From Bacteroidales bacterium (GTDB taxonomy: Bacteria; Bacteroidota; Bacteroidia; Bacteroidales; JAGOPY01): a stretch of DNA of 64,000 nucleotides. This document shows, one piece after another, positions 1-64,000 of this stretch (positions are counted from its first letter, which is position 1; each line of letters opens with the position of its first letter). The notes below the pieces were generated by a model that did not search any database, was not told the DNA's origin, and saw nothing but the letters and a program-made list of their open reading frames with translations. The stretch spans positions 147,892 to 211,891 of the forward strand of contig JAGOPY010000001.1 of NCBI GenBank assembly GCA_017991835.1, read 5' to 3'. A program made the position numbers and the translations under genes.

Positions 1-458
1 AGAAGCAGTAAAAAAGGTGCTCTCAGAGGATTAAGATCTTTTGAAACGGCATTGACCAGGCAAACTTTACCTAAATAATTTTCACTTTTGTGCAGATCAG
101 GAACAGGAACAAATTCAACCATATTAAAATTAGTGTCTGTCGGAGTCAACATCCAGCTATGCCTAGTACCATTATTCAGTTCGATAAATAGTACGCCTTC
201 GTATACGTAGGCATCTTTTACCCATTTAAAGTCTTTATAATAATTTAGTTTTGAATCCCACCCATTCACCGGATCAGTTGATAATAATATACTATCCGCA
301 CTTAACGATATCAGCGAATCGGTTTTAACGATCTCCCTCCATTCTTCCTCCGTGAGTTCATCGTCATCATCATAATCTAAATACTCATCAAGATCGCAGG
401 CGCAAAACCACAATACTGGAATCAAGAAGATAAACATGTATGCAAATCTGTTTCTCAT
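1..458 (-). CDS. hypothetical lipoprotein (partial, runs off window start)
   Basis: Open minus-strand frame from ATG at 458 (alternative ATG at 437) to the window edge. N-terminus MRNRFAYMFIFLIPVLWFCAC resembles a lipoprotein signal peptide with Cys. Absent from the ORF track because it is truncated by the window edge. Confidence 0.45.
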   Translation of the reverse strand, partial: MRNRFAYMFIFLIPVLWFCACDLDEYLDYDDDDELTEEEWREIVKTDSLISLSADSILLSTDPVNGWDSKLNYYKDFKWVKDAYVYEGVLFIELNNGTRHSWMLTPTDTNFNMVEFVPVPDLHKSENYLGKVCLVNAVSKDLNPLRAPFLLL

Positions 459-487
459 AGAACCAATTTTCACCAGTTAACTAAGAT

Positions 488-1357
488 TCACTCTTTGACA
501 CACCTGAATCCTATGATATTTTTCCCTCGATAAGCCTGATCCGGTGAGCAATCCAGCCGTTCTTTTACGCTCTGGTTTAATGCCGCATTGATAACACAAC
601 CACCTCTGATCACTTTCTTTGAACCTGCAACCGGACCATGTGGATTATCTTTATCTTCTCTATTATATCCCCCGAACCAGTCTTCACACCATTCCCAAAC
701 GTTCCCATTCATATCATAGATCCCCAATTCATTAGGCGCAAGCATTCCAACCGGGATTGTCGCTGCAGTTTTCACGCTAGCTATATATCTGCTTAAATCC
801 ACAGTACCTCCGATTGGATTATTTCTGAGCCCTGTATAGATTGAACCGGAATTCTCACCGAACCAGGCGACATCTTCATAATTATTGCTTCCACTGTATA
901 TATTTCCCTGACGATAAATCCCCCCAAGTGCGGCAAACTCCCATTCAGCCTCTGTAGGCAAACGTTTTCCAAGATGATTACAGAATTTTTGTGCTTCTCC
1001 CCAATTTACTCCTTCTACCGGACATACATCACACTCGCCTGTCCGTCCTTTTGGCAAAACCGGTCGAGGATTCCCCGTTTCGTCGCAGAATTTATTATAT
1101 TCACCTTTGGTAACCTCATATTTATCAATATAGAAATCATGAAGTCTGACCTGGCTTTCCGGATGTGAACTCGGCCATATACCACCACCAAATGTAAAAT
1201 CATCCCCTTTGACAAACATCATATCGTTCATCATCGCAGTAGCATCCTGTATTGAATCCTGATCTATTGAATTTGATTTCTGGACCTGGGCAATCAATCC
1301 GGGACATGATAGACAGATGGACCAGATCGCAATATAACTCTTGAGCAATGATTTCAT
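488..1357 (-). CDS. formylglycine-generating enzyme (SUMF1/FGE) family protein, secreted
   Basis: FGE-fold motifs GVNWGEAQKFCNHLGKRLPTEAEWEFAA, NVWEWCEDW and RGG...FRC. N-terminal signal peptide. Confidence 0.8.
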   Translation of the reverse strand: MKSLLKSYIAIWSICLSCPGLIAQVQKSNSIDQDSIQDATAMMNDMMFVKGDDFTFGGGIWPSSHPESQVRLHDFYIDKYEVTKGEYNKFCDETGNPRPVLPKGRTGECDVCPVEGVNWGEAQKFCNHLGKRLPTEAEWEFAALGGIYRQGNIYSGSNNYEDVAWFGENSGSIYTGLRNNPIGGTVDLSRYIASVKTAATIPVGMLAPNELGIYDMNGNVWEWCEDWFGGYNREDKDNPHGPVAGSKKVIRGGCVINAALNQSVKERLDCSPDQAYRGKNIIGFRCVKE

Positions 1358-1383
1358 AATTTTATCCTTTTAGAATACTGTTG

Positions 1384-3492
1384 TTATTTGCTCACAATCA
1401 CAAACTCCACCCTCCGGTTAAAGGCCCGCCCTTCCTCCGTATCATTGGTTTCCACCGGCCTGGATTCTCCGTATCCGACAAAACTTATCCTTGAAAGGGC
1501 AATGCTTTTATTCTTCAGGTATTCATAAACGGCTTTAGCCCGGTCTTCCGACAATTTCTGGTTATAGGCATCGGTACCCACATTGTCTGTATGGCCGGCC
1601 AGTTGAATAACCAGCTGCGGATGGTCGTTCATGATGGATAAGAGCCGTTCGAGTTCAAAAACAGAGGTTTCCAACAATACCGACTTGTCAGTGTCAAAGA
1701 AAATATTATTCAGCCTGATGATTGTCCCTGTATCTATCGGCGCAAGATAAAGGTCTCGGGTGATTTCTGAAAACTCCGTCTCATTGGTCAGGTCAATGTT
1801 TTCACTCACAGAAAAGAATCCTTCCTTTTGCGCATGGAAAGAATACTTATGCCCGGCAGGGAGACTGATCGTATAAGCGCCGTTTTCAGGGTTCGAACTC
1901 GCAATCCCGATCTCCTCATTGGTTTCCAGGTCGGAGTAAGTGATCCGGGCTTCAATAAACCCGGAGGATTTCAGGTTATAGACCTTACCGGTGATGAGTG
2001 CCACAGGATTGGGTTTGGCCGCCTCCGAAACTTTGATCCTGAAGATATCTTCATTTCCAAATGAATTATCGGTCGATACCAGGTAAGAATAATCGCCGGA
2101 GGCGGGAATGGTGAAATAGGCGTCCCATCCGGGCGTATTGATGCTGGGCCCCAGGTTCTGCGGTTTGCTCCATTTGGTCCAGGTATCGTCGAGCCGCCGG
2201 GTGATGTAAATGTCGTGGGATCCGTATCCGGGATAGGCATTGGAGCTAAAGTAAAGCGTAACATTATCCGGTGCTATGAAGGGAGTACCTTCATCCCCGA
2301 AAGTGTTGATATCCGGTCCCATATTCAATGGCTCCGACCATGAATCATCATCCTGCCGGAAAGAGATATAGAAATCTTTTTCACCATATGAATCTTTCCT
2401 TTCCAGCGACAGGATCATTTCGTTCTGGGAGGGTGACAGGTTACTCGAACAATAAAGGTTATCGTTGTAATAGTTTTTAATGTTCAAAGCCGTGGGGATA
2501 GTCCAGCCGCCTTTTGTCCGCTCCGATTTCGATAATCCCGCGCCGATCGATTTACCTGACTTGTCATAGCGGTTGATCACAACCAGCGAGTTATTATCCG
2601 GGGAACAGTATACTACACTGTTGTTGCTCTCATTGTTCAGCGGTTTCTTGATATTGACGCGCCTGCTCCAGGTAGAATCAGGATTCAGTGTGGAATACCA
2701 TATGTCCTGCGTATCTTCCTTGCCAATATTATTCTTATCACTTTCTACCGTCAGGTAAAGGGTTTGCCCGTCGGCAGAGATAATCGGGGCTAGTTCTTCC
2801 GCTTTGGAGTTGACATTCTCGCCCAGATTTTCCTTCAAAAATATCTTGCCCGACTCTTCGACCAGATTGATATTCTGCCAGCCATCCTGTTTTGCGACAA
2901 AATAGTCGACCTTCACGTTTTGATATCCTTCGTTCATAAATCCGACGATTGAGATGCAAAAATCGAAATCGGAACTGCTCCAGACTTTATGATCATTGAT
3001 GAAAAACTCCACCACGCCGTTCGTATTTCTGAGCTCAAGCTGGTTATACTCACCCGGGCCTTTTACAATACCGGTTTTGGTAGTTTTTGGCAGGACTTCT
3101 ACGGGTTTATACCTGTACTGCACCTGGTGATCGATAGCATATCCGTCTTTCGGATATATCTTGAATTTATAAATGCCCATTTTATCTGTATAGCGCGTGT
3201 CAAGGGCCATTAATCCGAAAGGCTTTTTTGTATGCCCGTCAGCATACTTTATACTGCACTTAATGGAAAAATCCTTCCCCGGATCAATCCTGATCTCCCG
3301 CATGACCAATACTGTTTCTTTCCTGAGATAACCGTGAAGAATCAGCTCCCCGTTTTTGAATTCCTCCACATAATCGTCGGTACTCACCCAGTTCTCTTCT
3401 TTTGTATCAAATGAATCTTCATAAAGGACTTCCTGGGCCAGAACCCAGGTTGTGGTGAAGATGAGCAGAAAAAACAGAATCAAAGTTTTCAT
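1384..3492 (-). CDS. OmpA family protein with TolB-like (PD40) repeats
   Basis: C-terminal OmpA domain (NNIFFDTDKSVL...LAGHTDNVGTDAYNQKLSEDRAKAV...RRVEFVIV). Central repeats of PD40 type (SADGQTLYLT, IAPDNVTLYFSS), a CarboxypepD_reg-like segment and a signal peptide. Confidence 0.85.
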   Translation of the reverse strand: MKTLILFFLLIFTTTWVLAQEVLYEDSFDTKEENWVSTDDYVEEFKNGELILHGYLRKETVLVMREIRIDPGKDFSIKCSIKYADGHTKKPFGLMALDTRYTDKMGIYKFKIYPKDGYAIDHQVQYRYKPVEVLPKTTKTGIVKGPGEYNQLELRNTNGVVEFFINDHKVWSSSDFDFCISIVGFMNEGYQNVKVDYFVAKQDGWQNINLVEESGKIFLKENLGENVNSKAEELAPIISADGQTLYLTVESDKNNIGKEDTQDIWYSTLNPDSTWSRRVNIKKPLNNESNNSVVYCSPDNNSLVVINRYDKSGKSIGAGLSKSERTKGGWTIPTALNIKNYYNDNLYCSSNLSPSQNEMILSLERKDSYGEKDFYISFRQDDDSWSEPLNMGPDINTFGDEGTPFIAPDNVTLYFSSNAYPGYGSHDIYITRRLDDTWTKWSKPQNLGPSINTPGWDAYFTIPASGDYSYLVSTDNSFGNEDIFRIKVSEAAKPNPVALITGKVYNLKSSGFIEARITYSDLETNEEIGIASSNPENGAYTISLPAGHKYSFHAQKEGFFSVSENIDLTNETEFSEITRDLYLAPIDTGTIIRLNNIFFDTDKSVLLETSVFELERLLSIMNDHPQLVIQLAGHTDNVGTDAYNQKLSEDRAKAVYEYLKNKSIALSRISFVGYGESRPVETNDTEEGRAFNRRVEFVIVSK

Positions 3493-3524
3493 AATATTCA
3501 GGGTTTACAGATTATTGAAAAGAA

Positions 3525-5144
3525 TTAATCAAAGATCAACCTAAGGAATCCCACATTTCTTTTAAACTTGTCGGCACACAGGTAAATAACTTTACCGGGA
3601 TCAGGAGAATAAAGCTCAGGAAACTGATCATCAACAAAGAAAGACTCACTTCCATAAATTCTAAAAGCGGAAATTTCACCCGTAGTCATATCAATTTTAC
3701 CGATGGTGGGATATTGCAACAAATCACCCTCCCACATGGAGCTTGTTTCAAGTATAACCCAATATAAGTATTGATGGCCCAGTCCCTCAATGAAAAATTG
3801 TCCTGTTCCGTACTCTTTGGCGCAGGAGTTGTTTTCCCTTGTATCAAGCCCGTATTGTGAAACAAGTTGTCCCTGAGGATTAAAATAAAACGCCAGCACA
3901 TCTGTGTATACGTCTTTTGATGTGCCGGCGACAGGATTGAAAGTGGTGGACCAGTTTTGTCCGGCAACAAAGAATTTCCCGTCATCGGCCACATAGTATG
4001 CATCTTTCTCGAATTTATTCCCGCGGTATGCGGGAAGCTTTTCCTGACCGGGCGGTACCTGGAGTTTTTTTGTGTAATCATCTGTCAGGGTAGCTTCAAT
4101 ATATTCCACCTGTCCATTCTTGACTTTCATCAGCTGAGTCGCTGTAAAATCAACTCCCACAAAAGGGTTGCCCATACCAAACTCACCTCCTGCTGCAGCA
4201 AAATAATAGGTGACTTCACGGTTGTCAGCAGGCCCAAAAAAATACGCTTCCTCTTTGCTTTCCGGTGCAATCATATCATCAATTTTCCAGAATGAATAGT
4301 GCGATAAAATGGGTATCTCCCCGGTAACTTCCAGTTTATTGTTCATTTGTACAAACTTAAAGTCGAATGCGGTTTTGCTGAGGTCTTCTTTCGCCGGTCC
4401 GAATATGAGATAATACTCTTCAAATCCTTCTTCATCCGTATTCACATCAATCCCTTCACAAAACGCAAGATATTGCTGCTTATCGAAACTCAAACTGCAT
4501 GATTTGACAATCCCCATATTGCGGTCCAGTTGTATAATGTTAATATCATTGCCATATGCCTGGCCGGTTTTCTTTTTGTCCTGTCGCAAAGCATATATCA
4601 TGGTCAATCCTCCGGTTTCCTCATCTGCAATCAGCCCTAAGTAATAATGCTCCTTTGCATCTTCTTTTGGCAGTTGATATTTATCAACTACCTCATTTGT
4701 CACAAAGTAATTCATGGCATTCCATTTGAATTCATATTCCATCTTTACTTTCAGGAAAACCACTTTGCCAGCACCAACAATCTGAGGAACCACTGCGTAT
4801 TCCTCGTATTTGTCGCCCTGGTAATCCCACCAGGGGTATTTCAGGGATGCTGTTGTGAAAGGGGCTTGATCGGGTTCCATCTTAATAAAATTAAAATCCT
4901 GGTCAAAAATGTATTTTTCAAATCCTATTTCCTGTTTGGAGGCTTTGAAAACATAGGTAAGTTCATAATTTCCGGTCTCTTCATTATAGATGGCCTCTCC
5001 CAGGTCGCCTGCTGCTGCCTTGGTTGAGATCGCAAAGGTTTTTTCAAGATCGATAGTCTGGCTGATAGCCTGCATATCCGGAAAAATGGCTGAAAAAGCC
5101 ACTACTCCTGAAAGTGCTAAGATGAAAATGGTTATTTTTTTCAT
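3525..5144 (-). CDS. hypothetical secreted protein
   Basis: 539-aa ORF with an N-terminal signal peptide. It sits 32 nt upstream of the OmpA gene on the same strand. No motif recognised. Confidence 0.6.
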   Translation of the reverse strand: MKKITIFILALSGVVAFSAIFPDMQAISQTIDLEKTFAISTKAAAGDLGEAIYNEETGNYELTYVFKASKQEIGFEKYIFDQDFNFIKMEPDQAPFTTASLKYPWWDYQGDKYEEYAVVPQIVGAGKVVFLKVKMEYEFKWNAMNYFVTNEVVDKYQLPKEDAKEHYYLGLIADEETGGLTMIYALRQDKKKTGQAYGNDINIIQLDRNMGIVKSCSLSFDKQQYLAFCEGIDVNTDEEGFEEYYLIFGPAKEDLSKTAFDFKFVQMNNKLEVTGEIPILSHYSFWKIDDMIAPESKEEAYFFGPADNREVTYYFAAAGGEFGMGNPFVGVDFTATQLMKVKNGQVEYIEATLTDDYTKKLQVPPGQEKLPAYRGNKFEKDAYYVADDGKFFVAGQNWSTTFNPVAGTSKDVYTDVLAFYFNPQGQLVSQYGLDTRENNSCAKEYGTGQFFIEGLGHQYLYWVILETSSMWEGDLLQYPTIGKIDMTTGEISAFRIYGSESFFVDDQFPELYSPDPGKVIYLCADKFKRNVGFLRLIFD

Positions 5145-5382
5145 GATTTGATTAAGGTTAAATGATCAGTTTGTCAGCTAATTCTACCTGGTTTGGAAAA
5201 ATGGATAGCAATTTACTTTCTGACAATTATAAGCTGTAATAATCACAAAACCATTTTCATCCAATGAATGAGCCTTTCCAGCTAATAAGCCCATAAACAC
5301 AGCTTATCAAATTATTTCATGAAATTCCGGGGCAGGCTGATGAAAAATAGCTACCTTAGGCTTGCCGATCGAAACCAGCACT

Positions 5383-6027
5383 ATGCCAGGATTATTAACC
5401 CGATGTACGGTTTATCTGATGGCTTCATTATGGATGAACGCATTATTTAGCCAGCAGGAACTGTCGATCATCCGGTCGTTCACTACCGACAATGGCTTTC
5501 CGGATAACGATGTCAGATGGATCACCCAGGACAGTCTGGGCTTTTTATGGATCGCCACCTGGGATGGCCTGGTAAGATACGATGGGGTGGAATTCAAAAC
5601 CTACCGCCACGATCCGAATGTCGCCAGCAGCCTGGGGTATTTCGAAGTTAGTATGATCATCGCCGATAAATTCAATCATATCTGGATCCGGACGGGTACA
5701 AAGCTCTGCCGGTACAACCCGGCCGGCGATGATTTCATCGTTTATGACCAGGCAAAAATTACCGCAGGTTCTTATCGGGAAAAGCCTGAATACTTTCAAA
5801 CCATCCTGGCCGATCCCGATCATGTTTTACATGTGAAATACGGCCGGGAATTTTACCGGTACAACAACGCGACCGATTCTTTTTCGCCGGTAAAAATTCA
5901 TTCAGATGAAACGGACTTGTCGGAGATCAACTATGCCGCATTCGATGATGCCGGCTTTTTGTGGTTATTCGAGCTGTTCTTAAATTTTAAACCTGAAAAT
6001 TATCAAGATAATAATCCTTTTTTTTGA
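5383..6027 (+). pseudogene. N-terminal remnant of a two-component-regulator-propeller (hybrid sensor / Y_Y_Y type) protein
   Basis: FTTDNGFPDNDVRWITQDSLGFLWIATWDGLVRYDGVEFKTYRHDP is the typical first propeller blade of Bacteroidetes sensor proteins, which usually exceed 1000 aa. This ORF stops after about 215 aa and is followed by about 450 bp with no convincing coding frame. Confidence 0.5.
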
Positions 6028-6388
6028 GTACAATAATATTTAACTCCTGTTAATTCATAATGAATAACTGATAATCAAAGTAAACCAGCTAACAAACTAT
6101 ACGTTTGGATTCAATTAATCACACTTTGTCATCGTATACTTTGATAAGTGCCTCCCCTCCCCTTATTCCCCTCCCATGCCGTCTTCGTTTCTTAAAATAA
6201 TATTCTCCGGGGAGGGGATAATTATTGACTATCCGACGCTTCTGCATCTGCAACTATTGATCCCCTTCGGAGAAGGTGGAGACAAATATAAAATTGCTCC
6301 ATTTCAATCCTTGATTCTAATGATCAGGTCAAAATGGCCCACGGAGAATAGATACTTTTCGGAAAGTTCTTCCTGCCTTTATTAGCTT

Positions 6389-6475
6389 TGGAACCTGGAA
6401 CCTGGAACCTGGAACCTGGAACCTGGAACCTGGAACCTGGAACTTTGGAACTTTGGAACTTTGGAACCTTGAACT
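6389..6475. repeat. tandem array (TGGAACC)x7 + (TGGAACTT)x3
   Basis: Counted directly. It ends 6 nt before the ATG at 6482. Confidence 0.9.
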
Positions 6476-6481
6476 AACCCC

Positions 6482-7171
6482 ATGCACCTCATCACTATCG
6501 GCGACCTCCACGGCTCCGCAGCCTGGAAACGGATCAACCCGCTCAAATACGACCGGGTGATCTTTGTGGGCGATTACGTCGATTCTGGCCGGTATAATGA
6601 TGAAGCCATCTATGCCAACCTGAAATCGCTGATACAATGGAAAGAAAAATTGCCGGACAGGATCGTTCTTCTTTGGGGTAACCACGACCTGGCCTATTTC
6701 TACGGCGGTCACGAACGGCACTATTGTTCCGGCTTCCGCCCCGATATGCTCTCCCGCCTCTTTTCATTTTATACCCACTACCGGTCGCACTTCCAGGCTG
6801 CTTTCCAGATCGGCAATTACCTCTGGACCCACGCCGGCGTTGTGCAACGATGGTTCGACCATTGTATCGGCAGCGAAGTGCTTCCTTCCGACCAGAACCT
6901 GGCGGCTACCCTGAACCGACTCTTTGACCAATATTATGAGCCCCTTTATTATGTGAGCGTCATCCGGGGCGGCGTAAATGAAGACGGCGGCATTTTCTGG
7001 GCCCACCGGACCGAAACGCTCGAAGATCCGCTGAAAGGCTACCACCAGATCGTAGGGCATTCACAGACACACGAGGGAATCGTCGTCGCCGACCATTTCG
7101 GCCCCGATACCTCCGTGACATATGTCGACTGCCTGACGACAAGCCCGGAGTTTTATAAATTGGAGATTTGA
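6482..7171 (+). CDS. metallophosphoesterase (Ser/Thr phosphatase-like)
   Basis: Calcineurin-like motifs GDLHG, GDYVDSG, GNHD and a later GH. Confidence 0.75.
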   Translation: MHLITIGDLHGSAAWKRINPLKYDRVIFVGDYVDSGRYNDEAIYANLKSLIQWKEKLPDRIVLLWGNHDLAYFYGGHERHYCSGFRPDMLSRLFSFYTHYRSHFQAAFQIGNYLWTHAGVVQRWFDHCIGSEVLPSDQNLAATLNRLFDQYYEPLYYVSVIRGGVNEDGGIFWAHRTETLEDPLKGYHQIVGHSQTHEGIVVADHFGPDTSVTYVDCLTTSPEFYKLEI

Positions 7172-7330
7172 GGATTGGGAGATTTGACGATTTGACGAAG
7201 GGATATTCGATTGTCCATTGTCGATTTTCGATTTTCGATTTTATTTTGAATTTAGATTTTGAGATTTGTTTGGTTTTTGGAGCTTGTGATTTGGAATTTT
7301 TATTGATATTTACAGGATAAATTCAGATCT
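7163..7330. repeat. degenerate GATTT-type tandem repeats incl. (TCGATTT)x3
   Basis: GAGATTTGAGGATTGGGAGATTTGACGATTTGACGA..., then TCGATTTTCGATTTTCGATTT at 7221-7241. Fills the gap before the acyl-CoA dehydrogenase gene. Confidence 0.7.
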
Positions 7331-7338
7331 GCGATTTT

Positions 7339-8478
7339 ATGGATTTCAACTTTTCCGAAGAACAACTCATGATCCGGCAGGCGGCGAAAGATTACGCCGA
7401 GCGGGAACTGATCACCGATGTGCTGGAACGCGACGCCAAAGCGGAGATTCCCTGGCGGCATATCAAAAACCTGGGCGAGCTGGGCTTTTTCGGCATCATG
7501 GTCGACCCGAAATACGGCGGCGGCGGGATGGATACGCTTTCATACGTGCTGGCAATAGAGGAGATCTCCAAGATCGACGCGGCCATGGGGGTGATCCTTT
7601 CGGTCCACAACTCCCTTCCCTGCTACGGCATCCAGAAGTACGGCACCGAAGTGCAGAAAGAGAAATACCTGCCCGACCTGGCCTCCGGCCGGAAGATCGG
7701 CGCTTACCTGCTCTCCGAGCCGGAAGCGGGCTCCGACGCGACATCGCAGAAAACGACCGCCGAAGACAAAGGCGACTACTACCTGATGAACGGCACCAAG
7801 AACTGGATCTCCAGCGCCAACAGCGGCAGTATCTACATCGTCATGGCCCAGACCTACCCGGAGCTGGGTCACAAAGGGATCAACGCTTTTATCGTCGAAA
7901 AAGAGTGGCCGGGAATAAGCCTGTCACCGCACGAAGACAAGATGGGCCTGCGCAGCTCCGATACGCATTCGGTGATGTTTACCGATGTGAAGGTACCCAA
8001 AGAGAACCGGATCGGTGAAGACGGGTTCGGCTTCAAATTCGCCATGAAACTGCTCGAAGCGGGCCGCATCAGCATTTCGGCCCAGGCCACCGGCATCGCG
8101 GCAGGGGCTTTCGAACGGTCGGTCAAATACGCCCAGGAACGCAAAGCCTTCGGCAAGCTGCTCGTTGACCACCAGGCCATTGCGTTTAAACTGGCCGATA
8201 TGGCCGTAAAACTGGAAGCGGCCCGGAATTTCGTCTATAAAGCCGCCTGGCTCAAGGATAACAACCAGCCGTTCAGCCTGGCTTCCAGCATGGCCAAGCT
8301 GTTCTGCGCCGATGCCGCCATGGAGATCACCACCGAAGCGGTCCAGATCCACGGAGGGTATGGCTATGTGAAAGAATACCATGTAGAGCGCCTGATGCGC
8401 GAAGCCAAGGTCACCCAGATCTACGAGGGGACGAGTGAGATACAGCGGATCGTGATCAGCAGGGCGCTGAGGGGGTAG
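7339..8478 (+). CDS. acyl-CoA dehydrogenase (short-chain/butyryl-CoA type)
   Basis: 379 aa with full-length ACAD features (LSEPEAGSD, QIHGGYGY, YEGTSEIQR). Lies upstream of etfBA. Confidence 0.9.
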   Translation: MDFNFSEEQLMIRQAAKDYAERELITDVLERDAKAEIPWRHIKNLGELGFFGIMVDPKYGGGGMDTLSYVLAIEEISKIDAAMGVILSVHNSLPCYGIQKYGTEVQKEKYLPDLASGRKIGAYLLSEPEAGSDATSQKTTAEDKGDYYLMNGTKNWISSANSGSIYIVMAQTYPELGHKGINAFIVEKEWPGISLSPHEDKMGLRSSDTHSVMFTDVKVPKENRIGEDGFGFKFAMKLLEAGRISISAQATGIAAGAFERSVKYAQERKAFGKLLVDHQAIAFKLADMAVKLEAARNFVYKAAWLKDNNQPFSLASSMAKLFCADAAMEITTEAVQIHGGYGYVKEYHVERLMREAKVTQIYEGTSEIQRIVISRALRG

Positions 8479-8481
8479 ATG

Positions 8482-8552
8482 GATTGTTCGATTGTTCGAT
8501 TGTTCGATTGTTCGATTGTTCGATTGTTCGATTGTTCGATTGTTCGATTGTT
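8482..8552. repeat. tandem array (GATTGTTC)x~9
   Basis: Starts 4 nt after the acyl-CoA dehydrogenase stop. Perfect octamer periodicity. Confidence 0.9.
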
Positions 8553-8574
8553 AATCTTACTGTCAAATATTATA

Positions 8575-8662
8575 ACAATTGAACAATTGAGCTGTTGAAC
8601 AATTGAGCTGTTGAACAATTGAGCCGTTGAACAATTGAACAGTTGAACAATTGAGCCGTTGA
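8575..8662. repeat. tandem array of 16-mer GAACAATTGAGCYGTT x~5
   Basis: Read directly. Its GAACAAT core is the reverse complement of the core of the preceding array, so the two arrays can form a long imperfect hairpin. Confidence 0.85.
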
Positions 8663-8724
8663 CTAATCTTTTTTATCTTTGATGATTCTTTTAATCATTA
8701 ATTTTAAACTGGAGGATATGTGGG

Positions 8725-9102
8725 ATGGAAAAGAAATATTTAAAATTAAATGATATTGATTCCTATAAGAGGGCTTTTCATCTGAGTAATAAAGTCTGGA
8801 ACATCGTAATTTCCTGGGATCATTTTTCGAAAAATACTGTCGGATCGCAATTTGTCCGGGCTGTGGATTCAATTTCTGCAAACCTGGCTGAAGGTTTTGG
8901 CAGATTTTCCAAAAAGGATAAGATTAAGTTTTATCGCATTGCAACGGGTTCGCTAAAAGAATCTTTGGATTGGAATGAAAAGTCAAAACATCGAAACCTG
9001 ATATCGGAAGAAATCTATCTGGAAATATTTAATGAACTGAATGCATTGCCATTAGAGATCAACCAACTTATAAAATACATAAATATGTCTCTTAAAAAAT
9101 AA
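8725..9102 (+). CDS. four-helix-bundle protein (23S rRNA intervening-sequence protein family)
   Basis: 125 aa. QFVRAVDSISANLAEGFGR...KFYRIATGSLKESLDW matches the family signature as I remember it. Confidence 0.75.
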   Translation: MEKKYLKLNDIDSYKRAFHLSNKVWNIVISWDHFSKNTVGSQFVRAVDSISANLAEGFGRFSKKDKIKFYRIATGSLKESLDWNEKSKHRNLISEEIYLEIFNELNALPLEINQLIKYINMSLKK

Positions 9103-9117
9103 TATTAAATTTGCCCG

Positions 9118-9199
9118 ACAATAGAACAATAGAACAATAGAACAATAGAACAATAGAACAATAGAACAATAGAACAATAGAACAATAGAACAATAGAAC
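9118..9199. repeat. tandem array (AACAATAG)x~10
   Basis: Perfect octamer array ending 2 nt before the etfB ATG. Confidence 0.9.
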
Positions 9200-9201
9200 C
9201 C

Positions 9202-9951
9202 ATGAAAATCCTCATCTGCCTCTCCAACGTCCCTGATACCACGACAAAAATCAAATTTACCGGCGATATGAAAAGTTTTGATGCTGCCGGTGTGCAATGG
9301 ATCATTAACCCGTGGGACGAACTGGCGCTGACCCGCGCCCTGGAACTGAAGGAAACCTCGGGCGCCACCATCGAAAAAGTGACCGTGCTGACCGTTGGCA
9401 AAGCCGATACCGAGCCGACCCTGCGCAAAGCGCTGGCCATCGGCGCCGACGACGCGGCCAGGATCGACGCCGATCCGAAAGACGCCTACCAGGTAGCTTC
9501 CCAGATCGCCGGCTTCCTGAAAACACAGCCGTATGAGATCGTCCTCTGCGGAATCGAATCCAGCGATTACAACGGGAGCATCGTCGGCGGGATGCTGTCG
9601 GAATTCCTCGACTGTACCTCGGTTTCTTCTGTTTCCGGATTGCAACTGGAAAACGGTACCATCCGGCTCAACCGCGAAATCGACGGCGGACAGGAGGTGG
9701 TGGAGGCCGGCGTTCCATTCGTTGGCATCGTTCAGAAAGGAATTGCCAAAGAGCCCCGTATCCCTTCGATGCGCGGTATCATGATGGCACGGTCGAAACC
9801 GCTGGCTGTGGTTCCGGCATTCGAGACCGAAGAGCTGACCGAGTTCACCAGCTATGAACTGCCCTCCGCGCACGCCAAATGCAAAATGATCGATGCGGAA
9901 AATATCGGCGGACTGGTGGAGGTGCTGAAAAATGAACTGAAAGTAATTTAG
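9202..9951 (+). CDS. etfB: electron transfer flavoprotein subunit beta
   Basis: MKILICLSNVPDTTTKIKF..., 249 aa, typical EtfB. Directly followed by etfA. Confidence 0.9.
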   Translation: MKILICLSNVPDTTTKIKFTGDMKSFDAAGVQWIINPWDELALTRALELKETSGATIEKVTVLTVGKADTEPTLRKALAIGADDAARIDADPKDAYQVASQIAGFLKTQPYEIVLCGIESSDYNGSIVGGMLSEFLDCTSVSSVSGLQLENGTIRLNREIDGGQEVVEAGVPFVGIVQKGIAKEPRIPSMRGIMMARSKPLAVVPAFETEELTEFTSYELPSAHAKCKMIDAENIGGLVEVLKNELKVI

Positions 9952-9985
9952 TTCAAAGTTCAAAATTCAAAATTCAAAGTTTATA
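9951..9985. repeat. tandem heptamers (GTTCAAA/ATTCAAA)x~5
   Basis: Overlaps the etfB stop and lies upstream of etfA. Confidence 0.8.
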
Positions 9986-10001
9986 ATTTAGAATTCTTAA
10001 T

Positions 10002-10973
10002 ATGTCAGTATTAGCTTTTACAGAGAATTGGGACGGTAAGTTCAAGAAGATCAGCTTTGAACTGATCTCATATGCACATCAGCTTGCACAAAAAATGGGG
10101 ACGCATGCGGTCGCGTTATCGATCGGCAGTGTTTCGGAAGATGAGCTGAATAAGCTGAAGCATTACGGCGCTTCAAAGATCATCAAAGTGGAAGACAGCC
10201 GGATCGACGGCCTGGTGAACAAGGCATATGCCGCCATCATCGCCCAGGTGGCCGAAAAGGAAGGGGCAAATGTTGTGGTGTTCTCACATAATTTTACCGG
10301 CAAGGCCCTTGCTCCGAGAGTGGCCGTGAAACTGAAAGCCGGCGTGGCATCCGGCGTGAATGCCGTTCCCGATTCTGTCGAACCGTTTGTAGTAAAAAAA
10401 GGGGTATTTACCGGGAAAGCTATCGGCCACATCACGATAAAATCGCCAATTAAAGTGCTGACACTTTTCCCCAACAGCGTGGAAACCCTCACGGCCGACG
10501 AGCCTGCAACGATCGAATCGTTCACTCCGCAGCTGACCGACGCTCATTTCGGAACCAAAGTAGTCGATGTAAAAAAAGTAACCGATCAGATCCTGCTGAC
10601 CGATGCCGACGTCGTTGTTTCAGGCGGCAGGGGAATGAAAGGCGCCGACAAATGGGGACCGCTGGAAGAGCTCGCAGGGCTGCTGGGAGCTGCATTGGCA
10701 TGCTCCAGGCCCGTCAGCGACGAAGGCTGGCGCTCGCATCATGAACATGTGGGCCAGACCGGCAAAGTCATCGGCCCCAACGTCTACATCGCCCTGGGCA
10801 TCTCGGGCGCTATCCAGCACCTGGGAGGCGTCAGCGCTGCCAAACACATCATCGCCATCAATACCGATAAAGACGCTCCCATCTTCGAAGCCGCCGAATA
10901 CGGCATGGTGGCCGATGTTCACCAGGTGCTGCCGCAGCTGGTGGAAGCAGTGAAAGAAGCGAAGAAACATTAA
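10002..10973 (+). CDS. etfA: electron transfer flavoprotein subunit alpha
   Basis: C-terminal FAD-binding region (VVSGGRG...GQTGKVIGPNVYIALGISGAIQHLGG...IIAINTDKDAPIF). Confidence 0.9.
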   Translation: MSVLAFTENWDGKFKKISFELISYAHQLAQKMGTHAVALSIGSVSEDELNKLKHYGASKIIKVEDSRIDGLVNKAYAAIIAQVAEKEGANVVVFSHNFTGKALAPRVAVKLKAGVASGVNAVPDSVEPFVVKKGVFTGKAIGHITIKSPIKVLTLFPNSVETLTADEPATIESFTPQLTDAHFGTKVVDVKKVTDQILLTDADVVVSGGRGMKGADKWGPLEELAGLLGAALACSRPVSDEGWRSHHEHVGQTGKVIGPNVYIALGISGAIQHLGGVSAAKHIIAINTDKDAPIFEAAEYGMVADVHQVLPQLVEAVKEAKKH

Positions 10974-11052
10974 GATATTTTGATATTTTGATATTGTGAT
11001 GTTGTGATATTGTGATGTTGTGATATTGTGATGTTGTGATGTTGTGATATTA
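10974..11052. repeat. tandem octamers (GATATTGT/GATGTTGT)
   Basis: Begins directly at the etfA stop codon. Confidence 0.85.
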
Positions 11053-11181
11053 TGGCATTATCATGTTTTGATTTTTTTTGTTTTGCTTTTGTGATTTATT
11101 GTTTGAAAGAGAGATACCGGGGGGATTCAACGGAGGACTATAACACAGAAGATAAAACACAAAACTTAGGATTTAAAACTT

Positions 11182-11904
11182 ATGCCGACTGTTGTTTCTC
11201 TCCATTCTGATATCCTCGATTTCTGCCGGGCCAATGCCGATGAGGCGCTGGTAAGAAAGTACTCCCGCTATTTCAAAGAAGGAGGGTATGACGCATATGG
11301 CGTGACTTATCCGTTGATGCAGGAGAAGGTGAAATCTGTCCTGGAAACGCCCGGGGTTGATCTGGGATTGATCATGGAACTCAGCCGGCTGCTTGTCCCC
11401 GGGACCAAATACGAAGAGCCTGCCATTGCCCTGATGCTGGTCAAAGCCATGAAGAAGCACTATACCGATGATACTTTCCGGGAGATCGTCCACTGGTTCG
11501 ATATCGGAATACGCAACTGGGCCCATACCGATGCGCTGTGTTCGGAGATCTTGTCGGTTTTCCTTCTGAAGAAGATCGTAGATTATAAAGAAATTGGAAA
11601 ATGGAAACAGGGGGAGAATAAATTTCAGCGGAGGGCGGTGCCGGTTGCATTGATCAAACTGATGAAAGAGACGAAGAGAGTTGAGGAATATGTTCGTTTT
11701 ATCGAGCCGCTGATGATGGATGCAGAGCGGGAGGTGCACCAGGGGGTTGGCTGGTTCCTGAGAGAGGCGTGGAAGATTGATCCTGAACCTGTTGAAGAAT
11801 TTTTACTGAAATACAAAAACACTGCCGCCCGCCTTATCTTTCAGTATGCTACGGAGAAAATGACGCCGGAGGGGAAGGCGAGGTTCAGGAGGGAGAAAAG
11901 GTAA
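11182..11904 (+). CDS. DNA alkylation repair protein (AlkD-like HEAT-repeat)
   Basis: About 240 aa. Pattern WAHTDALC ... FQRRAVPVALI ... VHQGVGWFLRE is typical of the DNA alkylation repair enzyme family. Confidence 0.7.
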   Translation: MPTVVSLHSDILDFCRANADEALVRKYSRYFKEGGYDAYGVTYPLMQEKVKSVLETPGVDLGLIMELSRLLVPGTKYEEPAIALMLVKAMKKHYTDDTFREIVHWFDIGIRNWAHTDALCSEILSVFLLKKIVDYKEIGKWKQGENKFQRRAVPVALIKLMKETKRVEEYVRFIEPLMMDAEREVHQGVGWFLREAWKIDPEPVEEFLLKYKNTAARLIFQYATEKMTPEGKARFRREKR

Positions 11905-11910
11905 TAGTCA

Positions 11911-14847
11911 TCAAATTTTATCCTCAAGGTCTTTGAAATTATCAAACCAATATTTACGGTAATCCTGAGGTACGGCGGCAATACCACCCTGTGCAGGCAT
12001 TAGAAACAGTTTTGCTGCAATCCGAAAACCATTGTAGGTAAACATCCTGGGATGACCTGAAAGTGGATCTTCATAAATCTGCCTGAATCCATCAATTTTT
12101 AATATTCCATCCGTATGGGCAGTCCCTTTTGGATCGATAAATAGTATCTGGTAATCAGATCCTTTTTTTAACCAGAATATAAAATCGGGTTTGAATCTTG
12201 AAATCCTGTTTTCCCTAAGGCTATAATAAGGAATATATACCTCATCAAGACTTTGATCCAGCTTTGAAAACATCCACCAATCAAATCTTTTAAATAAAAT
12301 GCCGCTATTTTTCAGGTAATCGCTTAATAATTCAAGGAATTTTACTTCACTGGGAACTGTTATAATGTGATTTAAGTAATCCAGCTTTTCCCTCTCCGAA
12401 ATAATCAACGGAATATAATAGTGATTCGGAATATACTTAATGTGCAGTTCCTCAAATGTAGCCTCCTCCAGAAAATCTAATTCAAGCTGCCTGATTTTTT
12501 GCTTATAGATGTCCCGATCCTGTGTTTCATCAAATTCTTTGTCTATGTCTTTTTCTTGTTCGGCTTTGTGTTCATAATTCTTGACCTGTTTGATCTTCTC
12601 CAGGATTGAATCATATCTGACGCCATCATCGAACCTGATCTTTTTAAAATGAACGATCTCCTCCTCCAGCTCTTTAAACCGCTCCAGTTCCTTATTTCGA
12701 ATGCCCAGGTAATCGAAAATTCGTTTTAGAATCAGAACAGGATCAGAAATTGACCGTGACTCGCTAAAATCAAAGTATTGATCCTGATCGTCAAAACATT
12801 TCGCAACTTTCTCCAGGATCTTCAGATTGGTTTCAAACTTAACCAGAGTTACCTTATTTCCAAGATATTCATAAAGCGTCCTTCCGAGGGCAAAGTCACT
12901 TTTACTGATCCGAAACTTCTGAACAGTATTCTCCTCAGCGTAGTTTTTTTCCGAATCTTTATAAACAGGGATCAATAATTGCTTTTCTTCCCTGGCTTTA
13001 TTGACCTGAAATTCCTGACCGATGTCACGGCCTGTTCTTTGTTCTCTAAGCGTCTGAATTATTTGCTTCAGGTTTGCAGCATTGGTTCCAAACACGTACA
13101 GGCTCTCAACCGGCAATATGCTAGTTTTCAAATCCTGGAAAAGCCTTGCCGGTACCTCGTTTCCGGAAACAAGATTTTGGAGTCTTTTTCGCTTGTTCTT
13201 CAAAGGCTCGATCCTTACTCCCCGGCCCACTGATTGCAAAACGAACTTTTTTGCATCTTTGCCCATACCAATATTGACAAAAAGAACGATATTCGGCCTG
13301 TTTGAGTCCCATCCTTCATAGAACGATCTGGAACCCATCAACAAATTGATTTCCGAGTCATCCTGGTTAAGCTTTTTAAAAATACTTTCATTTTCAAAGC
13401 TTTCGTTGATTTCGTATCCTTCAAGCTTGTCTTTCAGCCAGCCCGAAATATCCCCGATTTTAATGAGTCCGAAGGGTTTATCCGATGACTGAAGCTTGAA
13501 AATGATCTCATTTCTGTTACCGGGAATTTTTAAAACCTCAATCCTACCCGGAAATGACGAATTGTAAATATTCTCGGTAATATCCTGGTATTGAATCTCC
13601 CTTAAGAGCTCCTTGTTAATATTAAGATTCAGCTGTTCGAATTCATAAGAGGGATTATCTTCAATTTCCTTGATTAACTCCTCTCTGGCTGTGTTAAAAA
13701 AATCTTCAGGAATTTCATTAGCAGCGATTTTCTCAATTTCCGAAAAGAACAATTGCAAATCCGATTCTTCCGTATCGACTGAATTGACTAATGTCAACAA
13801 CAATGGCCTGTGATACAGCGATTGATGATACTGCCTGATCTTCCTGAAATATTTATTGATGTAGGTTAGCAGGATTAAGGTTTTGAGGACAATCTTCTGT
13901 TTTTCAATGAGCGAATAATCGTCCTTATCGCGGAATGCTGTAACCTTGGAACCGGAAATATAAATATGTTTCCCATAGCCCTCTTCGATAAATCTCGAAA
14001 GATTGAAATTAAAAACACATGTTGCATAATCTCGTGGATCCGTGAATGTTGCCGAAAAGTTGAATAAAAATCCGTTCCGTGTTAAGATGGTATAAAGTAT
14101 CTGCCTTTTACTGTCCTCTTTATCTCCTTTGTGGGCTTCATCCAGGATGATATACCACTTGCCTTCGTTTTGGTAATTCTTATAACTGATGATCTTCTCC
14201 TTCTGCTCATCCGAGATCAGGTCGGAGCGGTAATAAAATACAGTGATTTCATTTTTACCAAAAGATAAAACATTTTCATGCTTAACCTGGTCGTACTCCT
14301 TAAGGCTTTTCAGGTTGATTTTGCTATCGGAATTGAATGCATTGAACTGCTCGACATGGTTTTTAAACTGGTCGATCAGGTCATCCCGGTGGGCAAGAAA
14401 TAAAATATCCCTGGCCGGTATTTCATTGTTCTGCAATAATTTACGAAGTAAATCTATGAGCTTGACAATGACCAGCGTCTTTCCTGAACCAGTGGCCATC
14501 CAGTAGCTCATCCGGTTAATGAAGTATGCAAATGAGATTTTCCTGTTTTGTACCGGATAATCTTTCTCATATTCCATCAGAAATTTTGCTGTTTTTCTTT
14601 CCTCTTTGCCTTCCAGGTTAAAATCAAGATTCTCTTCAATATCAAAGTAGCCGTAGAATTTATCTTTTTCCCCGTTTTCATCTTTATAAAAACGATGAAG
14701 CGCTTTCAGCGTATTTTTCAAAGCGTCTTGCTGAAAGTTGAAAAGGGTCTTATCTTCCGAGAACCGGCCAAAATCAAAGTCCTGCCATACCTCAGGAAGG
14801 TTATCAAACGAAATATTATCGGCTATGGATTGGAGGTAAAGTTTCAT
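11911..14847 (-). CDS. res: type III restriction enzyme Res-like subunit (SF2 helicase + PD-(D/E)xK nuclease)
   Basis: Helicase motif I MATGSGKT, motif II ILDEAHKG, motif III SATF, motif VI QSVGRGVRI. C-terminal candidate nuclease motif FKPDF...FIDPKG. 978 aa, similar in size to EcoP15I Res. Overlaps the upstream gene by 4 nt (ATGA). Confidence 0.8.
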   Translation of the reverse strand: MKLYLQSIADNISFDNLPEVWQDFDFGRFSEDKTLFNFQQDALKNTLKALHRFYKDENGEKDKFYGYFDIEENLDFNLEGKEERKTAKFLMEYEKDYPVQNRKISFAYFINRMSYWMATGSGKTLVIVKLIDLLRKLLQNNEIPARDILFLAHRDDLIDQFKNHVEQFNAFNSDSKINLKSLKEYDQVKHENVLSFGKNEITVFYYRSDLISDEQKEKIISYKNYQNEGKWYIILDEAHKGDKEDSKRQILYTILTRNGFLFNFSATFTDPRDYATCVFNFNLSRFIEEGYGKHIYISGSKVTAFRDKDDYSLIEKQKIVLKTLILLTYINKYFRKIRQYHQSLYHRPLLLTLVNSVDTEESDLQLFFSEIEKIAANEIPEDFFNTAREELIKEIEDNPSYEFEQLNLNINKELLREIQYQDITENIYNSSFPGRIEVLKIPGNRNEIIFKLQSSDKPFGLIKIGDISGWLKDKLEGYEINESFENESIFKKLNQDDSEINLLMGSRSFYEGWDSNRPNIVLFVNIGMGKDAKKFVLQSVGRGVRIEPLKNKRKRLQNLVSGNEVPARLFQDLKTSILPVESLYVFGTNAANLKQIIQTLREQRTGRDIGQEFQVNKAREEKQLLIPVYKDSEKNYAEENTVQKFRISKSDFALGRTLYEYLGNKVTLVKFETNLKILEKVAKCFDDQDQYFDFSESRSISDPVLILKRIFDYLGIRNKELERFKELEEEIVHFKKIRFDDGVRYDSILEKIKQVKNYEHKAEQEKDIDKEFDETQDRDIYKQKIRQLELDFLEEATFEELHIKYIPNHYYIPLIISEREKLDYLNHIITVPSEVKFLELLSDYLKNSGILFKRFDWWMFSKLDQSLDEVYIPYYSLRENRISRFKPDFIFWLKKGSDYQILFIDPKGTAHTDGILKIDGFRQIYEDPLSGHPRMFTYNGFRIAAKLFLMPAQGGIAAVPQDYRKYWFDNFKDLEDKI

Positions 14848-15677
14848 GATTTATCCCGCAATTTTTTTTTACTCTCAGGTGATTTCAGGTAGTTTTCCCT
14901 GGAAGATATTTTCCTGCCAAGGCGTTTTTCAAGCTTCCGTTTTGCATCGCCGGCAATATTGCCCCCATCCCGCGCATCTTTCTTTAACTTTGGCATCCCC
15001 TGGGAGTCTTCATTTCTGGTAATTTCAGTGGTTGCGCGTTCGCCCAACATGGTAAATATCAGTTCAAAATCATTCATGTGATCCCTCAGGTTCTCCCGCT
15101 TCAGGCCTTTGAAGTTTTTATATTCCGAAGGAGTCATTCCGAAGGTAGCTTTTGAGATTTCTGCAGTTAAAATCTCATAATCCTTTTTTTCTTCAGCGCC
15201 GCGTTTCTGCCATTCATCCGTGAGTTCTTCCCGGATGGCAATTCCCCTTATACGCTTTTCAATCCAGTCGTCGCTGTAGCCTTTCAGTTTGTATAGTATC
15301 CGCGTTCTTTTGGTAGCCAGCTCGGGATTTTCGATCTCTTTGACCCGTTCGAAACCGGTTCTGGCTAACCAGCGTTTGAATGGCTCTGCTTTCGGCGATG
15401 GAATGGATTGGATGATCCTGAATATGCCTTCGGTGTCTGCACAGTCCGTTTCACGGAGCTTTCCGTCGGGAGCAGGCAATTTCAACCCGTGACAGTTTGT
15501 CACGACTTCACTTCCTTCTTCTTTCAGTCGCTGTTTCAGTTTTCGCCAGTATGCGCCGGGATCGACACTTTCTGTCAAGACTCCGCAAACATCCACTACT
15601 GAGAACCACCATTCATCCTCATGCAGAATCTTACGAACCTGCTTTCCCTTAAATAATGCAATCTTCGTCGGTTCCAT
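14844..15677 (-). CDS. Bro-N domain / DinD-like protein embedded between mod and res
   Basis: N-terminus FKGKQVRKILHEDEWWFSVVDVCGVLT...KAEPFKRWLA fits the Bro-N pattern. C-terminal KGLKRENLRDHMNDFELIF... resembles the E. coli DinD C-terminal region as I recall it. Starts 1 nt after the mod stop, and its stop overlaps the res start. Confidence 0.65.
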   Translation of the reverse strand: MEPTKIALFKGKQVRKILHEDEWWFSVVDVCGVLTESVDPGAYWRKLKQRLKEEGSEVVTNCHGLKLPAPDGKLRETDCADTEGIFRIIQSIPSPKAEPFKRWLARTGFERVKEIENPELATKRTRILYKLKGYSDDWIEKRIRGIAIREELTDEWQKRGAEEKKDYEILTAEISKATFGMTPSEYKNFKGLKRENLRDHMNDFELIFTMLGERATTEITRNEDSQGMPKLKKDARDGGNIAGDAKRKLEKRLGRKISSRENYLKSPESKKKLRDKS

Positions 15678-15678
15678 C

Positions 15679-18081
15679 TTATTCCCACCAGATTAAAGGT
15701 TTGACCAGCCGGTAATCCAGCTCTTTCGTATTGATCCTGCTTCCATCGGCAAATTCCACTTCGTTTTCCCGGATGGCTTTTATCCATTTGCCGGTAAGAT
15801 TCGATAATGTCTCCGCTACATCAATGCCCGGGTAAAGCTTTTCGAGGTCAATACTTACTTTATTTTGCTCATAATCAATCTCTAATGCCTTCAGCATCTT
15901 TTCATCTTTCAGGAAAACATACTGGCTGTATGCCTTTTCATCATTTTGATTAAACAAATCCGAGTCGTTGTAAATACACTTGTTTAAGGCCTCTTCGTAT
16001 TGCTCGAGCTCGTAGTATTTGAAGAAACCGCCGCCTGCAAATCCATTTTCTTTTGCAACAACAGTATTTCTACCATTATATAAATCCCCCTTTAATCTCG
16101 GTATTATCTCAACATAAAAATGTTCTGCTAGCTCAATTCCAATGAACTTTCTCTTTTCAATTTTCAACGATGTACAGACTGTTGTTCCACTACCAGCATA
16201 AAAATCCAAAATAATCCCTCCAGCATTCGAAGATGACTTAATTATTCTTTCTAATAATTTTTCTGGCTTTTGTGTATCAAAATTAACTCGCTCATTAGAT
16301 GTAGGTTGTTGTTGAAATGATTTAATGTCATTCCAAACTTCAACAAAAGGTGCATTTTCATCAACTGTTTGAGTTAACTCTCTCCATACTTCTGGAAATG
16401 GTCTTTGAATATCAATCAGATCACTAAGCATATTCCACACATCACCATATGGTTTCTGTTTTTCAAGTATGTCTTTTTTATAGATTCTTCTACCATGAGC
16501 CACTTGGAATAATTCACCTCTTTCATCTTTTTGTTTGAAGCTTTCAAGATACTTAAGTGTATGAGGTTGAATTACTTTATTAAAAATGCTTCTCTCAGCT
16601 TTTGAATAAAAAAGTATATTTTGGTGGCCTAGAATCCAATTATAAATAGCTCCTTTAACTTTATATCCTGAAAGGACCTGAATATCCCAAATTAATTCCC
16701 TTTTAAAACATTCTTTACCAAAAACATGGTTAGTTATTAGACGTCCCAGATAATTAGCATTCTCATCAAGATGAATGTAAAGGTTTCCATTCGATTTTAA
16801 CAAGCTATTTGAAAGACTAAGCCTGTCATTTAAAATAGACAACCATGTGCTATCTTGATAATTATCAATATAATCAAAATCATCTCCTGTATTAAATGGA
16901 GGATCTATATAAACTAAATCAATCTTGCTTTTGAATTTCAGTCGAATGGTAATCAGCGCCTGGTAGTTTTCGCTTTTGATAAGCCAGCCGTCGAGTTGCC
17001 GGTCGAGGTTGTCGAATAATGCCAGGATCTCAAGCTCAAGGCTTTTAAAATATTTCGTATCGAAAGGCAGGTGTTCAAATTTCTTGTCCCCCTGTATATC
17101 AGCGGTTTTGAATTGTTCATCCACAATACCTAATTCCTGCCATTCCTTAATTTGTTCCTTTATTCCCGGATGTTCCAGCAGTTTTTTAACCAGGCCGGCA
17201 TCGGTTATTTTATCAAGGGTAATAACGTAATTGCTGTTTTTAACGAATTTGGGCTTGTTCCATATCTTCACCAGTTCATCTTCAAACTGGGCAATGAAAT
17301 CAATGATCCTGAACGCGATGCTTTTCAGGACCTGAAGCTGGTTAACCCGTTCGCCCGACCATTCTTTCGCGCCATCCCAGAAATACTGGAAGCTCCAGAG
17401 CTTGAACTGCTCCTGCAGGAATGCCCGGGCATTCTTATTGATAAAGAAATCCACCTCGCTTTGCTTCTCAAATACCCTGAAAGCCCGTTCAAGCTGTTCT
17501 TCGGTAATCGCAATATTTTTCTTTTTCAGGTCTTTTAAAATATCTGCAGTTTTCGTAACTGTCCCTTTTTCAGAGTATTTCGTGATAAATAATATTGTTC
17601 CGTCTTCCCTTACATTCTTTAATTCAAAGATGACGGTCCTCTTTTCATTCGCTTTCTTGTTTTCAATTGTTCCGGCATCGAAATAAAACTTCAGTTCCTC
17701 GAATTCGACCGGCATACTCTTAAAAATCCGGTCCGTCTTTACATAATAGAGCATCTGGGTTTTCCAGAACAGGATCACGTCTTTCTCATCGGTGTAAACT
17801 TTTTCGTAGATATTATTGTGGAAAGGCGTGGAATTGAAATAGATAGAGCCACTTTGGGTAAAATAGCGGCTGAAAAAAGAAAATAATTTATCGAAAAGCT
17901 CATCACGAAAATGAGGGTATTGTTCTAAAGCATGGTCAATATCAGCCTGGAGCACCTTTTCAATCTGTGCATAATAACCGGATTTAATGCGCATCAGGTT
18001 AATAAATCCACCCTTACCCTCAATTTTAGCTCCTATAAAAACGTCCTGAAGCGCTTTGTAAAACTTATTTTCTTTACTCAT
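15679..18081 (-). CDS. mod: type III-like DNA methyltransferase Mod (beta-class N6A/N4C) with long N-terminal extension
   Basis: Motif IV LVYIDPPFNTGDDF precedes motif I ILDFYAGSGTT (order IV then I = beta class), with an intervening region of about 245 aa. About 390 aa lie upstream of motif IV. Confidence 0.8.
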   Translation of the reverse strand: MSKENKFYKALQDVFIGAKIEGKGGFINLMRIKSGYYAQIEKVLQADIDHALEQYPHFRDELFDKLFSFFSRYFTQSGSIYFNSTPFHNNIYEKVYTDEKDVILFWKTQMLYYVKTDRIFKSMPVEFEELKFYFDAGTIENKKANEKRTVIFELKNVREDGTILFITKYSEKGTVTKTADILKDLKKKNIAITEEQLERAFRVFEKQSEVDFFINKNARAFLQEQFKLWSFQYFWDGAKEWSGERVNQLQVLKSIAFRIIDFIAQFEDELVKIWNKPKFVKNSNYVITLDKITDAGLVKKLLEHPGIKEQIKEWQELGIVDEQFKTADIQGDKKFEHLPFDTKYFKSLELEILALFDNLDRQLDGWLIKSENYQALITIRLKFKSKIDLVYIDPPFNTGDDFDYIDNYQDSTWLSILNDRLSLSNSLLKSNGNLYIHLDENANYLGRLITNHVFGKECFKRELIWDIQVLSGYKVKGAIYNWILGHQNILFYSKAERSIFNKVIQPHTLKYLESFKQKDERGELFQVAHGRRIYKKDILEKQKPYGDVWNMLSDLIDIQRPFPEVWRELTQTVDENAPFVEVWNDIKSFQQQPTSNERVNFDTQKPEKLLERIIKSSSNAGGIILDFYAGSGTTVCTSLKIEKRKFIGIELAEHFYVEIIPRLKGDLYNGRNTVVAKENGFAGGGFFKYYELEQYEEALNKCIYNDSDLFNQNDEKAYSQYVFLKDEKMLKALEIDYEQNKVSIDLEKLYPGIDVAETLSNLTGKWIKAIRENEVEFADGSRINTKELDYRLVKPLIWWE

Positions 18082-18260
18082 AAATAATTGAATATAAATG
18101 CTATGAAAAGAATATGTTATAGACTAAATTCCCTTCAAATATAATCCAAATCTGTGATTACTCCGGGAAATCTGTGGTGAAAATCCTTTTCCATTACAAA
18201 TAACAAATTAGCCTTCTAATCCATCATTTTACATAATTTTACACTCTTGATTGAAATCTT

Positions 18261-18791
<531 letters not shown>

Positions 18792-18804
18792 ATAACATTC
18801 TTTT

Positions 18805-18856
18805 AACCACATAGGCAGATAGAACACATAGGATACACAATAGATTCTATGTGGTT
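18805..18856. repeat. CACATAG-word hairpin
   Basis: AACCACATAG (18805-18814) pairs with CTATGTGGTT (18847-18856). The loop contains further ACACATAGG/ACACAATAG words. Confidence 0.7.
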
Positions 18857-18940
18857 ACTGTTTTGCCCTTTCCCGAAAAATCGGGACAAGTTGTGTTTAT
18901 TTTATTAATATTTATTATGATAAAATATAAAATCTGAAAG

Positions 18941-21346
18941 ATGAAAAGATTTATATCTCTATTTATATTTACTCTGGCATGCATATCTCTTCATGCACAA
19001 ATAATTACCATAAAAGACAAAGAGAATTACCAACCGCTGGACCTGGTCACCCTGTCCAGCCAGGAACCGGCAGCATCGGCCATCACCAATATTAAAGGAC
19101 AGGCTGATATTTCCGCATTCACGGGATCATCCCTGATCGAGATCCGGTTGCTGGGATACGAACCGGTGAAAATAAGCTGGGCCGACCTTGCAAGAGCAGG
19201 CTTTCACCTCAACCTCAGCCAGTCTGCCATATCCCTCGACCAGGTGATCATCTCGGCTACGCGCTGGAGCCAGATGACCCGCGAGGTGCCCTCAAAGATC
19301 ACGTTGATTTCGGCCAAGGAAGTTGCCCTGCAGAATCCCCAAACGGCCGCCGACCTGCTGGGCGCCTCCGGTGAAATTTTCATCCAGAAAAGCCAGCTCG
19401 GAGGGGGCAGCCCGATGATCCGCGGTTTTGCCACCAACCGCGTTCTGCTGGTCGTCGATGGAATCCGCATGAATACGGCGATTTTCCGCAGCGGGAACCT
19501 GCAGAACGTCATCGCTCTCGATCCGTTCGCCGTGGAAAAGACCGAGATCTTCTTCGGCCCCGGTTCGGTGATCTATGGCAGCGATGCCATCGGCGGGGTC
19601 ATGAACTTCCAGACCCTCACTCCCCGTCTCTCCGTGAACGGTGAGCCTTATATATCTGGCAATGCCGTAACTCGCTTCTCATCCGCCAATAAAGAAATGA
19701 CAGGTCATTTAGATGTCAACGTGGGATGGAAAAAGTGGGCCATGGTCACAAGCTTTTCTCAATTTCATTTCTCTGATCTCAGGATGGGATCGAATGGCCC
19801 CGACGATTATCTCAGGCCGAATTACGTCATCCGCCAGGACAGCGCTGATGTGGTTATCACCAATCCCGATCCGCTGGTGCAGACCCCTACCGGATACGAC
19901 CAGACCAGCCTGATGCAGAAGGTCAGGTTTTCGCCGAATGCCAACTGGGATCTGACATACGGGATTCATTATTCGACAACCACCAACGTGTCGCGTTACG
20001 ACCGTTTGCTCAGGACCAAAAACGGCCTTCCCCGGAGCGCCGAATGGTACTACGGCCCGCAGACCTGGATGATGAACACGCTGAACATCGAGAACAAGGC
20101 TACCGGTGGAATTTACGACCGGATGAATATCCGCCTGGCGCACCAGTTGTTCGAGGAGAGCCGTCATGACCGCGACCGGAACAAAGCTACAAGATTCAAT
20201 CGCTTTGAAAAGGTGAATGCTTATTCCGTCAATATCGACTTTACGAAGATAATACGGGAAAAACACCGGCTTTTCTACGGCCTGGAATACATTTCCAACA
20301 AAGTTGAATCGACCGGGACCGACGAGGATATCACAACCGGTGAATCAATCCCGGGCCCGGCCCGTTACCCGCAGTCGACCTGGGCTTCGTACGCTGCTTA
20401 CCTGACGTACCATTACAAAATCAACGAAAAGTTTAATCTGCAGGCCGGGGCACGGTACAATCACTACACGCTGGATGCGGAATTTGATACGACCTTTTAC
20501 CCCTTCCCGTTTACGGCTGCAAATCTGAGCGACGGGGCCATTACCGGAAGCGTGGGCCTGGTGTACAACCCGGCCGAGAAATGGTCGTTCGGGGCCGACA
20601 TTTCCACAGGGTTCCGTTCGCCCAATGTGGACGACATCGGAAAAGTATTTGACTCAGAACCGGGGGCGGTGATGGTGCCCAATCCCGATCTGAGCGCCGA
20701 GTATGTGTACAATGCAGAGATTGATATTGCCCGGGTGTTCGGTAATTTCATGAAGATCGACCTGGTGGCCTACTACACCTATCTCGACCATGCCCTTGTC
20801 AGGCGGGATTTTACGCTGAACGGGCAGGACAGCATCTTTTATGACGGCGAGATGAGCCGGGTGCAGGCGATGCAGAATGCGGCTTTTGCCACCGTATATG
20901 GAGTCCAGGCTGAGGTGGAGGTGAAACTCCCGTCGGGGTTCGGATTTTCGACACAGTTCAACTACCAGAAAGGGGAAGAGGAGCTTGACGACGGCACGAA
21001 GAGCCCGCTGCGTCATGCAGCCCCCTGGTTTGGCAAATCGGGGCTGACATTTTCGGCCGACAAGCTGAAGATAGACCTGTATGCGGCATACAGCGGCGAA
21101 GTCAGTTATGAGAGCCTGCCGCCGGAGGAGCAGGGCAAAGACTACATGTATGCGAAAGACGAAGATGGCAATCCCTACTCGCCATCATGGTACACCTTGA
21201 ATTTCAAGGCCATGTACCAGATCAGCGACATTTTATCGGTCAGCGGCGGAGTGGAGAACATCACGGATGTCAGGTACAGGCCATACAGCAGCGGGATCAC
21301 GGCGCCGGGGCGGAACCTGGTGTTGTCGCTCCGGGCGAGTTTCTGA
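18941..21346 (+). CDS. TonB-dependent receptor (heme/hemoglobin-type boxes)
   Basis: Signal peptide, CarboxypepD_reg-like N-domain, plug domain (GGSPMIRGF...VVDGIRMN) and a terminal F. FRSPN and NPDL boxes resemble the FRAP/NPNL boxes of heme receptors. Confidence 0.85.
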   Translation: MKRFISLFIFTLACISLHAQIITIKDKENYQPLDLVTLSSQEPAASAITNIKGQADISAFTGSSLIEIRLLGYEPVKISWADLARAGFHLNLSQSAISLDQVIISATRWSQMTREVPSKITLISAKEVALQNPQTAADLLGASGEIFIQKSQLGGGSPMIRGFATNRVLLVVDGIRMNTAIFRSGNLQNVIALDPFAVEKTEIFFGPGSVIYGSDAIGGVMNFQTLTPRLSVNGEPYISGNAVTRFSSANKEMTGHLDVNVGWKKWAMVTSFSQFHFSDLRMGSNGPDDYLRPNYVIRQDSADVVITNPDPLVQTPTGYDQTSLMQKVRFSPNANWDLTYGIHYSTTTNVSRYDRLLRTKNGLPRSAEWYYGPQTWMMNTLNIENKATGGIYDRMNIRLAHQLFEESRHDRDRNKATRFNRFEKVNAYSVNIDFTKIIREKHRLFYGLEYISNKVESTGTDEDITTGESIPGPARYPQSTWASYAAYLTYHYKINEKFNLQAGARYNHYTLDAEFDTTFYPFPFTAANLSDGAITGSVGLVYNPAEKWSFGADISTGFRSPNVDDIGKVFDSEPGAVMVPNPDLSAEYVYNAEIDIARVFGNFMKIDLVAYYTYLDHALVRRDFTLNGQDSIFYDGEMSRVQAMQNAAFATVYGVQAEVEVKLPSGFGFSTQFNYQKGEEELDDGTKSPLRHAAPWFGKSGLTFSADKLKIDLYAAYSGEVSYESLPPEEQGKDYMYAKDEDGNPYSPSWYTLNFKAMYQISDILSVSGGVENITDVRYRPYSSGITAPGRNLVLSLRASF

Positions 21347-21357
21347 TGGAATAAAAT

Positions 21358-21412
21358 GAGACTCCATCTCGAATCGGTGAGACTCCATCTCGAATCGGTG
21401 AGATGGAGTCTC
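21358..21412. repeat. GAGACTCCATCTC composite element (2 direct units + 1 inverted unit)
   Basis: Units at 21358, 21379 (direct, 21-bp spacing, linker GAATCGGT) and 21400 (inverted, GAGATGGAGTCTC). It starts 12 nt after the TonB-dependent receptor stop. Confidence 0.85.
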
Positions 21413-21496
21413 ATTAAAAAAATATTTAACTCCATTCGATCTATCATGTAATTTTCATAATTTTAAGGCATTAGAAATTTGCCTATCGGTGAAATT

Positions 21497-23641
21497 ATGA
21501 GACTCCATCTGGTTTATTTCTGTTTTCTATGGATCAATGTACTACTCTGCCAACCAACAACAGCCCAATGGACCTGGCAAAACCCGCTACCGACGGGCAA
21601 TACGTATCGTGGCAGCAACTTCATCGATACCCAGACTGGTTGGGTCGTCGGCGGCTATGGCTGTATCCTGAAAACTTCCGATGGCGGGACCACCTGGGTG
21701 CTGCAGAACAGCGGCGTGACTACCGATCTGTATGGCGTATATTTCCTGGATGAAAACTATGGCTGGGCAGTCGGAAACGGCGCCACGATCCTGCATACCA
21801 AGAATGGCGGAAACGATTGGATGATCCAGCACGGCGGTTCCGGCTCCGGTTCTTATATCAATTCGGTCTATTTTTCTGACTCATTACACGGATGGACTGA
21901 TGGAACCAACGGTGGAGGCCAGTATTTTGAAACAACCGATGGGGGTAATACCTGGCTGTGGAGAAGCATTCCGGGCGTTTCGTATTCCTGGGAACTTTCG
22001 TCCATGTTTTTTACCGATTCCCTTTTCTTCTGGGCCCTCACGGGAGTCGACCAGATTTCGCACACGGAAGACGGCGGAAATACCTGGATAACGGGGCCAT
22101 CGCCAACCGGCTGGGGAGAGATGTTTTTCTTAAATCATGATACTGGATGGATGACCGACAGTCACCGGATTTACCGCACCACCGACAGAGCCCTGACCTG
22201 GGAAGAACAGTTGCCGATGCAGGGGCCGGCTATTTACGATCTCTTTTTTACAGACGCCCTGCATGGATGGGCAGGTGGTGAGGGCTTATTGCTAAAAACA
22301 GCGGATGGCGGAGAATCCTGGGAGAGTTACGAAACAGATGTGCTCTTCCTGGCTATTGAGTTTTCAGATATGCTGAACGGATGGGCCGTAGGAGGTTGGG
22401 CAGGAGAATTATATCATACACTTGACGGAGGAAATACGTGGGAAGATAAGCGTGCAGGCAGTGATGGGTATATCACTGCCATCAGTTTCGGTAGTCCCGA
22501 ATTTGGCATAGCAGGCTATTTTGAAGATGATTACCACTCCCTGTTGATGACAACAGACGGTGGGGCCGCATGGGACCGCCTGACGATTTTGGAAGATTCC
22601 ATACGTTGGAATGCTCTTTGGGTGGAGGATAATATCAATGCCTGGGTTTGCGGAGATGACGGAACGATAGTTCATTCGGGCGACGGCGGGCAATCCTGGC
22701 AAGTCCAGCGTGAAAATTCACCCGGAGCCTGGTTTTCTGAACTGCAGTTCCTGGATCCCCTTACCGGATTTTCTGTAGGGATTGATGCCGGATACACCAA
22801 TATCCTTCTTGCCAGGACTTACGACGGAGGGCAGAACTGGTCTACTCTGCCGTTCCATTATTCGGCTTCGCCACAGGGTATGTGGTTTACCGATCCGTTA
22901 AATGGATTTCTTGTAGCCACCGACATGAACACAGACGCACAGGTTCTCCTGACAACCTATTCCGGTGGCGAAAGCTGGATCATCACCGACCTGCCGCTCG
23001 ATGATGATGAGGATGCTTCGTCGGTTTGCTTTACCACTTCATTAAAAGGCTTTATCGGAGCCGACAATTGCATTCTGCGAACCCACGACGGAGGCCAGAA
23101 CTGGGAGAGATACAATATCAATGGAGGCCAGATATTTTCCCTTTCCTTTCCCGATTCCCTGAACGGCTGGTGTATTGGCAAAATTTATTCTGATAGAGCA
23201 GTATTGCGCACAAACAATGGCGGTGAAAGCTGGGCTGAGGTCCCTGTGATTTCCGACAATACCTTGACCGACTTAGCTTTCACAGCGCCTGACAACGGAT
23301 GGATCTGCGGATACGGCGGCCTGATCCTGAAATGGGGCGAAAACAACCCGGTCTCTATCAGGGATGATGATACGCCTGTTAATGTTTCCGTTCCGCTAAT
23401 TTTCCCGAATCCGGCAAGCCATTGGCTGAACATTGACCTTACCGTTTTCCCGGAAAACCAGAAAATATCATATAGAATCTTTGATATTCAGGGTGAGGAA
23501 ATCGGGACGGGATCATATCAAAATAAGGGAAGCTTTGACCGGTTAACGATTGATCTGGGAGATATTCAACCGGGTTTGTACATAATTGATATGGTTTCTG
23601 GAGGAGTAAAACAAGGCGGGAGGTTCGTTGTTGTTCAATGA
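21497..23641 (+). CDS. BNR/Ycf48-like beta-propeller repeat protein, T9SS cargo
   Basis: Many DGG.TW repeats. C-terminal T9SS sorting domain (FPNPASHWLNIDL...GLYIIDMV...). Start moved to ATG 21497 (MRLHLVYFCFLWINVLLCQ signal peptide). Confidence 0.75.
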   Translation: MRLHLVYFCFLWINVLLCQPTTAQWTWQNPLPTGNTYRGSNFIDTQTGWVVGGYGCILKTSDGGTTWVLQNSGVTTDLYGVYFLDENYGWAVGNGATILHTKNGGNDWMIQHGGSGSGSYINSVYFSDSLHGWTDGTNGGGQYFETTDGGNTWLWRSIPGVSYSWELSSMFFTDSLFFWALTGVDQISHTEDGGNTWITGPSPTGWGEMFFLNHDTGWMTDSHRIYRTTDRALTWEEQLPMQGPAIYDLFFTDALHGWAGGEGLLLKTADGGESWESYETDVLFLAIEFSDMLNGWAVGGWAGELYHTLDGGNTWEDKRAGSDGYITAISFGSPEFGIAGYFEDDYHSLLMTTDGGAAWDRLTILEDSIRWNALWVEDNINAWVCGDDGTIVHSGDGGQSWQVQRENSPGAWFSELQFLDPLTGFSVGIDAGYTNILLARTYDGGQNWSTLPFHYSASPQGMWFTDPLNGFLVATDMNTDAQVLLTTYSGGESWIITDLPLDDDEDASSVCFTTSLKGFIGADNCILRTHDGGQNWERYNINGGQIFSLSFPDSLNGWCIGKIYSDRAVLRTNNGGESWAEVPVISDNTLTDLAFTAPDNGWICGYGGLILKWGENNPVSIRDDDTPVNVSVPLIFPNPASHWLNIDLTVFPENQKISYRIFDIQGEEIGTGSYQNKGSFDRLTIDLGDIQPGLYIIDMVSGGVKQGGRFVVVQ

Positions 23642-23716
23642 GACTCCATCTCGAACCGGTGAGATGCCATCTGCTTTCACTCGAGACTCCATCTCGAAAA
23701 ATTGAGATGGAGTCTC
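23640..23716. repeat. GAGAYNCCATCTS composite element (3 direct + 1 inverted)
   Basis: Units at 23640, 23661, 23683 and inverted at 23704. The first unit overlaps the TGA stop at 23639-23641. The terminal hairpin is GAGACTCCATCTC-gaaaaatt-GAGATGGAGTCTC. Confidence 0.85.
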
Positions 23717-23775
23717 ACAGTGCACGGATATGCCAGGCGGAACAAATGATTGATATATAGCTTTATAAGTAGATT

Positions 23776-24441
23776 ATGAAAAAGACCGTATTCACACTAC
23801 TGTTGCTGGGAATAGTTCCATTTACCTTACAATCTCAATTCTTAAAAGGGACAATCCTTAAAACAAAACCCTTTCAGGATTTCGTCGCTTATAATCCGAC
23901 CTTTGGAATGGAAAAAACGGTTGGTAAGTTATTCAGCGCAGAGCTTGAATTTATGTACCGTAACAGGAGCTGGAATGTATCCGGTGGAGAATGGGATCTT
24001 GGCCGCTTTTACGATGCCGGCGGATTCAAAATTGTGATCGGATCAAGGATCTATTTTGGAAAAACAAACAGGAACCTGGATCAAGAAACTCAAAAAGCTC
24101 CGTTTGCCTGGTATGGAGCCATCCAGTTGGGCTATAACCTCAGCACTACGTATAATGTCGACCGGAAAGCTACAGTTTCAGGCATTTATATGTATACGGC
24201 TGACATAGATAAAAACTGGCTGGAGCTGAATATCGGTATCGGACGGCAATTTTACTTATTCAAAACAATAACCCTGGATCTTAACCTGGGGCCCTCCATT
24301 TATTTTCCACACCAGGAAAAAACAACCATTACAAAAAGTGAAGATTTGAGCGAAATCGGGACGACGAAAACCGAGGATTTCAATTTTGGACGAATTATCA
24401 GGCCAAATCTAATCCTATCATTAGGATATTATTTTAAATAA
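23776..24441 (+). CDS. hypothetical outer-membrane beta-barrel-like protein
   Basis: Signal peptide, alternating aromatic/hydrophilic strands, and a C-terminal LSLGYYFK. No specific family recognised. Confidence 0.5.
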   Translation: MKKTVFTLLLLGIVPFTLQSQFLKGTILKTKPFQDFVAYNPTFGMEKTVGKLFSAELEFMYRNRSWNVSGGEWDLGRFYDAGGFKIVIGSRIYFGKTNRNLDQETQKAPFAWYGAIQLGYNLSTTYNVDRKATVSGIYMYTADIDKNWLELNIGIGRQFYLFKTITLDLNLGPSIYFPHQEKTTITKSEDLSEIGTTKTEDFNFGRIIRPNLILSLGYYFK

Positions 24442-24477
24442 TAACAGCGGCCAATCCCGCATCAAAACAAAATAGCC

Positions 24478-25932
24478 ATGAAAAAGTTTTATCTATTATG
24501 CCTGCTTCTCATACTGTTCATGATTACCCGGGCACAATCGTATATCCCTTTACCGGATACCAATGCTTATTGGAATGAGATAAAATTCTACCAGGGCCAG
24601 TGCGACCCGCCGGATTTTTGCAGGTACACCTGCTATTTCCAGGGGGATACAGTTCTCAATTCTTTATCTTATCATAAAGTTTATAAAAATGACAGTTATG
24701 AAATTTCCTATTCCGGAGGATTAAGGCAGGATGGTGAAAAAGTCTATTACTGGGATCGGGACTGCGATTCGCCGGTACTTCTGTACGATTTCGGGCTGAC
24801 CGTCGGGGATTCCATAGCCCTGGCCTGCATGCTATGCGATGAAGAGCCGCTGTACGCCCAGGTAGTCTCCGTCGACTCGGTGATGATCGGGGATATGAGC
24901 TACCGGAAAAGGATCAATTTCACCTATGGTTATTCCTATTCGTGGATCGAAGGGATCGGAAGCGTGTACGGCTTGCTGTATCCGTATTATTCCTGCATTT
25001 TATGTGTCTGTTACCAGAAACTGGTCTGCTTCGAGCAGGATGGCCAGGTCCTTTACCTGAATGAATCGGATGTTCCCTGTTTCAATTTCGTCAATCCACC
25101 GGGAGACATCGATCCGGCCTCCGAATGGCGCGTGGATTCGTGGACGGCCGAACCGGATTATTCGACGAATTCATACTACCGGGATTTTATAGATGGGGAT
25201 ACCATCATCAATACAATAAGATATCATAAGGTTTACCAATCAGGATATACCTATTATCTGAATTATCCTCCGGGATATTATTATTATTATGAAGATGTAT
25301 TTCATGGGCTGTTGAGGGAAGAAGATAACCGCTGGTATACAATTAATTACAATGGCCAGGATGAGTTGCTGTACGATTTTACCCTGGATGTAGGCGATAC
25401 TGTTTACTCGGCGTTTACTTTTATTTTTGAAGATCCGATCATCGTAACGGGCGTCGATTCGGTCCTGGTTGGCGGAGATTACAAAAGGCGCCTGGAATTG
25501 AATTCTGAAGAAGGCGGCGGAGCGGAATACATTATAGAGGATATTGGGGCCACTTCCGGCCTGTTCGAAAACATGTTCTTCTTCGAATGGGGATCGGAAC
25601 TGGTTTGCTTTGCTAAGAACGGCGTTTCTCTGTGGGGAGCCTCAACGGAAGAGTGCGACCTGGCCGTGGCTATCGGGGAAGCAGAAACCCATCCGAACGC
25701 GTGCTTTATTTCACCCAACCCGGCAACTGGCCATTTGATCCTGACATTATACGGAAGCACCGGAGAAGCATCTTTCACCCTGATCAATCTTTTGGGAAAT
25801 GTGGTCATGGAGGGCTCATTTACTTCTCCATCCATTAATAAAATTGATTTAAATACTTATTCTCCGGGTATCTACTTAGCGGTTATCATAACAGCAGATA
25901 CAAGGGAAACCATCAAGGTGGTTAAAAGATAG
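24478..25932 (+). CDS. hypothetical T9SS cargo protein
   Basis: Signal peptide. C-terminal sorting domain CFISPNPATGHLILTL...SPGIYLAVI...IKVVKR. Confidence 0.7.
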   Translation: MKKFYLLCLLLILFMITRAQSYIPLPDTNAYWNEIKFYQGQCDPPDFCRYTCYFQGDTVLNSLSYHKVYKNDSYEISYSGGLRQDGEKVYYWDRDCDSPVLLYDFGLTVGDSIALACMLCDEEPLYAQVVSVDSVMIGDMSYRKRINFTYGYSYSWIEGIGSVYGLLYPYYSCILCVCYQKLVCFEQDGQVLYLNESDVPCFNFVNPPGDIDPASEWRVDSWTAEPDYSTNSYYRDFIDGDTIINTIRYHKVYQSGYTYYLNYPPGYYYYYEDVFHGLLREEDNRWYTINYNGQDELLYDFTLDVGDTVYSAFTFIFEDPIIVTGVDSVLVGGDYKRRLELNSEEGGGAEYIIEDIGATSGLFENMFFFEWGSELVCFAKNGVSLWGASTEECDLAVAIGEAETHPNACFISPNPATGHLILTLYGSTGEASFTLINLLGNVVMEGSFTSPSINKIDLNTYSPGIYLAVIITADTRETIKVVKR

Positions 25933-25974
25933 TTGCCTCTTTTATGCTTCGAGCAAGATGGATTGTAGGTGATC

Positions 25975-26050
25975 GAGACGCCATCTCAAATCGGTGAGAC
26001 TCCATCTCCTTTCATCGAGACTCCATCTCGAAAAATTGAGATGGAGTCTC
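25975..26050. repeat. GAGAYNCCATCTS composite element (3 direct + 1 inverted), near-copy of 23640-23716
   Basis: Units at 25975, 25996, 26017 and inverted at 26038. It has the same linkers (aaatcggt, ctttcatc, gaaaaatt) as the 23640 element. Confidence 0.85.
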
Positions 26051-26173
26051 ATTAATTAAAAAAATCTACATAAATATCTAGACTTTTCCTATATTTTTGC
26101 TTATATTTGACCCTCAATCCTTTACTAAAGGATAATTCAACCTTATTATCAATTAATCCAAAAAATCTTACGT

Positions 26174-27274
26174 ATGACACAGATTAAAATTGCTTCATTC
26201 AACCTGGAAAATCTTTTCACCCGGCCGGTTGCGATGAACCAGGACACCGATGCCGCCGGAGCCGCCGCTATCGAAGATCATGCGCTGGCCAACACCATCA
26301 TCAATAAAGAGGTTTACACTGACAGCGACAAACAAACACTCATTGAATTGTCGGGTAAATACAAATGGCACACGCTCAACCCTCCGAAGAATGCGCTGGT
26401 TCAGTTGCAGAAGATCAGAGGATCGCTGTTCCGGAAACCCAAAAACGGCCCCCTGGAAGTGGTTGCCAAAGGCCGCGACAGCTGGGTGGGATGGTTTGAG
26501 CTCCTTACCGAAGACGTTAGCTGGAAAGCCACCTATAACACCGGCAGGGTTATCGATGCCGTCAGGCCCGATATTTTGATCACGGTTGAGGTTGAAAACA
26601 GGCCGACCCTGGGCCGTTTCAACGAACAGATCCTCAAAGCCCATTTCGGTTTCTCCTATAAGCATTTTATGGTCATCGACGGCAATGATATGCGGGGAAT
26701 TGACCTGGGGATCATGAGCCAATACCCGATCGTGGAGATTCGTAGCCATGTGGATCTGCCGACGAACGGCGGGCATGTTTTTTCCCGTGACTGCCCGGAA
26801 TACGACATCATCCTGCCGGAAAATAAAAGGATCGTCATCATCCCGAATCACCTGAAATCCAAAAGAAACGGCGATGACACAGAATCCAGGGAGAGAAGGA
26901 AACTCCAGGCGGATTCAGCCCATGCTATCGCTTTATCGGCATTGAACAGGTCGGATCTGGTGCTGATCGGTGGCGATCTGAATGACACACCCGGCAGCGA
27001 ACCGCTGCAAGGTTTATTCAACGACGGATTCACCGACGTGAGCTCTCATCCCGACTACCCGGCCGACCGGCCAGGGACATACAACACCGGCCTCGCCGGT
27101 AATAAGATCGATTACCTGATCATGTCGCCTGCGCTGGCAGGCAAATTGCAAACCACCGGGATCGAGCGTAGGGGATCCTACCACCCTAACACGTGGGAAC
27201 CTTTCGACACGGTGACGAAAAAATCGGAAGAAGCCTCCGATCATCATTTGATCTGGGGGACATTTGAGGTTTGA
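26174..27274 (+). CDS. endonuclease/exonuclease/phosphatase (EEP) family protein
   Basis: IASFNLENLF at the N-terminus, GGDLNDTP, SDHHLIW at the C-terminus. No signal peptide. Confidence 0.75.
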   Translation: MTQIKIASFNLENLFTRPVAMNQDTDAAGAAAIEDHALANTIINKEVYTDSDKQTLIELSGKYKWHTLNPPKNALVQLQKIRGSLFRKPKNGPLEVVAKGRDSWVGWFELLTEDVSWKATYNTGRVIDAVRPDILITVEVENRPTLGRFNEQILKAHFGFSYKHFMVIDGNDMRGIDLGIMSQYPIVEIRSHVDLPTNGGHVFSRDCPEYDIILPENKRIVIIPNHLKSKRNGDDTESRERRKLQADSAHAIALSALNRSDLVLIGGDLNDTPGSEPLQGLFNDGFTDVSSHPDYPADRPGTYNTGLAGNKIDYLIMSPALAGKLQTTGIERRGSYHPNTWEPFDTVTKKSEEASDHHLIWGTFEV

Positions 27275-27280
27275 TGGGTT

Positions 27281-27408
27281 GAGATGCCATCTGGTTGCAT
27301 TGAGATGCCATCTCAATATCGTGAGACTCCATCTGGTTGCCACGAGACTCCATCTCGAAGAAAAATTTCACTTTAAGATGGAGTCTCACTTAACTGAGAT
27401 GGAGTCTC
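27281..27408. repeat. GAGAYNCCATCTS composite element (4 direct + 2 inverted, nested hairpin)
   Basis: Direct units at 27281, 27302, 27323 and 27344 (exact 21-bp period). Inverted units at 27375 and 27396 (also 21 bp apart). Inner and outer arms can pair as a long interrupted hairpin. Confidence 0.85.
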
Positions 27409-27450
27409 CTTAATAAATAGTAATTTTACCTTCCTATATCAACCGTACCC

Positions 27451-30018
27451 TTGAAATCAAAATCACTCCATATCGCCTATCTTCTTATCTTCCTCACCCT
27501 TTTCACCCATCCCGCCCACAGCCAGCTCGAAGCCTGGGGCGATACCACCATCTGCCAGGGCGGATCAGCCCAGCTCTTTGCCAACGGCGATGGCGTCAGC
27601 TACTTCTGGAGCTCCTATCCTACCGACCCTTCGCTCCTGATCCCACAGCAACAAAACCCGGTCGTTTCGCCCCAGGTAAGCACCATGTATGTCGTCCAGT
27701 CGAATATTGCTACCGGTAACCTCATCCTCAACGGCTCGTTTGAACTCGGCGTGATGGGTTTTAACAGCGAATACGTCAACAACCAGGTCAGCATTGTGGC
27801 AGAAGGGACCTATGCCGTGGTGAACGACGCCCATACGGTGCACCCGAATTTCTACTGCAACGAAGACCACACCAGCGGCAACGGGAAATTTATGGCGGTG
27901 AACGGCGCCGGGGTAGCCAATGTCAAGGTCTGGTATCTCTCCCTGAACAACATCCAGCCCGGCAGCAAATATGAATTCTCGACCTGGATCACCAGCCTCC
28001 ACGCTACCAACCCGGCCATCCTCCAGTTCAGCATCAACGGGGAACTCATGGGAGAACCTTTCCAGGCTTATCCATACACCTGCGACTGGTACCAGTTCTT
28101 CCACATCTGGGAAGCCGGCGACAATACCCAGGCCACTATCAGTATTGTCAACCAGAATACGATCCTGAGCGGTAACGATTTCGCCCTCGACGACATCTCG
28201 TTTGCCACTGTTCTTGTTTACTTCGATACGGTCTACGTGGAGGTCCTTCCCCAGTTTACCTCCACTTTTGTTGCACCTCAAGCTGCCTGTACCCGCGAAA
28301 TTGTCACCGTGACCTACCAGGGAAATGCCCCGGATACCGCGATTTTTAACTGGGATTTTGGAGATGCCTCCGTACTTTCCGGTAACGGACCTGGTCCTTA
28401 CGAAATCGTGCATAACTCTATTGGGAATAATACGATCAGCCTCTGTGTGGAAGGTGATGGATGTGCCTCCGATACGGCCACTGCCGGTGTTTTGGTCGGC
28501 GAAAGCCCGATGGTGGCAGCCACCGCCGATGCGTCCATCATCCCTTACGGATCTTCCACGACGTTGCATGGCAGCTATTCGGGCGGCACCGGCCCTTGTG
28601 CCTGGAGCTGGGAGCCGGCAGCGTTGCTGACTGATCCGGGCTCGCTGAATCCCCAGACAAACGCACTATTTGCCACCACCGGATTTATCCTGGCCGTTAC
28701 CGACCAGGCTGCCAATTGCACCGGATACGACACGGTCATTGTACAGGTAACCGGCGGTCCGCTGGGGGTAAACATCGCAGCCGATCCGGAAGCCGTATGT
28801 ATCGGCCAGCAGACGACTTTAACCGCTTTACCCTACGGAGGTACTGAAAACTATAGCTATTCCTGGTCATCCTCCCCACCCGGCTTTACATCCGATCTCC
28901 CGGAAGTCACCGTTCAACCGGCTTCTACGACAACCTATTCCGTTTCCGTTAGCGACGGGCTGAGTGAAATGACTGCATCGGTCACAATTACCGTTCATCC
29001 GAATCCCCAGCCGGATGCCGGCCCTGACCAGTTGATCCCATACGGCACCAATACCACGCTATCGGCCACTGCATCAGGAGGTAGTGGCAACTATGCATAC
29101 CACTGGGAACCGGCCGCTTTGGTCTCAGACCCGGATATACCCGTTACGCAGACCCAGAACCTGATCATCGCTACCGTTTTTACCCTGACGGTCACCGACC
29201 TTGAAACAGGCTGTGTCAGCAATCCCGATCCCATTACCATCAGCATCGACGGCGGCCCGCTGGCGGTCGTCATCACCAGCGACAAGCCAAAGATCTGCCG
29301 GGGCGAGGAGGCCGTTCTCACCGCACATGCCAGCGGCGGCAACCAGGGAAACTATATCTACTCCTGGAGCGATAACCTGGGCAATTCATATCCTTCGCTG
29401 GCCCAGATCAAGGTATCGCCGGAAGATACGACGGTCTTTCATGTTTCGGTCGACGATGGGTACAATGTCAATGGGTATGATTTCACCCTGGTCGTCTTTC
29501 CGTCGGCTGAATTCGGATGGGCTGACGGCTCTGACCATGTGTTTGCCTGTCCGAATGATTCGGTGTTGCTGCAACCTGTTCCCCGTGATCCTTCCTGGAA
29601 TTTTCTCTGGTCGAACGGCGCGACTACCCCCGAAATCTTTGTGACCGTCACGGGAATTGGCTTCAGCCTGCAAGATTATTCACTAACGACTACCACAGTG
29701 GATGGATGCACATTTACCGATACGATCCTGGTCTCTTTCGATTTTTCATATTGCTCAGGTATTGAGGATGAAGGAGAAACAACGGTGATGATCAGTCCGA
29801 ACCCTGCCTCGGGGGCTTTCAAAGTTTCCTGGAAAAAAACCGGTGAATTTGAGGCGATTAGAGTTTATAACGGTTTGGGTAAGATGATTTCACAGAAGGA
29901 AACCGGTCATATCAATCATGTTATTTTCGATCATTTCAATTACTCCCCCGGACTCTATTACGTCCATTTGATCGGTGCCAAATCATCAGAAACCCGGAAA
30001 GTCCTCCTAATGCCCTGA
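27451..30018 (+). CDS. large T9SS cargo protein with repeated Ig-like modules
   Basis: Signal peptide. Jelly-roll/CBM-like N-domain (NGSFELG...DDISF). Repeated modules of about 90 aa (GGxxxYxYxW.P). C-terminal ISPNPASGAFKVSW...GLYYVHL. Confidence 0.7.
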   Translation: MKSKSLHIAYLLIFLTLFTHPAHSQLEAWGDTTICQGGSAQLFANGDGVSYFWSSYPTDPSLLIPQQQNPVVSPQVSTMYVVQSNIATGNLILNGSFELGVMGFNSEYVNNQVSIVAEGTYAVVNDAHTVHPNFYCNEDHTSGNGKFMAVNGAGVANVKVWYLSLNNIQPGSKYEFSTWITSLHATNPAILQFSINGELMGEPFQAYPYTCDWYQFFHIWEAGDNTQATISIVNQNTILSGNDFALDDISFATVLVYFDTVYVEVLPQFTSTFVAPQAACTREIVTVTYQGNAPDTAIFNWDFGDASVLSGNGPGPYEIVHNSIGNNTISLCVEGDGCASDTATAGVLVGESPMVAATADASIIPYGSSTTLHGSYSGGTGPCAWSWEPAALLTDPGSLNPQTNALFATTGFILAVTDQAANCTGYDTVIVQVTGGPLGVNIAADPEAVCIGQQTTLTALPYGGTENYSYSWSSSPPGFTSDLPEVTVQPASTTTYSVSVSDGLSEMTASVTITVHPNPQPDAGPDQLIPYGTNTTLSATASGGSGNYAYHWEPAALVSDPDIPVTQTQNLIIATVFTLTVTDLETGCVSNPDPITISIDGGPLAVVITSDKPKICRGEEAVLTAHASGGNQGNYIYSWSDNLGNSYPSLAQIKVSPEDTTVFHVSVDDGYNVNGYDFTLVVFPSAEFGWADGSDHVFACPNDSVLLQPVPRDPSWNFLWSNGATTPEIFVTVTGIGFSLQDYSLTTTTVDGCTFTDTILVSFDFSYCSGIEDEGETTVMISPNPASGAFKVSWKKTGEFEAIRVYNGLGKMISQKETGHINHVIFDHFNYSPGLYYVHLIGAKSSETRKVLLMP

Positions 30019-30113
30019 TCCGGAAATTCTTCCGAAAATCAAATTTCATTATCTTTGCAGCCTTGAACAAATCTTACTCAGTATTGTTTGAGTATCAACC
30101 GGATAATAATTTA

Positions 30114-31073
30114 ATGGAAGATCAGGCAAAACTCTCATTCTTTAAGAAGTGGTGGATATCGGCCAGGCCGTTTTCATTCCCCGCTTCCACCATGCCCGTT
30201 ATTTTTGGGACGGTGCTGGCCTATGTTTATGGCGGACACGAATTCAAGCCGCTGCTGTTTATTTTAGCTTTTATAGCGATGGTCATCCTTCACTCGGGGG
30301 CAAATATTCTGAGCGATATATTTGATTTTGAGAAAGGGCTCGATAAGGTCCCCGGCCCGACCAGCGGCGGAGTTGTCAGGGGAATTATTTCCATACGCGA
30401 AGCATGGATCGGTTCTGTCTCCATGCTGGTTTTCGGGACGATCATCGGGCTGTACCTGACCTGGGTGAGCGGACCCTGGTTGCTGGCTATCGGTATTCTC
30501 GGCCTTTTAGTGGGTACGTTTTACACCTCCCATTCCATGGTCAACATGAAGTACAACGGGCTTGGCGACCTGGCCGTATTCCTCAATTTCGGAATCCTGG
30601 GCTCGCTGGGCGCCTATTATGTGCAATCCGGCGCTCTATCATGGATTCCTGTCATCTGGGCCATCCCGATGTCGATGCTGGTCATTGCCATCCTGCATGC
30701 CAATAACTGGAGGGATATCCAGTCGGACAAAGAGATCAAGATATTTACCATCGCCTCATTACTGGGAGATAAGAATTCATTACGGTATTATGGCGTTTTG
30801 ATTTACGGACCGTTTATCATCATAGTGGGCCTGATCCTGGTCCCGTTTTTCCTGTTCCCGAACATGACCGCCATGCCGTTTACATTCCTGATCACGCTGG
30901 CCGCGCTTCCGCTGGCTTTCAGGGTCTGGAAAAAAGCGCTGAACCGGAAAACACCGGCCCAGCCGCTTGATTTCATTGCCCTCGACGGCGCATCGGCGCA
31001 ATTGAACCTGCTTTTCGGATCGCTCTGTACCCTGGCCCTGATCCTCCAGGCTGTTATTGACTGGGCAAAATGA
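30114..31073 (+). CDS. menA: 1,4-dihydroxy-2-naphthoate polyprenyltransferase (UbiA family)
   Basis: Polytopic membrane protein with DIFDFEKGLD and NNWRDIQSD motifs typical of MenA. Start set at the first ATG (MEDQAKL) rather than the TTG at 30063. Confidence 0.75.
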   Translation: MEDQAKLSFFKKWWISARPFSFPASTMPVIFGTVLAYVYGGHEFKPLLFILAFIAMVILHSGANILSDIFDFEKGLDKVPGPTSGGVVRGIISIREAWIGSVSMLVFGTIIGLYLTWVSGPWLLAIGILGLLVGTFYTSHSMVNMKYNGLGDLAVFLNFGILGSLGAYYVQSGALSWIPVIWAIPMSMLVIAILHANNWRDIQSDKEIKIFTIASLLGDKNSLRYYGVLIYGPFIIIVGLILVPFFLFPNMTAMPFTFLITLAALPLAFRVWKKALNRKTPAQPLDFIALDGASAQLNLLFGSLCTLALILQAVIDWAK

Positions 31074-31165
31074 GATGGCATCTCAAATCAACGTCGTATT
31101 GTTTATAACTAACTATAAATAAGTTTATTGGCTTCAACAAAATAGGGATTCGGGATGCCATCTCA
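31072..31165. repeat. pair of GAGATGSCATCTC palindromes about 81 bp apart
   Basis: GAGATGGCATCTC at 31072-31084 abuts the menA TGA. GGGATGCCATCTC at 31152-31164 contains the ATG of the CPBP gene. Confidence 0.7.
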
Positions 31166-31808
31166 TAAGATCATTAATATCCGACCTGCCATTCTCATCT
31201 CCTGCCTGGCCGTCCTGATGTTCAGCCCGATGTTTGTGTTGCGCCAGGTCGGTCCCGTCGACTTCTGGTGGTGGATGACGATCAACCTGTCAATCCTCAT
31301 TAGTTTGTCGATTATCACCGACTGGGAATATTATTACATCTTATCGAAAGATTTTACGAAGAGCATTCTGAAGAAAATTATGATCGGGCTTATCTCCGCC
31401 ATGGTCCTGTACTTCGTATTTTTCCTCGGAAATTATCTTTCGCGCCTCTGGTTCGATTTCGCCGGCACGGGAATCGAAAACGTATATAAATTCAAGGGAG
31501 ATGCCGCCGGAATCCGGATTGCCATCCTGATGCTGCTGATCATCGGTCCCGGCGAAGAACTTTTCTGGAGGGGATATCTTCAAAGAAAATTCTCAAAAAA
31601 ATACGGTAAATGGACTGGCCTGATCATCGCCCTTATCCTGTATACCGGTGTCCATATTTTCACCGGCAATTTCATGCTGATCATGGCAGCCTTCATCTGC
31701 GGCCTCTTCTGGGCCTGGATGTACCTGAAATATGAGTCGATGCTTATCAACGTGATCAGCCATACCGCCTGGGATATCGTGGTGTTCCTCTTGCTGCCGT
31801 TCCACTAG
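31155..31808 (+). CDS. CPBP family intramembrane glutamic endopeptidase
   Basis: EELFWRGYL motif, a later H..W.. motif (ISHTAWD), and multiple TM helices. Confidence 0.75.
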   Translation: MPSHKIINIRPAILISCLAVLMFSPMFVLRQVGPVDFWWWMTINLSILISLSIITDWEYYYILSKDFTKSILKKIMIGLISAMVLYFVFFLGNYLSRLWFDFAGTGIENVYKFKGDAAGIRIAILMLLIIGPGEELFWRGYLQRKFSKKYGKWTGLIIALILYTGVHIFTGNFMLIMAAFICGLFWAWMYLKYESMLINVISHTAWDIVVFLLLPFH

Positions 31809-31945
31809 GTTCAGGGTTCTGTTGTTCCAGTGTTCAATTGTTCTATTGTTCTATTGTTCTGTTGTTCTATTGTTCTGTTGTTCTATTGTTCTATTGTTCT
31901 ATTGTTCTATTTCTATTTCTATTGTCTTTGTCTTTTGTTCCATGG
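31809..31945. repeat. tandem octamers (GTTCTATT/GTTCTGTT), reverse complement of the 9118 array word
   Basis: TTCTATTG is a cyclic permutation of CTATTGTT, which is the reverse complement of AACAATAG. Confidence 0.9.
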
Positions 31946-32040
31946 TATTTTTATGGGTTTCTTATGTGATTTTTTCAGGATAATTGAACATTAACAGTGT
32001 TGAATCATGTATTTTTACAGACAATTCAATACCTTAACCC

Positions 32041-35013
32041 ATGAAAAATCCAGCATTACCCCATCTCCTTACCACCCTTATAACCCTTATAACCTTTATA
32101 ACCCTTATAACCTTTACCACCCTTACCACACATGCCCAGTGGAGCACCGACCCCGCCATCAATAACGCCATTATCGCTTTGTCAGGGGAAGAAGCCATTC
32201 CGAAGATCGCGACCTGTTCCAACGGCGATACCTATATTGCTTCCTTTTCCAACAACGGAAATTACAACGTACGGATGCAACGGCTCAACGCCCAGGGTAT
32301 ACCACAGTGGGCCGATGACGGCATCCTCATCAGCGACAACCCGCAGGACAGCTGGCTCACCGACTGGGATATCTGCGCTGATAACGCCAACCACGCTATT
32401 CTTGTTTTTCCGGATATCCGTAACGGCGGTGCCAATGTCGTAGCCTACCGGATTTCGCCAACCGGTACTTTCGCCTGGGGCGACGACGGTATCGTCCTCT
32501 CTACCGGCGATGCCAATTACTCGCCGAAGGTTACGGCTACCGCAGCCGGAAATGCCATCGTGGCCTGGATGCAGGACGATGTGATCCGGGTGCAGAAGAT
32601 CAGCCCGACCGGGTCCCTTCCCTGGGGATCGGGAGGACTGGTCCTTCAACAGACCGGGATCACTTTCTCCTGGCCACAGCTCCTGCCGGTGGGCACCGAT
32701 GAATTCATTATGAAATATTACCAGGATTCGGGTACGTTCCCGGCCATCACCCGGCATATCTATGCACAGCGCTACAACGCTGGCGGTACCGGCGTCTGGT
32801 CATCCCCCACCGTGGTATCCAATGCGGGAGGTATCGCCGCCTGGACCCAGGTACTGCCTTTCATCAACGACGGCTCCGACGGATTCTACATTGCATGGCA
32901 CGACGACCGTGACAACAATATGCTCTCCAGCACCTGGGTCAACCATGTCAATAGTTCCGGCGCTGTGCTGTTCACGGCTAACGGGGTGGAAGCCTCCACC
33001 CTCGGCGGGCGCAACCATTTTTATCCCCAGCTTGCCCTGCCTCCCGGTTCTTCCAATGTGTTCGTTTTCTGGAACGAAATGGACGGCGACCAAAACAACC
33101 GCGGGATTTACGGGCAGAAGATCACTGCTACAGGTTCAAAACTATGGGCAACGACCGGGATGATCTTCATCGAAATTTCTCCGGTCGATGTCTATCCGGA
33201 AGCAGCACGCCATTCCCCGGACGATGTGGTTGTTTTCTACTCCGAACAGGTGTCCGGATTGGATTATACCCTTAAAGCTTTCCGGATCGATGCAGATGGC
33301 GGATATATCTGGACGCCCAACCATAAAACACTTTGTTCGGTCGTTTCCGAAAAAGTTCATGTGGAAACCAATGATTTTGCCGATAACCAGTGGATCATGG
33401 CCTGGGAAGACGACCGGGCAGGACAGAAAGACATTTATGCACAGAACATCCAGCTCGACGGATCGCTCGGGCCTTACGATCCCAATGAAGGGACCATTGA
33501 AGGAGTAGTGACCCTGGGCGGAGGTGCAGGCAGTGTGACCCAGGTAACCGTTACGGCTGGTGGATACAGCACGAATCCCGATAATGCGGGTTTTTATTCG
33601 ATGGTGGTGGAAGAAGGCACTTACGATGTGATCGGTATGCTGCAGGGTTATTATCCCGATACGGTATTCAGCGTAATGGTGATCACCGGTGAAACAACAG
33701 AAGATGTTGATCTTACGCTCCAGGCCCTGCCGACAGGATTCATCAGCGGCAATGTCTCCCTTTCCGAAGGCAATGCCGATCTGACGGAGGTCACAGTTAC
33801 GGCGGGATTGCATACGGTGAATCCCGATGCAAACGGTGACTATATCATGGAGATAGAGATCGGCACCTACGAGGTGACGGCTTCGCTGGATGGATATATG
33901 CCGGAAACCGAGACCGGTGTTGTGGTCGTGGAAGGTCAGACAACGACCGGTGTCGACTTTATCCTCGATCCTGTGCCCACTACAGGATTTATCACGGGTA
34001 TTGTCCTCCTGGCAGGAGGTGACGGAGAGGTGACCGAAGTCAATGTTACGGCAGGCAATGTGACCGTTAATCCCGGTGAAGATGGGATTTACCTGCTCGA
34101 AATTGTGGCCGGAACGTATGAAGTGACGGCCAGTCTGCCCGGCTACCTGACCGGGGTAGTACCCAATGTGGTGGTACTGGTGGAACAAACGACTCCCGAT
34201 ATTGACTTCTATCTCTATGAAGCGCCCGATATCGGTTATATCGAAGGATGGGTAACGCTGAACGGCCCGGGCGATGTGACCCAGGCGGTTGTGACGGCCG
34301 GCAACCAGTCCGACAATCCGAACGCCCAGGGTTATTACTTCCTGGGACTTCCGGCAGGGACATACACCGTGACTGCCGATCATCCTTACACTTTACCCGA
34401 GACCCTGGAAGGAATAGCAGTGATCGCCGGACAAAATACAGAAAATGTTAACTTCGAGCTCGATGTCCTGCGTTGCAATCTGTTGGTGAAAGCTGTCGAC
34501 CAGTACGGTTCTCCTTTATCGGATGTTGAAGTGGATATTATTGGACCTGAGGATATTTATACGGGAATTATTGAGAATGATTCGGTTATTTTTGAAGATG
34601 TGCCTTACGGATTGTATGCCGGTACTGCATGGCTGGTGATGAGCCCCGATACGGCCCGTACCAACGACGAGATCAACGACAGCGACCAGGATATGGAGTT
34701 TGTTTTTATCCTTGGCGGGATGAATGATGAAAGCCAAACCCGGGTCAGGTCATTCAGCATTTCACCGAATCCCTTCTCAGACGAGGTCAGGCTGTCGTTC
34801 GAAGTCGACAATCCCGTCGATGTGATCCTGAAGGTTTATTCTTCCACGGGGCGATTGATAAAAATCCTTGCCGAAGGCAGGTTTGATCGTGGCAGGCACG
34901 AGGTTCAGTGGAACGGTGATGAGGACGGAGGCAACTGTCTGCCGGCAGGGATTTACACGGTTGTTTTCCAGGCTGGAGGTGAAAGGGAGGCTAAGGTTTT
35001 GATCCTGAGATAG
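32041..35013 (+). CDS. large T9SS cargo protein with CarboxypepD_reg-like repeats
   Basis: Signal region. Five or six repeats of about 75 aa (G.V.L..G......VTAG....NPD..G.Y......GTY.VTAS..GY). C-terminal ISPNPFSDEVRLSF...GIYTVVF. Confidence 0.7.
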   Translation: MKNPALPHLLTTLITLITFITLITFTTLTTHAQWSTDPAINNAIIALSGEEAIPKIATCSNGDTYIASFSNNGNYNVRMQRLNAQGIPQWADDGILISDNPQDSWLTDWDICADNANHAILVFPDIRNGGANVVAYRISPTGTFAWGDDGIVLSTGDANYSPKVTATAAGNAIVAWMQDDVIRVQKISPTGSLPWGSGGLVLQQTGITFSWPQLLPVGTDEFIMKYYQDSGTFPAITRHIYAQRYNAGGTGVWSSPTVVSNAGGIAAWTQVLPFINDGSDGFYIAWHDDRDNNMLSSTWVNHVNSSGAVLFTANGVEASTLGGRNHFYPQLALPPGSSNVFVFWNEMDGDQNNRGIYGQKITATGSKLWATTGMIFIEISPVDVYPEAARHSPDDVVVFYSEQVSGLDYTLKAFRIDADGGYIWTPNHKTLCSVVSEKVHVETNDFADNQWIMAWEDDRAGQKDIYAQNIQLDGSLGPYDPNEGTIEGVVTLGGGAGSVTQVTVTAGGYSTNPDNAGFYSMVVEEGTYDVIGMLQGYYPDTVFSVMVITGETTEDVDLTLQALPTGFISGNVSLSEGNADLTEVTVTAGLHTVNPDANGDYIMEIEIGTYEVTASLDGYMPETETGVVVVEGQTTTGVDFILDPVPTTGFITGIVLLAGGDGEVTEVNVTAGNVTVNPGEDGIYLLEIVAGTYEVTASLPGYLTGVVPNVVVLVEQTTPDIDFYLYEAPDIGYIEGWVTLNGPGDVTQAVVTAGNQSDNPNAQGYYFLGLPAGTYTVTADHPYTLPETLEGIAVIAGQNTENVNFELDVLRCNLLVKAVDQYGSPLSDVEVDIIGPEDIYTGIIENDSVIFEDVPYGLYAGTAWLVMSPDTARTNDEINDSDQDMEFVFILGGMNDESQTRVRSFSISPNPFSDEVRLSFEVDNPVDVILKVYSSTGRLIKILAEGRFDRGRHEVQWNGDEDGGNCLPAGIYTVVFQAGGEREAKVLILR
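32071..32130 (+). repeat. in-frame 9-nt tandem repeat inside a signal-peptide region
   Basis: ACCCTTATA/ACCTTTATA/ACCCTTACC units encode LLTTLITLITFITLITFTTLTT. Confidence 0.85.
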
Positions 35014-35046
35014 GAAAGGGATGGCGTCCCTCGGGACCTCGTCCCG

Positions 35047-35068
35047 AAGGGATGGCGTCCCTTTTTTT
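35047..35068 (+). terminator. intrinsic terminator after the 32041..35013 cargo gene
   Basis: AAGGGA-tggcg-TCCCTT stem-loop followed by a T run. It is preceded by a direct copy of GGGATGGCGTCCC and a GGGAC-ctc-GTCCC hairpin. Confidence 0.6.
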
Positions 35069-35102
35069 GAGATGGAGTCTCATTTAAACGAGACTCCATC
35101 TC
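35069..35102. repeat. GAGATGGAGTCTC / GAGACTCCATCTC hairpin element
   Basis: 13-bp arms at 35069-35081 and 35090-35102 with an 8-nt loop, immediately after a separate terminator. Confidence 0.85.
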
Positions 35103-35237
35103 AATTTAATGCCTTCTGTTTTATACCTTTACCTAATGTTTTATTAACTTGAAGGAATTTGCGCATAAACAAGGTTGATGAAAATCAAAGAGAACCAAAA
35201 GGCAATCTTCTTCTAACAATCTTATTATCTGTACATT

Positions 35238-35693
35238 ATGAAGCTGAAAATCCTTGTCGGGAACGGAAGAAAAATCGGACTGCTGGCCCTTCCGTTCATC
35301 GTTGCCGGTTTAACCCTGAACATCCTCTACCCCGAAGCCTTTAGCGTCTGCGGACCGACACTTGGTCTTATCATCGCTTCGGTCATCATACTCATCCCGG
35401 GCATTATCATCTGGATATGGTCAGTGGTTTTGATCCTGACGAAGATTCCCCGCAGGGAACTGATCACCACCGGGCCTTATGCTCTGGTCAAGCATCCGCT
35501 CTACACCGGGGTGGCGCTACTCGTCCTGCCCTGGGTCGGCTTTCTGTGCAACACATGGCTCGGGGCCCTGATCGGCATTGTAGTTTACATCGGATCGAGG
35601 CTTTATTCGCCGGAAGAAGAAAAGATCCTGGCCAAGATCTTCGGCCAGGCCTGGGACGATTATTGCAATAAAGTTCTCCTCCCCTGGATATAA
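35238..35693 (+). CDS. isoprenylcysteine carboxyl methyltransferase (ICMT/PEMT) family protein
   Basis: Membrane protein with LITTGPYALVKHPLYTG and EEEKIL...FG..W..Y motifs. Confidence 0.7.
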   Translation: MKLKILVGNGRKIGLLALPFIVAGLTLNILYPEAFSVCGPTLGLIIASVIILIPGIIIWIWSVVLILTKIPRRELITTGPYALVKHPLYTGVALLVLPWVGFLCNTWLGALIGIVVYIGSRLYSPEEEKILAKIFGQAWDDYCNKVLLPWI

Positions 35694-35703
35694 GAGACCA
35701 TAT

Positions 35704-35731
35704 CGAAAATCGTAAATCGTAAATCGAATAT
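35704..35731. repeat. tandem heptamers (CGTAAAT)x~4
   Basis: CGAAAATCGTAAATCGTAAATCGAATAT, between convergent genes. Confidence 0.8.
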
Positions 35732-36825
35732 CACTTAAAAATCCGGTATACACACCCGGCCATATCATCCGAAACGAATAATGAACCGTCGGGCCCGACC
35801 TGCACATCGGCCGGCCTTCCCCAAACCTCCTCCCCCTTCAGCCAGCCACTGGCAAATACTTCATACCGGATCGGCCGGCTCTCCGAAAGAGTAATGAATG
35901 AGATGCGATACCCGGTCTTTTTCGACCGGTTCCAGGAGCCGTGCTCGGCTATGAAAATCCCGCCCTGGTATTTCTTGTCAAACATTTTCCCGGTGTAGAA
36001 TCTCATCCCTAAAGCAGCAACATGAGCCGGTAGCTCCATCGCCGGTGTGATAAAACTCTTGTTCCGCGGCCGCTGCGGCCAGTACTCCGGATCGAAAGCT
36101 TTGCCGTTCATAAATGGAAATCCATAGTGTGCCCCGGGCACCGGTGCTTTATTCAGCTCATCCGGCGGAAAATCATCCCCCATCTCATCCCTGCCGTTTT
36201 CGGTAAACCACATGATCCTCGTTTCAGGCTCCCAGTCGAATCCTACCGTATTCCTCACCCCTTCCGCATAGTATTCCAGGCCTCCACCGTCCAGCGTCAT
36301 CCTTAATATTCTCGCATACCAGACACTGTCGGGCAAACAAACATTGCACGGCGCCCCCACCGGTACATACAACTTGCCCTCGGGCCCAACCCGGATAAAC
36401 TTCCATCCATGCCAGCGGTCGTCCGGGAAATTGGCATTGATCTCTTTCGGCTCCGGCTTCTTGTCAAGGTATTGCATAACATCCTCATACTTCAGTATCC
36501 TTGAAACAGCCGAAACATAAAGGTCCCCGTTGTAATAGTCGAGCCCTGCCGGCATATTCAGACTGTCGTCTACAACGATGACCGTACGATCCGGCCGTAC
36601 AGCGTAAACCTTTCCCTCTACCATCGAACCGACGAACAGCGTCCCGTCTTCCGCAAAATCCATGGCACGGGCATTCGGCACCTGGTCGGTATAAACCTCG
36701 ATCTTGTATCCCGCCGGCAACATGATCCCGGAAAGGTTTTCACCCGGTTTCAGGGTCGCCTGTCCAAACATCCACACAGGCAAAAACCCCATCCATCCAA
36801 AAAATAAACTAACTATTATCCTCAT
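35731..36825 (-). CDS. PQQ-dependent sugar (sorbosone/glucose) dehydrogenase family protein
   Basis: Signal peptide, six-blade-propeller-type sequence, and GMRFYTG...GGIFIAEHGSWNRS typical of the sorbosone dehydrogenase family. Confidence 0.7.
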   Translation of the reverse strand: MRIIVSLFFGWMGFLPVWMFGQATLKPGENLSGIMLPAGYKIEVYTDQVPNARAMDFAEDGTLFVGSMVEGKVYAVRPDRTVIVVDDSLNMPAGLDYYNGDLYVSAVSRILKYEDVMQYLDKKPEPKEINANFPDDRWHGWKFIRVGPEGKLYVPVGAPCNVCLPDSVWYARILRMTLDGGGLEYYAEGVRNTVGFDWEPETRIMWFTENGRDEMGDDFPPDELNKAPVPGAHYGFPFMNGKAFDPEYWPQRPRNKSFITPAMELPAHVAALGMRFYTGKMFDKKYQGGIFIAEHGSWNRSKKTGYRISFITLSESRPIRYEVFASGWLKGEEVWGRPADVQVGPDGSLFVSDDMAGCVYRIFK

Positions 36826-36875
36826 ATCCTGAATAAATTCTAATCATCCCAAAATCAAATCCCAAAACCATTCCC

Positions 36876-36912
36876 TTTTCACTCTTCACTTTTCACTTTT
36901 CACTCTTCACTA
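36876..36912. repeat. tandem heptamers (TYTTCAC)x~5
   Basis: TTTTCACTCTTCACTTTTCACTTTTCACTCTTCAC. Overlaps the MscS stop. Confidence 0.85.
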
Positions 36913-38504
36913 TTCTCCGGAATCGTCACCTTATTCCCATCCCGCTCGGCGCGATAATGCGGCGACATGATCTCAACCCCCGCCTTGTTGAACTCGTCCT
37001 GTATGTTCTGATGCAAGTCCGATTTGATTCTTACGATGCCATGCGAGTTTTTAACATAAGCGTTGATCTGGTAGCTGATATAAAAATCCTCCAGCCCGGT
37101 CTGCAAAACAAAAGGTTTCGGTTGAGCAACCACCCCCGCCGTCTTTTCCGCAGCCCGGATCAGAAGCTCATGCACCTTCCGCCACGGGGCATCGTAGCCA
37201 ATCGTCACGGTCGTGTGAATGATAAGACCCTCATCCAGCGTTGCCGCTGTGAAATTAACCGTATAACCGGTCAATATCTTTGAATTGGGAATTGTAACTT
37301 CTTCATTCTTAATTGTTCTGAGCCTTGTCGTCATCAGGGTCTTTTCAATAACATCACCCGTAATATCTTCGATGGTGATCCTGTCGCCCACTTTATAAGG
37401 CCTCATGTAAGTGATCACCAGCCCGGCCAGGGTGTTTCCGATCAGTGAAGTGGAACCCAGCGAAATAAGCAATCCCAGGAAAACCGATACCCCCTGGAAT
37501 ATCGGGGAATCGGAACCGGGAAGGTATGGGAATATGATGATGAACATGAAAGCATAAAGAAGGATTCGGATGATATTGAAGGTAGGCAGGGCCCATTCGG
37601 GATGAAATCCTTTTATTACCAATGCTTTATTTTCAACTTCCTTCGTAAGATACCTGATAAGCCGGATCAGGTATTTGAATAATAAGTAGATAATAATGAT
37701 GGTTATCAATTTTGGAAGATAACCGATGATCCCCATGAGGATATTTTGTATCGGCTCCCAGATCATGGCGATAATCTTTCGGGTAATCCCCTCGGTTGAT
37801 GGGAAAATGCTGAAAATCACCGGCAAGGCTACCAGGAACAGGATTATTATTAAAACAATCTTAAAAAACCGCAACAATCCCCTGGCTACCACAAACTCCC
37901 GCTCCGCCGTAAGAAACTCATATTCATTTATTTTGATGCTTTTGAAAAGACGTTCTTTATGCTTCTCTGCATATTTTATTATCTTCCTGAATAACCAGTT
38001 TAATAACCAGATGATCAATACCAGGACAAAGACCACAATCAGCGAGTAAGCAATGTTAGTAACAGTTGCCGTGATGTTGAATTTCGCGCTCTTCGCCGCC
38101 AGTTCCTCATTCAGCAAATTGAACACCCTACCTGAAATTTCATCCTGTGTCATACCTGTCCCCGCGGTATCCGCCGGCTGAATAACCATCAGCACCTTGT
38201 TGCGGTAAACAATGTAATAATCGCTTTCAACATAGAAACCGGTCAGCGAATCAGCATAAAAAACAGGCTCCTTCACCACCTTCATCAGCTTATCCGATAT
38301 GGCAGCCGCGCGGTCTCCGGCTGAAAAAGCGCCATAGGCAGAATGGATTGTGAACAATGTATCTCCAAGAAGTACAACCGGACTACCGGCCTGGTCCACA
38401 AAGGCACCCTTCATGGCGGTTCCGCTGCCCGGCTGATCCTGTGCTTGAATTGTCAAAGCTGATATTACGGCAACCGCAGTTATGATTATCCTGACTATCT
38501 TCAT
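36900..38504 (-). CDS. mechanosensitive ion channel (MscS) family protein
   Basis: C-terminal MscS core (LIGNTLAGLVITYMRPYKVGDRI...TIKNEEVTIPNSKIL). Start set at ATG MKIVRIII; the track ORF starts 10 codons earlier at a TTG. Confidence 0.8.
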   Translation of the reverse strand: MKIVRIIITAVAVISALTIQAQDQPGSGTAMKGAFVDQAGSPVVLLGDTLFTIHSAYGAFSAGDRAAAISDKLMKVVKEPVFYADSLTGFYVESDYYIVYRNKVLMVIQPADTAGTGMTQDEISGRVFNLLNEELAAKSAKFNITATVTNIAYSLIVVFVLVLIIWLLNWLFRKIIKYAEKHKERLFKSIKINEYEFLTAEREFVVARGLLRFFKIVLIIILFLVALPVIFSIFPSTEGITRKIIAMIWEPIQNILMGIIGYLPKLITIIIIYLLFKYLIRLIRYLTKEVENKALVIKGFHPEWALPTFNIIRILLYAFMFIIIFPYLPGSDSPIFQGVSVFLGLLISLGSTSLIGNTLAGLVITYMRPYKVGDRITIEDITGDVIEKTLMTTRLRTIKNEEVTIPNSKILTGYTVNFTAATLDEGLIIHTTVTIGYDAPWRKVHELLIRAAEKTAGVVAQPKPFVLQTGLEDFYISYQINAYVKNSHGIVRIKSDLHQNIQDEFNKAGVEIMSPHYRAERDGNKVTIPENSEE

Positions 38505-38545
38505 ATGTAAACTAAGCCCTTGGTTATATAACAAAGTTACATAAA

Positions 38546-38584
38546 ATTGAGATGGAGTCTCAATTTTTGAGACTCCATCTCAAT
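38546..38584. repeat. 39-nt near-perfect palindrome built from the same 13-mer
   Basis: ATTGAGATGGAGTCTCAA-ttt-TTGAGACTCCATCTCAAT: 18-bp arms and a 3-nt loop. It lies in the divergent gap between the MscS gene and the 38662 cargo gene. Confidence 0.85.
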
Positions 38585-38661
38585 ACCAACTCTTTTTCCT
38601 CCTACTTTTGATAGTCGATTTCAGGAAAAACTCCTGGTCATCATTTAACCAAAACTGTATT

Positions 38662-41600
38662 ATGAATTTACTATTCAGAGCATTTCTCCTGATACTTACA
38701 GCCGTTTGCTTTATTACCGCGACTAACGCCCAGATCACCCCTCAGGTCCGCCGGGCCGTTCATTCCGATAAAACACCCCCGCTCAGGGAAATGCGGTTGA
38801 TCGAACCGCAGCCTCGCGACCGAAGCTGGAAGAACGGAATTATCCGTAATGAGGACTCGGGCCGGAAGCGAAACGAAAATCCTTCTCCCCTGCCGTCGGG
38901 GTTGGATCCTGCACTCCAGTCAGAATTCGGATTCCGGGATTTTCCGGGAATGGTGGCCAACTTCGAAGGCGTTCCGAACCGGAACTCAGTCTACCCGCCC
39001 GATACCGACGGAGATGTCGGCCCCAACCACTATTTCCAGATGATCAACCTGTCGTTCCAGATCTTCGACAAGCAGGGAAATTCTCTCTACGGGCCTGCCG
39101 ACAATTCCACCCTCTGGAGCGGGTTTATCGGCTCCTGGACAGGGACCAACGACGGCGACCCGATCCTGTTGTACGACGAAATGGCCGATCGCTGGGTAGC
39201 TACCCAATTTGCCATCAATACTTCCGACGGCACTTACTGGGAGCTTGTCGCCCTCTCGGAATCGGGTGATCCGCTAGGGGCCTATTACCGCTATGCTTTC
39301 CAGTTCCCGGCTTTCAACGACTATCCGAAAGTGGGCGTCTGGCCCGATGGCTACTATTTTTCCTTTAATATGTTCGGCAACGACTACCGCAGGGCAGCCG
39401 TATGCGCTCTCGACCGGGAAGCGATGCTGAACGGCGATCCCGATGCCCGGATGGTGCTTTTCGATATGCCGCAGGGAAGCGAACCCTGGAGCCTCCTGCC
39501 GGCCGACTTCGACGGTCCGCCGCCACCCGCCGGCATCCCGAATTACTTTATCTACGCTATGGATGATGCCTTTGGCAGCGGCGACTACCTGAGCCTTTGG
39601 GCTTTCGTAACGAACTGGGATTCCCCTGAAAACTCAACTTTCCTGGAGATCGGCCGCCTGGATACCGAACCATTTAACTCATTCTTCTGCGAAGCCTCTT
39701 TGGGCGCCTGCCTGCCGCAACCCGACAACGGGCCGAACCTGGAGGTGCTGTCCGACAGGCTGATGTACCGCCTGCAATACAGGAACTTCGGCACCTATCA
39801 GACGATGGTCACCAATCATACGGTCAATGCCGACGGACAGGGGCATGCCGGTATACGCTGGTACGAGCTGCGGAATAACAACGACGGCAACTGGTACATC
39901 TACCAGCAGGGGACTTATGCTCCCGATGAGAACGACCGCTGGATGGCCAGTGTCGCCATGGACGGCCGGGGGTATATCGCCCTGGGATTCAGTATCGTCA
40001 GCCCCGTCATGTACCCTTCGATCCGTTATACGGGCCGTAGTCCGAACGATCCCCCGGGTCAGATGACCTTCTTTGAAGAAGAAATCATGGCCGGAACCGG
40101 TATCCAGACCGGCAGCGCTGCCCGCTGGGGCGACTACAGTATGATGTCGGTCGATCCGGCCGACGATACAACATTCTGGTTCACTACCGAATACGTTAAA
40201 AACTCCGGCCAGGTGAGCTGGAAAACACGAATAGCCGGATTCAGAATGCTGGAAGACAACCTGGCGCCGGCTGATGTAATGGACCTGCAAGCTAATGCCA
40301 ACACTACCAACTCCATCACACTCCGCTGGACAGCCACCGGTAACGACGGCAACTCCGGGACCGCTTTCCTATACGATATCCGCTATTCCAAAGAGCCCAT
40401 CACGAATGAAAACTTCGATGCCGCCATCCAGGCTGAAAACGAGCCTGCCCCATCCGAATCCGGCTCCCAGGAGGTGTTTACCATAAATGATCTGGAGTTC
40501 AGCACCACCTACTACCTGGCCATGAAGGTCCGCGACCGCCAGTTCAATTTCACCGGGCTTTCTAACACGGTGCAGGCCATGACCCCGGGCAAGCCCGTGA
40601 TGGCGGTGGAGGAAACGGCTATCGTTCAGAAGATATTCCCGGGCTCCGCCGGGCAAAGGGAATTCATCATCCGGAATACCGGTGAGAGCGATCTCTGTTT
40701 TAAGACTCAGAAAGAGTCCGCGGGCGGAATAAAACATCCCCGAAACCTGGGCGATTATGCCGACCGAAGCCGACAATCCGATCCGGATGTTGACGCCTGG
40801 GTGCGCGAAGCCCTGTCGAATGACGGCCTGAGCGGATCCCGCGCAGCCGGCGATATCCTGGGCGAATACACCGGGGCCACCTCCTCCATCTCCGGGATGA
40901 CATGGGTCGGGAACAACATCTTCATGCTCGATATGCAAAACAACCTCCTTCTGACTTACGACACGGCCCTGCAAGCTATAACCGGCGAAGTGACCGTGCA
41001 CGAAAATCCTTTCAGCATCGCCTGGGACGGGGAACTTCTCTGGATCGGCGACAATAACGGCAATATCACGGCGTACCACCCCGACGGCAGTTCGGCCGGC
41101 TACTCCTTCAGTTGCCCGCAAATCGGATACCCGACACTGTCGTGGGACGGCGAAGCCTTCTACACCAATACGATCATTTCCAATAACCCGTATGTTTACC
41201 GCGTCGACGAGACCGGGAAAATCCTTGAATCCTTCCGCTTTATGCTGAATTCGATGCAGATCTGGCAACTGGTATACGTGCCGGAACACTATTCGGGGCC
41301 ATTCTGGTTTACCAACAACAACGGGATCATCGGGCAGGCTATGGTGGATGAGAACAACACCGGCACTATTTTACAGCAGTTTGCGGCCCCTTTCACCATC
41401 TCGTTTGCCCTCTGTCACGACCACACCGACCTATGGTACGGAAAACCCGGTGGTACCCTTTACCGGATCGATGATGGAACCGATGAAGTCAACTGGCTGA
41501 CGATCGAACCGGGCAAAGGAATTGTCCCGGCTGCAAGCCAACTGTCGCTGGCCCTGAATTTTAACGCCGGCGGGTTTGACTTCGGAAATAAACTTGCCAA

Positions 41601-42159
41601 TGTGACGATCCTGACAAATGATCCGGAAGTTCCGTCGGTCACATTACCTGTCGACATGGTCGTAACCGGATTTTCCCTTGGCCCCGACACCAGCTTTTGC
41701 GGGCATCTTAACATTACCCTCGACGCCGGTGAAGGATTCGCAGGCTACCTGTGGTCAGACGGGTCCACCGGGCAGACTATGGAGATCGATTCTGCCGGCT
41801 ATGGCCTGGGAATCGCCGGTATCTGGGCCGAAGCCACCGATATCGGAGGGATGGTTTTAAGAGACTCCATATCAATCAATTTCCTGGATTGCACCGACAT
41901 CATCGAATTTTCTTCCGGACTTAAGGTGAAGATTTATCCAAATCCGACTAACGGCAGTTTTACGGTAGAATCGGAAGGAAATCAGGAAGAGATGCTGAAA
42001 CTTTTCCTGCTGAATCCGGAAGGAAAGACCATGATGGAATTTGAGATGGCATCTCCGGGAAAACAATCATTTACACCCGGTTTAAAGAAAAACGGGAACT
42101 ATCTCCTCAGATTGTCTTCCGGAGGCAAAACCAAAGTGATCAAACTGATGGTCATCTAA
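38662..42159 (+). CDS. very large hypothetical T9SS cargo protein
   Basis: Signal peptide from MNLLFRAFLLILTAVCF. FN3-like segment (ITLRWTATGNDGNSGTAFLYDIRYS). C-terminal IYPNPTNGSFTVES...GNYLLRL. No catalytic motif recognised. Confidence 0.7.
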   Translation: MNLLFRAFLLILTAVCFITATNAQITPQVRRAVHSDKTPPLREMRLIEPQPRDRSWKNGIIRNEDSGRKRNENPSPLPSGLDPALQSEFGFRDFPGMVANFEGVPNRNSVYPPDTDGDVGPNHYFQMINLSFQIFDKQGNSLYGPADNSTLWSGFIGSWTGTNDGDPILLYDEMADRWVATQFAINTSDGTYWELVALSESGDPLGAYYRYAFQFPAFNDYPKVGVWPDGYYFSFNMFGNDYRRAAVCALDREAMLNGDPDARMVLFDMPQGSEPWSLLPADFDGPPPPAGIPNYFIYAMDDAFGSGDYLSLWAFVTNWDSPENSTFLEIGRLDTEPFNSFFCEASLGACLPQPDNGPNLEVLSDRLMYRLQYRNFGTYQTMVTNHTVNADGQGHAGIRWYELRNNNDGNWYIYQQGTYAPDENDRWMASVAMDGRGYIALGFSIVSPVMYPSIRYTGRSPNDPPGQMTFFEEEIMAGTGIQTGSAARWGDYSMMSVDPADDTTFWFTTEYVKNSGQVSWKTRIAGFRMLEDNLAPADVMDLQANANTTNSITLRWTATGNDGNSGTAFLYDIRYSKEPITNENFDAAIQAENEPAPSESGSQEVFTINDLEFSTTYYLAMKVRDRQFNFTGLSNTVQAMTPGKPVMAVEETAIVQKIFPGSAGQREFIIRNTGESDLCFKTQKESAGGIKHPRNLGDYADRSRQSDPDVDAWVREALSNDGLSGSRAAGDILGEYTGATSSISGMTWVGNNIFMLDMQNNLLLTYDTALQAITGEVTVHENPFSIAWDGELLWIGDNNGNITAYHPDGSSAGYSFSCPQIGYPTLSWDGEAFYTNTIISNNPYVYRVDETGKILESFRFMLNSMQIWQLVYVPEHYSGPFWFTNNNGIIGQAMVDENNTGTILQQFAAPFTISFALCHDHTDLWYGKPGGTLYRIDDGTDEVNWLTIEPGKGIVPAASQLSLALNFNAGGFDFGNKLANVTILTNDPEVPSVTLPVDMVVTGFSLGPDTSFCGHLNITLDAGEGFAGYLWSDGSTGQTMEIDSAGYGLGIAGIWAEATDIGGMVLRDSISINFLDCTDIIEFSSGLKVKIYPNPTNGSFTVESEGNQEEMLKLFLLNPEGKTMMEFEMASPGKQSFTPGLKKNGNYLLRLSSGGKTKVIKLMVI

Positions 42160-42186
42160 CAGTTGCGACAAACCCGGGAGCCGTGC

Positions 42187-42918
42187 TCACTTCACAGCTA
42201 CATGCAGGGCGGCGACCCCACCGCTCAGGCGGGTAAACGATACAGAGGTAAAACCGTGCTGCTTCAGCAGATCGCAAATCTCTTCCGGCTGATAATAACG
42301 GATAACGGAGTAAGACAGGTATTTGTAAGCGGGCCAGTTGCCCGATATCATGCCACCGACCGGGTACACAAAGAACCGGGTGTAAAACCTGAATAAAACC
42401 CTGAGCCACCCCCATTTCGGCTGGCTGCTTTCGATGATCACAAAACGCCCGCCGGGCTTCAGCACCCGGTTGATCTCCGCTAAGAATTTCGGCGTATCGA
42501 AATTTTTGAAAGTAAGGTTTCGGAAAGCAAAAGAGATCCCGATCGAATCGAAATGGTTGTCGGGGAATGGCATGGCGGCAGCGTCACCTTGCTGGTAAAC
42601 AATGCCGGCCTGATGCCTTTTTATCGATTTCTTACGGGCAATCTCCAGCATCGGCTCACTGTAATCATAACCGGTAATTTCAACCGTTCCGTGGCTCATC
42701 CGCGAAAGCCGGACCGCCAGGTCGCCGGTCCCGGTGCACAAATCCATGATCCTCTCCGGGTTTCCGGCCAGGCAGGCACTGGCCGCCCTCTTCCGCCAGC
42801 GCTCATCCAGTGTAAGTGTAAAAATCCGGTTGATGATATCATAACTGGGCGGAACAGCCGTGAAAATCTTGTAAAGCGGCCGCTGGCCCGGAGTCTTCTT
42901 GTCTTTCATAAAAACCAA
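42187..42918 (-). CDS. ubiE: demethylmenaquinone / ubiquinone C-methyltransferase
   Basis: YDIINRIFTL...RWR, SAM motif DLCTGTGD, LKPGGRFVIIE. Typical UbiE/MenG. Confidence 0.85.
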   Translation of the reverse strand: MVFMKDKKTPGQRPLYKIFTAVPPSYDIINRIFTLTLDERWRKRAASACLAGNPERIMDLCTGTGDLAVRLSRMSHGTVEITGYDYSEPMLEIARKKSIKRHQAGIVYQQGDAAAMPFPDNHFDSIGISFAFRNLTFKNFDTPKFLAEINRVLKPGGRFVIIESSQPKWGWLRVLFRFYTRFFVYPVGGMISGNWPAYKYLSYSVIRYYQPEEICDLLKQHGFTSVSFTRLSGGVAALHVAVK

Positions 42919-42957
42919 TTACGCCGCAAAAATAACCTTTAACTACCAATCCCTGAC

Positions 42958-43040
42958 TTCAATTTTGAACTCAGCACTTTGAACTTCAACTTTGAACTTT
43001 GAACTTTAACTTTGAACTTTGATCTTTGAACTTTGAACTA
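42958..43040. repeat. tandem heptamers (TGAACTT) x~9, degenerate
   Basis: The reverse complement of the word is the AGTTCAA word of the 9951 array. Overlaps the 3' end of the decarboxylase ORF. Confidence 0.85.
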
Positions 43041-44427
43041 ATCCCCACGCTTTTATCACGTGTTCCATTGTAACATTCGTTTGTGCGACCACCATCCGGA
43101 TCGCATATTTACCGTTTATCTTTGTATGAGTCATGTAAGCTTCTCCTGTGGAATTGATCAGCCGGAGCATCTTTTCATTTATCAGGTTAAGCTCCCCTTC
43201 GTCTTCCACCACTTCCGGTTTGTAACGGAAGCAGACCAGGTTAAGCGTCACCGGCGCCATAATTTCAAAGTCTTTTTCCTGACGGATGATCTCCGCCAGG
43301 TCACCGGCCATACGAAGGTGGCCCCTCAGTCTTTCCTGTAACCCCGACAGCCCGAAGCTGCGCAGCACAAACCACAGCTTCAGCGCCCGGAAACGCCTGC
43401 CCAGCGGCACACTCCAGTCGCAGTAATCGTTCACCCTGCCCGCATCGCCGGTGCGCAGGTATTCGGGTACAATTTGCAGGGTCCTGAGCAACGTGCCCTT
43501 ATCCCGGACAAAGTAAGCCGAACAATCAAAATTGGTGAACAACCATTTGTGGGGATTGAAGACAAAACTGTCGGCCATCTCCAGCCCCTCCGCCATCCAG
43601 CGGTATTCCGGCAGGATGAGCGCCGAACCGGCATAAGCGGCATCGACATGCAGCCAGATTCCATACCTGGCGCACAATTCGCCAATGGCCCGCAACGGAT
43701 CGATAGCCGTTACTCCTGTGGTGCCCAATGTCGCTACTACGCATATTGGCTTCTTTCCTGATGCCAGGTCATCCTCAATAGCCTGCTGAAGCTGCGCCGG
43801 ATCAAGGCGAAACTGCTCATCTACAGCAACTTTAACCAGGTTCCGGCTGCCCATCCCGGCAATCCTCACAGCCTTTTCAATGCTCGAATGAGTCTCAGTG
43901 GAGCAATAGATCCGGAAATCACCTGCGCCCTGCATGCCCTCCGTATTTACAGTAAATCCGGAAAACTTCTCCCGGGCGCAGAGAATAGCCACCAGGGTTG
44001 CCGTCGATGCCGAATCCTGGATAACCCCCTGAAAATCCATCGGGATGCCGCATATCTTCTTCAGCCACTCCATCATCTTTTCCTCCAGTTCGGCGGCGGC
44101 CGGCGAAGTCTCCCATTTCATGCACTGCGCGCCGAGTGTGGCGGTCAGCATCTCCGCCAGCACCGAAGGATAACTGGAATTGGCCGGAAAATAAGCAAAG
44201 AAATTCGGGCTCTGCCAGTGCGTCATCCCCGGAAGGATAATATTTTCAAAATCCCTGAAAATATCTTCCATCTCCTCCCCCTTAACTGGAACGTCGTCTT
44301 GTAATAGTCGGAATATTTCACCCGGCGCGGTTTTCGCTTTTACAGGATACTGTTCAGCCTGTTCTATATAATCGGCCATCCAGTCGGCAAACCGGTGGGC
44401 ACTCTCACGAAATGCTTTGTTATCCAT
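43006..44427 (-). CDS. pyridoxal-dependent (group II) aromatic-L-amino-acid decarboxylase-like
   Basis: HWQSPNFFAYFP, and FVFNPHKW with the PLP lysine. Length of about 470 aa. Start set at the first ATG. The last few codons run into a heptamer array. Confidence 0.8.
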   Translation of the reverse strand: MDNKAFRESAHRFADWMADYIEQAEQYPVKAKTAPGEIFRLLQDDVPVKGEEMEDIFRDFENIILPGMTHWQSPNFFAYFPANSSYPSVLAEMLTATLGAQCMKWETSPAAAELEEKMMEWLKKICGIPMDFQGVIQDSASTATLVAILCAREKFSGFTVNTEGMQGAGDFRIYCSTETHSSIEKAVRIAGMGSRNLVKVAVDEQFRLDPAQLQQAIEDDLASGKKPICVVATLGTTGVTAIDPLRAIGELCARYGIWLHVDAAYAGSALILPEYRWMAEGLEMADSFVFNPHKWLFTNFDCSAYFVRDKGTLLRTLQIVPEYLRTGDAGRVNDYCDWSVPLGRRFRALKLWFVLRSFGLSGLQERLRGHLRMAGDLAEIIRQEKDFEIMAPVTLNLVCFRYKPEVVEDEGELNLINEKMLRLINSTGEAYMTHTKINGKYAIRMVVAQTNVTMEHVIKAWGLVQSSKIKVQS

Positions 44428-44544
44428 GTCGTTCCGTTTTACGTACAAAGATCATCATGTTTTTTTCAATCAACCCGCTCTTTTTAGCAAAAATATGCTT
44501 ACATTTAAACTGCATTTGATAATGGATAACTAATTTTTGCTGCA

Positions 44545-44922
44545 ATGGATACCAGAAAATTCGAGTACCTGGAAACAATCCGTGAAACCATTGAAACGGG
44601 TGATTATGAAGAACTGGATGATTATATTGAAGATATCCGCGACCAGGTAAAAGCCGATCCCGAATTCCAGGAACTCTTCGGGGAGATCAAAAGCCGTAAT
44701 TACGGCGATGCCATTTCTTTGATCGATGAGTTTATCTACCAGGATATCCAGTCGGGCCAGGACGATTTTTTTAATGAAGAATCGCTGAACAGGCTTGGCG
44801 GACTGGATTATCCAAAGAATTTGGAGGGCTTTACCGAAGAAGGAGTGCCGGAAGAAATTTCGTTTGAAGAGTTTATTGAAGATGATTTTGTCGGAGGTGC
44901 AGGCCAGGAGGAAGAGTATTAA
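44545..44922 (+). CDS. hypothetical acidic protein
   Basis: 125-aa ORF, very D/E-rich, 21 nt upstream of the next gene. No family recognised. Confidence 0.45.
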   Translation: MDTRKFEYLETIRETIETGDYEELDDYIEDIRDQVKADPEFQELFGEIKSRNYGDAISLIDEFIYQDIQSGQDDFFNEESLNRLGGLDYPKNLEGFTEEGVPEEISFEEFIEDDFVGGAGQEEEY

Positions 44923-44943
44923 TATCTGGCCGTTCGACGCACG

Positions 44944-46614
44944 ATGAAGAAATTCTTCTGGATTTCAGCTTTATTCCTCCTTTCTGCCGGGATTGCTCTC
45001 CTGATCCTGGCCCGCTATGCGGAACATGTCGCCGAACCGTATATCCTTACCTTCCTTGAACACAACAAACCGGGCCACCACAAAATCGAATACGGTAAGA
45101 TCAGGCTTAACCTGCTCAACAGTACGGTAAATATCCGTGATGTCCGGGTTTTCCCGGAACCGGAATATTCAGGGAATGAAAACGTCTGGATGGTATTGAA
45201 TGTCGGCCTCATCAAACTGAAACGGATTGACCTTTGGGAATTATTTTTCCATAAGAACCTCTATATCAGCGATTTTATTATACTCCGGCCCGAAACCCGT
45301 CTTCATCTGCCTGACCGGATCACCAGCCAGTCTGTCGAAAATGTAACTGCCGAAGAAGATGTGCAGGTAAAACCGCAGTTGCTCAAAAGTATAGCGCTCG
45401 ATAAAATGATCATCTCCGGCGGCACTTTCCGCCTTTACCGCAACGAAGATATTATCGCCAGTTCCGACAATATTGGCTTTTTAGCACGGAATATCAGCCT
45501 GGTTAAAAATACTGATGATGACCCGCTGGGCTATTCTTACGGAGAAGTGAAGTTCATACTGACCGATCTGTGGTTCCAGTCTGAAACCGGCCTCTATGAC
45601 ATGGGCCTGGATAAATTCACCGTCGTTAAAAAAGATTCATCCGTTATCCTTGAAGGATTCCGGATGAAACCCAAATACGGCAGGGAGGAATTCTCAAAAC
45701 AACTGAAATCACAGGATGACCGGTTCGATATTGACATCGGGAAGATAGAGGTGGCCGGGATCGGTTACCGCAGATTCCTCGAAGGGAACCCGCTGGAAAT
45801 TACCCGGATCATGATAGACGGAATGACCGCAGATATTTATCGCGATAAAAATGTTCCGTTCGATTTGATGAACTACCCGGAATATTACAACGAGCTATTC
45901 CTGAAATTAAGCATCCCTCTTCAGATCAATGCTGTTGAGATCGACAATTCCCGGCTGATTTACAGCGAACTGGCAACCGGTGCCGCCCAGGCTGGCGAAA
46001 TTATTTTCGAAGACTTTAAACTGGCATCCTACAAACTGAATAACAGGCCTGTCAACGACTCTGTCGAGGATTTCATTCAAATAAACGTAAAGGCTAAAAT
46101 CATGGGAGAAGGTCCGCTGAATGCCGACCTGGTTTTGCCGCTGGAAGGGAACACAAGGGCCATCAGGTGCTCTGGCAGCGTCGGGGCAATGAAGGTCGTG
46201 CCACTGAACGGTATGCTGGAACCTTCCATCAATATAAAATTCAATGATGGCCTGCTTACCCGGATGACTTTCGCTTTTGAAGGAGATGAAAGGCTTTCAA
46301 ACGGCTGGATGGAATTTCTCTATAAAGATCTTAATGTGGCCATTCTGAAAAAAGAACCCGGCAAAGAGTGGGGATTCCTCTCCATGCTTGCAAATACGGT
46401 CACACTCTCCAACAATCCCCATTCCGGAAAAGATCCAAAAATAGTAGCTATTGGTTATGAACGCGACCGGAATAAGGGTGTGATCAATTTCATCTGGAAA
46501 ACAATTCAAAGCGGAATGATCCGGACTATAATCCCGGTTAATAAATACCAGATCAACAAAAAACAGAAAGAGGTGCGGGTACCGGAGGGTAAGGCAAGTA
46601 AGAAAAAGAAATAA
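44944..46614 (+). CDS. hypothetical membrane-anchored protein
   Basis: 556 aa with an N-terminal TM anchor (FFWISALFLLSAGIALLILA) and a lysine-rich tail. No motif recognised. Confidence 0.55.
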   Translation: MKKFFWISALFLLSAGIALLILARYAEHVAEPYILTFLEHNKPGHHKIEYGKIRLNLLNSTVNIRDVRVFPEPEYSGNENVWMVLNVGLIKLKRIDLWELFFHKNLYISDFIILRPETRLHLPDRITSQSVENVTAEEDVQVKPQLLKSIALDKMIISGGTFRLYRNEDIIASSDNIGFLARNISLVKNTDDDPLGYSYGEVKFILTDLWFQSETGLYDMGLDKFTVVKKDSSVILEGFRMKPKYGREEFSKQLKSQDDRFDIDIGKIEVAGIGYRRFLEGNPLEITRIMIDGMTADIYRDKNVPFDLMNYPEYYNELFLKLSIPLQINAVEIDNSRLIYSELATGAAQAGEIIFEDFKLASYKLNNRPVNDSVEDFIQINVKAKIMGEGPLNADLVLPLEGNTRAIRCSGSVGAMKVVPLNGMLEPSINIKFNDGLLTRMTFAFEGDERLSNGWMEFLYKDLNVAILKKEPGKEWGFLSMLANTVTLSNNPHSGKDPKIVAIGYERDRNKGVINFIWKTIQSGMIRTIIPVNKYQINKKQKEVRVPEGKASKKKK

Positions 46615-46634
46615 ATTCGGAATGAACCGGCAGC

Positions 46635-47078
46635 TTATCCCGGCAACAAATGTTCCTCGATCTCCAGGAAAATAATCTCCAGGTTTTTGATCTTTCCCTT
46701 TGGAATTTCATAGGCAGCCAGTGCCTGCGGTACCTTCTGGATTTTCCCGGTGATCTCCTTTTTTAAAGCCGCAGGCAAAATATCGTTCACGATCAGGAAA
46801 AAATCGGCCCCCTTCTCAGAAGGGATCAAACGCCCATCCTCATGATAATTGGAAACCAGGTAATAATCCCGCCTCTCTTCCGGATGACTGTACAGATAAA
46901 AGGAATAACCGCGCGATTCGGCTTCCTCGCCCGATATCAGGTCATCCAGCCTTTTAAAATGAAAACCCAGGCTTTCATTCATAAAGAAGGCGAACCGGTA
47001 GTCCTTCATATGGCAGGCGATCCCTATCGTTGTGTAATCGTAGGAGCTGCCACCGGTGAGTTTGATCTTCCTGCCCAT
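46635..47078 (-). CDS. small Bacteroidetes-type hypothetical protein (possibly IPExxxVDY family)
   Basis: 147 aa. YDYTTIGIACHMKDYRFAFFMNESLGFHFKRLDDL resembles that family from memory. The start overlaps the GH97 stop by 1 nt. Confidence 0.45.
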   Translation of the reverse strand: MGRKIKLTGGSSYDYTTIGIACHMKDYRFAFFMNESLGFHFKRLDDLISGEEAESRGYSFYLYSHPEERRDYYLVSNYHEDGRLIPSEKGADFFLIVNDILPAALKKEITGKIQKVPQALAAYEIPKGKIKNLEIIFLEIEEHLLPG

Positions 47079-48958
47079 CAGTTTACAGGTGTTACCGTGA
47101 TGGCCTGCCCGCCTCCCGGGGCCAGCCGGATCACATATTCATCGTCCTTTTTCACCATCCTCTTTTCAATGACGTAATCCAGAGGGTTGGAAACCCAATC
47201 GGCGTCCGGACCGTCAGCATAGACCACGGCTTCATACATCACCTTTTCATCCAGGAAGTCCAGTTTGACAAGCAACTCACGCGGATTTTCATCGGTGATC
47301 GACCCGATGTACCAGGCATTGTTCTTTTTCCGGGCAATGGTCACATAATCGCCGATCTTCCCGTTAAGCGCCTTCGTCTGGTCCCAGTCAACCGGCACTT
47401 CCCGGATGAACCGGAACGCCGGATGACCTTCGTAATTTTCGATCAGATCGGCCGCCATCTGCAACGGGCTGTAAATAACAACCATCAATGCCAGTTGCTT
47501 CGCCAGGGTGCTATGGATCCGGTTATCATACTCATTGCCAAGCCCCCATTCGCGGCTCATGAAATTCGGCCAGGTGCGTTCCAGCCCGGTCGCCTTCACC
47601 GTTTCATGCGCATCCACCATGATCTTGTGCTTCGCCGCTTTTTCAATGATCATCGCCTGGTGATTGACCATCCACTGCCCGTGATGGTATTGCCCCTCAG
47701 GCCTCATCTTACCTACATAGCCGGTTTTTATGGCATGGACCCCAAGCCGCTCATAAAGAGCGAAAGCGGAATCCACCTGTGTCTCATAAAATTCAGCGTT
47801 GGCTCCGGTTTCATTATGGACAATCAGGTACACGCCCTTATTTTTTGCATATCCCGCCACTTCCGCAAGATTGTAATCATCATAGGCTTCCATCATCGGA
47901 AACTCAACGCCGTCGGCCCAGTTCTCCCATCCTTTGTTCCAACCCTCTACCAGCACCCCGGGTATGTTGTTCTCTGACGCAAAATCGATGTGCCGCTTCG
48001 CATTCTCCGTGGTAGCCCCATGCTTCGGGCCGGCTGTCCAGGTATACTTTCCGATATGCATCCCCCACCAGATGCCGATGTACTTCATCGGCCTGATCCA
48101 GCTTATGTCTTCCAGCTTCGTGGGTTCATTCAGGTTCAGGATCAACGATGATTCGATCAGTTCGCCGGCAGTTTTTGAAAGTTGAACCGTTCTCCAGGGC
48201 GTCTGAAAAGGGACCTCAACCCTGGCTTTTACCCCGTCGGGCCATGGCACCAGGTCGCACAACAGCGTTAAAGGAGCATCGGCAGACCTTTTCAGCCTCA
48301 TTTCAGGGTAATTCACCAGCGCCGCTTCGTGCAGGCTCAGGCACAGGCTGTCGGTCAGCGATTCCATCGTCAGCGGGGTATTGGCCGAATCAATTCCGCT
48401 GATGGGGGTATTGCGGTAAAGAAATTCATGATTGTCATAATCACCCGGGATCCACCAGGCACTGAGATCATCCCTGAACCGGAATTCGGTCAGCTCCTTC
48501 ATGATCTCCAGTTTGGTCAGTCCTTCCTGTTCGGGAACGACATACCGGAAAGCGATGCCGTCGTTGTACGCCCTGAACTCAAGCTGTAATGTCCGGCCGG
48601 GTTCGGCCTTCTCTTTCAGGATCACCTGGAGCTGCCCGTAGTGCTCCCTGATCCGGTTGCGCTGCCCCCAGGCCGGTTCCCAGCGGCTTTGTTCACCCGA
48701 CATGGTCGCTTTCTCCATCCTGAGGTTTTCCCCGATCGGCAGTCCGTCCCGTATCTCAAAACCCAGCGCCGACGTGTCGATCACAACCCGGGTATCACGG
48801 ATCACCCGGTAAAAGGGCTTTCCCTCCCTGAGGATGAAAACTATGTTATTTCTTCCATCCGGTGAATCAAGCCTCACCGCCTCATCCGAAGAACAGGATG
48901 AGAAAAGTAAAGCAAAACACAAAATCAATGGCGCAAATCCTAAAATCCCAATTCTCAT
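47078..48958 (-). CDS. glycoside hydrolase family 97 (SusB-like alpha-glucosidase)
   Basis: SPDGRNNIVF...GKPFYRV, GVLVEGWNKGWENW. Lipoprotein signal MRIGILGFAPLILCFALLFSSC. The track ORF extends 27 codons further upstream into a tandem heptamer array, so I trimmed it. Confidence 0.75.
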   Translation of the reverse strand: MRIGILGFAPLILCFALLFSSCSSDEAVRLDSPDGRNNIVFILREGKPFYRVIRDTRVVIDTSALGFEIRDGLPIGENLRMEKATMSGEQSRWEPAWGQRNRIREHYGQLQVILKEKAEPGRTLQLEFRAYNDGIAFRYVVPEQEGLTKLEIMKELTEFRFRDDLSAWWIPGDYDNHEFLYRNTPISGIDSANTPLTMESLTDSLCLSLHEAALVNYPEMRLKRSADAPLTLLCDLVPWPDGVKARVEVPFQTPWRTVQLSKTAGELIESSLILNLNEPTKLEDISWIRPMKYIGIWWGMHIGKYTWTAGPKHGATTENAKRHIDFASENNIPGVLVEGWNKGWENWADGVEFPMMEAYDDYNLAEVAGYAKNKGVYLIVHNETGANAEFYETQVDSAFALYERLGVHAIKTGYVGKMRPEGQYHHGQWMVNHQAMIIEKAAKHKIMVDAHETVKATGLERTWPNFMSREWGLGNEYDNRIHSTLAKQLALMVVIYSPLQMAADLIENYEGHPAFRFIREVPVDWDQTKALNGKIGDYVTIARKKNNAWYIGSITDENPRELLVKLDFLDEKVMYEAVVYADGPDADWVSNPLDYVIEKRMVKKDDEYVIRLAPGGGQAITVTPVN

Positions 48959-48994
48959 ATCATTAACTCTAAAACTCATAACTAAAATTCGTAA

Positions 48995-49029
48995 CCCGAA
49001 ACCTGAAACCTGGAACCTGGAACTTGGAC
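48995..49029. repeat. tandem heptamers (CYGRAAC)x~5, same word as 6389 array
   Basis: CCGAAACCTGAAACCTGGAACCTGGAACTTGG, between the transglutaminase-like gene stop and the GH97 start. Confidence 0.85.
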
Positions 49030-49031
49030 TA

Positions 49032-50672
49032 TCACTCAACTATCTCCCAATCCCCGAAATTCTCAAAATTCACATAGGTCTTCGGTTCAGTGGTCCAGAA
49101 CTGGTTGGAGTTGTAGGTCCAGCCCAGGGTTTCCGATCCGCCTCCACTCTCGGTTGTCACCAGGAGCGTACCGCTGACACTGCCGATGGCATTGGCCTGG
49201 TCGCGGGGCCAGCTTTGGTCGCCGCGGCTCGGATCTACCGGGATCCAGCCGTAGTTCGGCAGGTAAACCTCCGCCCAGCGATGAAAGACATCGTCCATGC
49301 TGGCATCCTCCTCCCTGACAACCACCGAACCGGCATACCTGGCCGGAATGCCGGCTGCCCGGCACATGGCGATGAAAACAAAGGTGTACTCCGAACACGA
49401 GCCGCTGCCCCTGGCGAGAACTGTCGGTGCCGTATTCCACCCTCCCGTCATTTCATAATACATGTTGGCATTGATATGATCGAAGATATCCCGTACGATC
49501 CAGTATGGATTGGTCTGGTCTCCAACAACTGCCGCAACGGCATCCCGGATCACCGGGTGGGTGATCTGAAACTTCTCGTTGTCTTCCAGGTACTTACCTC
49601 TAATTTCAGCCGGGATGTCTCCCCTGGAACCAACCTTGTCGGGAAAAATAAAATAACGCACCTCCCAGGTGGTGGCCAGCGTCGTCATTTCAACCGTCCG
49701 GGTCTCGCCGGCGCCCAGGTCTTCGAAATGAAACCGGGCCGTTTTTTGTCCCCAGCGGTCGGTGACGATCTCCGCTGGTTTCATATTGTAAGATGGTGCC
49801 GCGGTAAACTGCTGGTTATCACGGTCGACCGGGATGGCAATGTGCAGGTCCGCATCGGTCACCTTTCCCGGGCCAAAGTTCTTGATCTGGTGCGTAAAGA
49901 TCAATTTGCCTTTTCGCTCCTTCGAACGAAGGAATTTTTCATCGTCCCTGGCGACGATCTTATACAGTTTATCGGTCTGGTAATCAATATGCCAGAGATA
50001 TTCCCCGTCGTAGCAGAGGCCTGCCGGATAAGGCCCCGGCGATGGGGTGATCAGAACCACCCTCCCTGTCTCCGGGCTGACCATGTAAATCTCGTCTTTC
50101 GACCGGTCGCAAACCCAGAGGTAAGTGCCATCAAAGGCCAGGCCCGTAGAGAATGAAGCCGGGGATTTGAAGGAGGTGATCGTGGTTCCGTCGTCGGGAC
50201 TGAACCGGATCAGTTCGTCGGAAAGGTCGTCGGCACACCATAGGTACCGGCCGTCGTAAGCAAGCCCGATGGGGCTGGCCGAAGGAGCGTCGAGGGTTTG
50301 AAGAATATGTCCGGTAGCCGGATCAAGGCGGTAGATGATGCCATCGTAATTCTCCGAGATATCCGTTCCCCCCTTCAGATCGGCGTTCCAGAGGTTCTTG
50401 CCGTCCCAGGCCAGTGCCAGTGGCCAGTAGCCCGGCGATGGCAGGGTGCGGATCACTTTGCCATTGTCCGGGTCGATGCAATACAGCAGGTCGGCCTTCC
50501 GGTCGGAGACCCAGATGTTCTTTCCGTCCCAGGTGATACCGGTACAATATTTCCCCGGCAGGTCGAATGATTTGACCACCTGGCCGGGATATGCATTAAG
50601 AAGAGAAGGCAGTAAAAAAGCACAGAAAACACATAATAAGATCATTAGATGAAAGGGAGTATTATTTTTCAT
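49032..50672 (-). CDS. beta-propeller repeat + transglutaminase-like domain protein
   Basis: Signal peptide, repeated W/YDG..LW blades, and a C-terminal transglutaminase core (GSGSCSEYTFVFIAMCRAAGIPARY). Confidence 0.7.
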   Translation of the reverse strand: MKNNTPFHLMILLCVFCAFLLPSLLNAYPGQVVKSFDLPGKYCTGITWDGKNIWVSDRKADLLYCIDPDNGKVIRTLPSPGYWPLALAWDGKNLWNADLKGGTDISENYDGIIYRLDPATGHILQTLDAPSASPIGLAYDGRYLWCADDLSDELIRFSPDDGTTITSFKSPASFSTGLAFDGTYLWVCDRSKDEIYMVSPETGRVVLITPSPGPYPAGLCYDGEYLWHIDYQTDKLYKIVARDDEKFLRSKERKGKLIFTHQIKNFGPGKVTDADLHIAIPVDRDNQQFTAAPSYNMKPAEIVTDRWGQKTARFHFEDLGAGETRTVEMTTLATTWEVRYFIFPDKVGSRGDIPAEIRGKYLEDNEKFQITHPVIRDAVAAVVGDQTNPYWIVRDIFDHINANMYYEMTGGWNTAPTVLARGSGSCSEYTFVFIAMCRAAGIPARYAGSVVVREEDASMDDVFHRWAEVYLPNYGWIPVDPSRGDQSWPRDQANAIGSVSGTLLVTTESGGGSETLGWTYNSNQFWTTEPKTYVNFENFGDWEIVE

Positions 50673-50745
50673 GACTAAGAATTTATTTCGAGGATGAAAT
50701 TATGGAAAATAATAAAACGAGGAGGCTGTCTCCAAAGGCTTTTTA

Positions 50746-50855
50746 TTAACCGCGAAGGCGCACAAAGTACATCACAAAGGAACACTAAGTAGTTGAATAT
50801 CAATTTACATACCTTTGTGCGCCTTTGTGAATTCCTTGGTGTCCTTTGTGGTTAA
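50746..50855. repeat. CACAAAGG-word hairpin downstream of rnc
   Basis: AAGGCGCACAAAG (50755-50767) pairs perfectly with CTTTGTGCGCCTT (50813-50825). Outer TTAACC/GGTTAA arms, and extra CACAAAGG / CCTTTGTG words on both arms. Confidence 0.7.
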
Positions 50856-50875
50856 ATCCTTTTGAGACATCCTCC

Positions 50876-51598
50876 TCACTCGGAAAGTAATTCCTCGCAG
50901 GCTTTCTCCGCAGCCGATTGCTCCGCCGCCTTGATCGAATAATCCAGGCCCCGCGAAACCGGCAACCCGTCGATATAAAGCTCTACCATGTATTGCTTCC
51001 GGTGACCATCCCCAATCTCCTGCAATACCTTGAATTCGAGCGGCTTCTTCTCCCGCTGGGCATATTCCAGTATCCGGCTCTTGAAATTGGTGTCGGTCTT
51101 CTCAATTTCATCCACATCCAGGTGCACGTCAATGATCCTCCGGATAATGATCTTGCGGGTGAAATTATAGCCTTTGTCGAGATAAATGGCACCGACCAGC
51201 GCTTCAAACGTATCGCCGTAAATCGACTTGCTCGAAGTATACGCCCCGTTGCCCTGGAATATCAGCTTGTTCAGCCCCATCTTCAGGGAGAGTTTGTTGA
51301 ACCGGCTGCGGCTCACAATGCGCGAACGCATCTCGGTCAGAAAACCTTCATGCTGGTAAGGAAATTTCTTGTAAAGATAATCGGCCACGACCGAACTGAG
51401 CACGGCATCGCCCAGGTATTCAAGCCTTTCGTTGTTCACCTGCTGGCCTTTCAGCCATACCTGCGGTGCCGATTTATGGGAAAGGGCTACTTTATAAAGA
51501 TGTATGTTGCAGGGATAGAATCCCAGCAGGTTTTTAATCGCTGTATAAAGGATTTTGTCTTTTTTAAACTGGACAATAACAAATTTTACCATCACCAT
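50876..51598 (-). CDS. rnc: ribonuclease III
   Basis: NERLEYLGDAVL signature and a C-terminal dsRBD. Start moved to the internal ATG (MVMVKF) just downstream of the fabF stop; the track start overlaps fabF by 47 nt. Confidence 0.85.
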   Translation of the reverse strand: MVMVKFVIVQFKKDKILYTAIKNLLGFYPCNIHLYKVALSHKSAPQVWLKGQQVNNERLEYLGDAVLSSVVADYLYKKFPYQHEGFLTEMRSRIVSRSRFNKLSLKMGLNKLIFQGNGAYTSSKSIYGDTFEALVGAIYLDKGYNFTRKIIIRRIIDVHLDVDEIEKTDTNFKSRILEYAQREKKPLEFKVLQEIGDGHRKQYMVELYIDGLPVSRGLDYSIKAAEQSAAEKACEELLSE

Positions 51599-51608
51599 GC
51601 CGGGAAGG

Positions 51609-52862
51609 TTATCCCCGGTACTTTTTGAAGATAAGGGAGGCGTTATGCCCGCCAAACCCGAAGGTATTGCTCAGGGCGTAGTTAACAACCCGCTTTTTGG
51701 CTGTATGATAAGTAAAGTCAAGGTTATTGTCAATCTCCGGATCATCGGTGAAATGGTTGATCGTCGGAGGAATGATATCATTCCGGATAGCCAGGATGGT
51801 GGCAATAGCTTCGATGGCGCCGGCAGCGCCCAGCAGGTGACCGGTCATCGACTTGGTTGAATTGATGCTGATCTTATAGGCATGCTCCCCGAAGGTATCT
51901 ACGATGGCCCTGGGTTCGGCAATGTCGCCAACGGGCGTCGATGTGCCGTGCGTATTGATGTGATCGATCTCTTCCGGCCGGATGCCTGCATCTTTCAGGG
52001 CATTTCTCATGGCCAGCATCGCCCCTTTTCCGTCAGGATGCGGAGCGGTCATGTGGTAAGCGTCGCCCGACAGGCCTCCGCCCACTAATTCTGCATAGAT
52101 TTTTGCTCCCCTGGCCATGGCATGTTCGTACTCTTCAAAAATAAGGCCGCATCCGCCTTCACCCAGGACAAACCCGTCGCGGTCTTTGTCGAATGGCCTC
52201 GACGCCGTTTTCGGATCATCATTCCGGGTGGAGATGGCATGCATGGAATTAAACCCGCCAACTCCACCGATTGTAATGGATGCTTCAGAGCCACCGACGA
52301 TAAAAGCATCGGCAAATCCCAGTCGGATGTAGTTAAAAGCATCCACCATGGCATTGGCTGCCGAGGCACAGGCGGAGACCGTCGCAAAATTCGGCCCCAT
52401 GAATCCGTACCGGATCGAAATATGACCGGCCGCGATATCGGCAATCATTTTGGGGATGAAAAACGGATTGAACCGGGGAGTGCCGTCTCCTTTGGCGAAG
52501 CTGATGATCTCATTCTCGAAGGTTTCCAACCCTCCGATCCCGGATGCCCAGATGACGCCAACCCGCTCTTTGTCAACCGACTCCGAATTGATCCCCGAGT
52601 CGGTAACGGCCTGGTCGGCTGCTATAAGGGCATATTGTGCATAAAGATCGTATTTCCTGACTTCCTTGCGGTCAAAATACAGGCCCATGTCGAGGTTCTT
52701 CACCTCACAGGCAAACTGGGTCTTGAATTTCGACGCATCAAAACGCGTAATAGGCCCAGCGCCACTAACCCCATTGACCAATCCGGTCCACAATTCCTCA
52801 ACCGTATTGCCCAATGGGGTAAGGGCTCCAAGTCCGGTAATGACTACTCGGCGTGAAGTCAT
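51609..52862 (-). CDS. fabF: beta-ketoacyl-ACP synthase II
   Basis: Full-length KAS II: active-site ACASAANA, HGTSTPVGD, SNTFGFGGHN. Confidence 0.92.
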   Translation of the reverse strand: MTSRRVVITGLGALTPLGNTVEELWTGLVNGVSGAGPITRFDASKFKTQFACEVKNLDMGLYFDRKEVRKYDLYAQYALIAADQAVTDSGINSESVDKERVGVIWASGIGGLETFENEIISFAKGDGTPRFNPFFIPKMIADIAAGHISIRYGFMGPNFATVSACASAANAMVDAFNYIRLGFADAFIVGGSEASITIGGVGGFNSMHAISTRNDDPKTASRPFDKDRDGFVLGEGGCGLIFEEYEHAMARGAKIYAELVGGGLSGDAYHMTAPHPDGKGAMLAMRNALKDAGIRPEEIDHINTHGTSTPVGDIAEPRAIVDTFGEHAYKISINSTKSMTGHLLGAAGAIEAIATILAIRNDIIPPTINHFTDDPEIDNNLDFTYHTAKKRVVNYALSNTFGFGGHNASLIFKKYRG

Positions 52863-52877
52863 GAAATAAATTTAGAC

Positions 52878-53114
52878 TTATTTTGTGTTCTCTTCGATGT
52901 ATTTTATCGCATCACCCACGGTTCCGATCTTCTCAGCGGCATCATCCGGGATGGCAATGTTGAATTCCTTCTCGAATTCCATGATGAGTTCAACCGTATC
53001 GAGCGAATCAGCGCCTAAATCGTTTGTGAAGCTGGCTTCTGCGGTAACTTCATTCTCATCTACACCAAGCTTATCAACTATGATAGCTTTTACTCTGGTT
53101 GCAATGTCTGACAT
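52878..53114 (-). CDS. acpP: acyl carrier protein
   Basis: [12 protein letters not shown]...[16 protein letters not shown] (phosphopantetheine Ser motif DSLD). Start trimmed to the internal ATG, giving 78 aa. Confidence 0.9.
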
Positions 53115-53358
53115 ACTTAAAATGATTTTGGTTAAACAAGCTGCAAAGAAAATAATAATCTTGACATAATACAAGAGGAAGATAAAATATTTTGGGGCCG
53201 GAATGTTATATGCAATTCATTATCAATTATATATTATTTTCTGGATATTTTATTTGCCAGGTTTATCATACATCTTATATTTTAAAAATCAGGAAATTAA
53301 ATCCGGATAGCCAAATGGACCGGAAATCTGTATATTTGATCCGGATTTTCCCTGACAT

Positions 53359-53940
53359 ATGATAAACATCGCCATCTTTGCCTCAGGAAACGGCAGCAAT
53401 GCCCAGAATATAGCTGAGTACTTTCAGAACCATCCTGCCATCCGGGTCTCGCTCATCCTGGCTAACAAACCCGATGCCTTTGTCCTCGAACGGGCAAAAA
53501 ACCTCGGAATCCCATCGCATGTGTTTAACCGGAAAGAGTTTTACGAAACAAACGACGTTCTGCAGGTCCTTCTCGATCATCATACCGACTTCATCGTGCT
53601 GGCCGGATTTCTCTGGTTCGTGCCGGATAATCTCCTGAGTAATTTCTCCCGTAAGATCATCAATATCCATCCTGCCCTCCTGCCCCGCCACGGCGGAAAA
53701 GGCATGTACGGCGACAAGGTTCATAAAGCCGTTATGGAATCAGGCGATAAAGTAACGGGCATCACTATCCATTTTGTGAATGACCATTATGATGAAGGAG
53801 AGATCATTTTCCAGGAATCGATCCCCGTAACCCCCGGCGATACGGCTGACAGCATCGCCCATAAAGTCCATCAGCTCGAATACAGGCACTTTCCAAGGGT
53901 GATTGAAGAGGTCATTAAGTCGTCATCGCTTGCCCGATGA
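53359..53940 (+). CDS. purN: phosphoribosylglycinamide formyltransferase
   Basis: IAIFASGNGSN, INIHPALLP..GGKGMYG, and a length of about 190 aa. Confidence 0.88.
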   Translation: MINIAIFASGNGSNAQNIAEYFQNHPAIRVSLILANKPDAFVLERAKNLGIPSHVFNRKEFYETNDVLQVLLDHHTDFIVLAGFLWFVPDNLLSNFSRKIINIHPALLPRHGGKGMYGDKVHKAVMESGDKVTGITIHFVNDHYDEGEIIFQESIPVTPGDTADSIAHKVHQLEYRHFPRVIEEVIKSSSLAR

Positions 53941-54070
53941 TGTTTCAGGTGGAAATCCCGGCATGTTACAAAGTCGTTAATCGTTGATCCCGGTCTTATT
54001 TTTCAGCACAAAAAAAAATGAAAACTGAATAAACCGATCAAGTTTTACTATTTTTGCCGCTCATTTTGTT

Positions 54071-54681
54071 ATGATGGAATCGAGCGAAAGAATTATCCTG
54101 AAATCCATTGAACTGTTTACCCGATACGGCATCCGGCTGGTAACCATGGACCAGATCGCCGAAGAGGTGGGTATGTCGAAACGGACAATCTATGAATTGT
54201 TTAAAAACAAAGACACCCTGGTCATGGAGTGCCTTGAATCGATCCACCGGAAACAAATGACCGAAATACAGGAAATTGCCGAAAGAGTTTCAAACGTCAT
54301 CGAGGCTTTATACCGCGTCGGGCAATATAGCGAGAAAAAGAAAGCAGAAATGAATCCCATTTTTTTGAAGATATCCGGAAACTATATCCTCAAATATGGA
54401 ATACCATGAAACAACGCTCCAATACCGGGTCCGGTATGTTCTCCCATATGATCCTGACAAAAGGGATTGGGGAAGGCATTTTCCGGGATGACCTGGATAT
54501 TACAATTGTCGGTACATTCATGCAATCCATGATGGAGACTTTTCACAAAAAAGAGATATTCCCCGAAAACACCCCTGACAAAGCCCTGCTCCGCAATATA
54601 GTCATCCCTTACTATATGGGTATCTCAACGGATAAAGGGAAGAAACTCATCGAACAATATATACCATTAACATTTTCTTGA
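54071..54681 (+). pseudogene. TetR/AcrR family regulator interrupted by a frameshift in a T7 run
   Basis: The N-terminal HTH ORF (54071..54409: LFTRYGIRLVTMDQIAEEVGMSKRTIYELFKNKDTL) and the C-terminal ORF (54406..54681) are in different frames. Reading the second frame back to the T run at 54360-54366 gives ...FFEDIRKLYPQIWNTMKQRS..., a continuous TetR-like sequence if one T is added. Confidence 0.7.
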
Positions 54682-54706
54682 TCACTACTAATAATTATAT
54701 TCAGCA

Positions 54707-56005
54707 ATGCGTAAAACAGCGTTATTTCTTTTATTATGGGCGTTTACAGGCTGTTTTCAGGCATCAGGACAGGAAAAACTGGCACTATCCCTGGAACAGG
54801 CAATAAATTATGCACTCGAATACAACAAGCAACTCGAGAATGCCGCTATCTCCGTCGACCTGGCCCAGAAAAAAATAAACGAATCGATTTCCGGTTTCCT
54901 CCCCCAGGCCGATCTGTCTATGGATTACTCGAACTATCTCGGCGCCGAAATGGAGTTCAGCTTCGGGGAAGGCCTCCCGGCACAGAAAATTCCGTTTAAC
55001 CCTACCAGCAACCTGTATCTCAGGGTATCCCAAATGGTCTTCAGCGGAAATATGATCGTCGGGCTTCAAATGGTGAAGATCTATAAGGAGATGTCGTCTA
55101 CAAATTACCTGAAAACGGAACAAAGCCTGAAGGAAAACACCATCAAAGCCTACCAGAATGCCCTGGTATCGGAAAAATATATCGGCATTATCAATGAAAA
55201 CCTGGCCAATACCCGCCAGATCTACGAAAACACCAAAGCGATGGTCTCGGTGGGTATGGCGGAAAAACTCGATCTCGACCAGTTCGAGGTCACCCTTTCC
55301 ACACTGGAAAATGCCCTGAAATCGGCCGAAAGGCAGAAAGAACTGGCCTACAACCTGCTCCGCTTCCAGCTGGGCGTGCAGGCCGATACTCCCGTCGATC
55401 TGACAGATTCTCTTGGCTTCTTCATCGAAAACTTCGATATCACAGGACTGGCCGACAAATCGTTCAATTTGTCGAATAACCTTGATTACCAGGTCATGCA
55501 GAGCCAGGTACAGATCTCCGGAAAGCAGGTCAGTATGCAAAAGATGAATTACCTGCCGACACTGACCGGGTTTTACCAGCATACCAACAAGCTGATGAAA
55601 CCGGAATTCGATTTGTCTCCGAAAAATGTAATCGGCCTGAACTTTAATTTCCCGATCCTGTCGAGCGGTATGCGCAATTCGCAGTATAACCAGGCCCGCC
55701 TCCAGTACGAGACAACCCTTAACAACAAAAGCCTGCTGACCGACCAGCTGCTCCTCCAGGAAAAACAACTGCGATTCAACCTGGCCAGCGCCATCGAACA
55801 GTATCTCAACCGGAAGAACAATGTGGATGTTACATACCGCATCTATAAAAGCTACCGGTTCAAGTACGAGCAGGGAATAGCCTCAAGCCTTGACCTGACG
55901 ATCGCCAATAACAATTATCTGCAGGCCGAATCGGATTACCTCATGTCGATCATGACCTTGCTCGACGCACGCACCGCCCTGCAAAAACTTTTGAATACAC
56001 TATAA
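54707..56005 (+). CDS. TolC family outer-membrane efflux protein
   Basis: 432 aa, signal peptide, two-repeat coiled-coil OEP architecture. First gene of the efflux operon. Confidence 0.85.
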   Translation: MRKTALFLLLWAFTGCFQASGQEKLALSLEQAINYALEYNKQLENAAISVDLAQKKINESISGFLPQADLSMDYSNYLGAEMEFSFGEGLPAQKIPFNPTSNLYLRVSQMVFSGNMIVGLQMVKIYKEMSSTNYLKTEQSLKENTIKAYQNALVSEKYIGIINENLANTRQIYENTKAMVSVGMAEKLDLDQFEVTLSTLENALKSAERQKELAYNLLRFQLGVQADTPVDLTDSLGFFIENFDITGLADKSFNLSNNLDYQVMQSQVQISGKQVSMQKMNYLPTLTGFYQHTNKLMKPEFDLSPKNVIGLNFNFPILSSGMRNSQYNQARLQYETTLNNKSLLTDQLLLQEKQLRFNLASAIEQYLNRKNNVDVTYRIYKSYRFKYEQGIASSLDLTIANNNYLQAESDYLMSIMTLLDARTALQKLLNTL

Positions 56006-56029
56006 TCGTAACCATAAAAATCAAGTTTT

Positions 56030-57094
56030 ATGAAATTTTTAAGATCACTTCCGGCAATTGTACTATCCGTATTCATCCTTGCAGGATGCGGATCCATGGA
56101 AGGAGAGAAAAAAAATGAATCATCGGCCGCTTCAGCCTCCGCTATTAAAATAGAGAAAGTTAAGGTTATGGCGCTGGAACCGGTAACGATCGGGAAAAAT
56201 ATCGAATACACCTCAACGCTGAAAGCCTTCGAAGAGGTGCACCTGGTGCCTTCCACCCCGGGCCGGATTGAGAAGATTTATGTCGAAGTCGGAAGCCGTG
56301 TCAGTAAAGGGGATGTGCTGGTGCAAATGGACCAAACGCAGCTGAGGCAGGCGATCATCCAATTGCAGACACTGGAAACCGATTACAAACGGCTCGATAC
56401 ACTGCAGAAAGTAGGCAGTATTACCCGCCAGCAATTCGACCAGATCAGCGCCCAGGTGGAGATTGCCCGCAACAATGTGGAATTTCTCAAGGAAAATACC
56501 CGGCTCGTAGCTCCTTTCGGGGGCATTATCTCCGGTAAATATTTCGAAGATGGCGAAATGTATTCGGGTGCGCCGAACACCACTGCGGGCAAAGCGGCCA
56601 TCCTTTCGATCGTGCAGATCAATCCGCTCAAGGCCATCGTCAATATCCCCGAGACTTACTTCCCGGCTGTCGGCGAAGGGATGAAAACTCGCGTGCTCAG
56701 CGACCTTTACCGCGACCAGGAATATGCCGGCCAGATCATGCGCAAATACCCGACCATCGATCCGAATACACATTCCTTCCAGGCCGAGATCAGGATCGAA
56801 AACCCGGGAGAAAAACTCCGCCCGGGAATGTTCTGCCGCGTCGAACTGGGCTTCGGCGAGATCGAAGCGCTGGTAGTCCCCGCCCTGGCCGTCCTTAAAA
56901 TGCAGGGATCCAACGAGCGTTACATCTTCCTGGCCGACCAGGGTAAAGCCAAAAGGGTATCCGTGACGATCGGCCAGCGCTTCGACGACAAAGTGGAGAT
57001 CATCTCCAATGAGCTGAAAGTCGGGGATCAGCTCATCATCGCCGGCCAGTCGAGGCTGGTCGACCAGGTACCGGTCGAAATCGTCATCGAATAA
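56030..57094 (+). CDS. efflux RND transporter periplasmic adaptor subunit
   Basis: Lipoprotein signal (LAGCG), HlyD/MFP-like lipoyl and hairpin segments. Sits between the TolC and RND genes. Confidence 0.85.
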   Translation: MKFLRSLPAIVLSVFILAGCGSMEGEKKNESSAASASAIKIEKVKVMALEPVTIGKNIEYTSTLKAFEEVHLVPSTPGRIEKIYVEVGSRVSKGDVLVQMDQTQLRQAIIQLQTLETDYKRLDTLQKVGSITRQQFDQISAQVEIARNNVEFLKENTRLVAPFGGIISGKYFEDGEMYSGAPNTTAGKAAILSIVQINPLKAIVNIPETYFPAVGEGMKTRVLSDLYRDQEYAGQIMRKYPTIDPNTHSFQAEIRIENPGEKLRPGMFCRVELGFGEIEALVVPALAVLKMQGSNERYIFLADQGKAKRVSVTIGQRFDDKVEIISNELKVGDQLIIAGQSRLVDQVPVEIVIE

Positions 57095-57136
57095 TCATTT
57101 AAAAAGTAATCCGATTAACTTTTTAAGATCAATACA

Positions 57137-60100
57137 ATGAGTATTTATAAAAGCGCTGTCAACAAACCCATTACCACCGTCATGATATTCACGGCGGTCG
57201 TAGTGCTCGGGTTATACTCGCTCATTAATATACCGATCGATCTGTATCCCGAGATCGAACCGCCCTATATCAGCATCATGACCACCTACGCAGGGGCCAA
57301 TGCCGCGGATATCGAAACCAACATCACCAAGCCGATCGAAGACGCGCTCAACTCCGTCGATAAGCTGAAAGAGGTGACTTCGGTTTCTTATGATAACCTC
57401 TCACTGGTCAGTATGGAATTTGAATGGGGTTCCAACCTCGATGAAGTACTTAACGATGTAAGATCGGTGATCGATGGCGTTTACAATTATCTGCCCGACG
57501 GGTGCGACAGGCCGTCCATCTTCAAGTTCAGTACCAGTATGATGCCGATCTTGTTCTATGCCATCACGGCTGAAGAAAGCTATCCCGGCCTCGAAAAGAT
57601 CATCGAGGAAAAACTGGTCAATCCGCTTAACAGGATCGAAGGGATCGGCTCCATCACCACGATGGGTTCGCCAAAACGTATCATTTACATCGATGTCGAT
57701 CCCCGGAAACTGGATGCTTATGCCCTGAGCCTCGAACAGATCGGTAACACCATCGCAGCCGAGAACCTGAATATGCCTTCAGGGAATGTCAAGATGGGAA
57801 AATTCGATTACCAGCTCAGGGTGGAAGGTGAGTTTGAAGAAAGCGATCATATCAGGGAAATCATCGTCGGTAATATCGGCGGGAAAGCGGTTTACCTGAA
57901 AGATATCGCTACTGTCAGGGATACACTCAAGTATGGTTTTATTGATGAGAAGATCAATGGTAAACAGGGAATGCGCCTCCTGGTCATGAAACAATCGGGA
58001 GCCAATACAGTAAGTATCGCCCGGGATGTTCATGCGAAAATGGATGAGTTGGTAAAAACTTTGCCGCCCGATATCAGTGTAAACCCGATATTCGACAGCT
58101 CCGACTTTATCAAAGGATCCATCGACAACCTGTCGGAAACCCTGATGTGGGCTTTTCTTTTCGTTATCCTGATCGTCTTGTTCTTCCTGGGCCGCTGGAG
58201 GGCAACATTGATCATTATCCTGACCATCCCGATCTCGCTGGTGGTCTCCTTTATCTATCTCTACTTTACCGGCAGTTCGCTGAACGTGATCTCACTCTCC
58301 TCGCTATCGATCGCAATCGGAATGGTGGTCGATGATGCGATCGTGGTCCTCGAAAACATCACCAAGCATATCGAAAGGGGATCCAGCCCGCGGGAAGCAG
58401 CCATTTATGCCACCAACGAAGTGTGGCTGGCCGTCATTATCACCACCCTTGTCATCGTTGCCGTATTCCTTCCCCTGACCATGGTCGGCGGTATGACCGG
58501 CGTGATGTTCAACGAACTGGGATGGATCGTCACCATAACCATTGTGACCTCAACCCTCGTTGCCATCACGCTGACTCCCATGCTCTCCTCGAAATTGCTG
58601 AAAACATGGATACCGAAAGAAAAGTCAATGAATTCAGCTTATGATAAAACCATCCGAAAGGGTCTCGACAAACTGGATAATTTTTATGAGAGAACCATCC
58701 GTTGGGCCCTGCACCATAAAAGCCTGGTCATTATCGTAAGCCTGGCCATATTTATCGGGAGCCTCGTCCTGGGTGCGTTTTTTGTAAAAACCGATTTTAT
58801 GCCGGAAAGCGACGAGAGCAGAATGACCGTCTCTATCGAACTGCAAACAGGCTTGAGAATGGAAGAATCGAAGATCACGGCAGAAAAGGTCGAGAAGATC
58901 ATCCGGGAGCGTTATCCCGAAATTACGATCATTTCGAATTCGACCGGCGCCGACGACGAAGGTAATTTCTTCTCCCTCTTCAGGCCTACGGGGTCGAACC
59001 GGATCAACCTGATGATGCGATTGGCACCGGTGACCGAGCGCAGCCGTTCCGTGTTTGAGATTGCTGACGACTTCCGCAACCAGCTCGATCAGATTGCCGA
59101 GGTGGTCAATTACGATATTGCCACTTCGAACAACATGATGGGCGGCGGATCCAATACCGTTGATGTGGAAATCTTCGGGTACGATTTCAATGAAACGAAC
59201 CGGATTGCCGATGAGATAAAGACACGGATCAGCCGGATACCCGGCGCCAAAGACGTTTCGTTGAGCCGGGAGAAGGACCGTCCGGAACTGCAGATCGTGC
59301 TCGACAGGGAAAAACTGGCCATGAACGGGTTGAACAGCGCGTTGGTGTCGACTTACATCCGGAACCGGGTGGATGGGATGACCGCTTCCAAATTCAGGGA
59401 GGAAGGCGATGAATACAATATTGAGCTGCGGTACCAGGAAGATTACAGGAATTCGATCACCGACCTGGAGGAGATCACTATCATGAATCCTGCAGGGCAA
59501 AGGATAAAACTTAAAGAACTGGGAGAAGTGAAGGAGTACTGGTCGCCGCCGAATATCGAGCATAAACGACGGGAGAGGATTGCCAAAGTATCCGTCAAAC
59601 CGGTCGGGGTGTCGTTGGGAGAGCTTGCTGAAAGCATCAGGAAAGAAGTTGCTTCGGTCGAAGTTCCTCCGGAGATCATGATCAATGTGGGAGGCGCCTA
59701 TGAAGACCAGATGGAAGGCTTCCAGGATATCGGTTTGCTGATGATCATGAGTCTTGTGCTGGTATTTATTGTCATGGCGTCACAATTTGAATCGTTTGCC
59801 ATGCCATTTGTTATCATGTTTTCGATACCGTTTGCCTTCACGGGCGTAGTGCTGAGCCTGTTCCTGACCAACACCACCCTCAGCCTGATCGCCGCTCTCG
59901 GGGCTGTCTTGCTGATCGGGATTGTGGTGAAGAACGGCATTGTGCTGGTGGATTTCATCAATCTGATGCGCGATAGGGGATTTGAGTTGTACGAAGCGAT
60001 TGCCCGGGCCGGGCATTCCCGGTTGCGCCCGGTATTGATGACTGCCGGCACCACTATCCTTGGGATGCTTCCCTTGGCGCTGAGCAAGGGTGAAGGATCG

Positions 60101-60262
60101 GAGATCTGGACCCCGATGGGGATCACCGTGATCGGGGGACTGGTCATTTCCACGATTGTTACGATGGTGATCGTCCCGGTCATGTACGCCATACTTGCCC
60201 GACGGGGTGAGCGTGATAAAAAGACCAGGCTAAGGAAGCGGTTTTTATTCATGGACAAATAA
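57137..60262 (+). CDS. efflux RND transporter permease (AcrB/HAE1-like)
   Basis: 1041 aa, 12-TM AcrB architecture. Motifs include SIAIGMVVDDAIVVLENI and GIVVKNGIVLVDF. Confidence 0.9.
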   Translation: MSIYKSAVNKPITTVMIFTAVVVLGLYSLINIPIDLYPEIEPPYISIMTTYAGANAADIETNITKPIEDALNSVDKLKEVTSVSYDNLSLVSMEFEWGSNLDEVLNDVRSVIDGVYNYLPDGCDRPSIFKFSTSMMPILFYAITAEESYPGLEKIIEEKLVNPLNRIEGIGSITTMGSPKRIIYIDVDPRKLDAYALSLEQIGNTIAAENLNMPSGNVKMGKFDYQLRVEGEFEESDHIREIIVGNIGGKAVYLKDIATVRDTLKYGFIDEKINGKQGMRLLVMKQSGANTVSIARDVHAKMDELVKTLPPDISVNPIFDSSDFIKGSIDNLSETLMWAFLFVILIVLFFLGRWRATLIIILTIPISLVVSFIYLYFTGSSLNVISLSSLSIAIGMVVDDAIVVLENITKHIERGSSPREAAIYATNEVWLAVIITTLVIVAVFLPLTMVGGMTGVMFNELGWIVTITIVTSTLVAITLTPMLSSKLLKTWIPKEKSMNSAYDKTIRKGLDKLDNFYERTIRWALHHKSLVIIVSLAIFIGSLVLGAFFVKTDFMPESDESRMTVSIELQTGLRMEESKITAEKVEKIIRERYPEITIISNSTGADDEGNFFSLFRPTGSNRINLMMRLAPVTERSRSVFEIADDFRNQLDQIAEVVNYDIATSNNMMGGGSNTVDVEIFGYDFNETNRIADEIKTRISRIPGAKDVSLSREKDRPELQIVLDREKLAMNGLNSALVSTYIRNRVDGMTASKFREEGDEYNIELRYQEDYRNSITDLEEITIMNPAGQRIKLKELGEVKEYWSPPNIEHKRRERIAKVSVKPVGVSLGELAESIRKEVASVEVPPEIMINVGGAYEDQMEGFQDIGLLMIMSLVLVFIVMASQFESFAMPFVIMFSIPFAFTGVVLSLFLTNTTLSLIAALGAVLLIGIVVKNGIVLVDFINLMRDRGFELYEAIARAGHSRLRPVLMTAGTTILGMLPLALSKGEGSEIWTPMGITVIGGLVISTIVTMVIVPVMYAILARRGERDKKTRLRKRFLFMDK

Positions 60263-60273
60263 GAAATAGAAAG

Positions 60274-60567
60274 ATGAAAGCGGTATTTATCGTATTTAAT
60301 CAGGCCCATACCGAGAGGGTGGAATACTTGTTCGACAGGCTGGAGATTCGCGGATACACCTGGTGGACCGATGTCCATGGAAGGGGATCGGTGTCAGGAG
60401 AGCCGAGGATGGGCACCCATACCTGGCCGGAAATCAATTCGGCAGCTATGGCCATTGTGGATGACAATGCAGTAGATGAGATCCTGGAAAAAGTCAGGAG
60501 GATCGATGAAATCAACCGGGAAGTGGGAATTCGTGCCTTTGTATGGGATATTCTGAAATCGGTCTGA
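60274..60567 (+). CDS. small PII-like transporter-associated protein
   Basis: 97 aa, starts 11 nt after the RND stop. The beta-alpha-beta pattern (MKAVFIVFNQAHTERVEYLFDRLEIRGYT...) is reminiscent of the PII-like/PG0541-type proteins found next to RND pumps (from memory). Confidence 0.5.
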   Translation: MKAVFIVFNQAHTERVEYLFDRLEIRGYTWWTDVHGRGSVSGEPRMGTHTWPEINSAAMAIVDDNAVDEILEKVRRIDEINREVGIRAFVWDILKSV

Positions 60568-60605
60568 TCATTCGGGAAACAAAACGATTGATATTGTTTC
60601 ATCTA

Positions 60606-60621
60606 ATTAACAATTGTTAAT
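60606..60621. promoter_or_regulatory. perfect 16-bp palindrome ATTAACAATTGTTAAT (candidate operator), copy A
   Basis: Perfect dyad read directly from the sequence. It lies about 80 bp upstream of the -7 box. It is conserved exactly in copy B, while the spacer between it and the promoter has diverged. Confidence 0.5.
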
Positions 60622-60663
60622 AACGGGTGTGATTAACTTGTGGATTGTGAAACATAAAATGGC

Positions 60664-60695
60664 TTGACTTACCCCCCTGTTTCGTTTTACTTTTG
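60664..60695 (+). promoter_or_regulatory. Bacteroidetes-type promoter (-33 TTG, -7 TACTTTTG) for ncRNA copy A
   Basis: TACTTTTG at 60688-60695 matches the TAnnTTTG consensus. TTG at 60664-60666 lies roughly 21 bp upstream. Confidence 0.45.
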
Positions 60696-60699
60696 TTTC

Positions 60700-61075
60700 A
60701 TCAGGTCAGCGATAAAAGACTGGCAAAGGCAGGCAGGATGGAGACGACGCTGAGTCCGCAAGGAGGAGGCAGAGTTCAAAGTCCGCCCCGGACACCGGAG
60801 GCCGAAAGGCGGAGGGGAGCGAGGGGGAGCAAAGACCGGACAACGCCGAAAGGCAGCGCGAGGGAAGGCCGGCCGCCAAAGCCGGGAGCCACGGAAGCTA
60901 AATCCGCCGAAAGACGGACACGCGGAAGGGAACCCGACAAAGAGGAGAAGGAACCGAAAGGAACCGGAACCAAAGGTTAGTCAAAATAACAGTAGCCTGG
61001 CGCAAACCGCAAGCTTCGGCAAACGGCAAGCGAACGGGGATCGATCCGGCGAGGTTCGGTCCCCGTTGTGTTTTT
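60700..61075 (+). ncRNA. candidate structured/purine-rich ncRNA, copy A (family unknown)
   Basis: Bounded by a TAnnTTTG-type -7 box (TACTTTTG, 60688-60695) and an intrinsic terminator (61033-61075). It is much more G+A-rich than the flanks. Local hairpins include TCAGCG/CGCTGA, GTCCG-ccc-CGGAC, several GAAA-capped stems and CGC-aaa-CCG-caa-GC-UUCG-GC-aaa-CGG-caa-GCG. The 5' end is estimated, not mapped. Confidence 0.55.
61033..61075 (+). terminator. intrinsic terminator of ncRNA copy A
   Basis: AACGGGGA (61033-61040) pairs with TCCCCGTT (61060-61067), with an inner CCG/CGG stem. Followed by GTGTTTTT. Confidence 0.65.
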
Positions 61076-61089
61076 AATCAGTTTAAGAT

Positions 61090-61105
61090 ATTAACAATTG
61101 TTAAT
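61090..61105. promoter_or_regulatory. perfect 16-bp palindrome ATTAACAATTGTTAAT, copy B
   Basis: Identical to 60606-60621, offset 484 bp. Confidence 0.5.
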
Positions 61106-61147
61106 AATAGCTGTGAGAAACTTGTGGATTGAGAAAAGTAAAACGGC

Positions 61148-61179
61148 TTGACTTACCCCCCTGTTTCGTTTTACTTTTG
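61148..61179 (+). promoter_or_regulatory. Bacteroidetes-type promoter for ncRNA copy B
   Basis: Sequence identical to 60664-60695. Confidence 0.45.
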
Positions 61180-61183
61180 TTTC

Positions 61184-61560
61184 ATCAGGTCAGCGATAAA
61201 AGACTGGCAAAGGCAGGCAGGATGGAGACGACGCTGAGTCCGCAAGGAGGAGGCAGAGTTCAAAGTCCGCCCCGGACACCGGAGGCCGAAAGGTCGAAGG
61301 GAGCGAGGGGGAGCAATGACCGGACAACGCCGAAAGGCAGCGCGAGGGAAGGCCGGCCGCCAAAGCCGGGAGCCAGGGAGGCTAAACGCGTCGAAAGACG
61401 GGCACGCCGAAGGGAACCCGACAAAGAGGAGAAGGAACCGAAAGGAACCGGAACCAAAGGTTAGTCAAAATAACAGTAGCCTGACGCAAACCGCACGCTT
61501 CGGCAAACGGCAAGCGAACGGGGATCGATCCGGCAAGGTTCGGTCCCCGTTGTGTTATTG
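61184..61560 (+). ncRNA. candidate structured/purine-rich ncRNA, copy B
   Basis: Second copy, offset by exactly 484 bp. The first ~110 nt of the predicted RNA (and the promoter upstream) are identical to copy A. Later differences include a T-A to C-G swap across the GAAA-capped stem (60920/60935 vs 61404/61419). Confidence 0.55.
61517..61560 (+). terminator. intrinsic terminator of ncRNA copy B (weaker U-tail)
   Basis: Same stem (61517-61524 / 61544-61551). The only change is in the loop (G to A). The tail GTGTTATTG is less U-rich. Confidence 0.5.
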
Positions 61561-61583
61561 ATAATATCCTCCGTTTAATTGTA

Positions 61584-61602
61584 TAAAATCCACGTAGTGG
61601 AT
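61584..61602 (-). terminator. candidate intrinsic terminator of dnaG
   Basis: On the minus strand: ATCCAC-tac-GTGGAT hairpin followed by TTTTAT, about 25 nt after the dnaG stop. Confidence 0.45.
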
Positions 61603-61625
61603 ACAGTACGGAAGACCCGCTTTGA

Positions 61626-63563
61626 TTATTTAGTGATTATTCTGCCTAATTTTTGATTAATTTTTATACTGATTTCTTTATAATTCTTATGCCTGGTCTG
61701 TAAAAGCATTATATCTTCCTCACTTGCTGTGACTTTTATTTCTTGCAGAATTTCATTGATCATCCTGTCTATTGTCTTTTCTTTAAACGAAAGTAAAGTT
61801 GACTCAACCGCAAAAAGCAGCTTCTCTTTTTCAGAGTTAACTAAAATTCTTTTTTTTAACCAATTTTCGCTCAACTCATACCGACTACTTAAAATAGTAA
61901 TGACCTCACTAATAAGTTCTTGATCCTGGCCGTCATTGATTAACAATTTTTCATCAGGCTCATTGCCTTCAAGCAACGCCAAATTATACAAATCAAAAAT
62001 CTTTTGATATACTGGATTTGCAAATTTCAAATCATCCTTGTTGACCTCTTCAGTAATATATCTTGCCACACTGATCTTTTGAGCCAATTCATCCTGTTCA
62101 TTAATCTCAATATCATAATTGGAATATAGTAATAACAATCTGATTAAATGATACTCCTGGGATTCTATTTCCTGATTCACCTGTTCTACCTGCCTCGGCG
62201 CCGGCATCTCCGGAATATCCACCTCCTGCCTCGCCGCCTCCTGCTCCGCCTGCTTCCTGTTCTTCTGGTATAATATCTTGTTCAGCGACGACATGAGCAT
62301 CTGCTCCTGCACATCCATCAGCGTACTGCACTCCTTGATGTAGACCGAACGGTAAATCGGATCGGGTATCAGCGATATGCTCCCGACAATCTCTTTGATC
62401 AATCCGGCCCGCTTGATGGGATCATTGGCCGCTTCTTTCAGCAACAGGCTGGTCTTGAACCGGATAAAATCCTGCGCCCCGCCGGTGATCAGCTCCTCCA
62501 GCTCGGCCCGCCGGTGCTTCCGGGCATAAGAATCGGGATCTTCTCCATCCGGAAATAAAACGATCCTGACATTCATTCCCTGCTCCAGCACCATGTCGAT
62601 CCCCCGGAATGAAGCCTTGATCCCCGCCGGATCACCGTCGTACAAAATCGTGATATTCGGCGTGTAACGCTTGATCAGCCGTATCTGCTCCTCCGTGAGC
62701 GCCGTGCCCGATGAAGCCACCACGTTTTCAATCCCGGCCTGGTGCATCGAAATCACATCGGTATAACCCTCCACCAGGTAACAGTTGTCGAGCCGGATAA
62801 TGGCGCTCTTCGCAAAATAAAGGCCGTAAAGGGTCTGGCTCTTGCTGTATATCTCCGATTCGATCGAATTGACATACTTCGGGACGTGGTCGTCCTTCAG
62901 CAAGGTCCGCCCGCCAAAACCCAGAATCCGACCGGTTATGTTGTGGATCGGGAAAATGACCCGGCCCCTGAAACGGTCATAACTCCGGCCGTCTTTCGTG
63001 ATCGTCAGCCCTGTCTTTTCCAGGTACTCCAGTTTGTAGCCGTTCTCCAGGGCGTTCTTCGTGAATGCATCCCAGCTCTCTGGACTGTAACCCAGCTGGA
63101 ATTTTTTGATCGTGTCGGGCTTCAGGTCGCGGCTCTTGAAATATTCAAGCCCGATGGCTTTGCCGGCTTCCGTCTCATGCAGGTTTTGCATGAAGAAATT
63201 CATGGCAAACGCCGTCACCTGGAAAAGCGTTTCCCGTTCATTTTCAATCTGAACATCTTCAGGAGTAATCGAATCCTCCTCGATGGCTATGCCGTACTTT
63301 TTCGCCAGGTAGGTCAGTGCTTCGGGATAGGTGAAATGTTCGTGTTCCATCAGGAAATTCACCACATTTCCCCCCTTACCCGAACTGAAACATTTGAAGA
63401 TCCCCTTGGCCGGCGACACATAGAACGAAGGGTTGCGTTCGGCCGTAAACGGACTCAGCCCCTTGTAATTCTGCCCGCTTTTTTTGAGTTTGACAAATTC
63501 GCCGACAACCTCTTCAATACGGGCGTCTTCCAGAATACGCGCTATGGTTTGTTTGGAGATCAA
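61626..63563 (-). CDS. dnaG: DNA primase
   Basis: Zinc-ribbon region (FYVSPAKGIFKCFSSGKGGNVVNFL), RNA polymerase core, and TOPRIM (YLVEGYTDVISMHQAG...LYDGDPAG). Confidence 0.92.
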   Translation of the reverse strand: MISKQTIARILEDARIEEVVGEFVKLKKSGQNYKGLSPFTAERNPSFYVSPAKGIFKCFSSGKGGNVVNFLMEHEHFTYPEALTYLAKKYGIAIEEDSITPEDVQIENERETLFQVTAFAMNFFMQNLHETEAGKAIGLEYFKSRDLKPDTIKKFQLGYSPESWDAFTKNALENGYKLEYLEKTGLTITKDGRSYDRFRGRVIFPIHNITGRILGFGGRTLLKDDHVPKYVNSIESEIYSKSQTLYGLYFAKSAIIRLDNCYLVEGYTDVISMHQAGIENVVASSGTALTEEQIRLIKRYTPNITILYDGDPAGIKASFRGIDMVLEQGMNVRIVLFPDGEDPDSYARKHRRAELEELITGGAQDFIRFKTSLLLKEAANDPIKRAGLIKEIVGSISLIPDPIYRSVYIKECSTLMDVQEQMLMSSLNKILYQKNRKQAEQEAARQEVDIPEMPAPRQVEQVNQEIESQEYHLIRLLLLYSNYDIEINEQDELAQKISVARYITEEVNKDDLKFANPVYQKIFDLYNLALLEGNEPDEKLLINDGQDQELISEVITILSSRYELSENWLKKRILVNSEKEKLLFAVESTLLSFKEKTIDRMINEILQEIKVTASEEDIMLLQTRHKNYKEISIKINQKLGRIITK

Positions 63564-63630
63564 GGTTATTAATATGCTTTACAAAGATAATAATGCATTA
63601 GAGGGAAGGGGAAATTGTTGATAATATCTT

Positions 63631-63723
63631 GAGATGGCATCTCAAATCGATCGTCCAATCTTCTGTTTCGCTTGCCAGATAAACCATTCCTGATTTTAAT
63701 CAGATATTCTGAGATGCCATCTC
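63631..63723. repeat. pair of GAGATGSCATCTC palindromes 80 bp apart
   Basis: GAGATGGCATCTC at 63631-63643 and GAGATGCCATCTC at 63711-63723, in the divergent gap between dnaG and the last ORF. Confidence 0.8.
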
Positions 63724-63761
63724 AAAAAACAATAAATTAGCCCCTTAATTATAACCTACCC

Positions 63762-64000
63762 ATGACAGAAAACAATCTCATAATCCCCCAATCGCAGGAA
63801 CAGCTTGACAAAACACAGAAAGCCCGCCTGCTGATGGACTTTTTCCACCGTATCATGATCCACCATGCCATGTGGTTTGCAGAAGTGCAGCACCAATACG
63901 GTCTGGATATCGCCCTTGATGCCATGAAAGAGGCGTATGCCAAAAGTTCCGGCATCCAGCTGAACCGGCTGGCGAAAACGCTGGGATTTGAGATGCATGA
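63762..64000 (+). CDS. hypothetical protein (partial, runs off window end)
   Basis: ATG at 63762 opens a frame (MTENNLIIPQSQEQLDKTQKARLLMDFFHRIMIHHAMWFAEVQ...) that continues to the window edge. The two antisense track ORFs here are shorter shadows. Confidence 0.45.
   Translation, partial: MTENNLIIPQSQEQLDKTQKARLLMDFFHRIMIHHAMWFAEVQHQYGLDIALDAMKEAYAKSSGIQLNRLAKTLGFEMH

Follow-up and report, generated by a model that had tools for sequence, protein, structure and literature searches.

The short intergenic gaps of an uncultured Bacteroidales genome are populated by tandem arrays of 7–8-nt units, a subset of which is tied to genes of the 23S_rRNA_IVP family (IVP genes). In the 64-kb stretch of DNA analysed here (the window), the arrays at 8482, 8574 and 9118 are the conserved inverted arms of one such gene, inserted between the genes for acyl-CoA dehydrogenase and etfB, a relationship missed by an earlier sequence-only reading of this DNA. 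Overall, we consider it probable that the arrays comprise slippage-expanded arms of cassettes resembling the intervening sequences (IVSs) of 23S rRNA, together with solitary arrays from the same word families. Both tandem arrays and 23S rRNA IVSs are known kinds of element, and what is new here is the tie between a subset of arrays and IVP genes.

Tandem arrays in the window

Tandem Repeats Finder identified 15 arrays with 7–9-nt units in the window and none, under the same criteria, in 50 dinucleotide-preserving shuffles of it (0.23 arrays per kb versus 0), in line with the unusual density noticed previously. Thirteen of the 15 are intergenic, in a window with a non-coding share of only 9.3% (P = 3e-12), and at least nine different units occur within the 64 kb. 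Together with direct reading of the sequence, the search recovered every array listed before and added a 9-mer within an ORF (32067–32129). The arrays are as follows, with the strand where one was assigned:

6389–6474: TGGAACC ×12, (TGGAACC)8(TGGAACTT)3, ending 7 nt before the metallophosphoesterase ATG (6482)
7162–7260: GATTTGAC and GATTTTC arrays, beginning at the metallophosphoesterase stop codon
8482–8552, plus strand: (GATTGTTC)9, perfect, beginning 3 nt past the acyl-CoA dehydrogenase stop
8574–8662, plus strand: 16-mer TTGAACAATTGAGCCG ×5, also given as (TTGAACAATTGAGCYG)5, AACAAT-type
9118–9199, plus strand: (ACAATAGA)10, perfect, equivalent to (GAACAATA)10, ending 2 nt before the etfB ATG (9202)
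9950–9981: AGTTCAA/AATTCAA, filling the etfB–etfA spacer
10974–11051: (GATATTGT/GATGTTGT)10, beginning at the etfA stop
18715–18753: (TTCCATT)5.6, in the long divergent gap 18082–18940, within a doubtful 101-aa ORF
31809–31940: (GTTCTATT)16, equivalent to (TATTGTTC)16, beginning at the stop of an Rce1-like gene
32067–32129, plus strand: 9-nt array ACCCTTATA/CCTTACCAC, within the 5' end of the gene for a 990-aa secreted protein
35702–35726: (ATCGTAA)3.6, filling the gap between the stop codons of two convergent ORFs
36870–36915: (TTCACTY)6, overlapping the stop of the upstream minus-strand ORF, with the next minus-strand start 52 nt downstream
42956–43039: (TTTGAAC/TTCAAC)11, supplying the final ~10 codons and stop of a minus-strand decarboxylase ORF
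48993–49028: AACCTGG array, (AACCTGR)5, between a transglutaminase-like stop and a GH97 start, both on the minus strand

Only the array at 32067, with its period divisible by three, is clearly coding. The arrays are indeed absent from the restriction-modification island, an uninformative observation, as hardly any of that stretch is non-coding. Their supposed near-exclusion from the region of GAGACTCC elements holds only in part: the region contains the arrays at 31816, 35702 and 36870, although these occupy other gaps than the GAGACTCC elements do. The three GGAACC hexamers at 60948–60972, previously regarded as a possible coincidence, fall within a GA-rich structured region that is tandemly duplicated (484 bp) and lack array character, and we therefore also treat them as coincidental.

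Units recur between distant loci in both orientations, as had been reported. Three pairs are exact up to rotation or reverse complement (TGGAACC in the arrays at 6389 and 48993; ACAATAGA at 9118 and GTTCTATT at 31816; AGTTCAA at 9950 and TTTGAAC at 42964), and GATTGTTC differs from AACAATTG by one mismatch. Across 81 genomes, exact unit sharing among same-period pairs reaches 7/92 (7.6%) within genomes versus 8/1611 (0.5%) between genomes (Fisher P = 5e-6). Arrays occur across the lineage and beyond it, an extent that the earlier work had missed.

Strain variation and positional rules

The arrays vary between strains by whole units. Compared with other strains, the window has nine rather than six copies of GATTGTTC at 8482, five rather than seven copies of the 16-mer at 8574 and ten rather than 15 units of GATRTTGT at 10974; strains carry nine, ten or about 12 copies of ACAATAGA at 9118, the AACCTGR array at 48993 is longer by three and six units in strains with otherwise identical intergenic DNA, and the array-bearing segment 42910–43049 spans 140 nt in the window but 159 nt in a second strain. 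Three gaps free of arrays (123, 210 and 197 nt), by comparison, are identical or a single SNP apart. Because strains with identical ordinary intergenic DNA differ by whole units, we regard the arrays as slippage-prone tracts and not as artefacts, in keeping with the earlier suggestion of slippage. Variation extends to array identity, even between strains that are 96–99% identical: whole arrays are replaced in the gap 7172–7338, where other strains hold ATTTGGA, TTGGAAT and TTTGAAC arrays, and the array at 6389 is a chimera, recombined from the two arrays that other strains have on either side of a 1.7-kb DUF4143 ATPase insert. The array at 9950 does not vary among strains; for that at 35702 only one other strain was found, and it has the same sequence. 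Arrays are homogeneous in the centre and degenerate at the edges.

Arrays follow positional rules. Thirty-seven lie nearer the upstream stop and 18 nearer the downstream start (medians of 7 nt and 47 nt), with the caveat that distances to starts in relatives carry error because genes there were called simply as longest ORFs. Divergent promoter gaps hold 2 of 66 arrays despite contributing 20% of intergenic bases (P = 5e-5, depletion), and 70 of 79 7/8-mers are intergenic versus 6 of 13 6/9/12-mers (Fisher P = 0.001). Adjacency to stops was correctly read from the window, where arrays begin 0–7 nt past the acyl-CoA dehydrogenase, etfA and Rce1-like stops, as was adjacency to starts at ATG 9202 and ATG 6482. 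Orientation is constrained too, which the earlier reading had overlooked, with GTTC-type words after stops and GAAC-type words before starts, and A exceeds T in 18 of the 22 arrays within 30 nt of a start. The proposal that arrays generally act as unstructured A-rich translation leaders nevertheless finds no support in these trends: arrays favour stops and are depleted from divergent gaps, array-free leaders share the compositional bias of start-proximal arrays, and the zero folding energy of ACAAUAGA is equalled by its own shuffles.

An IVP cassette in the etf operon

Three further features of the window bear on the array-flanked IVP gene:

8674–8681, plus strand: TATCTTTG, putative promoter, 43 nt upstream of the IVP ATG
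8725–9102, plus strand: 23S_rRNA_IVP gene (four-helix bundle, Avd-like), 125 aa (PF05635, E = 2e-23)
50876–51598, minus strand: RNase III gene (Pfam Ribonuclease_3 and dsrm on the orthologous gene in loci L092–L094)

The array at 8482 is the upstream, G+T-rich arm of a type A IVP cassette and the array at 9118 its downstream, A+C-rich arm. The arrays at 8482 and 8574 pair into a hairpin of about 75 bp (segment 8476–8730, −106.6 kcal/mol, z = −14.5). In the predicted fold of the window transcript, the arm at 8482 pairs with this adjacent array and not across the IVP ORF, so the fold predicted for this species departs from the classical IVS geometry; the array at 9118 is predicted to be unpaired. 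Only this one of the array-bearing gaps in the window forms a strong hairpin (the remaining gaps have z between 0 and −2); most window arrays are thus solitary, and their descent from cassettes is something that we infer. The octamer TATCTTTG matches TAnnTTTG, the consensus of the Bacteroidetes −7 promoter motif, and is a putative promoter for IVP–etfBA; the same motif lies upstream of etfB in many relatives. The RNase III gene encodes a candidate host enzyme for cutting array stems.

IVP cassettes in other genomes

Inverted flanks are stronger for 16 IVP genes in related loci than for 862 control genes (Mann–Whitney P = 1.3e-5), and 9 of the 16 have an array within 250 nt, compared with 12% of all genes (P = 3e-5). 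Arrays are present in 11 of 12 loci with an IVP gene versus 21 of 69 without one (P = 9e-5), and IVP-bearing loci have twice the arrays per kb even away from the IVP gene; at the same time, 84% of intergenic arrays in related loci have no IVP gene within 250 nt. Flanks that fold into a closing stem around the whole IVP ORF were found at L017 and L081 (z = −3.2 and −5.9, respectively). The etfB–etfA spacer of relatives holds arrays or IVP cassettes, and some of the IVP loci in etf operons may be orthologous rather than independent insertions.

Homologues of the type A IVP protein, 66–72% identical, occur in Bacteroidota, Cytophagales and CPR, in unrelated operon-like gaps: trpG–trpD (in Tunicatimonas pelagia), BamA–Skp, PSD1–DUF1501 and AbiEii–PrgI. 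Each of the four has ATTGTT units upstream and AACAAT units downstream, with summed ATTGTT:AACAAT counts of 26:6 upstream and 2:38 downstream. The type B subtype instead carries TAGRCT upstream and AGYCTA downstream (14:1 and 0:20), and cross-matches between the type A and type B arm motifs are near zero. Arms are therefore subtype-specific across phyla, and a separate motif for each subtype would fit cognate binding by the IVP protein. By contrast, a single protein-binding motif for all arrays is unlikely because 64 kb hold at least nine different units. Other units flank IVP genes in (GGTTCCA)4-IVP-(GAACCTG)2 (L123) and (AGTTTGG)4-IVP-(ACTCCAA)7 (L176).

TGGAACC arrays occur in at least 120 metagenome contigs of 35–70% GC. 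Their hairpins have a fixed polarity: of 87 loci with (GGTTCCA)n, 23 have the inverted partner downstream and not one has it upstream, a count that may overstate independence because these loci have no taxon assignment and may come from related genomes. One such array pair encloses an IVP gene, and the window words TGGAACC, TTGGAAC and TTTGAAC make up the arms of fixed-polarity hairpins in widely different genomes. Solitary arrays that repeat the unit of the resident cassette arm were found in the window at 31816, in upstream-arm orientation, and in L064 at 18667 and 18858. The units GATTTTC, TTCCATT, TTCACTY and ATCGTAA had no match among the cassette arms found.

Relation to known repeat systems

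Long simple-sequence repeats (LSSRs) have 5–11-nt units (Mrazek 2007, as cited in PMC4679880 and PMC4692102). The Xanthomonas GGGAATC and Nostoc GGGGAYT heptamers are 89–93% intergenic, about 28 nt from the upstream and 160 nt from the downstream ORF (Rehm 2015, PMC4692102); TAACTGA repeats of Beggiatoaceae, Cyanobacteria and some Bacteroidetes have a proposed regulatory role (MacGregor 2015, PMC4679880), and a cis-regulatory role has also been proposed for Nostoc heptamers upstream of recF and recO. The present arrays share with all of these, and with cyanobacterial STRR heptamers, head-to-tail 7-nt units, a strong intergenic bias and proximity to the end of the upstream ORF. Further features in common with these systems are the use of both orientations, length variation in close relatives, genome-specific word families, the occurrence of one heptamer in distant phyla with no known route of transfer, and paired inverted copies. 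The present arrays differ in that 8-mers and a 16-mer are no less prominent than 7-mers, at least nine unit types per 64 kb replace one dominant heptamer, and the host is an uncultured Bacteroidales lineage; we found no report of a link to IVP genes in the literature on these systems. Phase-variable contingency-locus repeats of Haemophilus, Neisseria and Campylobacter likewise change copy number by slippage between close strains, but have 1–5-nt units in ORFs or between promoter hexamers of surface or restriction-modification genes, whereas the 7–8-nt units here lie past housekeeping stop codons with no evident on/off logic.

The cassette resembles the 23S rRNA IVSs of Leptospira and Coxiella burnetii, with a PF05635 ORF between inverted repeats that pair into a long stem, tandem heptamers of strain-variable copy number in the stem region, and evidence of horizontal spread; in Coxiella, the IVS with the S23p ORF carries GACAGAT heptamers in variable number at the stem cut by RNase III (Warrier 2016, PMC4990558). 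The rRNA elements are known to be excised by RNase III, for which the window also has a gene. Unlike those elements, the cassette sits in protein-coding operon spacers and not in helix 25 or 45 of 23S rRNA, its arms are expanded to arrays of up to ten units with the downstream arm abutting the next start codon, and its upstream arm is predicted to fold with an internal copy rather than across the ORF. As with REP/BIME and MITE-type elements, the arrays are short, dispersed, hairpin-forming families specific to a genome, mostly extragenic past stop codons and rare between divergent genes, with ORF-less copies far outnumbering any protein-coding partner. In contrast to them, the stems consist of variable numbers of tandem 7–8-nt units, many copies are single-armed, no RAYT or transposase gene was identified, and the sole associated gene codes for a small four-helix bundle that is not known to catalyse any reaction. 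Avd of diversity-generating retroelements and the IVP protein share a superfamily (PF05635/bAvd), but the IVP gene stands alone inside operons, and Pfam annotation revealed no reverse transcriptase gene at the IVP loci examined.

Competing explanations

The arrays could combine two unrelated phenomena, namely near-neutral slippage repeats, locally seeded and filtered by selection, and IVP arms that are merely periodic and expand in the same background, with word sharing explained by common intergenic composition and occasional local duplication. Heptamers are the commonest class of long simple-sequence repeats in repeat-rich bacteria, with polymerase slippage as the proposed cause (Mrazek 2007, as cited in the same two papers), the Xanthomonas and Nostoc heptamers obey the same positional rule, and the remoteness of 84% of arrays from IVP genes, their agreement in orientation with background composition, their degenerate edges around homogeneous centres and the turnover of whole arrays in the gap 7172–7338 all agree with this explanation. 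We nevertheless consider it rather unlikely: exact sharing of 7–8-mers is 16-fold higher within than between genomes, for which composition alone is an unlikely cause, solitary arrays of the window and of L064 repeat the unit of the resident cassette arm, window words recur as arms of fixed-polarity hairpins in very different genomes, in one case around an IVP gene, and array occurrence (11/12 versus 21/69 loci) and the twofold density away from the gene both track IVP genes.

Selection for cis-regulation of the flanking housekeeping genes appears improbable to us. The arrays would then offer repeated sites to a protein that binds RNA or DNA (S1, Csp or another), or would be spacers and leaders that adjust translation or transcript stability through their copy number. 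Some arrays do abut starts, 18 of 22 start-proximal arrays are A-rich, the slots upstream of etfB and between etfB and etfA hold arrays in relatives with only 62–71% EtfB identity, and proposals as well as reporter data have been published for cyanobacterial heptamers. Yet the window contains at least nine unrelated units, units in orthologous slots differ between species, copy number and array identity change between 96–99% identical strains, one and the same unit can run with or against transcription, arrays prefer stops and avoid divergent promoter gaps, and the A-rich bias near starts is that of array-free leaders. No dedicated role in housekeeping-gene expression emerges for the arrays. 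Finally, we attach almost no credence to artefacts of short-read metagenome assembly or scaffolding. Scaffold N-gaps lie inside arrays and, with contig ends, coincide with them in several MAGs, so exact copy numbers of the longest arrays may be unreliable; however, at least 14 independent assemblies of the species (ENA, JGI, NCBI and Logan; different assemblers) agree on the arrays, their sites and their flanks, with several alleles common to at least five. As far as the existence of the arrays is concerned, this recurrence and the whole-unit strain differences refute an artefact.

A cassette model for array evolution

Under the cassette model that we favour, tracts of 7–8-nt units would be hypermutable, lengthening and shortening by strand slippage, and would persist only where harmless, that is, just past stop codons, away from divergent promoter regions and, except for periods divisible by three, not in reading frames, with start-adjacent arrays retained in the A/C-rich orientation. 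They are not random microsatellites, belonging instead to a few word families that also supply the arms of IVS-like hairpin cassettes. The arrays at 8482 (GATTGTTC), 8574 (AACAATTG...) and 9118 (GAACAATA) represent the inverted terminal arrays of a presumably mobile IVP cassette inserted in sense orientation between acyl-CoA dehydrogenase and etfB, such that the G+T-rich arm follows the upstream stop codon and the A+C-rich arm would form an unstructured etfB leader. In the transcript, the arms may form long double-stranded stems, candidate substrates for processing by RNase III as in 23S rRNA intervening sequences. The solitary TGGAACC, TTTGAAC, TATTGTTC and other arrays would most likely be one-armed or ORF-less relatives of the cassettes, or tracts seeded from them, kept variable by slippage.

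Tandem arrays are concentrated between genes

All 13 tandem arrays listed in the sequence-only reading were recovered, both by Tandem Repeats Finder run on the whole window and by direct reading, and its view that they are unusually dense held up: with a period of 5-12 nt and at least 3.5 copies as thresholds, the window contains 15 arrays, versus none in 50 dinucleotide-preserving shuffles. The arrays reach the at least four head-to-tail copies of a 5-11-nt unit, far above chance, by which long SSR/STRR are recognized. Non-coding DNA makes up 9.3% of the window yet holds 13 of the 15 (P = 3e-12; simple gene map and Pfam), the two others being a 9-mer within an ORF and one array in a doubtful 101-aa ORF. 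As had been claimed, arrays adjoin gene ends, lying 0-7 nt past the stops of the acyl-CoA dehydrogenase, etfA and Rce1-like genes, or ending 2 nt before the ATG at 9202 and 7 nt before the ATG at 6482. At 36870 and 42956, the array encodes the stop and the final codons (about 5 and about 11, respectively) of the upstream minus-strand ORF; copy-number change at 36900 or 43006, where these ORFs end, would alter the C-terminal 5-11 residues.

Features of the window used below
8482, upstream G+T-rich arm of the IVP cassette
8574, AACAAT-type array of the same cassette
[quoted passage not shown]
9118, downstream A+C-rich arm of the cassette
32067-32129, array of a 9-nt unit within an ORF, not in the sequence-only reading
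50876-51598, RNase III gene

Translated, the 9-nt array at 32067-32129 gives a hydrophobic repeat of L, I, T and F residues close to the start of a Por-secretion-tail protein of 990 aa. The starts of this gene (32036-32047) and of etfB (9197-9208) have AACCCATGAAAA in common, spanning the ATG, and the gene at 6482 has AACCCCATG at its start; these may represent a common start context downstream of arrays.

Among the array-containing gaps of the window, only 8479-8724 folds into a strong hairpin, which rules out, for the window, the candidate explanation that all arrays are hairpin arms. The suggestion that arrays generally serve as unstructured A-rich leaders did not survive either: single arrays range from 0 kcal/mol, with shuffles behaving likewise, to z = -3.8, and arrays favour stops over starts. 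An 11-mer comparison covering all intergenic regions found no MITE-like flanks in common beyond the arrays, the matches being array-to-array or within a separate GAGACTCC family; a short end, TTGAACTAAYCCCC, is common to 6389 and 42964. No Rfam match reached the gathering score anywhere in the window.

Other repeated elements occur in the same stretch. A palindromic family built on TGAGACTCCATCTC / GAGATGGAGTCTCA occupies 21337-21506, 23632-23785, 25923-26183, 27265-27694, 35004-35247 and 38495-38671, with related copies at 31064-31164 and 63341-63765; its members fold strongly (z of -4 to -11), lie in intergenic gaps without 7/8-mer arrays and look like REP-type elements. At 60606-61556 lies a 484-bp tandem duplication (95% identity, GA-rich, with many GNRA-like loops and a terminator-like hairpin at its end), which has no Rfam match at the gathering score and whose GGAACC triplet lacks array character.

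Array words are related and consistently oriented

The sharing of words between distant arrays was confirmed in a wider sample: an exact unit is shared by 7 of 92 same-period pairs within genomes versus 8 of 1611 between genomes (P = 5e-6), and the signal strengthens with one mismatch permitted (P = 3e-8; same-period pairs, up to rotation and reverse complement). The window words form a network joined by single changes, with TGGAACC, TGGAACTT and TTGAACT in the 6389 array, TTTGAAC at 42956, AGTTCAA at 9950, and GAACAATA, GAACAATC and GAACAATT at 9118, 8482 and 8574, respectively. Their orientation is constrained: words of the GTTC type come after stops (8482, 9950 and 31816, and 42956 and 48993 on the minus strand), and words of the GAAC type come before starts (6389, 8574 and 9118).

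Arrays change by whole units among strains

The exact EtfB protein of the window is found on 20 contigs from independent ENA and JGI assemblies, and another window protein is matched in two NCBI MAGs and one further ENA assembly. Same-species strains with 96-99% identity to the window have matching arrays at matching sites, in counts that differ by whole units. The species occurs in digester metagenomes. Of the 10 arrays that can be compared, 7 differ in this way, with identical flanking gaps.

Copy number of window arrays in same-species strains
GATTGTTC array: window, 9 units; other strains, 6
16-mer at 8574: window, 5 units; other strains, 7
ACAATAGA array: window, 10 units; other strains, 9, 10 or about 12
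GATRTTGT array: window, about 10 units; other strains, 15
AACCTGR array: window, 5 units; other strains, +3 and +6
Segment with the 42956 array: window, 140 nt; other strain, 159 nt

In the strains closest to the window, three intergenic stretches free of arrays (123, 210 and 197 nt) each show at most one base change; the arrays therefore mutate much faster than their surroundings, and in unit steps, which is the signature of strand slippage. In the gap 7172-7338, other strains have wholly different arrays. Several MAGs place scaffold N-gaps inside arrays, and the direct array pairs in two relatives (L054 and L023) each proved to be a single array split by such a gap; assembly artefact as the source of the arrays is ruled out by their presence in at least 14 independent assemblies.

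Larger changes also occur at arrays. Three same-species strains (L001, L003 and L008; about 5350-7100 in L001) have, opposite window 6389-6481, a 1.7-kb insert with TGGAACC arrays on both sides, containing a DUF4143/AAA_14 ATPase gene and a decayed duplicate of the 5' part of the metallophosphoesterase gene at 6482. The 6389 array consists of the left part of one TGGAACC array and the right part of another, and this single chimeric array points to deletion by recombination between arrays.

Array position follows common rules across relatives

A scan with EtfB, limited to one genome per species, gave 80 related loci (mostly uncultured Bacteroidales), the closest with 84% EtfB identity and all others with at most 71%. 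At least one array is present in 32 of the 80, and these arrays often fill the window's own slots ahead of etfB and in the etfB-etfA spacer. Over 1.2 Mb, arrays with 7- or 8-nt units are intergenic in 70 of 79 cases overall and in 57 of 65 among relatives alone (P = 2e-47), versus 6 of 13 for 6-, 9- and 12-mers (Fisher P = 0.001), multiples of three being tolerated in ORFs. This dependence on period is expected from slippage everywhere followed by removal of frameshifting tracts. In co-directional gaps, 37 arrays lie nearer the upstream stop versus 18 nearer the downstream start (median distances of 7 versus 47 nt), and divergent gaps hold only 2 of 66 arrays despite contributing 20% of intergenic bases (P = 5e-5). 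Published work on Xanthomonas and Nostoc heptamers describes the same stop-proximal rule (Rehm 2015, PMC4692102).

On the sense strand, A exceeds T in 18 of the 22 arrays within 30 nt of a start, and a G+T content above 0.5 characterizes 16 of 22 arrays adjoining a stop and far from a start, versus 8 of 30 (P = 0.002). An array-specific grammar, T-rich after stops and A-rich before starts, was nevertheless rejected: the trend is real, but array-free gaps nearly match it (54% versus 25%), so the arrays conform to local composition and do not create it.

A cassette with an IVP gene and cognate array arms

The product of the gene at 8725-9102 matches PF05635 (E = 2e-23), a four-helix bundle family that is kin to the retroelement Avd protein (PMC10053308). 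Iterated HMM searches, used because a single phmmer query under-detected the family, identified 16 IVP genes in the window and related loci. Inverted-complementary flanks are stronger around these 16 than around 862 control genes (P = 1.3e-5), and a detectable array lies within 250 nt of 9 of the 16, versus 12% of all genes (P = 3e-5). In two relatives (L017 and L081), 8-nt-periodic flanking repeats fold into a closing stem round the entire ORF (z = -3.2 and -5.9). The arms of the window cassette are complementary at 7 of 8 positions; the predicted fold instead joins the 8482 array to its neighbour at 8574, forming a 75-bp hairpin (-106.6 kcal/mol, z = -14.5), so that the 9118 array would stay single-stranded and lead into etfB. 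Between this hairpin and the IVP gene lies a promoter-like motif that fits TAnnTTTG, a consensus of Bacteroidetes promoters, which differ from the sigma-70 consensus.

The IVP genes fall into subtypes, each with its own arm motif. Type A, to which the window cassette belongs, has homologues 66-72% identical to the window protein in Bacteroidota, Tunicatimonas and CPR/Patescibacteria. The four that were examined lie in sense orientation in the trpG/trpD (Tunicatimonas pelagia, CP120683.1), BamA/Skp, PSD1/DUF1501 and AbiEii/PrgI spacers, and in every one (N)ATTGTT(N) units precede the gene while (N)AACAAT(N) units come after it.

Arm motif counts at seven type A loci
ATTGT: 26 upstream, 2 downstream
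ACAAT: 6 upstream, 38 downstream

Type B (70-77% identical; Bacteroidota, KSB1, Ignavibacteria, Desulfosarcina and Armatimonadota) has TAGRCT upstream (14:1) and AGYCTA downstream (0:20), and cross-matches between type A and type B arms are near zero. The 8482, 8574 and 9118 arrays, here expanded to 9, 5 and 10 units, are therefore conserved parts, namely the arms, of a putatively mobile IVP cassette.

IVP genes seem to favour the etf operon. Across the etfB-centred loci, at least 12 of 80 species have IVP genes, of three subtypes in all, either ahead of etfB or in the etfB-etfA spacer; one of these species (L038) has both, and only 4 of the 16 IVP genes are elsewhere in these 20-kb loci. In L038, about 3.6 in-frame units of the type A arm word TAACAATA lie within the etfA coding sequence (11741-11770), encoding NNITIEQYNIE.

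GAAC-core heptamers have a fixed hairpin polarity

A metagenome scan with (TGGAACC)4 matched at least 120 contigs, with GC contents from 35% to 70%, and most TGGAACC contigs among the matches listed carry further heptamer arrays. Wherever TGGAACC arrays are paired among these matches, the architecture is 5'-(GGTTCCA)n-loop-(TGGAACC)n-3': of the 87 listed matches with both flanks, 23 have the inverted partner on the downstream side and none have it upstream (P = 2e-7). UUGGAAC/UUUGAAC, a form that preserves G-U pairing, is frequent as the 3' arm. When every unit type is counted, 32 of 42 inverted pairs begin with the G+T-rich arm. This polarity reads alike on both strands, and the A+C-rich arm always adjoins any downstream start codon; we consider compatibility with translation leaders the likeliest reason for it. 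In one metagenome contig (L123), a GGTTCCA/TGGAACC-type pair encloses an IVP gene, and a further IVP gene (L176) lies between (AGTTTGG)4 and (ACTCCAA)7.

The matches listed include at least one eukaryotic contig, L204, which consists of (AGGGTTT)266, a plant-type telomeric repeat. In the closest relative (L011, 84% EtfB), the etfA-alkD gap (5611-6177) holds (GTAGGACT)15, a 300-nt hairpin-rich non-coding core and (AGTCCTAC)18, that is, large inverted arrays without an ORF where the window has the GATRTTGT array. Another relative (L018, 11733-11836) has (AAAGAGA)6, a 16-nt loop and (TCTCTTC)6 directly past the etfA stop in a convergent gap, a terminator-like hairpin made wholly of heptamer arrays and among the minority with the A-rich arm first.

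Comparison with known systems

The window arrays share with long SSR/STRR every feature tested (unit copies, intergenic bias, polymorphism and stop-proximity). The closest precedent for the cassette is the Coxiella 23S rRNA IVS, which has the same kind of protein, is excised by RNase III and has tandem GACAGAT heptamers, varying in number among strains, at the cut stem (PMC4990558). The cassette resembles a 23S IVS in its PF05635 protein and variable-number stem repeats, and its relatives also in their inverted flanks. It differs in location, being in neither helix 25 nor helix 45 of 23S rRNA, with no rRNA match in the window; without this defining location, the cassette is IVS-like, not an IVS. 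Unlike phase-variable contingency loci, the arrays follow stops or sit in housekeeping leaders, and the lone coding array, a 9-mer, keeps the frame; unlike CRISPR arrays, their 7-16-nt units are directly adjacent, without spacers. For REP/BIME-RAYT or MITE systems, no transposase was seen within the window, and just one array gap folds as a hairpin. In the literature that we searched, IVP genes located in operon spacers and flanked by cognate arrays are not described.

Origin of the solitary arrays

Most window arrays are solitary, and 84% of related-locus arrays are not near an IVP gene. We infer a link between them and the cassettes from shared words, shared polarity, array density and the forms taken by TGGAACC. 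The unit of the window 31816 array is a cassette-arm unit, and in one relative (L064) two arrays of the solitary kind, AGGCTGTG and TTTAGGC, correspond to the arms of its own type B cassette. Arrays occur in 11 of 12 loci with an IVP gene versus 21 of 69 without, and even at a distance from the IVP gene, IVP-bearing loci have twice the array density. TGGAACC arrays exist as paired, ORF-less and ORF-bearing forms. The main competitor of this link is a purely slippage-based origin of the solitary arrays. A dedicated regulatory role is a weaker rival: many unrelated units are involved, orthologous slots hold different units in different species, strains replace one array by another, a given unit occurs in either orientation, and stop-proximal positions are favoured.

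A bolder reading, which we consider possible but rather unlikely, is the following. Stand-alone PF05635 genes would be the cargo of cross-phylum IVS-like cassettes that insert in sense orientation into operon spacers, each subfamily having its own 7-8-nt array arms, recognized by the protein; solitary arrays and fixed-polarity hairpins in repeat-rich genomes, possibly including STRR-type heptamers, would be ORF-less or one-armed derivatives. The proposed relationship between IVP and arrays would be analogous to that of RAYT and REP, or of transposases and MITEs.

Implications

Heptamer-type tandem repeats have been known in bacteria since 1990, and we know of no explanation for their origin and cross-phylum spread. 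Nor, to our knowledge, does the four-helix-bundle IVP family have a known function outside diversity-generating retroelements, and this family is large (about 3,000 homologues in one search and at least about 8,000 in another). The window connects the two, in that type A proteins are about 70% identical from Bacteroidales to CPR, with constant repeat words and polarity in unrelated operons. In practical terms, strain typing can draw on the arrays as hypervariable markers, and metagenome assemblies break at them. If the link holds, it would provide an origin for families of intergenic repeats and a means of their dispersal, a testable ligand for type A and type B IVP, with (UAUUGUUC)n, (GAACAAUA)n, (UUUAGACU)n and (AGUCUAAA)n as candidates, and a new mechanism for cutting or insulating operon transcripts.

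Follow-up and report, generated by a model that had tools for sequence, protein, structure and literature searches.

A four-helix-bundle gene between inverted octamer arrays in the acd-etfBA unit of a Bacteroidales bacterium: probable resident copy of an IVS-like cassette

What is a small gene, bracketed by mirror-image arrays of octamers, doing between an acyl-CoA dehydrogenase gene and the genes for the electron transfer flavoprotein? The analysed stretch of DNA (hereafter the window) measures 64 kb, and the insert is the 723-nt spacer that separates the acyl-CoA dehydrogenase (acd) stop at 8478 from the etfB ATG at 9202. The host genes and all parts of the insert lie on the forward strand. 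The upstream host is acd (7339-8478; Pfam Acyl-CoA_dh_N/M/1; stop codon TAG at 8476-8478), and downstream follow etfB (9202-9951; Pfam ETF) and etfA (10002-10973; Pfam ETF and ETF_alpha). The first-pass annotation had reported, in this order, a ninefold array, a fivefold array, a 125-aa gene and a tenfold array, and all four parts were recovered at the positions given there. The left arm, (GATTGTTC)x8.9 at 8482-8552 (TRF, 100% matches), begins 4 nt past the acd stop. Its counterpart on the right, (ACAATAGA)x10.2 or (GAACAATA)n, occupies 9118-9199 (TRF, 100% matches) and stops 2 nt short of the etfB ATG. The left array had also been described as approximately the reverse complement of the right one, and indeed 7 of the 8 positions per unit match. 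An inverted-repeat search delimits outer arms of 69 nt that are 88% complementary, and the alignment of the two flanks reaches z=38 relative to shuffles. The GC content of the insert is ~0.31-0.36 and that of acd and etfBA 0.54-0.58.

Between the left arm and the gene lies a middle array, (GAACAATTGAGCYGTT)x5 at 8574-8662 (TRF), which is oriented like the right arm. TRF resolves it as the 16-mer TTGAACAATTGAGCCG at 8579-8662 (5.2 copies, 92% matches), and a broader array with the period of AACAATTG spans 8574-8654. In the RNA fold, positions 8553-8573 form the loop of a long hairpin between the left arm and the middle array, and a T6 run can be read directly 3' of it (8669-8674). Hairpin and T6 run constitute what looks like a terminator arrangement; the terminator scan made no call at this point because the hairpin loop exceeds 8 nt. 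A pattern search for the Bacteroidetes -7 consensus TAnnTTTG identified two boxes, TATCTTTG (8674-8681), which fits it and lies 44 nt ahead of the ATG of the gene, and the -7-like TAAATTTG (9106-9113), located between the stop codon of the gene and the right arm. A Shine-Dalgarno-like GGAGGA (8711-8716), read from the sequence, precedes the ATG by 8 nt. Among the orthologous loci, the first box is kept in L083-L092 and both GGAGGA and the second box in L081-L092. The boxes at 8674 and 9106 are putative promoters by virtue of this clade conservation solely, since TAnnTTTG is not enriched in the window as a whole (43 found, 36 expected); in Bacteroidota, scanning for sigma-70 promoters carries no information. 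In the window region Rfam yielded nothing real, only sub-threshold miRNA-hairpin matches, and an rRNA search of window positions 6000-11500 gave no match.

The gene itself (8725-9102) encodes a 125-aa four-helix-bundle (4HB) protein of the S23p/Avd superfamily. Its scores exceed the curated cutoffs of both PF05635 (23S_rRNA_IVP; 83 bits against 33.8, E=2e-23, residues 10-108) and NCBIfam TIGR02436 (86.7 bits against 24, E=1e-24). At E<=1e-5, 3016 homologues were recovered, and the closest PDB entry is 2GSC (XCC0516). The dN/dS ratio within the clade is 0.02-0.09, with synonymous sites saturated, and the ORF is under strong purifying selection. To our knowledge, a helical bundle of this size contains no catalytic motif (PF05635 structures, e.g. 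2GSC and bAvd). Thousands of PF05635 copies carry only the annotation 'four helix bundle protein', and the proteins have been termed 'functionally uncharacterized' since rRNA intervening sequences (IVSs) were described in the early 1990s (PMC4990558). PADLOC returned just one spurious, weak Avs2 match, and the gene was assigned to no defence system.

The first-pass annotation had likened the insert to a cassette with repeat-built inverted termini, and had suggested looking for such arrays beside the other 4HB paralogues of the genome. The flanks of 76 non-redundant homologues (55-99% identity, from Bacteroidota and Patescibacteria) were scored by local alignment of the arms, with z>4 taken as significant. 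Flanking inverted repeats were significant for 62 of the 76 (82%; median z 7.9 in subfamily A), for 12 of 19 divergent PF05635 genes (63%), the units being different, and, in the control set of 260 ORFs, for 6.5%. Several of these control matches proved to be unrecognised 4HB genes or genes directly beside one, and at least five of the best-scoring ones belong to PF05635 themselves. The cassette description is accurate for the insert and, with 62 of 76 homologues, extends to the family. The best period was 8 in 67 of 94 upstream and 72 of 94 downstream flanks, with ATTG[T>c]TNN as upstream and NNA[A>g]CAAT as downstream unit logo, and the number of units per arm has its mode at 4 (33/68 left and 29/68 right arms). 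Within a locus the variable NN bases are complementary between the arms (0.84, against 0.60+-0.04 for permuted loci); a mirrored-register test of the unit order, which relied on crude unit indexing, gave 2.36 in register and 2.33 off register (p=0.40). The divergent PF05635 subfamilies have other units at similar periods (TTAGACTT/AAGTCTAA, GCTGATTA/TAATCAGC, ATTTAATC and 11-mers). The left and right arms in the window are expanded forms of the family arms ATTGYTNN (upstream) and NNARCAAT (downstream).

The cassettes are co-oriented with the left neighbour in 66 of 70 and with the right neighbour in 58 of 66 cases (~90%), at median gaps of ~62 nt. The neighbours represent 122 Pfam families, and the occupied junctions include acd-etfB, sdhA-sdhB, trpG-trpD (in a cultured carrier, Tunicatimonas pelagia, at CP120683.1 ~4.4985-4.5039 Mb) and T4SS operons, one of which, from CPR, holds three cassettes. 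The same cassette with the same arm core recurs at numerous junctions that have nothing in common, and in both phyla, with proteins that are 63-72% identical. 4HB genes with mirror-image octamer arms in operon spacers apparently represent a widespread, undescribed class of cassettes; the searchable literature, of which our coverage was incomplete, provided no description of this architecture, and an earlier one is possible.

The class shows clear parallels with the IVSs in the 23S rRNA of Leptospira, Coxiella burnetii, Xanthomonas and Brucella, which encode S23p, a protein of the same PF05635 family. The IVS of Coxiella measures 428-444 nt and carries the S23p ORF within a 28-bp terminal stem; RNase III cleaves it, and its GC content is below that of the genome (PMC4990558). 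The canonical 4HB cassette is ~440-470 nt long, its ORF likewise lies within terminal inverted repeats that could form a stem of ~28-32 bp (69 nt at 88% in the window), and its GC content is below that of the host. Both occur sporadically, a pattern suggestive of elements that were acquired horizontally and then maintained by vertical descent (PMC4990558). IVSs, however, reside in rRNA helices 9/25/45, whereas the cassettes lie between protein-coding genes of operons, here acd and etfB instead of a 23S or 16S rRNA helix. Unlike IVSs, the cassettes have octamer-periodic arms with a conserved core, and their ORF is under purifying selection, whereas the S23p of Coxiella was reported to be probably not made (PMC4990558). 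rRNA was absent from all 80 homologous metagenome loci, and the link to true IVSs is therefore one of architecture and protein family only.

We favour, with moderate confidence, the reading that the insert is a resident copy of such an IVS-like 4HB cassette in an mRNA operon, with arms that expanded in this particular lineage. The canonical cassette consists of an ORF of ~125 codons with ~4 ATTGYTNN units upstream and ~4 NNARCAAT units downstream, placed co-directionally in an operon spacer. Repeat slippage would have extended the arms to 9 and 10 units in the lineage of the window, and a third array, which folds back onto the left arm, would have arisen. The 9-10 units, compared to the canonical 4, are peculiar to this lineage, the genome of which has short-period arrays in many spacers.

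Comparison of orthologous loci adds a history to this reading. An empty site among relatives, as the first-pass annotation had proposed to look for, is present in L001, which of all genomes in the GTDB set comes nearest (acd 85% and etfB 84% identical) and is sister to the clade of the window: its acd-etfB spacer is 151 nt long and lacks a 4HB gene. In most of 80 related loci this spacer measures 25-285 nt. The clade of the window is monophyletic and the remaining carriers are dispersed over the tree, with patchy presence at acd-etfB and etfB-etfA and empty sister sites. As judged from these comparisons, the cassette of the window's clade is old and vertically inherited; either it would have entered the junction once the L001 lineage had branched off, or L001 would have lost it. 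Across L081-L092 the left arm counts 4-13 units, and the right arm 8-11 in the orthologues; copy number differs even among strains with a 99% identical 4HB protein, and the arm core is kept despite saturated synonymous divergence. The middle array is confined to the window, L081 and L082, is degenerate in L083/L086 and is absent from L087-L092. In L077 there is a hairpin that lacks an ORF but shares its arm units with the sister L058, the ORF of which contains an in-frame stop. The 4HB proteins at acd-etfB in L007, L028, L103 and L171 are 63-70% identical to the window protein, CPR copies being equally close, and for the acd-etfB 4HB genes across clades an old orthologous gene that was lost in places and several independent insertions fit alike. 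L001 also contains a giant palindrome with array arms, for which Rfam gave nothing.

As to what the arms do, a stem of ~30-70 bp would form from them in a read-through transcript and would keep the message of the cassette apart from those of acd and etfBA. By analogy with IVSs, the stem may act in insulation or in processing of the RNase III type, a suggestion to which we give somewhat less than an even chance. RNA folding gave an MFE z of -5.1. In the sense RNA the duplex of left arm and middle array (-92 kcal/mol) is stronger than that of left and right arm (-71.5 kcal/mol), and the hairpin at 8479-8690 reaches -93 kcal/mol; the GAGCYGUU units of the middle array pair with the left arm at 7 of 8 positions through G.U wobbles. 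The stronger left-middle pairing had been overlooked in the first-pass annotation. In the clade of the window, this hairpin and the U-run may end the acd message, and the internal -7-like boxes may restart transcription. Boxes and terminator-like hairpin together suggest separate transcripts in the clade, in which case one RNA might never contain both outer arms. Over 84 arm alignments only 81% of the arm positions are Watson-Crick pairs, and a wobble signature of sense RNA is not in evidence (142 G.U-type and 140 A.C-type mismatches). In 44 ORF-less acd/etf spacers the MFE revealed no advantage of the sense strand, the antisense strand being slightly better, as base composition predicts. Pairing by itself leaves the conserved arm core unexplained. 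The 6-nt core at fixed 8-nt spacing implies that something sequence-specific would also read the arms, possibly the encoded ring-forming protein.

The same core, which is conserved more than pairing needs, and the lack of an excess of RNA-specific wobble pairs would also be in line with a DNA-level mobile element, in which the arms are terminal inverted repeats (TIRs) of iterated binding sites that are moved in trans by a recombinase or transposase and in which RNA pairing is incidental. This is unlikely, though a range of observations fits it: the occurrence in many unrelated junctions of two phyla, the patchy distribution with empty sister sites, the low GC content of the insert, the MITE-like appearance of the ORF-less derivatives and the palindrome of L001. 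On the other hand, there is no transposase or recombinase within or beside the cassette, no target-site duplication is seen at the arm ends, and the helical bundle has, as far as we know, no catalytic motif. The ~90% co-orientation with host genes would be unexpected unless selection filters insertions, and the cassette of the window's clade stayed in place while synonymous sites saturated.

Known classes of DNA elements offer partial likenesses. Foldback elements possess long inverted termini composed of short tandem repeats, MITEs look like the ORF-less hairpin derivatives, and integron cassettes are similarly small, promoter-poor ORFs that are co-directional and adjoin an imperfect palindrome. 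The 4HB cassettes differ from these in having no transposase, integrase, attC core sites or target duplications, and they occupy ordinary operon spacers, whereas integron cassettes are found at an attI platform. A TIR transposon or MITE was rejected for the insert: its sole ORF is the 4HB gene, and the sequences just outside the arms (ending in GTAGATG on the left and starting with CCATGAAA on the right) are unduplicated, likewise in L087. An integron cassette was rejected too, as GATTGTTC and GAACAATA by inspection do not fit RYYYAAC/GTTRRRY and no integrase is nearby. REP/BIME elements, finally, also form stable stem-loops between co-transcribed genes and can shape differential mRNA stability, but REPs are short single palindromes that lack the enclosed ORF and the octamer periodicity of the cassette.

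A further possibility, compatible with the resident-cassette reading and in our view rather improbable as it stands, is that the octamers are sites for the encoded ring-forming 4HB protein. In analogy with TRAP, which reads triplet repeats, RNA or DNA might be wrapped with one unit per subunit, a notion we rate no higher; equally doubtful is the corollary that the protein would regulate itself and its neighbours, with the complementarity of the arms providing a competing stem. A six-nt core with two variable bases, the strict 8-nt period, the sharply modal number of four units per arm, the distinct units of divergent subfamilies at similar periods and the strong purifying selection on the protein are all consistent with binding arrays. 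Moreover, Avd, a factor of diversity-generating retroelements (DGRs), belongs to the family and binds nucleic acid. Toroidal pentamers are known from the family as well (2GSC; PMC4990558). However, four units have no obvious fit to a pentamer, hairpins that have no ORF are maintained although the protein is not encoded in cis, and the specificity of unit for subfamily is inseparable from shared descent in the present sample. Less probable still is the more far-reaching version, in which a toroidal 4HB oligomer would be a TRAP-like, sequence-specific reader of its own octamers and thereby form a self-contained protein-RNA or protein-DNA module acting as a parasite or a regulator in the spacers of operons and the loops of rRNA. 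If true, it would provide the first function for the S23p/IVS-protein family and would explain why the DGR relative Avd binds nucleic acid; it might also explain the spread of the cassettes.

Avd and the 4HB protein are related in fold and family (PF05635/PF22296) and are small, oligomeric and nucleic-acid-associated. A PF22296 co-match was seen in the family; the window protein has no such match. A DGR comprises a reverse transcriptase and a template/variable repeat, whereas none adjoins the 4HB gene. The genes within ~5 kb (Reg_prop, Metallophos, acd, etfB, etfA, DNA_alkylation and a ResIII helicase) include no reverse transcriptase, and a DGR was rejected.

That nothing specific is involved, the arrays being a genome habit of short-period spacer repeats and their inversion around the 4HB gene a coincidence, is very improbable. 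In its favour, arrays with units of 7-8 nt are present in about a dozen other spacers of the window and often stop just a few nt short of a start codon. Some units reappear, that of the left arm at 31816-31940 and, at 42956-43039, the complement of 9950-9996, and abundant intergenic heptamers upstream of start codons are known from Beggiatoaceae, Cyanobacteria and some Bacteroidetes (PMC4679880). Against it, complementary arrays bracket no other gene in the window, orthologous arms keep their core across saturated synonymous divergence, and inverted octamer arms are also present at 4HB genes where the genome shows no general expansion of arrays, as well as in another phylum. The difference between 4HB loci and control genes contradicts it too. 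The array habit accounts for the length of the arrays, not for their existence or inverted orientation. In this respect the window resembles genomes with start-codon-upstream repeats (the TAACTGA heptamers of Beggiatoaceae, those of Cyanobacteria and some Bacteroidetes, and the cyanobacterial STRR), which have 7-8 nt intergenic arrays that often end a few nt before the start codon and vary in copy number between strains. The window contains 15 merged arrays in 64 kb, LSSR/STRR-like in that most are intergenic and several end 2-7 nt before an ATG. STRR and heptamer arrays, however, are single and forward, whereas the 4HB arms form an inverted pair around a specific gene family. The short arrays in many window spacers had escaped the first-pass annotation; arrays alone are not special.

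The stereotyped cassette ties the scattered 4HB paralogues to the architecture of rRNA IVSs, and it supplies concrete candidate ligands for the protein, (AUUGUUNN)4 and (NNAACAAU)4. The octamer arms offer a simple sequence signature by which cassettes and ORF-less relics can be annotated. The cassette also has a bearing on the question of how operons tolerate or use genes inserted into them, and on where the Avd of DGRs came from. Besides its arrays, the window has a REP-like palindrome family of its own.

Between the end of acd at position 8478, the host gene upstream of the insert, and the etfB ATG at 9202, the window carries a left array of (GATTGTTC) (8482-8552; 8.9 perfect copies), followed after a 21-nt gap by a middle array of the 16-mer TTGAACAATTGAGCCG (8579-8662; x5.2), a four-helix-bundle (4HB) ORF of 125 codons (8725-9102) and a right array of (ACAATAGA) (9118-9199; 10.2 perfect copies), which stops 2 nt before the etfB start. 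The layout proposed in the first-pass annotation was thus borne out, with every component located where it had been placed. In a profile search the ORF clearly matched PF05635 (23S rRNA IVS protein; 83 bits) and also TIGR02436 ('four helix bundle protein'); the nearest solved relative of its product is the pentameric XCC0516 (PDB 2GSC). The left array had been described as the approximate reverse complement of the right one, and indeed the units are reverse-complementary at 7 of 8 positions, giving 69-nt arms with 88% complementarity (z=38 against shuffles in a local alignment of the flanks). The GC content of the insert is ~0.31-0.36 versus 0.54-0.58 for acd and etfBA. Neither a transposase, an integrase nor a reverse transcriptase was found among the genes at the insert, and Rfam contained no family for the region. 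Target duplications were absent from the arm ends, both in the window and in the orthologous locus L087.

Tandem repeats of 7-8 nt were detected with TRF in about a dozen further intergenic spacers of the window, including 6389-6474, 7162-7260, 18715-18753, 35702-35726, 36870-36915, 42956-43039, 48993-49028, the etfB-etfA spacer (9950-9996) and the region downstream of etfA (10974-11072). Often such an array stops 2-7 nt short of the next start codon, in sense orientation, and units recur in both orientations, as AGTTCAA (9950-9996) is the complement of TTTGAAC (42956-43039). They resemble the intergenic heptamer/octamer arrays that have been documented genome-wide, and left unexplained, in some Beggiatoaceae, Cyanobacteria and Bacteroidetes (PMC4679880). 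One array (31816-31940; (GTTCTATT)x16.5, i.e. (ATTGTTCT)n) has a unit identical to that of the cassette's upstream arm; it is flanked by a CAAX-protease gene and the gene of a T9SS-tailed protein, lacks a 4HB gene and a complementary partner, and may be what remains of an arm or else have arisen independently. Because the spacers are so rich in short-period arrays, and the habit is documented in other bacteria, arrays alone are no evidence of a cassette; the question asked was therefore how specific the inverted pairing around 4HB genes is.

A metagenome scan with the 4HB protein as sole query yielded 80 more loci (59-91% identity). Arms were scored by local alignment of the 150 nt upstream of a gene with the reverse complement of the 150 nt downstream, at a cut-off of z>4. 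Of 76 non-redundant subfamily members (median z 7.9), 62 exceeded this value, as did 12 of 19 divergent PF05635 genes, versus 6.5% of 260 other ORFs of those loci (median z 0.1). Five of the top-scoring control ORFs proved to be unrecognised PF05635 genes, and others were adjacent neighbours sharing an arm. Among 94 flanks per side, autocorrelation was strongest at period 8 in 67 upstream and in 72 downstream, with unit logos ATTG[T>c]TNN and NNA[A>g]CAAT, respectively. Outside the window's clade the in-phase run was sharply modal at 4 units per side (33/68 and 29/68), and the 9-10 units of the window are an expansion of this canonical 4+4. The variable dinucleotide is locus-specific (AA/TT, TC/GA, CG/CG, CT/AG), its complementarity being 0.84 between the arms of a locus versus 0.60+-0.04 between loci. 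Divergent subfamilies kept period and inversion with different units (TTAGACTT/AAGTCTAA, GCTGATTA/TAATCAGC, ATTTAATC, and an 11-mer in locus L058). The initial description of a cassette with repeat-built inverted ends is thus supported and can be extended beyond the window copy: judged from these flanks, such ends characterise PF05635 genes outside rRNA throughout the family, an architecture of which we found no description in the literature searched, coverage of which was incomplete.

The closest precedent, by analogy, is the ORF-bearing 23S rRNA IVS. In Coxiella this element (428-444 nt, GC content below that of the genome) carries an S23p ORF of the PF05635 family, and inverted repeats at its borders form a 28-bp stem that is cut by RNase III (PMC4990558). 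The canonical cassette (32 + ~380 + 32 nt) looks like the same object, but in a messenger setting, and on this likeness we class the window cassette with the IVS-type elements. All 80 metagenome loci lacked rRNA. The neighbours were ordinary operon genes of 122 Pfam families (e.g. acd|etfB, sdhA|sdhB, CoA-transferase subunits, dxr, leuS, prpD), at median gaps of ~62 nt, and were co-oriented with the cassette on the left in 66/70 and on the right in 58/66 cases. In a type IV secretion operon of a Patescibacteria genome (GCA_013138925.1; L178 1054-3531), PrgI, TraC-like and TraG genes are interspersed with three PF05635 genes of different subfamilies, each of the three with its own type of flanking repeat; the second of these PF05635 genes carries the arms of the window's subfamily (ATTGYTNN/AACAAT). 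The cultured Tunicatimonas pelagia (CP120683.1; L188 2404-2500) has a 4HB gene between trpG and trpD with (TGGTTGC)x11 upstream, and offers a usable experimental system.

All proteins 80-99% identical to the window 4HB protein occupy the acd|etfB junction, where (NATTGTTC)n invariably begins 3-4 nt past the acd stop and (GAACAATN)n stops 2-5 nt before the etfB ATG. Copy number varies among strains with a 99%-identical protein (left 6, 9 or 13; right 8-11), and the middle array is limited to the window's sub-clade. The eighth unit base is polymorphic in both arms (left G/T/A, right A/C/T), so that many unit pairs are fully complementary. Within the window's clade the ORF showed a dN/dS of 0.02-0.09, and the arm core ATTGTTC/GAACAAT is constant despite saturated synonymous sites (pS 0.5-0.88). 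The protein is functional, and what maintains the arms is selection or else homogenisation that goes on continuously.

An etfB scan with one genome per species gave 80 loci, among which acd|etfB spacers without a 4HB gene measured 25-285 nt. In the acd+etfB tree the cassette-bearing window clade is monophyletic, and its sister L001 (85% and 84% identity) provides the empty site, a spacer of 151 nt. Same-subfamily genes occupy this junction in four other lineages (L007, L028/L171, L058, L103), each beside sisters without it, and in at least 9 further loci it is the etfB|etfA spacer that houses a PF05635 gene, a divergent one. L028 (5595-5972 and 6842-7207) and L171 carry two cassettes of different subfamilies in one operon, at acd|etfB and etfB|etfA. 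The L058 gene (5518-5895) has an in-frame TAG at the position of a Trp in other copies. Its sister L077 has an ORF-less spacer that retains a hairpin of the L058 arm units (ATTGTTTC ATTGCTTC ATGGTTAC, a 35-nt loop, then CATGAAAC AATGAAAC AATTGAGC AATGAAGC); the two look like snapshots of cassette decay. Inverted short-period-array hairpins also occur in other 'empty' spacers (L062, L061, L005, L054/L080, L014, L027). The patchiness, the TAG and these hairpins therefore suggest that cassettes arise, decay to ORF-less hairpins and vanish. The window copy itself is an old, vertically inherited and selectively maintained resident; its arms have undergone amplification, in a genome prone to arrays.

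To judge from their strong co-orientation, cassettes seem to rely on read-through transcription from the host, and we therefore consider it most likely that the arms pair in the operon transcript, forming a stem for processing or insulation. Two tests for an RNA-specific signature came out neutral: in 84 arm alignments pairing was only 81% Watson-Crick and no RNA-specific wobble excess was seen (142 wobble-type versus 140 A.C-type mismatches); ORF-less spacers folded no better in sense than in antisense. In the sense-strand fold of the window, the left array pairs with the middle rather than the right array (duplexes of -92 versus -71.5 kcal/mol), in a G.U-wobble-dependent hairpin of ~85 bp (-93 kcal/mol). 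A T6 run lies 3' of this hairpin, followed by TATCTTTG. This sequence fits the -7 consensus of Bacteroidetes, as does TAAATTTG, found after the 4HB stop and ahead of the right array, and both are kept across the window's clade. Given these features, the insert may yield separate messages in the window lineage: it would terminate the acd message and drive 4HB transcription, and etfBA transcription would start anew, the A-rich (AACAAUAG)n array serving as its leader.

The conserved six-base core at fixed spacing exceeds the needs of pairing, which points to sequence-specific recognition. The reader could be the encoded, ring-forming 4HB protein itself, in a TRAP-like manner. The same core could point to a trans-acting recombinase and hence a DNA-level mobile element, although transposase, integrase and target duplication are lacking at the insert. 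Pairing in the transcript, recognition by the protein and mobility are not mutually exclusive. The octamer arms are a concrete, testable candidate ligand for the long-unexplained PF05635 family.

Some other elements were observed. Downstream of etfA in L001 (MAG Bacteroidales KA21; 5605-6185) lies a near-perfect 580-nt hairpin (RNA MFE -356 kcal/mol, z -25.6) with inverted octamer arrays (GTAGGACN)x15 and (NGTCCTAC)x18 as outer arms and an internally palindromic core of 300 nt; neither a convincing ORF nor a match in Rfam was found for it. In the window, a REP-like palindrome family (GAGACTCCATCTC…GAGATGGAGTCTC) occupies at least 7 intergenic spacers (21357-21420, 23642-23775, 25960-26060, 27275-27450, 31074-31154, 35060-35120, 38545-38600), in some of which two or three direct half-sites precede the inverted one. 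A 484-bp unit is duplicated in tandem at 60606-61556 (2.0 copies, 95% identity), each copy with one ORF of ~95-111 aa (60693-60980, 61129-61464) and TTAACAATTGTTAA palindromes upstream. Finally, a low-GC block (0.37-0.38) on the minus strand at 11911-18081, with a gene for a ResIII/SWI2-SNF2 helicase-type protein of 978 aa and two other large ORFs, looks like an acquired restriction/defence island beside the etf operon.

What the first reader, a model, noticed from the sequence alone, without database searches (positions are those of the whole stretch)
11911..18081. AT-rich type III-like R-M island with a Bro-N/DinD-like gene translationally coupled between mod and res
Three minus-strand genes are packed with a 1-nt gap (mod stop 15679 / next ATG at 15677) and a 4-nt ATGA overlap (14844-14847). 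They are:
- A beta-class methyltransferase (DPPF ... FYAGSGTT).
- A 277-aa protein with a Bro-N N-terminus and a DinD-like C-terminus.
- A 978-aa SF2 helicase with a C-terminal PD...IDPK nuclease-like motif.

Canonical type III systems are two-gene mod-res units. A third, tightly coupled gene with a DNA-binding / antirepressor-type domain recalls accessory defence genes embedded in R-M operons, such as PrrC in type I loci.

The island is visibly more AT-rich than its flanks (alkD-like gene on the left, TBDR on the right), consistent with horizontal acquisition. I see no integrase or flanking direct repeats.
Basis: partly seen in the sequence, partly recalled or inferred. Interest (0 to 1): 0.6.

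Follow-up and report, generated by a model that had tools for sequence, protein, structure and literature searches.

The report
Restriction operon carrying a portable DinD-like gene
This is an ordinary type III-like restriction-modification operon carrying an optional passenger gene from the DinD family, which is already listed as an untested phage-defence candidate and which here proves related to the Deinococcus DNA-break sensor DdrC.

Summary
Three minus-strand genes lie at the stated coordinates (mod 15679-18081, X 14844-15677, res 11911-14847), joined by TAA-g-ATG and ATGA junctions. They sit in an AT-rich block between an alkD-like gene and a TonB-dependent receptor.

Mod and Res form a widespread type III-like family whose usual form is two genes 1-2 nt apart. 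X is not a dedicated third subunit:
- Among 75 species-level loci carrying close X relatives, no neighbour family recurs in more than 5.
- Only 3 of these loci have X between a type III mod and res, and those Mods are of different families.
- Res proteins from the two X-bearing loci of this family fall in different clades.
- Close Res relatives carry a protease (PDC-S45), an unknown gene or nothing at the same junction.

X matches PADLOC candidate PDC-S13 over its full length, and E. coli DinD belongs to the same candidate family. Its most frequent context is inside CRISPR-Cas loci (12 of 75). X is under very strong purifying selection and is nearly absent from phages.

Three independent tests link its C-terminal domain to Deinococcus DdrC, a DNA-break-binding protein reported to have no homologs outside that genus. 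Function remains untested.

The parts
15679..18081 (-). mod: 800-aa beta-class N6-adenine DNA methyltransferase of type III kind. Motif IV (DPPF) is at 16894-16905 and motif I (FYAGSGTT) at 16180-16203. The ~380-aa N-terminal extension has unknown function.
   Evidence: Pfam PF01555 E 3e-34. PADLOC MTase_III PDLC03638 full length, E 1.6e-223. The best solved relatives are type III Mods 6k0w and 4zcf_A.
14844..15677 (-). X: 277-aa DinD-family protein (PADLOC PDC-S13). The Bro-N domain covers aa 13-107 (15357-15641). The helical DinD/DdrC-type C-domain covers aa ~118-253 (14919-15326). The conserved KGLKRENLRD motif is at 15081-15110.
11911..14847 (-). res: 978-aa SF2 ATPase with a C-terminal nuclease-like domain. 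Walker A is at 14476-14496 and DEAH at 14131-14142. The putative PD-(D/E)XK domain covers aa ~830-977 (11914-12360) and carries E834, D888 and D905-P-K907.
   Evidence: (precomputed PF27151 YagJ). The fold itself is not confirmed.
15677..15681 (-). mod|X junction: TAA, g, then the start of the X ATG. In relatives without cargo, the res ATG sits at exactly this position after the conserved ...TGGTGG(GA[AG])TAA mod end.
14844..14847 (-). X|res ATGA overlap. The X stop codon TGA is formed from the res start codon plus the first base of res codon 2.
18082..18260 (-). Upstream non-coding region, presumed to hold the only promoter of the operon. It contains a TAnnTTTG-like element (TATATTTG, 18136-18143) resembling the Bacteroidota -7 motif. 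This is weak evidence and was not tested.
   Evidence: Read. The motif identity rests on general knowledge of Bacteroides promoters. The sigma-70 scan is at chance level.
11905..18900 (.). Compositionally deviant AT-rich block. It comprises the operon plus the AT-rich orf176 region to its right.

Best explanation
The locus is a horizontally acquired type III-like restriction-modification operon. Mod is a beta-class m6A methyltransferase that supplies sequence recognition and host protection. Res is an SF2 ATPase with a C-terminal PD-(D/E)XK-type nuclease. The ancestral form of this Mod/Res family has the two genes 1-2 nt apart.

X is an optional, autonomous passenger of the DinD/DdrC superfamily (PADLOC candidate PDC-S13). 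It sits precisely in the mod|res junction, so its ATG takes the place that the res ATG occupies in relatives without cargo, and res restarts by an ATGA overlap. X is therefore expressed stoichiometrically with the R-M genes from their promoter, but it is not a subunit of the enzyme.

Inferred mechanism of X: a dimeric, sequence-independent DNA-binding protein that recognises broken or otherwise abnormal DNA, as DdrC does, and/or acts on RecA-DNA filaments, as DinD does. On this reading it works on the products of nuclease attack and not on a partner protein. That would explain three observations:
- Nearly the same protein sits in unrelated DNA-cutting systems: type III mod|res, SNF2|type IIG, and the CRISPR-Cas effector/adaptation boundary.
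- It also sits next to housekeeping genes.
- It evolves about twice as slowly as Mod and Res.

Shown: anatomy, family memberships, optional and variable linkage, purifying selection, and homology to DinD and DdrC. Inferred: break binding, and whether the benefit is stronger defence or lower self-damage.
For: **R-M identity**
- Domain, motif and solved-structure matches.

**Canonical two-gene form without X**
- L101, L102, L104 and L105.
- Their junctions read ...TGGTGG(GAA)TAA, 1-2 nt, then ATG.

**Cargo turnover at the junction**
- The Trypsin_2 protein in L103 matches PADLOC PDC-S45.
- L099 carries an unknown 248-aa gene.
- L094 has a DinD-like gene downstream of res instead.

**Independent entry of X**
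- Window and L011 Res are 61% identical.
- L011 Res is 83-88% identical to Res of the X-free loci L101, L103 and L099.
- The two X proteins are 82% identical.
- X has GC3 0.49, against 0.39 for mod and 0.44 for res.

**No conserved partner**
-.

**Defence contexts**
- 12 of 75 loci are CRISPR-Cas and at least 5 are R-M.
- PGAP annotation of Arcobacter cloacae pACLO independently shows cas4-BroN-cas1b-cas2.

**Functional constraint**
- dS is saturated, with dN 0.14 for X against 0.30 for Res and 0.33 for Mod.
- 947 clusters at 50% identity match X at E<=1e-30.

**DinD link**
- DinD matches PDC-S13 model PDLC04919 at E 2e-121 and X's model PDLC04920 at E 2e-16.
- DinD has a Pfam Bro-N domain.
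- hhalign gives 78% probability, E 1.8e-5.

**DdrC link**
- In Foldseek against the PDB, DdrC chains gave the only hits at E<=0.001 (best 6e-5) and the six best hits overall; the next hit has E 1.4.
- A sequence profile against the PDB returns DdrC as its top three hits, E 0.001-0.005.
- In the reverse direction, the DdrC CTD hits only the two PDC-S13 models among 5,027.
- By my hand-mapping of the alignment onto X numbering, three of DdrC's four validated DNA-binding residues (PMC11347143) align with basic positions in X. Two of these positions are well conserved.
Against: - No experiment exists for X or for any PDC-S13 member. The preprint calls the PDCs untested.
- The X model has only moderate confidence (pLDDT 66), and TM-scores to DdrC are low (0.28-0.46).
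- Sequence similarity to DdrC covers only the C-domain.
- One validated DdrC residue (R128) aligns with a glutamate in X.
- In all five R-M-type loci X lies immediately upstream of the nuclease gene. This could still reflect a functional tie to nucleases and not mere convenience of insertion.
- Neighbour annotation was partial, so the defence counts are lower bounds.
- The 80 loci surveyed are the closest relatives only.
- The nuclease fold of Res was not confirmed structurally.
Confidence: 0.7

Rival explanations
1. X is a dedicated accessory of this type III system, analogous to PrrC in type I loci. It has co-evolved with Mod and Res and acts through them, for example as a sensor or back-up effector when restriction is blocked.
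For: - Packing with mod and res is very tight.
- The mod-X-res order recurs in four lineages: the window, L011, L058 and L074.
- X is always directly upstream of the nuclease gene.
Against: - The four Mods belong to three different PADLOC families: 03638, 03633 and 03632.
- Res phylogeny is incongruent with X presence.
- Most family members lack X.
- About 70% of surveyed X loci have no recognised immune neighbour.
- X lacks any enzymatic domain.
Confidence: 0.1
2. X is a self-sufficient single-gene anti-phage system, which is the literal meaning of PADLOC PDC-S13. It merely lodges in defence operons. It would act by binding incoming or replicating phage DNA ends, or by blocking recombination-dependent phage replication or repair.
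For: - X matches PDC-S13 over its full length.
- The family was selected by guilt-by-embedding.
- It is enriched in immune loci.
- The alternative cargo at the same junction is another candidate, PDC-S45.
- DinD removes RecA filaments (PMC4849656, citing Uranga 2011).
Against: - It is untested.
- The characterised relatives, DinD and DdrC, serve host DNA-damage responses and not defence.
- Many loci are housekeeping contexts in CPR genomes.
- There is no toxic or effector domain.
Confidence: 0.25
3. X is a transcription regulator or antirepressor. This is the usual annotation of Bro-N proteins. It would control the timing of res expression like a C protein, or be a prophage remnant.
For: - Database names include 'phage antirepressor' and 'prophage antirepressor-like'.
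- There are weak PHROG matches to Ant families.
- It is a DNA-binding-type fold placed inside an R-M operon.
Against: - Only 4 of 50,697 phage records contain a relative, all of them short uncultured fragments.
- Sequence conservation stops at the ORF ends, so no operator travels with the gene.
- There is no phage gene nearby in the window or in L001-L010.
- The same protein sits in dozens of unrelated operons.
Confidence: 0.07
4. X is a selfish mobile gene, like a free-standing homing gene, that inserts between genes and gives the host nothing.
For: - Insertion is precise and ORF-only, without flanks.
- Contexts are highly diverse, including sites between housekeeping genes.
- It is spread across bacterial phyla and into an archaeon.
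Against: - Synonymous sites are saturated while the protein stays 70-82% identical. This means long-term strong purifying selection and not recent spread.
- There is no nuclease, integrase or transposase domain.
- There are no terminal repeats.
Confidence: 0.05

Closest known systems
Type III restriction-modification systems (EcoP15I, EcoP1I; Mod2Res)
   Same: - Mod is a beta-class N6-adenine methyltransferase with the target-recognition region between motifs IV and I.
- Res has a full set of SF2 motifs and a C-terminal PD...D-x-K motif.
- Gene order is mod then res in one tightly coupled operon.
- Mod's best solved relatives are type III Mods.
   Different: - Mod carries a ~380-aa N-terminal extension.
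- Res has no detectable sequence match to any solved structure, including EcoP15I Res, and only a partial PADLOC REase_III match.
- Its nuclease domain is the PF27151 'YagJ' type.
- A third gene is present.
PADLOC PDC-S13, one of 145 untested 'phage defence candidates' found by guilt-by-embedding (Payne et al., bioRxiv 10.1101/2024.01.29.577857)
   Same: - X matches model PDLC04920 end to end (E 2.3e-120).
- It is embedded in an immune operon on the same strand.
   Different: - The candidates were derived from BREX, DISARM and type I R-M loci. Here the host system is type III-like.
- In the loci surveyed here, the most frequent host is CRISPR-Cas.
- No activity has been shown for any member.
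E. coli DinD (SOS-inducible; removes RecA filaments)
   Same: - Same two-domain architecture: Bro-N plus a helical C-domain.
- Same PADLOC family.
   Different: - Similarity is very distant (BLASTP E 0.07).
- X does not match any NCBIfam model, so it is not an annotated DinD equivalog.
- DinD is a stand-alone, LexA-controlled gene, whereas X has no room for a promoter of its own.
Deinococcus radiodurans DdrC (dimeric sensor and bridger of DNA nicks and double-strand breaks; PMC11347143)
   Same: - The C-terminal domains are homologous by three tests.
- Both have an N-terminal alpha/beta domain followed by a helical domain.
- Basic residues align with three of the four validated DNA-contacting residues of DdrC.
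   Different: - No sequence-level match in the N-terminal domain.
- Identity is 10-15%.
- DdrC is a damage-regulon gene and is not embedded in immune operons.
- Break binding by X is untested.
PrrC embedded in type I R-M
   Same: An extra gene nested inside an R-M operon.
   Different: - PrrC is an ABC-ATPase/anticodon nuclease found almost exclusively embedded and held in check by its R-M partner.
- X has no enzymatic domain and is mostly found outside R-M loci.
Controller (C) proteins of R-M systems
   Same: A small, putatively DNA-binding protein encoded within an R-M operon.
   Different: - C proteins are helix-turn-helix proteins with C-box operators that travel with them.
- X is Bro-N/DinD-type and has no conserved flanking DNA.

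Membership tests
Type III R-M | Mod is a beta-class N6-adenine methyltransferase (motif IV before motif I, with the TRD between them). | tested here: met
   DPPF is at aa 393 and FxGxG at aa 627. Pfam PF01555. PADLOC MTase_III full length. The closest solved structures are type III Mods.
Type III R-M | Res is an SF2 helicase-like ATPase. | tested here: met
   ResIII, DEAD and SWI2_SNF2 matches. GSGKT, DEAH, SAT and QxxGRGxR are invariant in 121 homologs.
Type III R-M | Res carries a C-terminal PD-(D/E)XK endonuclease domain. | tested here: inconclusive
   E834, P-D888 and D905-P-K907 are invariant. The model of aa 830-978 has alpha-beta-beta-beta-beta-alpha-beta topology at pLDDT 73-86. However, the fold search was uninformative, a profile against the PDB found nothing, and the Pfam copy used lacks PF27151.
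Type III R-M | mod precedes res in a single operon. | tested here: met
   The canonical relatives have a 1-2 nt gap.
Type III R-M | ATP-dependent cleavage that needs two inversely oriented unmethylated asymmetric sites, with hemimethylation of the site. | not testable with these tools
   This needs biochemistry and a methylome.
PADLOC PDC-S13 / DinD family | Full-length match to a PDC-S13 profile. | tested here: met
   PDLC04920, E 2.3e-120, aa 3-273 of 277.
PADLOC PDC-S13 / DinD family | Bro-N N-terminal domain plus a DinD-type helical C-domain. | tested here: met
PADLOC PDC-S13 / DinD family | Anti-phage activity. | not testable with these tools
   The source preprint describes the 145 PDCs as untested.
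E. coli DinD orthologs | Match to a curated DinD equivalog model, and SOS (LexA) control. | tested here: not met
   No NCBIfam model matches X. BLASTP to DinD gives E 0.07. There is a 1-nt gap to mod, so X has no promoter of its own.
DdrC superfamily | Homology of the C-terminal DNA-binding domain. | tested here: met
   Profile against the PDB, E 0.0012. Reverse search, E 7e-6 and 6e-5, with no other model hit. Foldseek, E 6e-5.
DdrC superfamily | Homologous N-terminal lesion-recognition domain, and dimeric binding of nicks and double-strand breaks. | tested here: inconclusive
   Foldseek alignments span ~250 columns, including the N-domain, but TM is only 0.28-0.46 on a pLDDT-66 model. There is no sequence signal in the N-domain. 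Binding cannot be tested here.
Phage antirepressor (Ant/Bro) | Encoded by phages or prophages next to lysis-lysogeny genes. | tested here: not met
   4 of 50,697 phage records. No phage genes are adjacent.
PrrC-like R-M-embedded effector | ABC-ATPase plus nuclease domains, and near-exclusive embedding in its partner R-M. | tested here: not met
   No such domains. Most X loci are not R-M.

The most novel reading that the evidence does not exclude
DinD, DdrC and the PDC-S13 proteins form one ancient superfamily of DNA-break or abnormal-DNA sensors. The highly conserved X subfamily has been recruited repeatedly as a plug-in module for DNA-cutting immune systems. It sits at type III mod|res junctions, at SNF2|type IIG junctions and at the effector/adaptation boundary of type I and type V CRISPR-Cas loci.

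In those settings it would capture the ends produced by restriction or interference. The ends could then be withheld from recombinational rescue, fed to Cas4-Cas1-Cas2 as spacer precursors, or repaired when the break is in the host's own chromosome.

This would give a biochemical role to the long-orphan SOS gene dinD. It would also overturn the view that DdrC is specific to Deinococcus.
Probability: 0.3. Interest if true: 0.75.

Novelty: new member of a known kind. Interest (0 to 1): 0.45.

Why it matters
The locus itself is a routine type III-like R-M system with an embedded gene. That phenomenon has already been described, and this very family is already listed as an untested candidate. Following it up gave three testable leads:
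1. The mod|res junction of a large type III-like family behaves as a cargo slot that turns over among close relatives.
2. The DinD-type protein is found most often inside CRISPR-Cas loci, next to the adaptation genes.
3. The protein is homologous to DdrC, whose break-sensing biochemistry is known.

The third lead turns an annotation dead end ('Bro-N domain-containing protein' or 'antirepressor') into specific experiments. It also bears on the unexplained function of E. coli DinD.

Tried and rejected

- The metagenome scan with Res returned only 2 loci. I replaced it with protein search plus contig look-ups.
- A literature search for 'PDC-S13' found nothing.
- No paper in the held library links DinD or Bro-N to CRISPR or R-M embedding, or DdrC to DinD.
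- hhalign of the shallow alignment A3 (Neff 1.5) against DinD was uninformative. The diverse alignment A6 worked.
- The full-length Res model was poor (pLDDT 54) and its fold search meaningless.
- A Res C-domain profile against the PDB gave no hit, and the Res C-domain gave no significant Pfam match.
- I looked for an empty site of the island among contigs with the identical alkD gene. All of them carry the operon.
- Flanking repeats are only low-complexity matches.
- Sigma-70 promoter and terminator scans are at chance level.

**Ideas considered and rejected**
- Prophage antirepressor: X is rare in phages.
- Homing-type selfish gene: dS is saturated, selection is strongly purifying and there is no nuclease.
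- Operator-carrying regulator cassette: there are no conserved flanks.
- A single ancestral mod-X-res unit: the Res and Mod phylogenies are incongruent with it.
Full report
**1. Observation**

The three minus-strand ORFs exist exactly as described: mod 15679-18081 (800 aa), X 14844-15677 (277 aa) and res 11911-14847 (978 aa).
- The junctions read TGGTGGGAATAA-g-ATG and AATC-ATGA-AAC.
- GC is 0.37, 0.46 and 0.38 for mod, X and res, against 0.50 for the alkD-like gene and 0.54 for the TonB-dependent receptor. GC3 is 0.39-0.49 against 0.61-0.68.
- There is no integrase and there are no meaningful flanking repeats. Promoter- and terminator-like sites do not exceed chance.
- Ten contigs of the same species, a Bacteroidales MAG, carry the same arrangement. 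No contig with the identical alkD gene lacks the operon. Horizontal acquisition therefore rests on composition alone.

**2. Mod and Res**

Mod:
- It matches Pfam N6_N4_Mtase.
- It matches PADLOC MTase_III model PDLC03638 over its whole length (E 1.6e-223).
- Its best solved relatives are the type III Mods 6k0w and EcoP15I 4zcf_A.
- DPPF (aa 393) precedes FxGxG (aa 627), the beta-class order.

Res:
- It has ResIII, DEAD and SWI2_SNF2 matches, a weak partial REase_III match and a precomputed C-terminal PF27151 'YagJ' hit.
- It has more than 4,900 homologs, about 62% identical across phyla.
- In 121 of these, all SF2 motifs and E834, P-D888 and D905-P-K907 are invariant.
- The full-length model is poor (pLDDT 54). 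Residues 830-978 are modelled at pLDDT 73-86 with an alpha-beta-beta-beta-beta-alpha-beta layout that places the invariant acidic and lysine residues as in PD-(D/E)XK nucleases.
- Fold and profile searches could not confirm the fold.

I therefore file the pair as type III-like. The nuclease feature is supported at motif level only.

**3. Is X a conserved third component?**

X has thousands of homologs, about 80% identical in Bacteroidales, Acetothermia, Deltaproteobacteria, Planctomycetota, CPR phyla and an archaeon. I took the 80 closest loci from one genome per species.
- Only 3 have a Mod homolog next to X, and only 1 has a Res homolog.
- The 69 upstream neighbours fall into 103 Pfam families and the 70 downstream neighbours into 75.
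- By all-against-all clustering, no neighbour family occurs in more than 5 of 75 loci.

Reciprocally, I examined ten independent loci of this Res family, counting the window:

| Locus | Content of the mod\|res junction |
|---|---|
| L102, L104, L105 | Nothing; mod and res 1-2 nt apart |
| L101 | Nothing; 133-nt gap |
| L096 | Nothing; Mod is split by an IS21 element |
| L103 | 262-aa Trypsin_2 gene, which matches PADLOC PDC-S45 |
| L099 | Unknown 248-aa gene |
| L094 | Mod is internally deleted; a 52%-identical DinD-like gene lies downstream of res |
| Window, L011 | X |

- Empty junctions read ...TGGTGG(GAA)TAA-T-ATGAAG. In the window, the X ATG occupies the place of the res ATG.
- Res of the window and Res of L011 are 61% identical and lie in different clades. 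L011 Res is 83-88% identical to Res of L101, L103 and L099, while the two X proteins are 82% identical.
- X therefore entered this junction at least twice, and the junction exchanges its cargo among close relatives.
- The other type III loci with X (L058, L074) have Mods of different PADLOC families.

**4. Where X lives**

Labelling the recurrent neighbour clusters and the large neighbours gave these counts.
- **CRISPR-Cas: 12 of 75 loci.** In at least eight of them X sits directly among the effector and adaptation genes:
  - cas6e-X-cas1-cas2, with variants (four loci);
  - cas7-X-cas4-cas1, or cas4-X-cas1;
  - cas12a-X-cas4-cas1.

  It also lies after cas3f and before cas3c.
- **R-M-type loci: at least 5.** Three are type III mod|res, one is SNF2|type IIG and one lies after hsdR.
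- **Other embedded-type genes.** RhuM is adjacent in 4 loci and ORF6N in 3.
- **The remainder.** These include tRNA synthetases, M16 peptidases, glycosyltransferases and gyrA, mostly in CPR genomes.

An annotated plasmid of a cultured organism, Arcobacter cloacae pACLO, shows cas4-BroN-cas1b-cas2. From general knowledge, cas operons make up well under 1% of genes, so 16% is a large enrichment. I did not compute a formal null.

Further properties of X:
- It is nearly absent from phages (4 short fragments in 50,697 records) and rare on plasmids (23 of 72,556).
- Sequence conservation begins within about 15 nt of the start codon and ends at the stop codon, so the conserved unit is the bare ORF.
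- Upstream neighbours are co-directional in 56 of 69 loci.
- 23 of 49 co-directional downstream genes start within 30 nt of the X stop.

**5. What X is**

X matches PADLOC PDC-S13 model PDLC04920 end to end (E 2.3e-120) and phrog_15286, a family of unknown function. PDC systems are 145 untested candidates. They were chosen because they occur embedded in BREX, DISARM or type I R-M loci (bioRxiv 10.1101/2024.01.29.577857).

Links to E. coli DinD:
- DinD matches the sister model PDLC04919 (E 2e-121). It also matches X's model over aa 122-250 (E 2e-16) and a type I specificity-subunit model that evidently contains a fused DinD module.
- DinD scores above threshold for Pfam Bro-N.
- A diverse X-family profile aligns with DinD residues 143-246 (hhalign 78%, E 1.8e-5).
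- X therefore shares DinD's whole architecture. It is a distant relative and not an ortholog.

Family size and constraint:
- 947 clusters at 50% identity match at E<=1e-30.
- Third-codon-position identity between X genes is about 0.42 and dS is saturated, while proteins stay 70-82% identical.
- For the window-L011 pair, dN is 0.14 for X, 0.30 for Res and 0.33 for Mod.
- The conservation therefore reflects long-term strong purifying selection and not recent transfer.

**6. Link to DdrC**

The AlphaFold model of X (pLDDT 66) has an alpha/beta Bro-N domain and a helical C-domain. Four lines of evidence tie X to Deinococcus DdrC:
- In Foldseek against the PDB, DdrC chains gave the only hits at E<=0.001 (best E 6e-5) and the six best hits overall (E up to 0.05). 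About 250 columns align, TM is 0.28-0.46, and the next-best hit has E 1.4.
- Independently, a sequence profile of diverse X relatives returned DdrC as the top three hits in the PDB (E 0.0012-0.0046). X positions 138-253 align with DdrC 114-223.
- In reverse, that DdrC segment hits only the two PDC-S13 models among 5,027 PADLOC profiles (E 7e-6 and 6e-5).
- DdrC's validated DNA-binding residues are R128, R142, R164 and K170 (PMC11347143). By my hand-mapping of the alignment onto X numbering, they align with X E150 (next to the conserved R149), K165, K187 (basic in 91-94% of members) and K193 (basic in 66-88%) (conservation). The shared G-[LV]-K...R-D motif is the best-conserved stretch among X, DinD and DdrC.

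DdrC is a damage-induced dimer that recognises and bridges nicks and double-strand breaks. The authors state that it has no identifiable homologs outside Deinococcus. DinD is cited as a factor that removes RecA filaments (PMC4849656, citing Uranga et al. 2011). I found no paper linking these proteins, though the searchable library is incomplete.

**7. Mechanism**

Shown:
- A type III-like R-M operon.
- An optional DinD/DdrC-superfamily gene inserted exactly at the mod|res junction.
- No conserved protein partner for that gene.
- Strong purifying selection on it.
- Its enrichment in DNA-cutting immune loci.

Inferred:
- X is expressed with the operon. It has no promoter space, and it inherits the coupling site formed by the conserved mod 3' end.
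- It binds broken or distorted DNA as a dimer, and/or it modulates RecA filaments.
- It therefore acts on the products of nuclease attack.

Whether this strengthens defence, supplies ends to CRISPR adaptation or limits self-inflicted damage cannot be decided here.

**8. Verdict**

- The locus is a new member of a known kind: an R-M operon with an embedded, already catalogued candidate gene.
- The side results are the more interesting outcome and are directly testable. They are the cargo-slot behaviour of the junction, the CRISPR-Cas association and the DdrC homology.

Noticed in passing
window 8482-8552, 8574-8662, 9118-9199, 10974-11072: Four intergenic tandem arrays of related 8-bp units flank the 23S-rRNA-IVP-like gene (8725-9102) and the ETF genes. 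They are GATTGTTC x8.9, AACAATTG, ACAATAGA x10.2 and GATATTGT x9.8, and some are 100% perfect. Their function is unknown.
   Followed up: no
window 18261-18791 (+), repeat at 18715-18753: An AT-rich 176-aa ORF lies just right of the operon. It has a hydrophobic N-terminus and no family match, and it ends in a TTCCATT x5.6 tandem repeat. It is called as a gene in some strain contigs (L007, L010) and may belong to the acquired block. An 18-nt stretch inside alkD (11590-11607) is 94% complementary to this repeat, which is probably a low-complexity coincidence.
   Followed up: partly
L103:4209-4997; L099:512-1258: In close relatives of this Mod/Res family, the same mod|res junction holds other tightly coupled genes. 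One is a 262-aa Trypsin_2 protein matching PADLOC PDC-S45. The other is a 248-aa protein with no match in Pfam or PADLOC. The junction behaves as a cargo slot.
   Followed up: partly
L094:4389-8916: The closest Res relative (73% identical) sits behind a Mod reduced by internal deletion to aa 1-100 plus the last ~20 residues, making it an orphan Res. An 87-aa ORF overlaps the res start, and a 52%-identical DinD-like gene lies 140 nt downstream of res.
   Followed up: partly
L022, L030, L043, L053, L012, L055, L057, L067, L068, L039; L107 (Arcobacter cloacae pACLO 58385-59281): Close X relatives are embedded in CRISPR-Cas loci of types I-B/C, I-E, I-F and V-A. In most of these loci they lie between the effector genes and cas4/cas1. 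In L043, X and a RhuM gene both lie between cas6e and cas1. I found no report of this association.
   Followed up: partly
L091:3761-4585 (E. coli K-12 dinD): E. coli DinD matches a PADLOC type I specificity-subunit model (PDLC03083) over model positions 6-267 of 717 (E 3e-114). This implies that HsdS proteins with an N-terminal DinD module exist, which would be a gene-fusion link between this family and R-M.
   Followed up: no
PDB 7udi, 8u0g, 7qvb against X (window 14919-15326): Deinococcus DdrC is described in the literature as lacking homologs outside the genus. It is reciprocally linked to the DinD/PDC-S13 C-domain by fold search, by profile-to-PDB search and by DdrC-to-profile search.
   Followed up: yes
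L073:2244-3092 and the adjacent X gene; L020:9080-10822: One Paceibacteria locus carries two tandem X paralogs. One locus encodes a 580-aa ORF call (possibly over-extended at its 5' end) in which the X module, with Bro-N at aa 315-408, follows ~300 residues that are unannotated.
   Followed up: no
L096:289-4769: In a 65%-identical relative of the system, mod is interrupted by an IS21-family element (rve plus IstB) and another ORF, while res remains intact.
   Followed up: no
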